A model generated the notes under the pieces. It saw only the letters and a program-made list of their open reading frames with translations, was not told the DNA's origin and ran no database searches. From positions 1 through 30,373 of IMG/VR virus record IMGVR_UViG_3300042923_000170: a stretch of DNA of 30,373 nt; one strand, given 5' to 3'. The first letter of the stretch is position 1; each line of letters begins with the position of its first letter. Below are positions 1 through 30,373 of this stretch, piece by piece. The position numbers were made by a program, and so were the translations under genes. Origin of the DNA: a virus. Lineage: Duplodnaviria; Caudoviricetes.

Positions 1-42
1 ATTTATTTTTTCTCTTAGTTTTAATAGCTTTTCGCTAATCAA
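1..42 (-). CDS. 5' end of CI-like HTH repressor (runs off the left edge)
   Basis: Minus strand reads GGAGGTGG-gatta-TTG ATT AGC GAA AAG CTA TTA AAA CTA AGA GAA (MISEKLLKLREKIN), a typical XRE HTH start, divergent from the cro-like gene. Only 14 codons visible. Confidence 0.7.
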   Translation of the reverse strand, partial: MISEKLLKLREKIN

Positions 43-72
43 TAATCCCACCTCCACATACAACCTAAAAGT

Positions 73-78
73 ATTATA
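73..78 (-). promoter_or_regulatory. -10 box (TATAAT) of leftward repressor promoter
   Basis: ATTATA at 73-78 reads TATAAT on the minus strand about 30 nt upstream of the repressor start. No good -35, as expected for a PRM-like promoter. Confidence 0.5.
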
Positions 79-410
79 ACTACACAAAACGCATCAAAAA
101 ACAGATGACACAATAAGAGTAAAAATTATGTTTGACATGACTCATTTCGTGTAGTATATTTGTGTCATGGAACTACACGAAACGCGTAATTGGAGGTGAG
201 AAATATGAGAGAATGGCTGATAAACATTAGAAAACTAAAGGGATTAACTCAGGAGCACGTTGCAAAAGAGTGTGGATTATCTCGCACATGTTATGCGGCT
301 TATGAGCAGGGAGTTCGTACTCCTAATGGAAAAAAGAGTAAGATAATCGGCGAGTATCTAGGGTTCAGTTGGACGCTTTTTTTTGAAGAAACCCTACGCG
401 AAACGAGTAG
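79..410. promoter_or_regulatory. Four repressor/Cro operator-like sites (79-96, 138-155, 172-189, 394-410)
   Basis: actacacaaaacgcatca; reverse complement of 138-155 = actacacgaaatgagtca; actacacgaaacgcgtaa; ctacgcgaaacgagtag. Pseudo-palindromic consensus CTACnCG-AAA-CGnGTAG. Confidence 0.75.
132..160 (+). promoter_or_regulatory. sigmaA early lytic promoter
   Basis: TTGACA (132-137), 17 bp spacer, TATATT (155-160), upstream of the cro-like gene; an operator fills the spacer. Confidence 0.85.
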
Positions 411-432
411 AACTAACAAAAAAAGCGCATAG
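205..432 (+). CDS. Cro-like XRE-family HTH regulator
   Basis: LINIRKLKGLTQEHVAKECGLSRTCYAAYEQGVRTP HTH; GGAGGTGA RBS before ATG 205. Confidence 0.9.
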   Translation: MREWLINIRKLKGLTQEHVAKECGLSRTCYAAYEQGVRTPNGKKSKIIGEYLGFSWTLFFEETLRETSRTNKKSA

Positions 433-502
433 CACTCGATGATGAACAATTTCTAAACATTCGACAGAAATTAAAAAATACCTTTAAAACTCAGGAGGAG
501 GA

Positions 503-1303
503 ATGAAATTGAATCTAATCACAATTCATGGTGTCCGAGGTTACATCGATGAAAGCGGCACAGCTCAACTGAATTTGGAAGACGTTTCGCGCGGATTAGG
601 ATTCACTCGCATTGCCACAAGTGGCAACGAGGTAATTAGGTGGGAGCGTGTTCGAGGATATTTGGAAGAGATGGGCGTGCCCATCCGTGGGCACGAACTA
701 ACTGGTAAGGACGGTCTGCCTGATTATGTCCAAGAAAGCTATTTTTACCTGCTTTCAATGAAAGCAAGTAATGATGCTGCTATTGCATTCCAAAGAACGG
801 TTGCATTCGACATTCTTCCATCAATAAGGAAAACCGGATCATTTAATGTTCAACAACAATTGCCTCAAACTTTCGGCGAAGCACTCAGAAGGCTGGCAGA
901 TAAAGTTGAAGAGAATGAAATACTTCAAACGCAAAATTTGATGCTTGAACAAAGAGTGAAGGAGTACGAACCAAAGATAAGTTACATCGATACAATCCTT
1001 AAATCAAAAGGAACCGTGACAATAACTCAAATAGCGAAGGACTACGGAATGTCCGGACCTCAACTAAATAAGATACTTCACGAAGAATGTGTTCAATATA
1101 AGCAGAACAAACAATGGTTGCTTTATCGAAAACACCAAGATGAAGGATACACAAAGTCAGAAACGATTGATATTACCAGAAGCAACGGCGATCCAGATGT
1201 CACTATGAACACGCGATGGACGCAAAAAGGAAGATTGTTCATCCATGAAATTCTTTCAAAACGTAGTATTGTCCCCTTCATGGACAGAAAGGAAGCTGCT
1301 TAA
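503..1303 (+). CDS. Phage antirepressor (Bro-N-like N-terminus plus ANT/KilA-C domain)
   Basis: ILPSIRKTGSF, LPQTFGEALR, VTITQIAKDYGMS and TRWTQKGRLFI motifs; AGGAGG RBS. Confidence 0.9.
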   Translation: MKLNLITIHGVRGYIDESGTAQLNLEDVSRGLGFTRIATSGNEVIRWERVRGYLEEMGVPIRGHELTGKDGLPDYVQESYFYLLSMKASNDAAIAFQRTVAFDILPSIRKTGSFNVQQQLPQTFGEALRRLADKVEENEILQTQNLMLEQRVKEYEPKISYIDTILKSKGTVTITQIAKDYGMSGPQLNKILHEECVQYKQNKQWLLYRKHQDEGYTKSETIDITRSNGDPDVTMNTRWTQKGRLFIHEILSKRSIVPFMDRKEAA

Positions 1304-1647
1304 TGGACTTCGCAAAGTTAACGGACAAGGAACTACAGGACATTATCTTAAAACATCATGAAATGGTTTGCGCCAACTCTACTTCAATATTGCAAGAAAA
1401 CTTAGACGAAGCATGGAATGCAGTTTTTGAAATTTCTAAGAGATCAAGGGTGACCATGGATGCGCAAAGCGAAAGAATAGCGGCATTAGAGGATAACATG
1501 GAGGACTTGATTATTACGGACGTTACCTATCGAGGCGCTTATAAATTCATCTACGAAAAAGGGTTGGAACGAGAGTTCGAAATATTCTTGTTGCGGAGCA
1601 CTGAGGAAGTTTTATCAAACGTTATTCCTTTTCCTACATCACATTAA
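1303..1647 (+). CDS. Hypothetical phage protein
   Basis: 114 aa ORF, translationally coupled (TAATG). Confidence 0.75.
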   Translation: MDFAKLTDKELQDIILKHHEMVCANSTSILQENLDEAWNAVFEISKRSRVTMDAQSERIAALEDNMEDLIITDVTYRGAYKFIYEKGLEREFEIFLLRSTEEVLSNVIPFPTSH

Positions 1648-1659
1648 GGAGGCCACACC

Positions 1660-1866
1660 ATGAACCAATTCGAAGCATTCCCACTTTACCTAAAGATAGA
1701 AGACGTAATGGACGCTACGCAGTATTCACGCTCTGTAGTGTACAGGTTGGTTAAAGAAGCCGGGACTCAGCCGGGAATCGTTATACGGCGCGGACAGAAG
1801 GGTATACGCATCCACCGAGACAACTTCTTCGCCTGGTACATGAACCGTGAAGGTATCAGCGCATGA
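1660..1866 (+). CDS. Excisionase-like winged HTH DNA-binding protein
   Basis: FPLYLKIEDVMDATQYSRSVVYRL...GIRIHRDNFFAW resembles Xis/HTH_17; AGGAGG RBS. Confidence 0.7.
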   Translation: MNQFEAFPLYLKIEDVMDATQYSRSVVYRLVKEAGTQPGIVIRRGQKGIRIHRDNFFAWYMNREGISA

Positions 1867-2132
1867 GGATAGAAACCGCGCACAACCTATTCCGGATCCA
1901 TAACCTTAAAACGTTCGAACGTGAAGTAAAGATCGAAGGCGACTTACAGATTGTGCAAATCACAAAGCTAGTAGTCAGCGATATACCGGATGTCATAGAA
2001 GACTTAATGGAACTGGAGGTATGGAGAAGTGGCAAAGTCCCTGAAAGATATCTTAAAGAAACCTCTCGATTTCCCGTTCGCTTACATCAATCCGGACATA
2101 CAGCAATGCCCATGCGGACAATACCTGATTAA
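1863..2132 (+). CDS. Hypothetical protein
   Basis: ATGA-coupled ORF; 3' end overlaps the next ORF by about 100 nt. Confidence 0.55.
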   Translation: MRIETAHNLFRIHNLKTFEREVKIEGDLQIVQITKLVVSDIPDVIEDLMELEVWRSGKVPERYLKETSRFPVRLHQSGHTAMPMRTIPD

Positions 2133-2304
2133 AGGCGAGCATGAATGCATAGAGTCTGCGGTTACTGGTCAACGTTATTGCGACATCGTATGCATGGTTC
2201 GCGGTACTGGAGCTAAGTGGATCGGATGCACAGTAGTAGACGAATACGGAGATTACTACACGGAGAAAAAATACTTAGAAGTGATGGAGGTTATCGCATG
2301 TTGA
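2029..2304 (+). CDS. Hypothetical Cys-rich (Zn-binding?) protein
   Basis: GGAGG RBS; CPCG...CDIVC motifs. Confidence 0.65.
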   Translation: MAKSLKDILKKPLDFPFAYINPDIQQCPCGQYLIKGEHECIESAVTGQRYCDIVCMVRGTGAKWIGCTVVDEYGDYYTEKKYLEVMEVIAC

Positions 2305-2363
2305 AACCTAAGAAACGTCCGATCAAACAAACATTCTACTTTCCACCGGGAGGTGCTGCATAA
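2298..2363 (+). CDS. 21 aa micro-ORF MLKPKKRPIKQTFYFPPGGAA
   Basis: GGAGG RBS at 2286; fills the gap between neighbours exactly; below ORF-track cutoff. Confidence 0.5.
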   Translation: MLKPKKRPIKQTFYFPPGGAA

Positions 2364-2675
2364 ATGGAAAAGGTGAAGATTACCAAGGAGCAAGCAAAAG
2401 CGATTGAATATCAACTTAACGTGGATTCTAAATCGAACCTTGTATGGTCTCGACTTGATCCACATGTCACGTTTTATTCTGAGTGTTCTGTTCTCAACAA
2501 AATGGATCCTGACCTACTCATTGAGGCGTTGTACATCGGATATGAGGTTGAACAGACACCGAAAGAAAAGGTGAGGGAGTTTTATTACAAGAATAGTGCA
2601 TTCCCGGAAATCGCACATGTCATAAGGGAGACGGTAAATATGCTCGGTCACAAAATTGAGGGAGTGAACGACTAA
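2364..2675 (+). CDS. Hypothetical phage protein
   Basis: GGAGGTG RBS; LIEALYIGYEVEQTP motif of a kind common in Bacilli phage small proteins. Confidence 0.8.
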   Translation: MEKVKITKEQAKAIEYQLNVDSKSNLVWSRLDPHVTFYSECSVLNKMDPDLLIEALYIGYEVEQTPKEKVREFYYKNSAFPEIAHVIRETVNMLGHKIEGVND

Positions 2676-2902
2676 TGCAAAACCTACAAAAAGTAATGGA
2701 AGCCATCGCAAGAACGAAAATGAAGCCGCATAACCCACACACCGCCTTTGCTGAACTACTTGAGGTAATTGGCGAGCATGGTGACCAAGCCCTTCTAGAG
2801 TACGACGAAGCCGTTCAACACGAGCAGGAATACATCATCCTCGAATCAGAGAACTTGGACTTGAAACGTCAGATTCGATTGATGGGTAGGGTGGCTTCAT
2901 GA
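2675..2902 (+). CDS. Hypothetical protein
   Basis: Coupled ORF with GGAG RBS. Confidence 0.7.
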   Translation: MQNLQKVMEAIARTKMKPHNPHTAFAELLEVIGEHGDQALLEYDEAVQHEQEYIILESENLDLKRQIRLMGRVAS

Positions 2903-3156
2903 GATACGATCCCAATAACCGCAAGATATTTAACGAAGATGACTTTAACGATGTCGTAGCAGAAGTAAAGATATACGTCAGCTCATTCACTGACAACTGG
3001 ATAGAGGAAAAAGGAACCGTACCGGATCTGGATGACTTTATCGAGACTAACCCACTTTGGGACAGATGGATGCTGTATGACGCGATTAACGAGGAGATTA
3101 AGCGAGTATCACAGATTATAGAGAGGGAGAAGAAAAATGCTCCGCTTATGGGATAA
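2899..3156 (+). CDS. Hypothetical acidic protein
   Basis: ATGA-coupled ORF, 85 aa. Confidence 0.7.
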   Translation: MRYDPNNRKIFNEDDFNDVVAEVKIYVSSFTDNWIEEKGTVPDLDDFIETNPLWDRWMLYDAINEEIKRVSQIIEREKKNAPLMG

Positions 3157-3274
3157 GGAATTATGCCGGGAATTTGGACGAATGTCGAAGAGTCGGAAGT
3201 CTATGGTCTACTACGTTAATAAATACAAATTATTAGTAAGAAAAGAGAGGGCTTCTACGGCCTCGCAAGCTTAG
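3137..3274 (+). CDS. 45 aa hypothetical basic protein
   Basis: GAGGGAG RBS; MLRLWDKELCREFGRMSK...ASQA; stop lies inside repeat copy A. Confidence 0.45.
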   Translation: MLRLWDKELCREFGRMSKSRKSMVYYVNKYKLLVRKERASTASQA

Positions 3275-3295
3275 CGTATTCGGTCGAGACGATGC
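3256..3295 (-). repeat. Dispersed junction element copy A (inverted orientation)
   Basis: Reverse complement gCATCG-tct-CGACCGAAT-acgctaagcttgcg-AGGCCGTA. Confidence 0.85.
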
Positions 3296-3322
3296 AAATC
3301 TAATTCAAAGGAGAGATAAAGA

Positions 3323-3562
3323 ATGCAAAAAATGTGGGAAATCATTAAAGCGATCGAGGATGTAGGAATTAAGGTAAATCGAGCATATTGGTCGGATGAT
3401 GAAAACTTGGAAGTTGATGTTGACCCTAGTTGCGAAGATCAGGCCGCCGATGCAGTTAAAGCAATGTGGCATAACATCCAAGGGGAAAGGTTGGACTCTC
3501 TTGGATTAATTGAACAAGAAATCGAACCGACCGAACAATCACAACCCCAATCAGATCAATAA
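3323..3562 (+). CDS. Hypothetical acidic protein bracketed by inverted junction elements
   Basis: AAAGGAGA RBS, 79 aa. Confidence 0.75.
   Translation: MQKMWEIIKAIEDVGIKVNRAYWSDDENLEVDVDPSCEDQAADAVKAMWHNIQGERLDSLGLIEQEIEPTEQSQPQSDQ
3521..3536 (+). repeat. Dispersed junction element copy B (core only)
   Basis: ATCG-aac-CGACCGAAC; no downstream ARGCCG. Confidence 0.6.
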
Positions 3563-3575
3563 GGAGATGAGAGAT

Positions 3576-3974
3576 ATGTTAACGGAAATTCGCAAAGCAC
3601 TTGATAATGCTTCAACACAGCACGAATGGGATACAGATGGAACTTTCATTGAATGGAAAGATGGTCATCCGTTGCGTGGGACACACAGAAGGATCGCGAT
3701 TACGGATGCGCGTGTTGCTGAATCTTTCAAAAATGAGAACCGTGAAAACGATGCTCACTTGATTGTAAATACCCCTAAATATCTTGAGTGGTGCTTATCA
3801 GAGATAACCGCACTCCAACAACAGAATAAACAACTGATAGAGGCGTTGGTAATTGTCAGAGATACGCTAGCGTGTAAAAAACACGACGATCGCACTTCTC
3901 ATGGACTATGGCAAGTAGCTGATAAAGCAATCCAAGGAGGCACACCAGATGGAACAAGTAACAATAATGCCTGA
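3576..3974 (+). CDS. Ead/Ea22-like hypothetical phage protein
   Basis: AAGGAG RBS; ASTQHEW...DAHLIVNTPKYLEWCLSEITAL pattern. Confidence 0.65.
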   Translation: MLTEIRKALDNASTQHEWDTDGTFIEWKDGHPLRGTHRRIAITDARVAESFKNENRENDAHLIVNTPKYLEWCLSEITALQQQNKQLIEALVIVRDTLACKKHDDRTSHGLWQVADKAIQGGTPDGTSNNNA

Positions 3975-4110
3975 TAACCCACGAATGAGCTTACGTGAGC
4001 ACAAGGAACTCATCAATCAGGTACTTGGACATGAAAAAGGAATCTGCGCTAACAGATCCCCAAGAAACGATATGATACCTAATTTCAGTATAAACGATTT
4101 GCCGTGGTAA
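3949..4110 (+). CDS. 53 aa hypothetical protein ending NDLPW
   Basis: AAGGAGG RBS; below ORF-track cutoff. Confidence 0.6.
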   Translation: MEQVTIMPDNPRMSLREHKELINQVLGHEKGICANRSPRNDMIPNFSINDLPW

Positions 4111-4367
4111 GTGAATCGAAAGTCCGGCATGTGCTGAAACACCACAACGGACGCTATCTCTCATGGGATTCGAAGAACTTTCCACTTACTCACCTGATCA
4201 GCGAGGCTAGGCAATTCTACCAACCTGAACAGATCCCGGAATTCTTACTTAATAGCTATTACAGACCTGAAATATACGATTTAGATTCATCGGATTTCGA
4301 AGTTGTAGAGGTTGAAATTTCATATAGGGAGTTGGAGTCAAATGAACCTATATCAGAAGATCGTTGA
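4104..4367 (+). CDS. Hypothetical protein
   Basis: Overlap-coupled 87 aa ORF. Confidence 0.6.
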   Translation: MVSESKVRHVLKHHNGRYLSWDSKNFPLTHLISEARQFYQPEQIPEFLLNSYYRPEIYDLDSSDFEVVEVEISYRELESNEPISEDR

Positions 4368-5088
4368 GGTTCGAAAGGTCGCCGAAGGATTCACGAAAGA
4401 CGGAGCCAGCTACAGTTACACCTACGTTACTGGTAACCAAGTACTCGGAAAGATCAAAGACAAGATGAACGAATTGAACTTACTTTTATTCCCTTCAACC
4501 AAGATCGGAGAGCATCACACGCATGCATATAAAACAGCTAAAGGTAAAGACGTTCTGGATTTTGTGGTCAAAGGTGAAATGTCCTACACATGGATTAACG
4601 GGGATGAACCTTCGGAAAGGGAGGTTGTCTCATGGGCTTATTACGGTCAACAGGACGACATATCGAAGGCATTTGGTTCTGCTTTAACGTATTCGGAAAG
4701 GTACTTCCTCTTGAAATGCTTGGGACTTCCTACGGATGAAGATGATCCGGACGCTAAACAAGATAAACCGCAGCACAATTCACAACAGTCCCAAACGCCT
4801 CCTAAGGCGACACAACAACCATCCCAGACAAATACACAATCTAGTCAATACAACGCTTCCCAGAGCCAACAGGGAGCCGTGGTCATGGTAAGCGAGGGAC
4901 AGATTAAGTTTATCGGTTCCTTGAAGACGCAGAAGAAGGTTCCGGATGACGATTACCGCCAAATGATTGCACCTAAGACAAGCACCAAAGACCTCACAAT
5001 GGCAGAAGCCAAGAAGCTTATAAATACCTTGCAAGACTATACCCCACAACCAGTCACAACGATCGCTGACGACGATCTCCCATTCTGA
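4342..5088 (+). CDS. ERF-family single-strand annealing recombinase
   Basis: MNLYQKIVEVRK...KAFGSALTYSERYFLLKCLGLPTDEDDPD ERF signature; Q/S linker; C-terminal DDDLPF. Confidence 0.9.
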   Translation: MNLYQKIVEVRKVAEGFTKDGASYSYTYVTGNQVLGKIKDKMNELNLLLFPSTKIGEHHTHAYKTAKGKDVLDFVVKGEMSYTWINGDEPSEREVVSWAYYGQQDDISKAFGSALTYSERYFLLKCLGLPTDEDDPDAKQDKPQHNSQQSQTPPKATQQPSQTNTQSSQYNASQSQQGAVVMVSEGQIKFIGSLKTQKKVPDDDYRQMIAPKTSTKDLTMAEAKKLINTLQDYTPQPVTTIADDDLPF

Positions 5089-5426
5089 TGATCGACTATA
5101 CCAAAAGCCCGGGCGTAGCCGTGCAAAAGCCAGCTTTTAAGCGCTCTAACAAACCCACACAGAAGCAGATGGGAAGCATCAGTCAGAAAGTACGCAAGCA
5201 AGTCCGCGAGAGAAGTCAGGGGATCTGTGAGATCAGAGTAAAGTGTCACGGCTCCCCTGCCGTTGAGCAAGCACATTTAACCACTAGAGGGACTATCAAA
5301 CATAGGACTACCGCAGAAGACCTTCTCCACTCTTGCGTAACTTGTCACATTTGGATGGATCGAACGGTGGATGGCATTAGGTTCAAGAAAAAAAGAGTCG
5401 AGGAGTTGTCTAGTCGTGCAATGTAG
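5088..5426 (+). CDS. Small HNH-like Zn-binding nuclease
   Basis: VRERSQGICEIRVKC...QAHL...LLHSCVTCHIW. Confidence 0.7.
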   Translation: MIDYTKSPGVAVQKPAFKRSNKPTQKQMGSISQKVRKQVRERSQGICEIRVKCHGSPAVEQAHLTTRGTIKHRTTAEDLLHSCVTCHIWMDRTVDGIRFKKKRVEELSSRAM

Positions 5427-5967
5427 CGTATTTAACTGCGATAGCCAGGTTCATAAAAGAAAAACCGTTTGCGAGAAGCACTACATGAGATTTCGTAGAA
5501 ACGGCAACTACTACACGAAGAAGACTACGACTAGGCCAATTAATTTTAATGTTGATGATAATGGTTGTTTTGTTGTCATTTCGCACGCACCGTATTCATC
5601 TGGATACGTGATGATCGGAAGTCGTGGGGGGAGAACGGCCGCTCACCGACTGATATACGAGGAATGTTTTGGTGAAATACCAGATGGACTTGTTGTTAGG
5701 CATAAATGTGATGTAAGAAATTGTATAAATCCGGAGCATTTAGAACTAGGCACACAGCGCGACAATGTATTGGATGCAGTAAAAAGAAACAGGTTGCTGC
5801 AAGGCGAACGTCATGGTTGGAGCAAGATTAACGAAAACACAGTGAGAAATATCAAGTTAATGGTGGCAGAAGGCAAAAGAAATATTGAAATAGCCGCAGA
5901 GTTAAATCTGCACAAGAGCACAGTCTGTAACGTTAAACGTGGCGCGACTTGGAAGCATGTTAACTAA
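5416..5967 (+). CDS. HNH homing endonuclease (N-terminal Zn finger, C-terminal HTH)
   Basis: AHRLIYE...VVRHKCDVRNCINPEHLELGTQRDN; GTG start 5416 after AGGAG. Confidence 0.9.
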   Translation: MQCSVFNCDSQVHKRKTVCEKHYMRFRRNGNYYTKKTTTRPINFNVDDNGCFVVISHAPYSSGYVMIGSRGGRTAAHRLIYEECFGEIPDGLVVRHKCDVRNCINPEHLELGTQRDNVLDAVKRNRLLQGERHGWSKINENTVRNIKLMVAEGKRNIEIAAELNLHKSTVCNVKRGATWKHVN

Positions 5968-6057
5968 GTAAGGCTTGTCACATCTATCTGGATACGACTG
6001 GTGAAGGTGTACGATTTAAAAAATCATTGCGCGAGGGCGCATAGGGAGAGATTAAAA

Positions 6058-6552
6058 ATGAATTTACTAAAAATTGAAAACGAATTGATTCAACTTAACG
6101 AAACTCGTAAAGAAGCCATTAAAGCGCATGAGGATTTCATGAAACAAAACACAAAAGAGATAGCGGAATTGAGTCGCAAGAAAGGTATGGCAATGAAAGG
6201 TATCGACTTAGGGATGATCAGGCAAGCAGAGGCATTGGTCTATATTCGCGGTTTGGAGTATGGGGAATATAACGGTCGATGCATTGATGAAGCAATTAAA
6301 GACATCGCCTTGGATACGCCGAAATTGTCACAACAATATTTTGGAGTGAAAAACTATGATCGGTGGAGCCATCAAGAATGTGATTGCAGTTACGGAATGG
6401 GGCCTTCACACGGTTCGATAGTATTTGCGGTAGGTCTGAGAAATCCTAGCAAAAAGTTATCAGAGGGGCAAAAGGAAAGTTGCTTATATTACCTCACCCT
6501 ACTTAAAGACAAGGAAATGCGCGAATCAATGGTCATTAAAAAAGCGAACTAA
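6058..6552 (+). CDS. Hypothetical phage protein
   Basis: GGGAGAG RBS; N-terminal coiled coil; YGMGPSHGSIVF motif. Confidence 0.8.
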   Translation: MNLLKIENELIQLNETRKEAIKAHEDFMKQNTKEIAELSRKKGMAMKGIDLGMIRQAEALVYIRGLEYGEYNGRCIDEAIKDIALDTPKLSQQYFGVKNYDRWSHQECDCSYGMGPSHGSIVFAVGLRNPSKKLSEGQKESCLYYLTLLKDKEMRESMVIKKAN

Positions 6553-6558
6553 GATTTT

Positions 6559-6608
6559 GCGCATAGCGCCCTCGTCCCGACCGAATCCGCTTAACAAAGT
6601 GTAGGCCG
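6559..6608 (+). repeat. Dispersed junction element copy C
   Basis: GCGC-ATA-GCGC-CCTCG-tcc-CGACCGAAT-ccgcttaacaaagtgt-AGGCCG. Confidence 0.85.
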
Positions 6609-6636
6609 ATAAATAGCCCCTAAGGAGACTAATAAG

Positions 6637-7176
6637 ATGTCAGATAAACGATTGATAGATGGAGCAACAGTCCATTATTTGAAATGTTGGCCGGAATACT
6701 TCCAAGCAGTTAAGTCGGGAGCGAAGCCGTTCGAGATCCGTGAAAATGATCGAGATTACAAAGTCGGTGATGTATTGATCCTCAAGGAATGGCACATGGG
6801 GATGCAAAAGTATACGGGCGACGAGGAAGAGCGAACTATTTCTTACATGACAACCTATAACCAGAAGTCAGGGTATGTTGTTCTCGGACTCTCCAATCAG
6901 GGAGAAGCAGCAAGACAGCGGGATGTTCTGGAACGAATTGAAGGTCTTGAACTAAACGATAGCGACACGTACAAGACTCTGGTTAAACACATCGTCAAGC
7001 AAGCCCTCTCCTTCCATACAGAGGATACAGGGATACAGAAGGTACGGGAGTTGTGGGACGAAATGAAGCGGCAAGATGGCTTCTACGGTATGCGAGCGCT
7101 AAAAGGATCGTTGATAGCCCTCGGCATCACCATTCCAGGCATTACAGATGGAGGGGATAACAATGCGGAGACTTAA
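6637..7176 (+). CDS. ASCH/DUF3850-domain protein
   Basis: HYLKCWPEYFQAVKSGAKPFEIRENDRDYKVGDVLILKEW. Confidence 0.9.
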   Translation: MSDKRLIDGATVHYLKCWPEYFQAVKSGAKPFEIRENDRDYKVGDVLILKEWHMGMQKYTGDEEERTISYMTTYNQKSGYVVLGLSNQGEAARQRDVLERIEGLELNDSDTYKTLVKHIVKQALSFHTEDTGIQKVRELWDEMKRQDGFYGMRALKGSLIALGITIPGITDGGDNNAET

Positions 7177-7444
7177 ATTCGAAATGTGGAAACATCGCGA
7201 TGGCGGCGTAATGACCCGGTTCACGGACGGAAGAGGAATCTATACCGATTCTTGGTGGAGCAGCCCTCCGTCATCGATTAACCACGTCGGACCGGAATAT
7301 CTGCTTAATCGTCATCCGAACGTGCGCAACGATCGACACGTGGATTTCATCAAACGCTGCTTCAAGGAAGAAGTAGTCAATTTCAAGGAGCAGACAAGCG
7401 AGGGTTATAGTCGGCTTAAGTCTGCGGGAGGTCCCATCAGATGA
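7163..7444 (+). CDS. Hypothetical protein
   Basis: GGAGGGG RBS before ATG 7163. Confidence 0.7.
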   Translation: MRRLKFEMWKHRDGGVMTRFTDGRGIYTDSWWSSPPSSINHVGPEYLLNRHPNVRNDRHVDFIKRCFKEEVVNFKEQTSEGYSRLKSAGGPIR

Positions 7445-8118
7445 GTGATACCCAACATAAAGGAGCAATAGCAAGAGTATCGTTACCAGGTATGAGGGAG
7501 TTGATAAACGTCATGACGCAACCTAAAGAGCAGTTGATAGATATTGCCGAGATAGAGAAGGCGTTGGAAGCAGTTACGCCGGGAGAGTGGGAGGTAGTAG
7601 ATCTCGATCCCGTTCAAATTGCCATAGGCTACAAGTTCCAAGACGGAATTCATACAGCAAAATGGATAGCTGAAATCGATAGCGACCAGGACAACGGGCA
7701 TCAACACGCAGACGCATGGCTTATCGCCAACGCTCCCAAATGGCTCCGCGCCCTACTGGAAGAGAACAAACGGTTGAAAAGAGATAAAGCAGAAACAATG
7801 CGTCTTGTCATACAGCGAGACAAGGAACATGCGATCCAACTCCAACAGACAAGGGAAGAACTGGAACGATACCAGGGCATGTATCAGCGCACAGAGGATC
7901 AACTAGGTAGCGAGATAAAAACGTCCGCATACCTCCGTACTGAACTATCCGCAAAGGATAAGGTGCTGGAATGGTACGGAAACAAATCGAATTGGGAACC
8001 ATGGGGTCCGGATCGCAATGTATGGATGGACAAGGACAAAGGAGAACAAGCCCGTACCATCCTCCAGCAATACACCAATAGGACGGATAAAGGAGAGGGT
8101 ACCGATGCTCCAAAATAA
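7441..8118 (+). CDS. Ead/Ea22-like coiled-coil phage protein
   Basis: ALEAVTPGEW...DAWLIANAPKWLRALLEENKRL; similar to 3576-3974. Confidence 0.7.
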   Translation: MSDTQHKGAIARVSLPGMRELINVMTQPKEQLIDIAEIEKALEAVTPGEWEVVDLDPVQIAIGYKFQDGIHTAKWIAEIDSDQDNGHQHADAWLIANAPKWLRALLEENKRLKRDKAETMRLVIQRDKEHAIQLQQTREELERYQGMYQRTEDQLGSEIKTSAYLRTELSAKDKVLEWYGNKSNWEPWGPDRNVWMDKDKGEQARTILQQYTNRTDKGEGTDAPK

Positions 8119-8212
8119 CGCAGTATACGGATTCGCCTTCTCTCTATCCATCTACTTAATCTTATATCTAGCTTATGAGGGATTAGTAGAGATAGTGAGG
8201 TGGGTGGGATGA
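8105..8212 (+). CDS. 35 aa membrane peptide
   Basis: GGAGAGG RBS; hydrophobic AVYGFAFSLSIYLILYLAY. Confidence 0.6.
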   Translation: MLQNNAVYGFAFSLSIYLILYLAYEGLVEIVRWVG

Positions 8213-8331
8213 AAGAGATAAACGAGACCGGAGAAATTCAATACTATAGGCCAAGAAAGAAACTATGGATAGCATTTCTACTCTTGGATGCTGCGCTCAT
8301 CGCCTTGATCGTTTCAATGATTAAAAACTAG
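8209..8331 (+). CDS. 40 aa membrane peptide
   Basis: GAGGTG RBS, ATGA coupling; KKLWIAFLLLDAALIALIVSMIKN. Confidence 0.6.
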   Translation: MKEINETGEIQYYRPRKKLWIAFLLLDAALIALIVSMIKN

Positions 8332-8339
8332 TCGGACAT

Positions 8340-8368
8340 AAAAAAGAGAGGGTTCATTTGCCCTCTCT
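8340..8368 (-). terminator. Rho-independent terminator of the RHH gene (possibly bidirectional)
   Basis: AGAGAGGG/CCCTCTCT stem preceded by an A6 tract (U-tract on minus strand). Confidence 0.7.
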
Positions 8369-8500
8369 CATCTTCACTAAAAATTCCCGGTTGATTATAT
8401 GCGATACGTTGGTTCTCTCATTATCTGCAAGTTTTTGAATGAATTCCAGTACGTCTTTATCAATACTGACTGACGTTTTAACCTTCTCTACCTTCTCCAA
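8354..8500 (-). CDS. Ribbon-helix-helix (CopG/Arc-like) DNA-binding protein, 48 aa
   Basis: GAGGTGA RBS, TTG start; MEKVEKVKTSVSIDKDVLEFIQKLADNERTNVSHIINREFLVKMREGK. Absent from ORF track. Confidence 0.8.
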   Translation of the reverse strand: MEKVEKVKTSVSIDKDVLEFIQKLADNERTNVSHIINREFLVKMREGK

Positions 8501-8518
8501 ATCGGCTCACCTCAAGCG

Positions 8519-8590
8519 AAGTATACCACGAAAGAATAATTCTTATACTTATTTACCACAAAGTATTACAATATACCACGAAGTATGATA
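8519..8590. promoter_or_regulatory. Divergent control region with three TACCAC-R-AA repeats
   Basis: TACCACG 8524, TACCACA 8554, TACCACG 8574. On the minus strand two read as extended -10 boxes (TGgTATACT, TGgTATATT). Confidence 0.6.
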
Positions 8591-8623
8591 GAGTGATGAA
8601 TATAAACATTGGAGGTTGAGGTC

Positions 8624-8812
8624 ATGACAAAGTATTTCTACCACGCATGGACTTCCGAGGAAGAAAAGACCCTCGACAAGATCATGAACGAAGGATTGAA
8701 GGATAGGAAAAAGACGACTGAGCTGTTCCGAGAAGCATCCGTTAAGTTAAGCCGCACGATGTATTCCTGCCAGAACAGATGGTACGACATTAAAAGCCGC
8801 AAGGCGGTGTGA
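8624..8812 (+). CDS. RsfA-like Myb/SANT-domain transcription regulator
   Basis: AWTSEEEKTL...FREASVKLSRTMYSCQNRW matches the RsfA N-terminal pattern (AWT..E....L.RT...C..RW). Confidence 0.7.
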   Translation: MTKYFYHAWTSEEEKTLDKIMNEGLKDRKKTTELFREASVKLSRTMYSCQNRWYDIKSRKAV

Positions 8813-8815
8813 GGA

Positions 8816-9619
8816 ATGTCCGAGAGAAAACCAATATCTAAGAAAGTTCGTTTTGAAGTGTTCAAGCGAGATTCATTCAAGTGTCAGTATTGCGGTAAGT
8901 CAGCGCCTGACGTAATTCTCAACGTCGATCACATTAAGCCCGTAGCTGCCGGAGGAAACAACGGCATGACCAACCTGTTAACCTCGTGCTTCGACTGTAA
9001 TTCAGGTAAGAAAGCTACCTTGCTGGATGACAATACGATGATGGAGAAACAAAAGAAGCAGTTGCAGGAGTTAAACGAAAAGAGATTACAGCTAGAAATG
9101 ATGATGCAATGGCGCGAAGGATTAATGTCGATCGAAGAAGACAAGCTAAATTTCGCATTGAAAAAGTGGTCAGACGTTTTGAACGATACTTATTCTCTAA
9201 ACGAGAACGGTAAGAAGGGAATGCGAAAGTTATTAAAAAAACACGGACTAAACAGTGTTTTGGATGCAATAGAAACGTCGGCCAGTCAGTATCTAAAATT
9301 CAAAGATGATAAGCCGATTCAATCATCAGTTGAAGAAGCTTGGAAGAAAGTAGAACGAATTCTATCTTTCAACCAGGCTGCCGAAAAAAAACCATACTTA
9401 AAAGATTTGTATTATCTACGGGGAATACTCAAAAACAGATTGCATTATGTAAATCCTCACATTGCAATCTCTTTATACGAAAAAGCGTACTTGCTTGGCG
9501 CATCAAAAGATAGTTTAACGTCATTCTCTAAAAGCGTTAAAAATTGGACTGATTTTCAGTTCGAAATGGAAAGATTCATTAATGATCACGAAGGTAAGGG
9601 TGATTCAGATGAGTCGTAA
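8816..9619 (+). CDS. HNH endonuclease with long helical C-terminal region
   Basis: RFEVFKRDSFKCQYCG...VDHIKPVAAGGNNGMTNLLTSCFDCNSGK. Confidence 0.9.
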   Translation: MSERKPISKKVRFEVFKRDSFKCQYCGKSAPDVILNVDHIKPVAAGGNNGMTNLLTSCFDCNSGKKATLLDDNTMMEKQKKQLQELNEKRLQLEMMMQWREGLMSIEEDKLNFALKKWSDVLNDTYSLNENGKKGMRKLLKKHGLNSVLDAIETSASQYLKFKDDKPIQSSVEEAWKKVERILSFNQAAEKKPYLKDLYYLRGILKNRLHYVNPHIAISLYEKAYLLGASKDSLTSFSKSVKNWTDFQFEMERFINDHEGKGDSDES

Positions 9620-10442
9620 ACGTTACATCAGTACTGATATTAGTACTGACATTAAACTCGCTGAACTATCGGAGCACGGAATTCTCCCTTTGCTCCTTTA
9701 CACATGGTCAATACCACACATGGATGATTGGGGTCGAATGACAGGTGACGCAAGGCAATTCAAATTACTTGTGTGTCCAGCATTGGATGTGTCGAGTAAG
9801 GATGTTGACGAAGCGATTAATCAAGTAGCTGCCGTAGGTCTATGGATTAGATATGAGGTTGATGGTAAAGGCGTTGTATCCATTCCTGAAGATAGTTGGT
9901 TTAAGCATCAATCGTACATTAACAAAGCGAAACGCGGTGATGATAGTGGTTCCAACTACCCAAAAACGCCGAAGAACGCCGAAGAACGCCGAGAATCACC
10001 GCAAAACCCCGTTTCTTTTTCTCTTTCTTCTTCTGTTTCTTCTTCTGTTTCTGTTTCAAGTGATACTACTGCTCCTGCGCCTAACCCGTTCAAACTTTTC
10101 GAATCTGAGGGATTCGGAATGCTGACGGAAATATTGGGTCAGAAGATCGGAGACATGATTGACGACTTCGGAGAACCTTGGGTGCGAGAAGCAATGAAGG
10201 AAGCATCTTATTACGGAAAGCGGAATCTTCCATACGTTAAAAGCATTTTGAATCGCTATAGAACAAGCGGAATAGACGAACCTTGGAAACAAGAAAAGGC
10301 AGGTGAACAAAATGGGGGAACTAAAGAATCCCTTCGACAAGGAGAAAGCGCTGGAGATGATAAACAAACTCCGGGCGGCAAGTCAGGAGTTCTCCCAAGC
10401 AAATACATTCACCTCCTCAAAGACGACTCACAAGTGTCCTAA
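9609..10442 (+). CDS. Phage replication initiator with C-terminal DnaD domain
   Basis: NPFKLFESEGFG...WVREAMKEA...RNLPYVKSILNRY DnaD-like domain; precedes DnaC; contains internal iterons. Confidence 0.85.
   Translation: MSRKRYISTDISTDIKLAELSEHGILPLLLYTWSIPHMDDWGRMTGDARQFKLLVCPALDVSSKDVDEAINQVAAVGLWIRYEVDGKGVVSIPEDSWFKHQSYINKAKRGDDSGSNYPKTPKNAEERRESPQNPVSFSLSSSVSSSVSVSSDTTAPAPNPFKLFESEGFGMLTEILGQKIGDMIDDFGEPWVREAMKEASYYGKRNLPYVKSILNRYRTSGIDEPWKQEKAGEQNGGTKESLRQGESAGDDKQTPGGKSGVLPSKYIHLLKDDSQVS
9965..10057 (+). repeat. Putative replication origin: 10 bp iterons plus pyrimidine tract
   Basis: AACGCCGAAG x2 then AACGCCGAGA in tandem, followed by TTTCTTCTTCTG repeats, inside the initiator gene as in lambdoid origins. 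Confidence 0.65.
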
Positions 10443-11160
10443 ATGCAAGGACGAAGAAGGTTATATCGTAAAAGTCCCGGATATCATCGTTCGCAACGGC
10501 GAAACATTGGAGATCATGCGAGACGCTTGGAAGTTCTGCGAATGCAAAGAGGAAAGAAGCATCGAGCGGACATTTAAGACAAGCAAGATCACGTTAGAGT
10601 TCCAAAAGAAGAATTTCGACGCATTCAGCCTAGAGAATCGACCTGCAAGCATCCGACAGGCATACCAGATGGCGCGGATATACGCCAACGGGTTCGACAA
10701 GATAAGAGAAACACGTTCAAACAGCATTTGTATGCTCGGAAATGTCGGAAGTGGAAAGACTCATCTCCTCGCTGCGGTCGCTAATGACCTAATGAGTCTG
10801 AACATCAAGGTGCTGTACTTCCCATGGGTCGAGGGATTCAACGAGATTAAAGACGACTTATCCCTAACGGAAGAACGGATAAACCGAATGCAGAAGGTTG
10901 ACTTACTTTTCATCGACGACATGTGGAAAGGCAGAAAGGAACCGACTCCATTCCAGATCGAACAAGCCTTTGCGGTGATCAACTATCGGTACATGGAAAA
11001 GCTACCTGTCCTGATATCGAGCGAACGGGACATAGACCAAATGTGCGACATTGACGAAGCCATTGGGAGCCGCATAAACGAGATGTGCAAGGACTTCCGC
11101 ATCATCCTGAAAGGCGGCAGGGAAATGAACTACAGGCTCAGAGAGGACGAAGGAGCATGA
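10312..11160 (+). CDS. DnaC/IstB-like AAA+ helicase loader
   Basis: CPKC...CEC Zn site; GNVGSGKT Walker A; LLFIDD Walker B; IGSRI. Confidence 0.92.
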   Translation: MGELKNPFDKEKALEMINKLRAASQEFSQANTFTSSKTTHKCPKCKDEEGYIVKVPDIIVRNGETLEIMRDAWKFCECKEERSIERTFKTSKITLEFQKKNFDAFSLENRPASIRQAYQMARIYANGFDKIRETRSNSICMLGNVGSGKTHLLAAVANDLMSLNIKVLYFPWVEGFNEIKDDLSLTEERINRMQKVDLLFIDDMWKGRKEPTPFQIEQAFAVINYRYMEKLPVLISSERDIDQMCDIDEAIGSRINEMCKDFRIILKGGREMNYRLREDEGA

Positions 11161-11321
11161 CAGTCAGAGTGATGTGTACGTGCAACCACAATGACTTTAT
11201 CGACATGATGTGCCGTCACTGCCTGTTTATGATCATTTATGTTTCCGGTGAAATGATTAAAGAAGATGAGTCATACCGAAGCGTTTACGACCTAGCCAAT
11301 CGACTAATGGAGGATAGATAA
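11157..11321 (+). CDS. 54 aa Cys-containing hypothetical protein
   Basis: ATGA coupling; CTC...CRHC. Confidence 0.55.
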   Translation: MTVRVMCTCNHNDFIDMMCRHCLFMIIYVSGEMIKEDESYRSVYDLANRLMEDR

Positions 11322-11323
11322 GC

Positions 11324-11596
11324 ATGAGGACACTATACAAGAAATTCAAAGAGATAACCGGAATTCGTGGTGCAGACTTGGCAGAAGTTAATAACTTTAC
11401 ACGGCAGTATATAAGCCTTATTGCAAACAATCCAAACAAAATGAATGTCATAAGATTAGCAACCATGATGAAAGATGCAATAAGACATGAGATAGAAAAA
11501 GAAGAAGAAGCGCACGAACTGAAAATGAGATCACTTCGACAATTGCGCAATGAAATCGATGTGAAGTTACTCATGGAAGATGAGGTGTCAGCATGA
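11324..11596 (+). CDS. Putative HTH DNA-binding protein
   Basis: GIRGADLAEVNNFTRQYISL HTH-like segment; GGAGG RBS. Confidence 0.65.
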   Translation: MRTLYKKFKEITGIRGADLAEVNNFTRQYISLIANNPNKMNVIRLATMMKDAIRHEIEKEEEAHELKMRSLRQLRNEIDVKLLMEDEVSA

Positions 11597-11709
11597 GACA
11601 ACCGCAACCCGACGACGATTACACATTAGCAGATCGAGACTTTGATGAATTCATAAGGCGTGGCTTGGACGAGTTGGAATGGGAGCGTAAGCAGAGAGCG
11701 GAGGAATAG
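11593..11709 (+). CDS. 38 aa hypothetical protein (paralog 1)
   Basis: GAGGTG RBS; MRQPQPDDDYTLADRDFDEFIRRGLDELEWERKQRAEE. Confidence 0.65.
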   Translation: MRQPQPDDDYTLADRDFDEFIRRGLDELEWERKQRAEE

Positions 11710-11711
11710 AA

Positions 11712-11855
11712 TTGTACGAATGTTGGGAGTGCAAAGAAAACGATGTGCCAGATGATAACGTGCAAATGTGTTGTGACGGATATATGTGCGGGTGCATGGG
11801 TAAACCCGTTGAGCCTCCAATATGTGATGAATGTCTTGAGAAATTAAGCGTGTAA
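11712..11855 (+). CDS. 47 aa Cys-rich protein
   Basis: GGAGG RBS, TTG start; MYECWECK...MCCDGYMCGCMGKPVEPPICDECL (8 Cys). Confidence 0.65.
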   Translation: MYECWECKENDVPDDNVQMCCDGYMCGCMGKPVEPPICDECLEKLSV

Positions 11856-11898
11856 CGCCATCGAATCGACCGCAATACACAGCGAAGCGGAAGCCGTA
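11848..11898 (+). repeat. Dispersed junction element copy D
   Basis: GCGT-GTA-ACGC-CATCG-aat-CGACCGCAAT-acacagcgaagcgg-AAGCCGTA. Confidence 0.85.
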
Positions 11899-11904
11899 AC
11901 AGGG

Positions 11905-11994
11905 TTGAATTATTTAGCAGATAGGGACTTCGAAGAGTTTATAAGGATCGGACAAGCTGAATTGGAGTGGGAGAGAAAGCAACGGGAGGAATAG
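11905..11994 (+). pseudogene. Truncated paralog 2 of the 38 aa ORF
   Basis: LNYLADRDFEEFIRIGQAELEWERKQREE; weak RBS; begins just after element D. Confidence 0.5.
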
Positions 11995-11997
11995 AAA

Positions 11998-12087
11998 ATG
12001 GATAGCGAAGTTTCCTTGGTTGTGATAGTCATACAGAATTTTATCATCATCCTATTTCTATCTATGATTCATTCAAAAAGAGGTTAA
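11998..12087 (+). CDS. 29 aa hydrophobic peptide
   Basis: GGAGG RBS; MDSEVSLVVIVIQNFIIILFLSMIHSKRG. Confidence 0.55.
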   Translation: MDSEVSLVVIVIQNFIIILFLSMIHSKRG

Positions 12088-12115
12088 CGAAAATACCAAA
12101 GTGAGGGGTAAGGGA

Positions 12116-12640
12116 ATGACGCTACTAGCAAACAAAACGAATTTCAACCAAGGCGTATTTTTCAGCATCGAGAACACGACAGAAGTGTGGGAAACGCCGC
12201 AGGACTTCTACGATAACTTAGATAAATTATTCCACTTCACTCTGGATGTATGTGCGGATCCGACGAATGCAAAAGCAGAAACATTCTTCACGAAAGAAGA
12301 AGACGGTCTATCGCAAAAATGGACTCGTAACGTTTGGATGAATCCTCCTTATGGTCGCGTGATAGGAAAGTGGATCCGCAAGGCATACGAGGAAACGCAA
12401 AACGGAAATGTAGATGTCGCGGTGTGCTTAGTCCCATCCCGCACTTGTTCGGCTTGGTGGCATGACTACTGCATGAAAGGCGAAGTTTGGTTCATACGCC
12501 ATCGTTTGCGGTTCGGTGGATCCAAGATAAACGCACCATTTCCAAACGCTGTCGTCATATTTCGCAAAGGCGAGATTAAACATTCGTTCACCACGATAGA
12601 CCGTCATGGAAATTTTGTGCTAAAGGGTGAATCTGCGTGA
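12116..12640 (+). CDS. Phage DNA N6-adenine methyltransferase (Dam-like)
   Basis: WETPQ, FTLDVCA, EDGLSQKW, VWMNPPY, RLRFG and APFP motifs. Confidence 0.92.
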   Translation: MTLLANKTNFNQGVFFSIENTTEVWETPQDFYDNLDKLFHFTLDVCADPTNAKAETFFTKEEDGLSQKWTRNVWMNPPYGRVIGKWIRKAYEETQNGNVDVAVCLVPSRTCSAWWHDYCMKGEVWFIRHRLRFGGSKINAPFPNAVVIFRKGEIKHSFTTIDRHGNFVLKGESA

Positions 12641-12864
12641 ACGATAGGAACTGTAGGACATGCATCTGGCATCATTCGGAAAACAAAACATGGTGTAACA
12701 ACTGTCAGCTTAATAATTTTATACCACAATGGCCTCATGCAGATAACTTTGATTTCTGGCAAGAGAATAAAGAATTTGCGCGTAGCGCCATCGAAACGAC
12801 CGAACAAGCCCAAGCCGAAGGAGGATCTAATGCAAATACTAACAGTAAGCCCCATAACCAATGA
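12637..12864 (+). CDS. Hypothetical Cys-containing protein
   Basis: CRTC...CNNC; GTGA coupling; 3' end reads through element E. Confidence 0.55.
   Translation: MNDRNCRTCIWHHSENKTWCNNCQLNNFIPQWPHADNFDFWQENKEFARSAIETTEQAQAEGGSNANTNSKPHNQ
12778..12817 (+). repeat. Dispersed junction element copy E
   Basis: GCGC-GTA-GCGC-CATCG-aaa-CGACCGAAC-aagccc-AAGCCG, directly before the AAGGAGG RBS. Confidence 0.85.
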
Positions 12865-13030
12865 AATAAACCTAGCAACAGTAAACAGACGTAACCCAAG
12901 AGTACTAAACGACAAGAAAACAATCATGACCAATCAAGCCATAAACGCAGTCATACAGCACATAAAGGGACAAGGTAATCACATTGAAACAGAGTTTGGG
13001 AAGCTAATATGGGAGCCGAGGGAGGGGTAA
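12830..13030 (+). CDS. Hypothetical protein
   Basis: AAGGAGG RBS before ATG 12830. Confidence 0.7.
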   Translation: MQILTVSPITNEINLATVNRRNPRVLNDKKTIMTNQAINAVIQHIKGQGNHIETEFGKLIWEPREG

Positions 13031-13033
13031 GAG

Positions 13034-13738
13034 GTGAAAATACTAGATTTATTCTGCAAGGCGGGGGGGTGTTCGATGGGATATCACCGCGCAGGGTTCG
13101 AAGTGGTAGGCGTGGATATTGAACCGCAGCCGAATTACCCGTTTAAGTTCATTCAGGCAGACGCCGTTGAGTTCTTGAGAACCGGATCAATGATGATCGC
13201 CACAAACTTTGACGCTATTCACGCTAGTCCACCATGCCAAAGAAACAGCAAGTTGCAAAGTTTAGGCATGGCTAGAAACGGAAGTTACAAGGCAAAGGAA
13301 CATCCGGATTTGATTGATCCGATCAGAAAGTTACTCGTTGAAATGAATACCTGGCACTACATGCCGTATGTGATTGAAAACGTAGAAGGTGCAGAATTAA
13401 TCGATCCCATCAAGTTATGCGGCTTGAACTTCGGACTCAAGGTATACCGGCACAGACTTTTCGAAAGCAATGCGTATCTCATGCAACCGGAACACATCCC
13501 TCACGATGATCAAACGCCGAGCGCCGGGAACGGGATAAGCCCAAAAGGATTCATAAGCGTTTGCGGAACGGGCGGTGTAAAGGGAATGAAGGCGAAGGAG
13601 ATCGTGGACTACTGGAGCATGGCAATGGGCATTGATTGGATGAACCGGGCAGAGCTAGCGCAGGCCATACCGCCAGCATTTACGGAATTCATCGGACAGC
13701 AGCTGATGGAACAACTGAAAGTAAAGGTTTCGGCATGA
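13034..13738 (+). CDS. DNA cytosine-C5 methyltransferase (short phage type)
   Basis: Motif I LDLFCKAGG, motif IV SPPCQ, motif VI IENV, RHRLF, C-terminal AQAIPP. Confidence 0.88.
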   Translation: MKILDLFCKAGGCSMGYHRAGFEVVGVDIEPQPNYPFKFIQADAVEFLRTGSMMIATNFDAIHASPPCQRNSKLQSLGMARNGSYKAKEHPDLIDPIRKLLVEMNTWHYMPYVIENVEGAELIDPIKLCGLNFGLKVYRHRLFESNAYLMQPEHIPHDDQTPSAGNGISPKGFISVCGTGGVKGMKAKEIVDYWSMAMGIDWMNRAELAQAIPPAFTEFIGQQLMEQLKVKVSA

Positions 13739-13754
13739 AAAAGGCGGGAAAATT

Positions 13755-13943
13755 GTGCAAGGGTACATCGGAAAATACTATACAGTTTGGTGCGGACGTT
13801 GTACCAGGTGGGACGATGTCCCTGCAGATAGAAGACCCGAAAAGATTGCTCGTAAGATGGGGTGGAAGTCATCTAAAGAATACGGATGGTTGTGTCCTAA
13901 TTGTGTAAACGGAAATACAAACGAATGGGAACTAAGAACTTAA
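13755..13943 (+). CDS. Small Zn-ribbon protein
   Basis: CGRC...CPNC; ends just before element F. Confidence 0.65.
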   Translation: MQGYIGKYYTVWCGRCTRWDDVPADRRPEKIARKMGWKSSKEYGWLCPNCVNGNTNEWELRT

Positions 13944-13949
13944 CGCACT

Positions 13950-13990
13950 GCATCGACCCGACCGCAATACTCAGCGCAGCGGAGGCCGTA
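13950..13990 (+). repeat. Dispersed junction element copy F
   Basis: gCATCG-acc-CGACCGCAAT-actcagcgcagcgg-AGGCCGTA. Confidence 0.85.
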
Positions 13991-14016
13991 AATATGATCC
14001 CAAAGGAGATAAAACA

Positions 14017-14364
14017 ATGTTAAAGCGAGAAGATATCCTATCCATGGTGCCGGGAAGAGAGTTAGACGCGCTAGTCGCTGAAAAGGTGATGGGATGGAAA
14101 TATAAACGAATGACCGGCTATAAAGAGGATGCGTTCGAATCAAGTGATTTAAAACTAGTATTCGTTAGTGATTGGACACCGTCCTCCTACATACACTTGG
14201 CCTGGAAAGTGTTTGAAAAGGGAGATTTCGATAAAGAAAAATCAAGCATCGTTCATGGAAGCATGGGCCAATGGACTTGTCACTTCGACGATGTATCGTC
14301 CAACGCTTGCTCAACGGCTCCACTCGCGATTTGCAGAGCCGCACTACTGGCGGTGATGGAATGA
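14017..14364 (+). CDS. Phage ABA-sandwich-domain-like protein
   Basis: GRELDALVAEKVMGW...AWKVFEK...APLAICRAALLA. Confidence 0.75.
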   Translation: MLKREDILSMVPGRELDALVAEKVMGWKYKRMTGYKEDAFESSDLKLVFVSDWTPSSYIHLAWKVFEKGDFDKEKSSIVHGSMGQWTCHFDDVSSNACSTAPLAICRAALLAVME

Positions 14365-14492
14365 AACTCTCCAAATACAGCAAACCAGTACCCAACAGAA
14401 AGATATTCCACGAGCCCGCCAATAGTCCCGTAACCTCATATCGCATGACGAAAGATGAAATGGATAAACACCTGAAAGGGGCAGGAGGGTGA
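14361..14492 (+). CDS. 43 aa hypothetical protein
   Basis: ATGA coupling. Confidence 0.5.
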   Translation: MKLSKYSKPVPNRKIFHEPANSPVTSYRMTKDEMDKHLKGAGG

Positions 14493-14656
14493 CAGCAAAG
14501 TGGAACATAAGAATCGGTAACCACATGTACAAGCGCAATATATCCCTAAACTACGCCTATGAGATAGCAGAACAGTTACAGGATGAAGTATTAGGGATAC
14601 AAATCCATCAAAGCATTGAAGCCAGAGAGGCGCGAAGGAGTGTTGAGGCGGGATGA
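14489..14656 (+). CDS. 55 aa hypothetical protein
   Basis: GTGA and ATGA coupling on both sides; fills the gap to recU. Confidence 0.5.
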   Translation: MTAKWNIRIGNHMYKRNISLNYAYEIAEQLQDEVLGIQIHQSIEAREARRSVEAG

Positions 14657-15246
14657 AAGTTACCGAAGAGGAATTTGCAAAGATAACCAATACACCAAAG
14701 CCGAAGAAGCCGAGAAAAGGGAACCAAGCCAACAAGGGAATGGGTTTAGAAAAACTTATCATAACAGCGTGTGAACAATACGAATCAAAGGGAATAGCCA
14801 ACATTAAGAAAGTATCAACGCCATGGACAGTTATTCGCAAAGGGCCGAGAATCGTTAACGCTTTTCCATCCGGTCAAAGCACGGTCGATTTCATGGGTGA
14901 ATACAAAGGACAAGCGATCTGCTTTGAAGCTAAGAAAACAGAGAATAAAACATCATTCCCTTTATCGAACTTCGAGGATCATCAAATTGAGTTTATGCGG
15001 AACTGGAAAGGAATCAAGTTTGCAATCATCGAGTTTGAAACACACAAGAAAGTTTACTTCCTACCCTTCAAACAACTTATAACCGCTTGGGATAACTCGA
15101 AGGACGGAGAAAGAAAGAGTATTCCTTATCAATGGTTCATCGATTGGGGAGAAGAGATCGAACAGGGTAACGGAGTGATGTTGGACTTTGTGTACTGGGT
15201 AGATCAGTACATCGATACGAACATGATAAGGGAGTTGAGTGCATGA
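14653..15246 (+). CDS. recU: Holliday junction resolvase RecU
   Basis: ANKGMGLE...KVSTP...STVDFMG...ICFEAKKT...FPLSNFEDHQ...RKSIPY. Confidence 0.92.
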   Translation: MKVTEEEFAKITNTPKPKKPRKGNQANKGMGLEKLIITACEQYESKGIANIKKVSTPWTVIRKGPRIVNAFPSGQSTVDFMGEYKGQAICFEAKKTENKTSFPLSNFEDHQIEFMRNWKGIKFAIIEFETHKKVYFLPFKQLITAWDNSKDGERKSIPYQWFIDWGEEIEQGNGVMLDFVYWVDQYIDTNMIRELSA

Positions 15247-15395
15247 GCGACAAAGAGAGCCTAATCGACGAAAGAACACGGTTAACCGAGCGATTGAAAC
15301 TGATCAACGTAAACTCGCCGGGCAGAGATCGAATCATCGAACGAATCGAGGCAATCGATCAGGAATTGGACAAGGTTAAAAATCAAGCTGTTTGA
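15243..15395 (+). CDS. 50 aa hypothetical protein
   Basis: ATGA coupling, GGGAG RBS. Confidence 0.6.
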   Translation: MSDKESLIDERTRLTERLKLINVNSPGRDRIIERIEAIDQELDKVKNQAV

Positions 15396-15492
15396 GCGTA
15401 ATTTGTGCCTCTCTAGTAGAATGTTCCAATCACTAGGCTAAAGAGGCTCAGAAGGGCGTACAGAGCGTTACAACACTATTAGGAGGGTTACC

Positions 15493-15942
15493 ATGAGTAG
15501 GGAGATTAAGTTTAGAGCGTGGAGTAAGTTTCGTGAAGAAATGGTAGACGTAAGAGGGCTTGCTATTTCTGATCTAGGAGAACAGTTCGACTTGGTAGAT
15601 GATAGCACACTTGGACAACTGGCTTCGCATGACTGGAACGATTTAGATAATTACGTTCTAATGCAATACACCGGACTAAAAGATAAGAACGGTAAGGAGA
15701 TTTGGGAAAAAGACAGATTCAAACACGGGAAAGCAGTGGGCACGATTGAATACAACGAAGATAGGTTTGAAATTGTTTGGGACAAGCCAGATGTTGAGTT
15801 TTTCAATGAAATTCTAAGGTTCCATGTAGGAAAAGGAGAGGTCATAGGCAACATATACGAGGAGGTGAGTAAGGATGAAGATACCACCAGTAGGGAAAGT
15901 AGTCCCGATGAAGCCGAAGACAAAACGTCCGCAGCCGAGTGA
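15493..15942 (+). CDS. YopX-family protein
   Basis: REIKFRAW...LMQYTGLKDKNGKEIWE...EVIGNIYE. Confidence 0.92.
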   Translation: MSREIKFRAWSKFREEMVDVRGLAISDLGEQFDLVDDSTLGQLASHDWNDLDNYVLMQYTGLKDKNGKEIWEKDRFKHGKAVGTIEYNEDRFEIVWDKPDVEFFNEILRFHVGKGEVIGNIYEEVSKDEDTTSRESSPDEAEDKTSAAE

Positions 15943-15979
15943 TTTCAAGCCTTGGAAACCGCCCGATGGCGCGGCATAA
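15875..15979 (+). CDS. 34 aa Pro/Lys-rich micro-ORF
   Basis: GGAGGTGA RBS; MKIPPVGKVVPMKPKTKRPQPSDFKPWKPPDGAA. Confidence 0.5.
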   Translation: MKIPPVGKVVPMKPKTKRPQPSDFKPWKPPDGAA

Positions 15980-16003
15980 AAACGCAATATATAGCGAATA
16001 ACC

Positions 16004-16032
16004 TTTTAAAATATCACAATATGTGGTATAAT
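16004..16032 (+). promoter_or_regulatory. sigmaA promoter with extended -10
   Basis: TGTGGTATAAT (16022-16032) in an AT-rich gap; imperfect palindrome ATATCACA-ATA-TGTGGTAT overlaps it. Confidence 0.7.
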
Positions 16033-16090
16033 ATCAATAGAAATTTGAATATTCGGAATGTTGAAATAATAACCCTTGGGAGCGTGCAGA

Positions 16091-17155
16091 ATGAGCAAAT
16101 TATTGATGTATGAGGCTGAATTACAGGACGTAAAAAACGAAATGGATCAGCTTACGCAATCAGGCGTTGGCAAAGAGGACGAGCGTTACAAAGCGAAGGA
16201 GACACGCGAGGCCGAGTTATTGCAGTTGGTGATGGAGGAAGAACAGCTACTGACAAAAACGCAAGGGATCATAGCGAACGCACAGGATCCTGATTCATCG
16301 TTTGGAATTTCCGTTCAGGGCATGACGGTTAATTTCCGGGAAGTGACCGACAAGGAAGAATCCTATCAGGCGTTGGCTATTGCATACCAACTCAAACTCC
16401 AAGAGATCGAGGATACTAACCAAGCCGAAGTGAAGGCGATTCAATCAAGCTTTAACGCTGAACTGGCGCAACGTGATCAAGTCGAGCAATCGTTACGAGA
16501 AAACCTCCATCAAACCGGATTAGAGCGCGATGACTTTGAATCCAAGTGGTTAGCGGCGACGAGCGATCGGAATGAACTTCTAGCAGATAACACTTTGCTG
16601 TCCGGCGAGAACGCATCACTTAAAGCTCAGGTTGAAGAGCTGCGCAACCAAGTAAGCAAGCCGACTACGACGACTAACCTCGATAACGGCGCATTAGCAC
16701 AAGCGATGGAACGTCTGAAAGCTTCCCGTCCGGCCATTTACAACGTGGTTGAAGTAAGCGGCACGAAGTCCACGGCGGTACTGGTAGACACCAACGAAAC
16801 TATCGAGTTTCACCCGAACTACATTGGCAAATATCGCGTAGTGAGCTACGAAGATGCAATGCAGATCCGCAACGAGATTGATCAAGCCAAGCAAGATGAT
16901 GCATCACTCGTACCGGATTCAGAATCCGTTGAGGCGGTAGAGGAATTTCGTCCAGAATCCGGAGTACCGATTCCCGACCTACAGAATGTGGACTCAGGAC
17001 ACATCGTGGATGAATACTCCACTACGGGACAAGATGGACAGGATGTTGCAGGTGGGGTTGTTACAAGGGAAGAATTCGAAGCTCTGAAAAAAGATGTTGA
17101 GAAGCTTAAATATCATGTTGGATTCGGTGAAATCAATCAAGGGGCGGCGGCTTAA
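16091..17155 (+). CDS. Acidic coiled-coil hypothetical protein
   Basis: 354 aa E/Q/L-rich ORF downstream of its own promoter. Confidence 0.8.
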   Translation: MSKLLMYEAELQDVKNEMDQLTQSGVGKEDERYKAKETREAELLQLVMEEEQLLTKTQGIIANAQDPDSSFGISVQGMTVNFREVTDKEESYQALAIAYQLKLQEIEDTNQAEVKAIQSSFNAELAQRDQVEQSLRENLHQTGLERDDFESKWLAATSDRNELLADNTLLSGENASLKAQVEELRNQVSKPTTTTNLDNGALAQAMERLKASRPAIYNVVEVSGTKSTAVLVDTNETIEFHPNYIGKYRVVSYEDAMQIRNEIDQAKQDDASLVPDSESVEAVEEFRPESGVPIPDLQNVDSGHIVDEYSTTGQDGQDVAGGVVTREEFEALKKDVEKLKYHVGFGEINQGAAA

Positions 17156-17400
17156 TGGCTAAGTACCGCAAGAAGCCTGTAGAGGTCGAAGCGTGGCAGA
17201 ACTCAGACGATAACGGATGTCCTGAGTGGTTGGACAATGTGGATGTCGGCAGAGATCACGGCGGAGTTATTCTAATATCCACGCTAGAAGGTGTCATGCG
17301 GGCAGAAGCAGGGGATTGGATTATACGAGGGATTAAAGGCGAATGTTACCCTTGCAAGCCGGACATCTTCGAAGCCACGTATGAGGCAGTAAGCGCGTAG
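17155..17400 (+). CDS. Conserved phage hypothetical protein (PGDYG-like)
   Basis: KYRKKPVEVEAWQ...TLEGVMRAEAGDWIIRGIKGECYPCKPDIFEATYE. Confidence 0.85.
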   Translation: MAKYRKKPVEVEAWQNSDDNGCPEWLDNVDVGRDHGGVILISTLEGVMRAEAGDWIIRGIKGECYPCKPDIFEATYEAVSA

Positions 17401-17444
17401 CGCCATCGTCACGACCGAATAATCCCAACAAAGTGAAGGCCGTA
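17393..17444 (+). repeat. Dispersed junction element copy G
   Basis: GCGC-GTA-GCGC-CATCG-tca-CGACCGAAT-aatcccaacaaagtga-AGGCCGTA; overlaps the TAG stop. Confidence 0.85.
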
Positions 17445-17488
17445 TAGAGTTATATGGGCGGGGAAACTCGCCTATAAGGGGGATAAGG

Positions 17489-17743
17489 ATGAAAAAGACG
17501 TTCTGCGACGCATGCGGATATGAAATTGAGGAAAGAGCGCACTCGTTTGATCCTCTTATTCATATCGTGGAATTTGCAGAGGGAAGATTAGCCGGATACG
17601 TTGATAAGCACGGTCTTCCAACCTCAGGGCGCGCAGAACATTTCGATTTATGCGGTGGGTGTTATATCAACGTGTTTACGGCGGCATACAAAGTAATTCA
17701 ATTAACGAGACAGACATTAGCGGAGAGGAGTGAATCCAAATGA
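17489..17743 (+). CDS. Hypothetical Zn-binding protein
   Basis: CDACG...DLCGGC. Confidence 0.75.
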   Translation: MKKTFCDACGYEIEERAHSFDPLIHIVEFAEGRLAGYVDKHGLPTSGRAEHFDLCGGCYINVFTAAYKVIQLTRQTLAERSESK

Positions 17744-18174
17744 ATAACGAAGACGTTTCAGAGATCCTAACAAACTTCCGATCATACCGTTATGCGGCAA
17801 AGGTAGGAGAAACAGAAGGATACTTAGACGGAGCTCCTACGCTCTACGGAGAGAGACAACGGAGTCCTAATAGGTGGGACGCTACTAGGTACAGTCGCAT
17901 TGTGAACACGGTTAACGGGGCTGTTGACGATGTACTAACGGATGAACAGCGTACAGTCATTAACCGCCGATACCTGGAGCGTAACCCATTGACACTCGGA
18001 CAGATCGCGGACGTGCTACATTGTGACAGGAAGACCGTACAGCGGCGGCACAAAGAGGCGTTAAAACAACTGAGCATAGCGCTTCAACCCATTGAACGGG
18101 AGACGGAGATAACACCTTTCCCACATCGATTCGATCCTGATTGGATATTCAAAGAGCAACTAGAGGGCGCGTAA
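17740..18174 (+). CDS. ArpU/RinA-type late transcription activator (sigma70 region 4-like HTH)
   Basis: LTDEQRTVINRRYLE...TLGQIADVLHCDRKTVQRRHKEALKQL; last early gene before the packaging module. Confidence 0.8.
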   Translation: MNNEDVSEILTNFRSYRYAAKVGETEGYLDGAPTLYGERQRSPNRWDATRYSRIVNTVNGAVDDVLTDEQRTVINRRYLERNPLTLGQIADVLHCDRKTVQRRHKEALKQLSIALQPIERETEITPFPHRFDPDWIFKEQLEGA

Positions 18175-18175
18175 A

Positions 18176-18219
18176 TGTCCCATTTTTGCCCACAAAGTAC
18201 CCACAACACGTGTTAAAAT
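18176..18219 (+). promoter_or_regulatory. Putative late promoter: three direct repeats spaced 11 bp plus extended -10
   Basis: TGTCCCA 18176, TGCCCAC 18187, TACCCAC 18198, then TG-t-TAAAAT 18211-18219. Confidence 0.65.
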
Positions 18220-18227
18220 TCTATCAT

Positions 18228-18425
18228 AGGGAATTGACGCTGAATGATGGCAATAAAGGCGACCCCCTTTCCCATCATTCACACAATTTCCTCACATTAT
18301 GAGATCATGCGCGGGCTGCGTACAATCTCACGCCGCTCTCACGGATACAGACTACGTGGGGGCGGCAACAATTACATTTCCAACCTATACTCTTCTCCTT
18401 TAGTCGCCTAGTGCGGCTATTTTTG
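18228..18425 (+). ncRNA. Candidate structured late leader or small RNA
   Basis: Three hairpins (18228-18292, 18300-18330, 18332-18366) followed by a terminator-like stem; no ORF of 60 aa or more. Confidence 0.45.
18401..18425 (+). terminator. Rho-independent terminator
   Basis: TAGTCGC-ctagt-GCGGCTA-TTTTTG. Confidence 0.65.
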
Positions 18426-18457
18426 TTTTATAAAGATAAATTCAGGAGGTCGCGAAC

Positions 18458-18991
18458 ATGAAAAACGATTATGAAATTCGCGGAGATGTAACTGCAATAT
18501 TCATCAAGAGTCAAAAGTTTGGCGATGACGAGGTATTGATTTCTACTAGCAAACTAGAAATGATGAAATCTTATCCTGGGAGTTGGCACTTGAACAGATA
18601 TCCAGGTTTAAGTTATTCGTACTGTCAGGGGTCTTACGTTGATTCGAAAAATAAACGGAAAAGTGTAAAGTTACACCGCTTTATAACTAATGCGCCGGAA
18701 GGTATGGTCGTGGATCACATCAATCACGACACCTTAAACAACACCGATGAAAATTTGAGAGTTTGCACTATTTCAGAAAATCAGCAGAACAGAAATGGTG
18801 TAGGCAAGAATAGCAAATCAGGTATTCGCGGAGTGCATTGGATAGAACGAAGAAGTATGTGGGCGGTCAGAATGATATTGAATGGGAAAAAGAAGCTTAT
18901 AGGTCACTTTAAAGAACTACAAGAAGCAGAGTTAGCCGCAATAGAAGCTAGGAGACTCTACATGCCATTTTCTAAAGAATATGCTTCATGA
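18458..18991 (+). CDS. HNH homing endonuclease with AP2-like C-terminal domain
   Basis: LHRFIT...VVDHINHDTLNNTDENLR...SGIRGVHW...GHFKELQEA. Confidence 0.9.
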   Translation: MKNDYEIRGDVTAIFIKSQKFGDDEVLISTSKLEMMKSYPGSWHLNRYPGLSYSYCQGSYVDSKNKRKSVKLHRFITNAPEGMVVDHINHDTLNNTDENLRVCTISENQQNRNGVGKNSKSGIRGVHWIERRSMWAVRMILNGKKKLIGHFKELQEAELAAIEARRLYMPFSKEYAS

Positions 18992-19001
18992 TGGAGGTCT
19001 T

Positions 19002-19202
19002 ATGAAATCGAAGTATTTAATATCGTATTCGATAGACGGACTAACAAACTTAATAGGCTATGAAGACGAAGAAGAGCGTAACGGAGCCTACAGACAATAC
19101 ACAGAGATAGGCGTATTAACCGTACACAGCACCAATTTACGACCAGAACAGATATGTGCGATGGATGTTATGAGTTGCGCGGTGTTTAGGCATTTACATT
19201 GA
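19002..19202 (+). CDS. Hypothetical protein
   Basis: GGAGG RBS before ATG 19002. Confidence 0.6.
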   Translation: MKSKYLISYSIDGLTNLIGYEDEEERNGAYRQYTEIGVLTVHSTNLRPEQICAMDVMSCAVFRHLH

Positions 19203-19214
19203 GGAGGGAAGAAG

Positions 19215-19460
19215 ATGAGAGCCACAATAAACGGTATAAGCGTAGAGGGAACACCTCAAGAGATCATGGATTATCAACGTATGCAGGTAGAACAAGCCGC
19301 GAGAAAGCCCGTAAAGCAAGATACACTCGATACTGGGTGGATGAGGTTACAACCTAAGGTAACTAGCGGAGGCACAACAAGGTGCGCACATCCTTGTAAC
19401 TGCTCAGGCGCTTGCGAGGGGAGAACACAGTCAGATTCGAGCATATTTAATCTCCGATAA
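19215..19460 (+). CDS. Hypothetical protein
   Basis: GAGGAGG RBS; INGISVEGTPQEI, CxxxCxCxGxC. Confidence 0.75.
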   Translation: MRATINGISVEGTPQEIMDYQRMQVEQAARKPVKQDTLDTGWMRLQPKVTSGGTTRCAHPCNCSGACEGRTQSDSSIFNLR

Positions 19461-19551
19461 GTAACATAGTACAAACAAAATGCTCGAAATAAGCACTTTA
19501 TACTTTGATTGATGTAGAATAGTGCAAATTATGATGAATAGGGGTGAAGAG

Positions 19552-19974
19552 ATGGCTAAGCAAGGGCAGAAGCTAACCGACGAGTTGAAAGAGCAGATAC
19601 GCACTCACCTTGTCATTAGCGACAACAAAAATGAAATAGCGAAGAATCTAAATGTATCGTGGGCAACCGTAGATAAGATACACAAGGAAATGAGAGACTC
19701 GCCAGAAGAAGAAGTTAAGTTTGAGAAACTACGAGAAGATAAAAAAACAGAAATGATTAATGTTATTTGGAGCAGCATGATGAAGGCGGCTTCACTTGGA
19801 GATCGCTTAGTTCAAGAAGCGCTGGATAACAAACGAGACATACCGTTGAATCACGTTAGCACCTATTACGGTACGATGTACGACAAGCACGCACTTATGA
19901 CAGGTGGCAAGACTGCTGATATTGGATTGAGTTACGAGGAGCAGCTTAAGAAGCTATTAGGCGGTGCGTCATAA
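19552..19974 (+). CDS. terS: Putative terminase small subunit
   Basis: N-terminal HTH (NEIAKNLNVSWATV); coupled to terL. Confidence 0.65.
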   Translation: MAKQGQKLTDELKEQIRTHLVISDNKNEIAKNLNVSWATVDKIHKEMRDSPEEEVKFEKLREDKKTEMINVIWSSMMKAASLGDRLVQEALDNKRDIPLNHVSTYYGTMYDKHALMTGGKTADIGLSYEEQLKKLLGGAS

Positions 19975-21734
19975 TGCATCCACTCCTACAGTTACAACAC
20001 GATAATCAACTATACTTCCGCAGAGCCTTGAAAATTAAGAATAAGAACGCGGAGATCATCACATTCGAGACTAACGATTCACAAGATAAATTGCTCAAGA
20101 TCATCGAGGATCATTACTCGAAGTACCCGGATCCCAAGACGCGCCCAACGCTTTACATTGTCATTCTAAAGGCTAGGCAGCAGGGGATGAGTACAGCAAC
20201 AGAGGGAGTGTTCTTCAAGGCCATAACGATTGGAATGCCGGGAGACACACCATATCAGAAGACGGCAATGGTCATATCGTACGATGAGGACTCGGCGCAG
20301 ACCATTAATGAGATGTCAGATCGTTTCTATCAGCATCTACCTTCTGAGATAAAGCCAATGAAACGCAACAGTCGTGGCAAGGGATTGATACTAGAGAATC
20401 CCACAAACGTTCAGTCTGAGTTTGAGAAGAATCCGGGACTACAATCAAAGTTCCTTATCGATACAGCGAACAACCTTTTCGCCGGTTCTGGTAAGACAAT
20501 GAACTACGTCCACATATCGGAGTTATCGAAGTGGAGCAAACCGAAAGAGACGATGAAGTCCCTTATGCAATCCGTGCCGAAGAACAACGCGATCGTAATC
20601 GTTGAGAGTACGGCCAACGGCGCAGGTGACGCGTTTCATGAATTATGGAATCAAGCCGAGTCAGGAGAGAATGATTTCATTCCCATATTCCTGCCATGGT
20701 TCACACATAAAGAATACAGCAACCCGTTTTACAATGAGTCTGACAAAATTGCTCTTGCTCAATCGCTAGACGATGAGGAGAGACAATTAGTCGGCCTTTT
20801 TAATTTAACGCTGGAGCAATTGAACTGGCGTAGAAGCACCATAAAGAACAATTGCCAAGGATCAATCGAGACATTCCACCAGGAGTATCCAAGCACAGCA
20901 GAAGAGGCTTTCCTAACGTCCGGTAGACCGCGCTTTGACATTCCAGTACTCAGGGAATACCTAGCGCAATGTGTGGACGGTCAGAGAGGGTACCTAGAAC
21001 GTGTAGGTGGCAAGGTGCAATTCATACCCGACCCTAACGGTTACATTGAGGTGTGGGGTAAGCCAAGTGATAAGTTAGAGAACTTCATAGGCGGGGACGT
21101 TGCCAAAGGATTGATTACAGGTGACTACTCCGCAGCTCCAGTGTGGGACAGCAAATACGATCTGAACGCCATGTGGCACGGTCATATTGATCCTGACTTA
21201 TTTGCAGATCAATTGGCGATGTTGGGAACATGGTATAACGATGCGTTGATTGCGGTGGAAGAGAACAACCACGGCTTAAGCGTCCTTAATTCCATGAAGA
21301 AAAGCTATTCAAATCTGTACTATCGAACCTCATACGACAAACTAAACGATAAAGCGAAGAAAGAGCTTGGATGGTGGACAAATGAGCAGACAAAGAAACT
21401 GGCTATCGACAATATGGCGAGACTTATTAGGGAAAAGAAACTGGGCATCAAGTCAAAGAGGCTTATACAGGAGTGCATGAGCTATGTTATCGATGAGAAG
21501 GGCTCAACGAACGCTCAACAAGGATCATATGACGATACGGTCATGGCTACAGCCATTATCCTAATGGTCATGGAACAATACGCCATACCGGTACTCAGTA
21601 TATTGGCTCCTACAACGACTGAGACAACGAATGAGAGATTCATACGCCAAGCAGACGGACGAGTGAAGCATATAAGCGAGATTGAAGACGAGAGACGAAA
21701 GGAAGATGACGGATGGTTGAGCAATTGGGGGTGA
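19974..21734 (+). CDS. terL: Terminase large subunit
   Basis: LKARQQGMST Walker A; VHISE Walker B; VESTANG motif; FHQEYP; GGDVAKG, VEENNHG and DDTVMA nuclease motifs. Confidence 0.95.
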   Translation: MHPLLQLQHDNQLYFRRALKIKNKNAEIITFETNDSQDKLLKIIEDHYSKYPDPKTRPTLYIVILKARQQGMSTATEGVFFKAITIGMPGDTPYQKTAMVISYDEDSAQTINEMSDRFYQHLPSEIKPMKRNSRGKGLILENPTNVQSEFEKNPGLQSKFLIDTANNLFAGSGKTMNYVHISELSKWSKPKETMKSLMQSVPKNNAIVIVESTANGAGDAFHELWNQAESGENDFIPIFLPWFTHKEYSNPFYNESDKIALAQSLDDEERQLVGLFNLTLEQLNWRRSTIKNNCQGSIETFHQEYPSTAEEAFLTSGRPRFDIPVLREYLAQCVDGQRGYLERVGGKVQFIPDPNGYIEVWGKPSDKLENFIGGDVAKGLITGDYSAAPVWDSKYDLNAMWHGHIDPDLFADQLAMLGTWYNDALIAVEENNHGLSVLNSMKKSYSNLYYRTSYDKLNDKAKKELGWWTNEQTKKLAIDNMARLIREKKLGIKSKRLIQECMSYVIDEKGSTNAQQGSYDDTVMATAIILMVMEQYAIPVLSILAPTTTETTNERFIRQADGRVKHISEIEDERRKEDDGWLSNWG

Positions 21735-21738
21735 GTGA

Positions 21739-22026
21739 ATGACCATACTTATAAGCCTTATATGCGTCCTTCTGAGCCTTGCAATCTTGTATGCAGGGTT
21801 TTACCTCTCCAAGCATGTAGTAGAGCGTCAGCACCGCGCTAACGTCCTAGAGGACTCGTACAAAGAGGCGATAGAACACATCGCAGGACTTGAACGCGAG
21901 ATACTTGGACTGAATAGTCAGATCGAACAAATGCAGTATGAGTCACAGTTGAATGGTGGGAGAGTACCGCGTCCAAGGTCATGGAATCCAAGCGACCCAC
22001 TAAATAGCTCAACCAGTCGCCAATAG
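21739..22026 (+). CDS. Small membrane-anchored coiled-coil protein
   Basis: N-terminal transmembrane segment ILISLICVLLSLAILYAGFYL. Confidence 0.75.
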   Translation: MTILISLICVLLSLAILYAGFYLSKHVVERQHRANVLEDSYKEAIEHIAGLEREILGLNSQIEQMQYESQLNGGRVPRPRSWNPSDPLNSSTSRQ

Positions 22027-22037
22027 GCGGCTTTTTT
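22015..22037 (+). terminator. Rho-independent terminator-like hairpin
   Basis: AGTCGCC-aata-GGCGGCT-TTTTT. Confidence 0.65.
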
Positions 22038-22058
22038 ATTGCAGGAAGGAGTGATTAA

Positions 22059-23903
22059 GTGCCGAAAGTTGACAATAAACCTACGGATATCATGGATGAA
22101 AAGAATATAGACCATGACGAAGCGCCACAGACAGAAGCACAACAAGCTCTGGGTAACAGGGTTCAAAAGCTATTCCGTGGATCATACGAAGCCAAGGATC
22201 AAATGGACTTAATGAACCGATGGTCGCGATATGACGACTATAAGCACAACCTACAGAATGAACCACTGTCTCCTGATCATCCCGGTAGCATAACGAACAT
22301 CATCCATCCAATCATAGAAGGTCAGATAAGCGACTTGACGGACAAACCATTCTCAACCGTTGCAGAAGGACGAGAGCCTGGAGATGACATGTTTGCGGAG
22401 GACGTGCAGCACGCTATGGACTTCGTTCTCGACCGCAATCAATTCCCTGTGAAACTTGATATCTCAGAGCATGACCGGCTAGAGCTTGGGACAACGGTCA
22501 TCAAGGAATATTTCGATAGCGAGGCATTGGGAGGAAAGGGTCTTCCGACGTTCGAGATCGTCAGTCCGGCTAACTTTTTCCCGGATCCTAAATGGACAGC
22601 AGCACACCTCTTACAAGAATGTGAGTTTGTTATCCATGCGGTATCAAGACCGCTTAGTTGGATTCGAAAGAAGTTTCCTAAACTCGGTAAGTATGTGGTC
22701 AGGGAGACGACATGCCCATACGATCCGGACTTGGATACGCCTAACTTTAAGACGGACGAGGTCGAGGTAGATACTTCACAAAAGGCATTGCTTATCGAGT
22801 GCTACATGAAGGACGTTAACGGTGACATCTACTGCGTTCATGTGGCTAACAACATCGTGCTTGAGGATAGCCGGAAGGTGCTTAAAGGCGAGAAGTTACA
22901 GCGCCGCAATCAGTTTCCATTCGTGGTCATTCCCTGTTACACGCAGAGGGGCACAGGATGGGGGCAGGGAGACGTTGAACTTCTAATACCTACCCAAGAC
23001 CTTATAAACGACTTGGATGATCAGATACGCATGACGGCGCGTCTCATGGGCAACCCACAAATCGTGGTAGGTCAGAATGCGGGTAAAGGTTTCGACATGC
23101 GGAAGTGGACGAACAAGCCGGGACTTAGAATTCCGATGCGTGACCACACGGCATGGACGGCCGTGCAGGGTATGCCAGTGTCTCCGGATATCCCACAACG
23201 TCGAGAGAAAGCTTTCGAAGAGGCGAATATCATCAGCGGTAGGCCAGACGTTAACCGTGGCGAAGCGCCTGGAGGAATTACAGCAGCGTCCGCAATCCTA
23301 GCCCTGCAACAAGCCGGACAAAAGCAAGTCGTACACAAAGCGAGGATGTGGAAGCAAGGTTGGTCTAAGGTGCTGGAGCTTCTCTACGACGATATGATTA
23401 CGCATTGGGATGAACCGATGTGGATTCGTCTTAACGGTAATGAGTTGGATTACAAGTTCTTTGATCCAACGCAATTAACCAATGCTCCGGTTATGGTTCC
23501 AAACCTATCGCCTATGAAAGGTGAGGATTCCATTAAGCAACTGGACGACATCCAACCAATGATGGACGGCGAGGAACCCATGTTGGATGAGATGGGACAA
23601 CCTCAGATGCAAGCCGTACCCATGACCCGCGAGGCTGAGTTTGATTTACGTTTAAACATTGGCGATGGACTGCCTAATGATAAGACGTTCCAATATCAGA
23701 CGATGCAAGAAAATGCGAAACTCAACATTGAAGGTAAGCCGGTTGTCACATGGCAAGAGTATCGCGACTTCCTTCGTAACGATGTAGGAATGAGATTGGG
23801 AGCAGATGCAGACGTAATGCCTCCAATGCCTCCGGGTAAGCCTCCTATACCAGGACAACCACCATTAACAGTCATGCCGGGAGGTATGCCGAATGCTGTC
23901 TAA
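22059..23903 (+). CDS. Portal protein (P22/podovirus-like)
   Basis: 614 aa directly after terL; TNIIHPII, VSPANFFPDP, FPFV...GWGQGDVELLIPTQDLIN, TAASAI motifs; Pro/Met-rich tail. Confidence 0.85.
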   Translation: MPKVDNKPTDIMDEKNIDHDEAPQTEAQQALGNRVQKLFRGSYEAKDQMDLMNRWSRYDDYKHNLQNEPLSPDHPGSITNIIHPIIEGQISDLTDKPFSTVAEGREPGDDMFAEDVQHAMDFVLDRNQFPVKLDISEHDRLELGTTVIKEYFDSEALGGKGLPTFEIVSPANFFPDPKWTAAHLLQECEFVIHAVSRPLSWIRKKFPKLGKYVVRETTCPYDPDLDTPNFKTDEVEVDTSQKALLIECYMKDVNGDIYCVHVANNIVLEDSRKVLKGEKLQRRNQFPFVVIPCYTQRGTGWGQGDVELLIPTQDLINDLDDQIRMTARLMGNPQIVVGQNAGKGFDMRKWTNKPGLRIPMRDHTAWTAVQGMPVSPDIPQRREKAFEEANIISGRPDVNRGEAPGGITAASAILALQQAGQKQVVHKARMWKQGWSKVLELLYDDMITHWDEPMWIRLNGNELDYKFFDPTQLTNAPVMVPNLSPMKGEDSIKQLDDIQPMMDGEEPMLDEMGQPQMQAVPMTREAEFDLRLNIGDGLPNDKTFQYQTMQENAKLNIEGKPVVTWQEYRDFLRNDVGMRLGADADVMPPMPPGKPPIPGQPPLTVMPGGMPNAV

Positions 23904-24186
23904 GGTGAGATACGACAAAAGCACGACGGTAATGACGCAGGACGAACAAAAGTACTGGATGAAGTTCCTATCAGGTGACCCCTTAATTGGTGACTATATA
24001 CGATCACAGTTGAGACATAATCCTCAGATGCGCAGAGAGATCATGAATCAACCTGTATGCGGAAAGTGCGAGGGATTCACCTTCTACCACCAAGGAGGCG
24101 CACAATGCCCTACATGCGGCCACTGGACGCCGGAAGGACAGACGCACAAGGTTAAGATTCACTTAGCAGAAGGATATTACAAGTAA
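23893..24186 (+). CDS. Hypothetical Zn-ribbon protein
   Basis: CGKC...CPTCG; GGAGG RBS. Confidence 0.75.
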   Translation: MLSKVRYDKSTTVMTQDEQKYWMKFLSGDPLIGDYIRSQLRHNPQMRREIMNQPVCGKCEGFTFYHQGGAQCPTCGHWTPEGQTHKVKIHLAEGYYK

Positions 24187-24189
24187 CAC

Positions 24190-24220
24190 AGGCCATTCCT
24201 AGTCGTAGGGTGGCCTTTTC
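24190..24220 (+). terminator. Terminator-like hairpin
   Basis: AGGCCATTCCTA-gtcg-TAGGGTGGCCT-TTTC. Confidence 0.6.
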
Positions 24221-24304
24221 TATTTCCCTCTAGGGGTGACACCGTGAATAGAACGGACGGGCTTTAGAGTGGGATGCCGCTACTCAAAATTAGGAGGGTT
24301 AACA

Positions 24305-25168
24305 ATGGATCAAAATGAATTTCGTCAACTGAAAGAATCGGGCGGAACTGTAACGGATGCCGCGTTACGAGATGCAGAAACGACCATTATCGATGACCGG
24401 GAGGAAGTTATTACCGAATCAGAAGATGTGGAGAACGAAGAAGAGCACGAGGAACAGGAAGATCAGCAAGAGCAGGAAGAAGATGAGGAAGACGATCTTC
24501 CACCGCTTAACGAGAAAGAGAAAACGGCTTTCGAGAAACGGCGCGAACGTGATGAAAAGAAGCTTCGTGAACAGTTAGAAGCCGAATACGAGCAAAAGTA
24601 CGGCCGTCACAAACAAGTCATTGAAATGCTTGGCGGGGATCCAGACGCTATTGAAAAGCGTATCCGCGACAACCAACTCGCTCAAGAGGCTCAACGATTA
24701 GCGGAAGCTAATGACTGGAGCGACGAAGACACGCAATGGTACATCAATCAACAAAAGCAAGAACGTGAATTAAAAGAGCTTCGCGTCCAATCAAGCATCA
24801 ACAAACTTAGCGCGAACCCTGACTATGCTGGAATTTCCACTATGGAAAAGGAAATCCTCGCAAAGATTGACCAGACCAAGGGGCAACTGAGTGTAGAAGA
24901 AGCTTATTGGGCGCTAGGTGGTCACAAGAAAGCTGAACAGATCAGGTTAGAGGCTCAAATGCGCGAGTCTGTTAAGCGCCAGAAGACTCCGAGAACGGTT
25001 ATAACCGACACCCAGGTATCAACTACCACAGAGAAGCCTTTACCTTCTGACGTAGTTAGGGACGCCGAGAGAATGGGTATCAGCGCAACAGAAGCTAGGA
25101 AGTTAATGACGAAAGAACCCGTCAACAATATCGACGAATGGCGGGCAAGAAACAAAGCATCCAAATAA
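24305..25168 (+). CDS. Capsid scaffolding protein
   Basis: Acidic N-terminus and coiled coil; lies between portal and capsid genes; AGGAGG RBS. Confidence 0.75.
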   Translation: MDQNEFRQLKESGGTVTDAALRDAETTIIDDREEVITESEDVENEEEHEEQEDQQEQEEDEEDDLPPLNEKEKTAFEKRRERDEKKLREQLEAEYEQKYGRHKQVIEMLGGDPDAIEKRIRDNQLAQEAQRLAEANDWSDEDTQWYINQQKQERELKELRVQSSINKLSANPDYAGISTMEKEILAKIDQTKGQLSVEEAYWALGGHKKAEQIRLEAQMRESVKRQKTPRTVITDTQVSTTTEKPLPSDVVRDAERMGISATEARKLMTKEPVNNIDEWRARNKASK

Positions 25169-25181
25169 GGAGGAATTATGA

Positions 25182-25628
25182 ATGGAAATCGTACGTTCTG
25201 CAAGGAATGCGGACAATGTGCCAATTATTTATCATCTCAAAATCGATGTGAGCCAAACAATCAGCGTAGGTGACTTGGTTCAGATCGATTCCACAAGCCG
25301 GTTAGGAGAGGCTGCTATCGCGGCATCTACAACGATCGTCGGTATCGCTCAAGAAGCAATCACTACTGGTGCCACGGTGACAGACGCTGATACTATCCCA
25401 GTAGCTCTTGTGCGTGGTTTTGTCGTGCGTGCCGCAGTGTCGCAAGGTGGAACCAAGAAGACGTTTGCAGAGGCAGACAAGTACACCACAGCTTACGATC
25501 TTCTGAACAAGACGACCATCGCGCCGGACGACACAACAGGCGGCATGTGCTTCGTGCAAGGATTTAACAACACACTAAACACGGTTGATTTCATCATTGG
25601 TGATGCCAACCTTGTAAACATCGGTTAA
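25182..25628 (+). CDS. Capsid decoration/cement-like protein
   Basis: TISVGDLV...IVGIAQE motif; immediately before the major capsid gene. Confidence 0.65.
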   Translation: MEIVRSARNADNVPIIYHLKIDVSQTISVGDLVQIDSTSRLGEAAIAASTTIVGIAQEAITTGATVTDADTIPVALVRGFVVRAAVSQGGTKKTFAEADKYTTAYDLLNKTTIAPDDTTGGMCFVQGFNNTLNTVDFIIGDANLVNIG

Positions 25629-25641
25629 GGGGGAATTATAA

Positions 25642-26529
25642 ATGCCAGTAATGACAGGTCAGTTTAATAACCTATGGACACGCAAGATTGATGAAACGTT
25701 CTTCGAGGCTTGGGATGAGGAACCGGAAGAGTGGCCGGAGTTTTTAAAGAACGAAACATCCAATCAACACAATGAAACATACCAATCCTTCGCGGGTACG
25801 GTGAACTGGCGTCCAAAGGCTGAAATGCAAAACGCCGAGCAAGACACATTTAACCTCGCGGATTTGATCGTAACTGAGTTCGATCCGTACGGCGTTGAAA
25901 TCGTGCTTTCCCGAGAATACATCGATGATCAAAAATACGGCGAAGTCATCGACATGACACGTGATGCCGGGCATGCAGGACGCAACACGGTTGAGCAGAA
26001 TGCCGTTAGCGTATTGGACGGTGCTTTCACGGTTAATCAGTACGATGGACAACCAATGATTTCCGCATCTCACCCTTACCGGAAAACTGGTCTTGCAGGA
26101 ACGCAAACCAACTTGACGACTGGAGCTTTGTCCGACATCACGGTTAAAGCCGGGCTCAACCTCTTTAACTCGATCAATGACGAAGCTGGCAAGCGTGTAA
26201 AAATGAACGCTTCTAGCCTGACAACTCATAAGGACAATCAGTTCACGGTTGCGACAATCTTCCAATCTTCGCAGCGTTCCGGTACGGCGAACAACGACAA
26301 AAACGTTCTGCCAGATCTGAAATTCAACTACTCCACGTTCATTGCTTCTAAAACAGCGTGGTTCCTGCAATCCAAGCAACACAAGATGATTCACTTCTAC
26401 CGTGTTAAACCGGAGTTCCTGAAACGCAAATACATGAATCCTAACGGTTCCCAATCTTGGGATGGTTACTTGCGTGATAACACGGTTGTTCGTAACTGGA
26501 GGGGCGTTGTGGGCTCTACTGGTCTATAA
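25642..26529 (+). CDS. Major capsid protein (Mu gpT-like)
   Basis: YGVEIVLSREYIDD, YDGQPMISASHP, TANNDKN, TAWFL, NWRGVVGSTG. Confidence 0.85.
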   Translation: MPVMTGQFNNLWTRKIDETFFEAWDEEPEEWPEFLKNETSNQHNETYQSFAGTVNWRPKAEMQNAEQDTFNLADLIVTEFDPYGVEIVLSREYIDDQKYGEVIDMTRDAGHAGRNTVEQNAVSVLDGAFTVNQYDGQPMISASHPYRKTGLAGTQTNLTTGALSDITVKAGLNLFNSINDEAGKRVKMNASSLTTHKDNQFTVATIFQSSQRSGTANNDKNVLPDLKFNYSTFIASKTAWFLQSKQHKMIHFYRVKPEFLKRKYMNPNGSQSWDGYLRDNTVVRNWRGVVGSTGL

Positions 26530-26541
26530 GGAGGGGTTAGA

Positions 26542-26862
26542 ATGGCAAGCGCTGGAACAACAAGTTTTACGGGATTGGCGTTAGGTGATAACGACCTATT
26601 CACGGCTGTATTAAACGGAACAACAACATTCGATCCCGCTTCACTCGCTACTGTCACAGGAGCATTATCAAGTGGTATCACCGTTACTGGTGCAGCTTTA
26701 GGTGATATCGTTGTCGTTACAGCTCCTTACGACCTACAAGGGATCATAGCCCAAGGATTCGTATCTGCTGCGAATACGGTCAAGATTTCACTGTTCAATC
26801 CTACTGCCGGAACGATTGACCTCGCATCGGGAACTTGGAAAATCAAAGTCCTGAAAGGTTAG
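26542..26862 (+). CDS. Putative virion structural protein
   Basis: A/T/G-rich beta protein (ITVTGAALGDIV...GTIDLASGTW) after the capsid gene. Confidence 0.7.
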   Translation: MASAGTTSFTGLALGDNDLFTAVLNGTTTFDPASLATVTGALSSGITVTGAALGDIVVVTAPYDLQGIIAQGFVSAANTVKISLFNPTAGTIDLASGTWKIKVLKG

Positions 26863-26870
26863 GTGGTGTA

Positions 26871-27059
26871 ATGAACAGTTCATGGAATGTGTGGAGCGCT
26901 AGTGCACCAGTTAGCGCCTCTTCTCCAAAAGATAAAATTCCCTATATCGGACAATTGAAGTCCAACGATCAAATGACTGATGGACAGAAACTAACCATCA
27001 CGAATTACAATCTTATGCGTAACACATTGATTAAAAATGGATTGATGGATGAAAAGTGA
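26871..27059 (+). CDS. Hypothetical protein
   Basis: AGGTGG RBS. Confidence 0.65.
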   Translation: MNSSWNVWSASAPVSASSPKDKIPYIGQLKSNDQMTDGQKLTITNYNLMRNTLIKNGLMDEK

Positions 27060-27080
27060 GGGGCTTCGGCTCCTCTTTTT
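27058..27080 (+). terminator. Rho-independent terminator with UUCG loop
   Basis: GAGGGGC-TTCG-GCTCCTC-TTTTT. Confidence 0.8.
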
Positions 27081-27097
27081 CTTTAAGGAGGTTTATC

Positions 27098-27292
27098 ATG
27101 GATCACTTCCCAGGTATCACACCGAGAGAACGATACGACAACGATTTACTTAATGAAATGCGGAAACTCAATGAAAACATAGAAAGATTGTTCGACCGTA
27201 ATGCGCAAGCGGTTGAGCAACCAGTAAATAAAGTCGTAACACAACTACAACCCGCACAAAGGCGCGGAAGAAAGAAGGTCGTAAATAAATGA
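27098..27292 (+). CDS. Hypothetical protein
   Basis: AAGGAGG RBS before ATG 27098; basic C-terminus RRGRKK. Confidence 0.7.
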   Translation: MDHFPGITPRERYDNDLLNEMRKLNENIERLFDRNAQAVEQPVNKVVTQLQPAQRRGRKKVVNK

Positions 27293-27540
27293 TCAGAGTC
27301 AATGGTAGCGGTCAAGGGGCAACGGTAATTACGCCAAGCGATACTGTTAACATATCCTTTCCTAACGGAACTCCTTATACGCTCAAGGTATACGTAGGAG
27401 TAACGGGTAATTTATCGGCGGTTATGGCTAATGGTCAAGTTGTTTTATATGAAAATATCCCGGTCGGATTCCATGATCTATCTGTCATAAGGATTAATTC
27501 AACGAACAACACAGCCACAAAGTTAATAGCTATTTACTAG
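27289..27540 (+). CDS. Small virion protein (spike-base-like)
   Basis: ITPSDT...VYVGVTGNL...RINSTNNTATKLIAIY; precedes the beta-helix spike. Confidence 0.65.
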   Translation: MIRVNGSGQGATVITPSDTVNISFPNGTPYTLKVYVGVTGNLSAVMANGQVVLYENIPVGFHDLSVIRINSTNNTATKLIAIY

Positions 27541-27550
27541 GGGTGATAAA

Positions 27551-29299
27551 ATGTCTTCTCCAATGTCGAGAGTAAGTTCAATGATTAGTAGTGATATCGG
27601 AAATTATCTTACAAACGTTAAAACATGGGGCGGTTTGGTTTATAACGTTAAAGATTATGGAGCCAAGGGTAATGGAAAAACTAACGATACATCAGCGATT
27701 CAAAAAGCAGTAGACGCTGCAAGTTCTGCGGGTGGCGGGGAAGTAAGAATTCCTGCTGGAATTTATATGATCCAAGGTGCAACGGGCGGAGTAACCTACG
27801 AAGGACAAGGTGGAGGCATTAAAATTCCTAGCAACATTCATCTTGTACTAGATGAATCAGCTATTTTAAGGCAAATACCGACAGAGTATTCTAATTACAA
27901 CATCATTTACTTTTCTAGAGCAATGAACTCCAGTATAACCGGGGGCATTATCCAAGGTGAACGATATGAACATCTTGGTGTTGGCGGGGAGTTCGGATAT
28001 GCAATAGGCGTATTTTCCTGCGAGAACATCACCATCGAAAGCGTTACCTGTAAAGATTGTTGGGGTGATGGAATTGTTTGGCAAGTTGATAAAGACGTAA
28101 GAAACGACCCTTCAATTCCGATACGCGAAAAGCAAAATAAAAACATCACAATGAATAATGTAACCTGCGATAACAACCGCAGGCAGGGAGCATCGATTGA
28201 ATCTGTGTTAGTGGGATCAATAACTAATTCACGGTTCAACAATACTAGCGGAACAGCTCCCGCATGTGGTATAGACATCGAACCATTCACCGCAGAGAAG
28301 ATTACAGAAGACTTAAAGATCATAGGAAACCATTTTGAAAACAACGATCAATTCGGACTATTGATTCTAAATCAAACTACACAAAGAATCGTCGTTGAAG
28401 GAAATACTTTCAAAGATAACAAGTCGTTAGAAGGTCAAATAGGCGCTAAAAACACTTCGAAACTAACGATCAGTAACAACATATTCAGCGATGGTGTAGG
28501 TCGTGGTATAAAGCTTACCCTTACGAATGATTGCACCCTCTCAGGGAACAGGATAAGGGAAGGTGCGATTATCCTGTCGGGATGCAAGGATATCCTGTGT
28601 GACGGTAATTCAGTTATTTATGACACGAGGTTGAACGTTAACTTTGTGGTCACAGAAGCAAATTCCTCTATCGACTGTCAGGACATTCAAATACTTAACA
28701 ATACTTTCGGATATGAGACAAACCCTTTAACGACAAACGGGATGGACATTGCAGGGAAGAACATCTTAATAAACAATAACCGGATATCAGGCGCGCTAGC
28801 TGCTCTTTCTTCTTCCGGAATAGGAACGTACTTCGAATTCAAAAACAACTACGTAATCGATATGTCTATTCAAGGCATAAACGTAGCTGACGGATCAAAG
28901 GCTGAGATTGATAACAATACATTTAGCGGAATAGGTTGGAATAACAACGGACAAGCCATCATTCGAGTACGGGATAATGCGGTAGCAAACATCAACAACA
29001 ACGCGTTTTACAAGGATCGAATTGGTGGTGGTGACTTAGGTACGGGGAGACCGACATCGTATTTCAGGATTGAAGTAAATGGAATCGTAAATGCGTTCAA
29101 TAACTTTGTAGATTCCCTGGTGCTTAACAATCTAGGCACGCTCTCAACGGTAATACCAAGAATTAGATATCGCATGGGCACTACCGCTCAGAGGCCTACG
29201 ACCGTAATAGCTGGAGACTTTTACTACGACACAACTCTAGGTAAGCCGATATGGTACAACGGAACGGTTTGGAAAGATGCTGCCGGGACTACGGTCTAG
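27551..29299 (+). CDS. Pectate-lyase-like right-handed beta-helix protein (spike/depolymerase)
   Basis: NVKDYGAKGNGKTNDTSAIQKAVD, IPAGIY, NNRRQG, GIDIEP, Asn-ladder repeats; C-terminal GTTAQRP...YYDTTLGKPIWYNGTVWKDAAG. Confidence 0.88.
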   Translation: MSSPMSRVSSMISSDIGNYLTNVKTWGGLVYNVKDYGAKGNGKTNDTSAIQKAVDAASSAGGGEVRIPAGIYMIQGATGGVTYEGQGGGIKIPSNIHLVLDESAILRQIPTEYSNYNIIYFSRAMNSSITGGIIQGERYEHLGVGGEFGYAIGVFSCENITIESVTCKDCWGDGIVWQVDKDVRNDPSIPIREKQNKNITMNNVTCDNNRRQGASIESVLVGSITNSRFNNTSGTAPACGIDIEPFTAEKITEDLKIIGNHFENNDQFGLLILNQTTQRIVVEGNTFKDNKSLEGQIGAKNTSKLTISNNIFSDGVGRGIKLTLTNDCTLSGNRIREGAIILSGCKDILCDGNSVIYDTRLNVNFVVTEANSSIDCQDIQILNNTFGYETNPLTTNGMDIAGKNILINNNRISGALAALSSSGIGTYFEFKNNYVIDMSIQGINVADGSKAEIDNNTFSGIGWNNNGQAIIRVRDNAVANINNNAFYKDRIGGGDLGTGRPTSYFRIEVNGIVNAFNNFVDSLVLNNLGTLSTVIPRIRYRMGTTAQRPTTVIAGDFYYDTTLGKPIWYNGTVWKDAAGTTV

Positions 29300-29311
29300 A
29301 AAGGAAATCAT

Positions 29312-29446
29312 ATGAAACACTATCACGCCCTATGGTTTTACTATCATAGGGCTTTACTCCATTCACTTACCGACAATCCCAAGACAATAAAGATGAGAAA
29401 TCATCATACCAATAAAATGAACCACCATAAGGAGCGTATGAAGTGA
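29312..29446 (+). CDS. 44 aa His-rich micro-ORF
   Basis: AAAGGA RBS; MKHYHALWFYYHRALLHSLTD...; stop overlaps the protease GTG. Confidence 0.5.
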   Translation: MKHYHALWFYYHRALLHSLTDNPKTIKMRNHHTNKMNHHKERMK

Positions 29447-30072
29447 AGAAAATAATGACGCTTATCCTGATTTTACTTTTCATAATTCCATATCAATCAT
29501 CTGCCGGAGAATTGACGGAGGAACAACATAGACTTAGCGGAATAGATCGCGCGATGAAAGCGACGGTAATGATCGAAATGCTAGGCGAAGGAATACTGCC
29601 ACTCTCATATGCGAGTGGCTTTTTTGTTGCCAAAAACACCATTATCACTAATTATCACGTTGTCAGCCGTGAGGGTTCAACGGGTATTCGAATTAGAATG
29701 TCAGACAATAAAGTCTGCACGGGTACGGCCGGATACCGGAATAAAGGTGTTGATCTCGCGCTCATAAAGACGGATTGCACAGCGGAGCCATTGGAGATCG
29801 CCGACTATGCCGTACTTGGTCAAGACGTGTTCGTACTCGGGTCGGCTAAAGTGGACTTTGCAGTTAATGCGGGTATCATTGCAAAGCTAGAAGAGAAACA
29901 ACACATCGTTGCTAACGTATTTGCCACTCACGGCAATAGCGGAGGCGCGATGATCAATTCTGACGGGAAGGTTGTCGGAGTTGTGAGAGGTAGCGAAGAC
30001 GCTGAATACTTCGTTTATGGAATTCAGATTAAGCACATCAAATACTTTTTAGAGCAATCGGGGGTGTTATGA
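29443..30072 (+). CDS. Trypsin-like (S1) serine protease with signal peptide
   Basis: TNYHVV, DLALIK and GNSGG catalytic triad; N-terminal MKKIMTLILILLFIIPYQSSA. Confidence 0.9.
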   Translation: MKKIMTLILILLFIIPYQSSAGELTEEQHRLSGIDRAMKATVMIEMLGEGILPLSYASGFFVAKNTIITNYHVVSREGSTGIRIRMSDNKVCTGTAGYRNKGVDLALIKTDCTAEPLEIADYAVLGQDVFVLGSAKVDFAVNAGIIAKLEEKQHIVANVFATHGNSGGAMINSDGKVVGVVRGSEDAEYFVYGIQIKHIKYFLEQSGVL

Positions 30073-30373
30073 GTGGCTTCATCTCAAGCTATCTTAAATG
30101 ACATCGACCTAAGATACAGAAATACATTTACAACCGCGCAAAAGCTCGTGTGGTTCAACGAAGAACAACTAGAACTATTCGACATACTAGAAATAGATTC
30201 GCCACCATACGCCTTCACAACGGTTCAGGGAGAGAACTTCTATCCATTCCCTGATCAGTTTGATATGACAAAGATTAAAGTCGTTAACATTCAAATAAAC
30301 GATGATACCAACTTTGTAGAGTTGCCATTTGAACGCAATGACAACAACGAATATGCTGCTTATGGTTATCCGT
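30073..30373 (+). CDS. Putative head-tail adaptor protein (partial, runs off the right edge)
   Basis: GGGGTG RBS, GTG start; MASSQAILNDIDLRYRN...KLVWFNEEQ...TTVQGENFYPFPD; open to the end of the window. Confidence 0.55.
   Translation, partial: MASSQAILNDIDLRYRNTFTTAQKLVWFNEEQLELFDILEIDSPPYAFTTVQGENFYPFPDQFDMTKIKVVNIQINDDTNFVELPFERNDNNEYAAYGYP

Follow-up and report, generated by a model that had tools for sequence, protein, structure and literature searches.

The structured element that recurs at gene junctions in this DNA is found as a dispersed repeat in temperate phages of the Paenibacillaceae. We collected 426 copies from (pro)phage regions of this family (1-15 per phage), and they bear out the earlier note's view of a family that sits at the gene junctions of accessory regions. 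The element is about 50 nucleotides in length and begins with a hairpin P1 that some copies lack, followed by a TCG/CGA stem closing a 7-nucleotide loop, a C-YYA motif, an optional mini-hairpin P3 and a GG-N-RGCCG tail. Compensatory changes together with DNA-type loops confined to the motif strand point to a predicted fold of single-stranded DNA (ssDNA), and we assign a probability of roughly 40% to the reading that it acts like a single-strand initiation (ssi) or primosome-assembly signal, which would turn single-stranded recombination intermediates into duplex.

It has long been asked how temperate phages exchange single unrelated genes with precision at gene boundaries. A short cis element with a predicted fold, hundreds of natural variants and a non-random geometry around the swapped genes makes this question directly testable. 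If the element is of the ssi or pas (primosome assembly site) type, it would provide an extensive alignment with covariation for a class of DNA signal of which a handful of examples are known, as well as a compact priming signal for Gram-positive vectors.

Copies in the window and in other phages

Within the window, the whole stretch of 30,373 nucleotides that was analysed, the core TCGNNNCGACCG occurs exactly seven times (3281-3292 on the minus strand, and 3522, 6572, 11861, 12791, 13953 and 17406) versus 0.23 expected, and none of 100 shuffles reached seven, in agreement with the seven copies that had been claimed. With one mismatch allowed, the count is still 7 against 4.9 expected, so the core by itself is significant only as an exact match. 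Re-inspection upheld the different 3-nucleotide spacer in each copy and the loop subfamilies C/G and D/F, and RGCCG was found in six of the seven copies, as expected from the statement that six continue to a tail. By contrast, the region between core and tail, described earlier as a plain loop, is made up of C-YYA, the optional mini-hairpin and GG-N. The six full copies score 28-56 bits (E 1e-6 to 6e-15) with a covariance model whose training set included their relatives, while the best match in the structural module reaches a non-significant 6.8 bits, consistent with the reported lack of a full copy there.

Copy A (3258..3296, minus strand; 28.2 bits) is of the antisense type, with the spacer TCT, a P3 with a TT loop and no P1 hairpin; its 5' flank looks like the one found in antisense copies with a P1, except that the hairpin is deleted, and on its P1 side lies an A-rich leader with an RBS (3297..3322, plus strand) of a kind common among antisense copies. 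It forms the left, tail-outward member of a pair with copy B (3521..3536, plus strand), which has decayed to the core (10.3 bits, E 0.26). The pair brackets a 79-aa gene (3323..3562, plus strand) without PHROG or Pfam match and of no known family, whose reading frame runs through copy B, placing that copy inside the gene end. The other five copies and their genes are on the plus strand, all five copies being sense. Copy C (6559..6608; 53 bits) comprises P1 (6559-6569), core (6572-6585), P3 (6594-6600) and a tail ending at 6608, with the upstream stop codon at 6550-6552 and the next start at 6637. Copy D (11848..11896; 55.9 bits), with GCGAAGC as its P3 mini-hairpin, is attached to a 47-aa gene (11712..11855), and gene and copy together are flanked by a diverged 77-bp direct repeat (11626-11702 and 11914-11990; 70%). 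Copy E (12778..12817; 32.5 bits) is a short form without P3, and its tail runs into the RBS of a gene starting at 12830. Copy F (13944..13988; 42.3 bits) has no full P1 and GCGCAGC as P3; the upstream stop is at 13941-13943 and the next start at 14017. Copy G (17393..17442; 54.9 bits) precedes a start at 17489, and the stop codons upstream of D and G both fall within the first hairpin.

Strong matches are concentrated in phage-like regions and are not scattered over chromosomes, and none of 102 copies lies in structural blocks (378 kb). The Rfam comparison proposed as a check in the earlier note gave no match to any family, neither in the window at gathering score nor on the elements of four loci at E values up to 5. 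No description of the element was found in the literature within search reach, which did not extend to subscription journals and bioRxiv supplements, and BLAST of element copies against INPHARED and PLSDB returned short chance-level matches only. A covariance-model search of 151 genomes, confined to Bacilli with other phyla left out, gave weak matches (27 bits or less) in 11 genomes besides the seed genome, and these were without the element architecture on inspection. The first loose pattern used on viral contigs produced mostly GC-rich chance matches, from which 7 of 120 loci were carried on by eye; for a second set of 66 loci, only low-GC loci with the full architecture were kept. The ERF family is present in 29 of 72 regions. 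A query with RecU returned only the same phage, and an alignment of a 354-aa protein was dropped because it was too divergent and included three unrelated proteins.

Predicted single-stranded fold

The hairpin between TCG and the first CGA that had been drawn earlier was rejected, with 0 compensatory changes and 7 copies unpaired; TCG pairs with the second CGA of the core instead. In the 102-copy alignment, the covariation score was 0.18 as compared with 0.109 for shuffled alignments (0 of 500 shuffles as high), with a change from G-C to A-T in the core stem of 7 copies and a first P3 pair that is GC in 83 copies and AT in 19. Core pair G2-C10 is GC in 208, AT in 12 and GA in 8 of 231 copies, and GC in 167, AT in 19 and GA in 7 of 195 in an independent set. 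A pseudoknot proposed between the CG of the core and the CG of the tail has invariant partners and hence no covariation support, and folding of single sequences as DNA or RNA was uninformative (z near 0).

Among 366 long copies, the P3 loops are GNA (242), GNYA (60), GNRA (12), ANA/ANC (19), TT (16) and other (17), with no reverse-complement loop classes, counts that are partly circular given that, for each locus, three seed patterns required one copy to have a GNA/GNNA hairpin. The P1 loops, which were unconstrained by any search pattern, are GNA in 137 and GNYA in 39 of 287 cases. These DNA-type mini-hairpin loops are always on the motif strand, whichever way the copy is oriented. C-YYA precedes P3 in 332 of the 366 long copies, with TTA or CTA as the triplet in just 170, and many of the 51 short forms are without YYA. 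According to one report (PMC13037366), mini-hairpins of the GNA/GNNA type have a much higher stability in DNA than in RNA, withstand nucleases and are bound only poorly by SSB; the report also places them at priming sites in G4, St-1 and RSF1010 ssiA.

Orientation, pairing and gene exchange

Relative to transcription, 318 copies are sense and 108 antisense. Sense copies directly follow stop codons, whereas antisense copies directly precede RBS leaders. On the folding strand, a copy is typically located 3' of a gene. Copies lie just before an RBS in 209 of 318 sense and 79 of 108 antisense cases (for the latter the RBS is in the 5' flank), a TATAAG-like flank follows the tail on its 3' side, and the genes that neighbour elements are unrelated to each other. 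Antisense-then-sense pairs, with tails pointing outward, bracket one or two swappable genes. Along the transcript, 63 neighbour pairs were in antisense-then-sense order and only 2 in antisense-antisense order, for which permutations gave a mean of 8.1 and 5 of 2000 were as low; a replicate gave 28 and 1 (mean 4.7; 24 of 2000 as low). The same bias was obtained without ORF calls for neighbours at most 1.3 kb apart, with tail-out versus tail-in counts of 51 versus 15 and 25 versus 8.

The earlier note's notion of exchangeable gene cassettes agrees with what relatives show, in that the element moves together with genes, and the cargo enclosed by bracketing pairs is exchanged. Its notion of a site-specific crossover at the NNN spacer does not, since only 12 of 112 homology starts lie in the zone of P1 arm, TCG and spacer. 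The 112 breakpoints are spread over seven zones with no fixed point, and 64 lie 3' of the tail, indicating that a copy remains linked to the gene next to its P1. In 25 pairs with only the 3' flank in common, the tail octamer is common to 17 and P3 to 3 of 19, and spacer, linker and P3 are exchanged in patches between otherwise identical copies. Paired copies have the same spacer in 4 of 51 cases versus 2.2 expected; spacer identity or complementarity between paired copies was rejected, as was a fixed target duplication. At a filled site (G361), the cassette ends 7 and 10 nucleotides outside the tails and lies between 15-bp direct repeats that are single-copy at the empty site (G001), and a similar 23-bp repeat was seen at L209. 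Element-specific flanking repeats were nevertheless unsupported, and three antisense matches turned out to be masking artefacts.

In the window itself, a relative's sequence joins at 6603 in copy C, relatives join at 13941 and 13978 around copy F and at 17392 and 17426 around copy G, and a relative of copy E carries another element variant up to 12809. Logan contigs from two runs, one of which may be the source of the window and from which no breakpoint rate was drawn, have joints or loose ends at 3257, 6603, 12809, 12819, 13941, 13978, 17392 and 17426 among the matches listed, where many other joints are located within genes or on start codons. Junctions without an element show gene swaps and leader duplications too (insertions with leader duplication at 23 of 602 such junctions versus 9 of 161 sense copies). 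Therefore, the element is not required for mosaicism.

Candidate functions

In the ssi-like reading, Erf/RecT-type recombination would expose a foreign gene as ssDNA, and the Erf-type single-strand annealing protein encoded at 4342..5088 (plus strand; phrog_155) is a candidate handler of such intermediates. The folded element would resist SSB and load the host PriA/DnaD/DnaB/DnaI proteins, or DnaG directly at YYA. With synthesis proceeding toward P1, the attached gene on the 5' side of the element would be copied, and two copies in inverted arrangement would serve whichever strand is exposed. Fixation in recombinant genomes would then be more frequent for genes with the signal, and this would maintain selection on the structure of each copy.

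The phiX174 n'-pas, ColE1/pBR322 ssiA/ssiB and pAMbeta1 ssiA are likewise short structured ssDNA signals of mobile replicons, and the phage element, by its predicted fold, has their strand specificity. GACYRA followed directly by a mini-hairpin, a pattern fitted after inspection of these three records, occurs once each in ColE1 (1328), phiX174 (2352) and pAMbeta1 (2863) against 0.03-0.05 expected per record, at what we take to be their primosome assembly sites; F plasmid 30-70 kb has no such match. The phage element differs from known pas in its RGCCG tail and in the 8-10 nucleotides between core and hairpin, where the fitted pattern has 0. ColE1 1322-1340 also contains a TCG-NN-CGACCGA core and is the only covariance-model match in the three records (5.7 bits, E 6.2), in which the whole-element HMM found nothing significant. 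By position weight matrix, the top ColE1 site was at 1502 on the minus strand (11.8 bits; null 99th percentile 12.0), and it was not significant with the tail included. Whereas pas sites number one or two per replicon, on the lagging-strand template near the origin, the phage copies are many, located at gene junctions and in both orientations.

Primase-only ssi (G4/St-1/alpha3 origins, RSF1010 ssiA/ssiB), compared here by architecture, also combine several small GNA/GNNA hairpins, a YYA triplet beside a hairpin and pairs on opposite strands, although the triplet of the element is not invariant. The St-1 and RSF1010 mini-hairpins named in PMC13037366 occur among its P1/P3 variants, and primases of Bacilli start at 5'-CTA/TTA (PMC5204125). 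No RepB'-like primase was seen among the proteins scanned. Against an ssi-like role, D-loops are recognised by PriA even where there is no pas (PMC5703833, PMC8246471), swaps take place at element-free junctions, and no switch of orientation was found at the replication genes or the origin.

A more specific form of the ssi-like reading, tentative and rather doubtful, is a gene-capture device without an enzyme of its own, in which inverted loading signals for the host primosome or primase would clamp a gene and have the exposed strand copied at once. If true, bracketed genes would be transmitted preferentially and mosaicism in the phage population would rise, and a replication signal would have taken on a new role as a cassette end, which would set it apart from integrons, transposons and REPINs.

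Somewhat unlikely, in our estimate, is a role in which a nicking or strand-transfer enzyme uses the folded ssDNA as its substrate (as with attC, REP/RAYT or NTS/Ssn) and nicks near the outward tails would release or insert the gene. Structure conserved over divergent sequence, and location at gene 3' ends, are as in integron attC; tail-outward pairs place each element at a 3' end like transposon ends, and the G361/G001 and L209 repeats and the retained tail octamer would fit. However, the breakpoint is not fixed, and flanking repeats are about equally common without elements. The boxes of attC are RYYYAAC ... GTTRRRY. Given that the linker of the element resembles the first in 59 of 366 long copies but paired boxes occur in just 2, the analogy with attC drawn in the earlier note fails, as it does for the mixed orientation with inverted pairs. 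REP/REPIN-RAYT and NTS-SsnA are, like the element, oriented ssDNA hairpin repeats with inverted doublets around genes (PMC11893778); they are single chromosomal hairpins, often numbering in the hundreds and associated with a RAYT or GIY-YIG gene, while the phage element has several stems, an architecture different from NTS, and resides in phage regions. The Y1 HUH transposase (PF01797) was present in 0 of 17 phage records, and the Pfam scan, which took in 170 of 3864 called proteins, returned no HUH, GIY-YIG, reverse transcriptase or transposase family and no dedicated recombinase. The integrases among the proteins scanned are ordinary phage enzymes, serine in some phages and arm-type tyrosine in others, with none in common. 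A host enzyme or a small early HNH protein is a candidate for nicking, and a nuclease or recombinase substrate would imply a new ssDNA enzyme still to be found.

We consider it unlikely that the element is a nuclease-resistant, SSB-excluding handle for Erf/RecT annealing, which would offer 60-100 bp of common homology and stop resection at gene ends in a Chi-like geometry without priming. Lambdoid boundary or linker sequences are short junction homologies where modules exchange; such homologies are abundant in element-carrying phages, but lambdoid ones conserve sequence rather than covarying structure and keep one orientation. The resistance of mini-hairpins noted above, the outward-facing position of each copy on the 3'-ended strand, breakpoints across and beside the element, patchwise exchange and the frequent Erf or RecT genes of these phages all favour a handle. 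By contrast, simple resistance needs no near-invariant core loop, C-YYA or tail, and many copies do without P1 or without P3.

A regulatory site seems improbable, be it an operator, an RNA for antitermination or processing, or an N4-like hairpin promoter that works on supercoiled DNA. It would account for the copies before RBSs and the TATAAG-like flank, and N4 promoters use GGA/GAA triloops (PMC13037366). The cis-acting mRNA motif suggested earlier is unlikely because the 108 antisense copies among the 426 have their loops on the motif strand just as the sense copies do. The excess of GNYA over GNRA loops, RNA folding of the window copies no better than shuffles (z -1.6 to 1.4), the empty Rfam search, the unrelated neighbouring genes and the lack of a virion-type RNA polymerase among the proteins scanned also argue against regulation. 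Finally, a MITE/REPIN-like miniature repeat, either selfish or passive, that is tolerated nowhere but between non-essential genes would explain multiple copies in both orientations, inverted doublets, absence from structural blocks and two opposite copies in one prophage with 33 bp in common, but it is the least probable reading, given that neither a mobilising enzyme, in the records and proteins scanned, nor a constant target duplication was found, strong matches concentrate in phage-like regions, and copies in the same genome differ in sequence yet keep their stems.

Fold, strand and distribution of the element

The element represents a genuine family of structured DNA that seems not to have been described before and is linked to exchangeable phage genes. 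Seven exact matches to its core were found in the window against 0.23 expected, bearing out the seven TCG-NNN-CGACCG cores of an earlier note, although only six of these belong to full copies and copy B (3521..3536) is a decayed core. No further significant copies were detected in the window by HMM or covariance model, and the Rfam search suggested in that note returned no match to the element. In the available portions of the literature searched, including PMC11893778, PMC4129139, PMC3167613, PMC5778457, 10.1101/2022.12.05.519187, PMC5204125 and PMC8246471, no description of it was found; as far as the accessible text goes, 10.64898/2026.09.22.753630 describes other elements, and the account of Brevibacillus phages (PMC4909266) has a promoter-like motif with its letters given in a figure.

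The architecture reads 5'-[P1 hairpin]-CA/CT-XCG-N(2-5)-CGAC-CGA-A-N(2-4)-C-YYA-[P3 hairpin-GG-N]-RGCCG-WATAAGG-like flank. A P3 stem of at least 2 bp was present in 94/98 long copies, compared with 8.3 after shuffling. In the core stem, CG is paired to the second of the two CG steps, with G2 to A accompanied by C10 to T (12 and 19 copies in two sets), whereas the hairpin pairing originally proposed had zero compensatory cases. Loops are GNA, GNNA (mostly GNYA), ANA/ANC or TT, with P3 loop counts partly circular owing to the seed patterns and P1 loop counts free of that; reverse complements of these classes were absent from sense and antisense copies alike. ANA/ANC and TT loops are stable in DNA. 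GNA/GNNA mini-hairpins are far more stable in the DNA than in the RNA form, according to the available part of PMC13037366. Because DNA-type loops lie on one strand in both orientations, we infer that the working form would be the single motif strand of DNA.

The strict pattern matched 34 loci among 185,579 GTDB genomes (33 in named Paenibacillaceae and one in a 'Bacilli' MAG), as well as roughly 150 stretches of viral and 140 of metagenome DNA. With the covariance model (E below 1e-4), matches occurred in 19/151 Paenibacillaceae genomes, a count that includes single-copy matches inspected only in part; most matches were grouped in stretches of some 15 kb. Among 151 Bacilli genomes, strong matches were confined to the seed genome. 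We infer the host family from the named genomes that carry the element. The main set (231 copies, 69 regions) was drawn from 255 HMM hits by removing two duplicate prophages, hits that could not be parsed and scores under 13 bits (the top score on reversed sequence was 12.3 bits); the independent set comprised 195 copies in 103 clusters, 21/159 loci having been removed as already represented. Regions held 1 to 15 copies. Structural gene blocks (378 kb) contained 0/102 copies, 7/231 lay deep within a long ORF as defined by a simple in-house caller, and a few occurred among accessory genes between lysis and integrase.

Gene geometry and exchange

A stop codon lies within 9 nt of P1 in 159/239 sense copies and an RBS beyond the tail in 209/318, and the next gene's RBS is on the P1 side in 79/108 antisense copies; therefore, the usual place of the element, read along the strand that folds, is 3' of a gene. 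After an antisense copy the next one is almost invariably sense, at a median spacing of about 490 bp in the main and 440 bp in the independent set, with antisense-antisense neighbours numbering 2 and 1, below permutation. The A/B pair (A, 3258..3296, minus strand), which encloses a 79-aa gene, conforms to this pattern. At many sense copies (e.g. position 26001 of the element-bearing region G418), the upstream ORF often reads through the core and stops at a YTAR motif, adding an IDPTESA-like peptide to unrelated proteins.

Between regions compared (G412a/G412b and G388/G259a/G259b), outer flanks were kept while cargo or element interior differed. A cassette in G361 is flanked by 15-bp repeats that occur singly in G001, and a single sense copy, together with the leader downstream of it, was found behind at least four distinct upstream sequences, the shared stretch beginning at the P1 base. 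The 112 distinct homology starts, which are BLAST ends blurred by similarity among copies, fell 3' of the tail (64), at or in P1 (18), from P1 arm to spacer (12), in the core (5), linker/P3 (3) or tail (7), or further upstream (3). The cassette-shuffling idea is partly borne out, for exchangeable genes but not for an attC-like crossover at NNN. Element-free junctions commonly carry identical 25-55-base segments and RBS-leader duplications, and joints in relatives' contigs occur not only at elements but also at start codons, which counts against a dedicated system. A categorically new gene-capture device is rather unlikely.

Three pairs of phages with unrelated genes (G361 and G001, G348 and G413, G388 and G259b) share many perfectly identical 25-55 bp junction segments (stop, RBS, start), and genes are swapped exactly between these, also without the element. 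Direct RBS-leader repeats of 14-23 bp surround genes at 23/602 element-free junctions (72 prophage regions), suggesting a general insertion route that would duplicate the leader. In the ABA-sandwich (14017-14364) and YopX (15493-15942) genes, relatives' joints are intragenic, with conserved ends and swapped middles.

Possible likeness to priming sites and candidate roles

ColE1, phiX174 and pAMbeta1, picked for comparison, have one GACYRA each, directly followed by a mini-hairpin of P3 type. In phiX174 this site falls in the gap separating genes F and G, and in ColE1 and pAMbeta1, on the usual placing of origin and pas, downstream of the origin. In ColE1 it also shows a TCG-NN-CGACCGA core. 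A separate ColE1 site, at 1502 on the minus strand, has core, linker, P3 and GG at the spacing of the phage element, near the bom/transfer origin and ssiB; a run of GNA/GNNA mini-hairpins lies within 1460-1560 on that strand. PMC5703833 gives the origin motif of pAMbeta1. Because whole-element models gave non-significant results for all of these likenesses, they represent a lead rather than membership, and ssi/pas-like kinship is proposed provisionally.

The data show a structure signal, strand specificity, geometry and co-segregation with genes. The reading we favor, at a probability of roughly 40%, is priming on single-stranded DNA: Erf/RecT recombination would expose single strands, PriA or DnaG would recognise the exposed element, synthesis would run in the direction of P1 and so through the gene attached there, and genes so copied would gain an advantage in recombinants. 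That the element is instead a nuclease or recombinase substrate is rather unlikely; Pfam scans of 170/3864 called proteins found Erf or RecT, HNH, RusA, methylases and both integrase types and no shared site-specific enzyme, and 17 records contained no Y1 transposase, so that the element is probably read by a protein of the host or by a small protein lacking annotation. A protective annealing handle is somewhat less likely again, a regulatory role is improbable, and a passive repeat is the least probable account.

A small early HNH-like protein (5088-5426), adjoining Erf/RecT in many of these phages and in 5 cases encoded immediately before an antisense element, is a candidate nickase. The HNH gene at 5416-5967 is probably a mobile homing endonuclease, since relatives in sequencing run X2 are without it (joints 5278-5987 and 5320-5991).

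Phage setting

The window holds a partial temperate phage with Cro-like regulator, antirepressor, methylases, RecU, ArpU-like regulator, terminase, portal and capsid, together with Erf (4342-5088) and DnaD/DnaC-like replication genes (9609-11160). Short tandem AAGAACGCCG-type repeats within the DnaD-like initiator gene (9960-10000) are likely an origin iteron array. A 50-kb record of the same phage (G416) contains a tyrosine integrase and has the same tail genes, some 3 kb, at either end (1-3980, 46892-50028), consistent with circular-assembly overlap.

A 354-aa acidic coiled-coil protein (16091-17155) without PHROG or Pfam match directly precedes the ArpU-like regulator, and its family is present in 24/72 regions. 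The gene before copy G (17393..17442), at 17155-17400, is phrog_419 with N-terminus MAKYRKKP, and may be Tad2-like; in the element-bearing region G417, the gene preceding one sense element matches Pfam Tad2-like anti-Thoeris, positions 1664-2122 of record L327 belonging to the same observation. Finally, a 47-aa gene plus copy D (11848..11896) is enclosed by a 38-aa gene (11593-11709) on one side and, on the other, by a diverged duplicate of the 3' part of that 38-aa gene (11905-11994; 77 bp, 70%).
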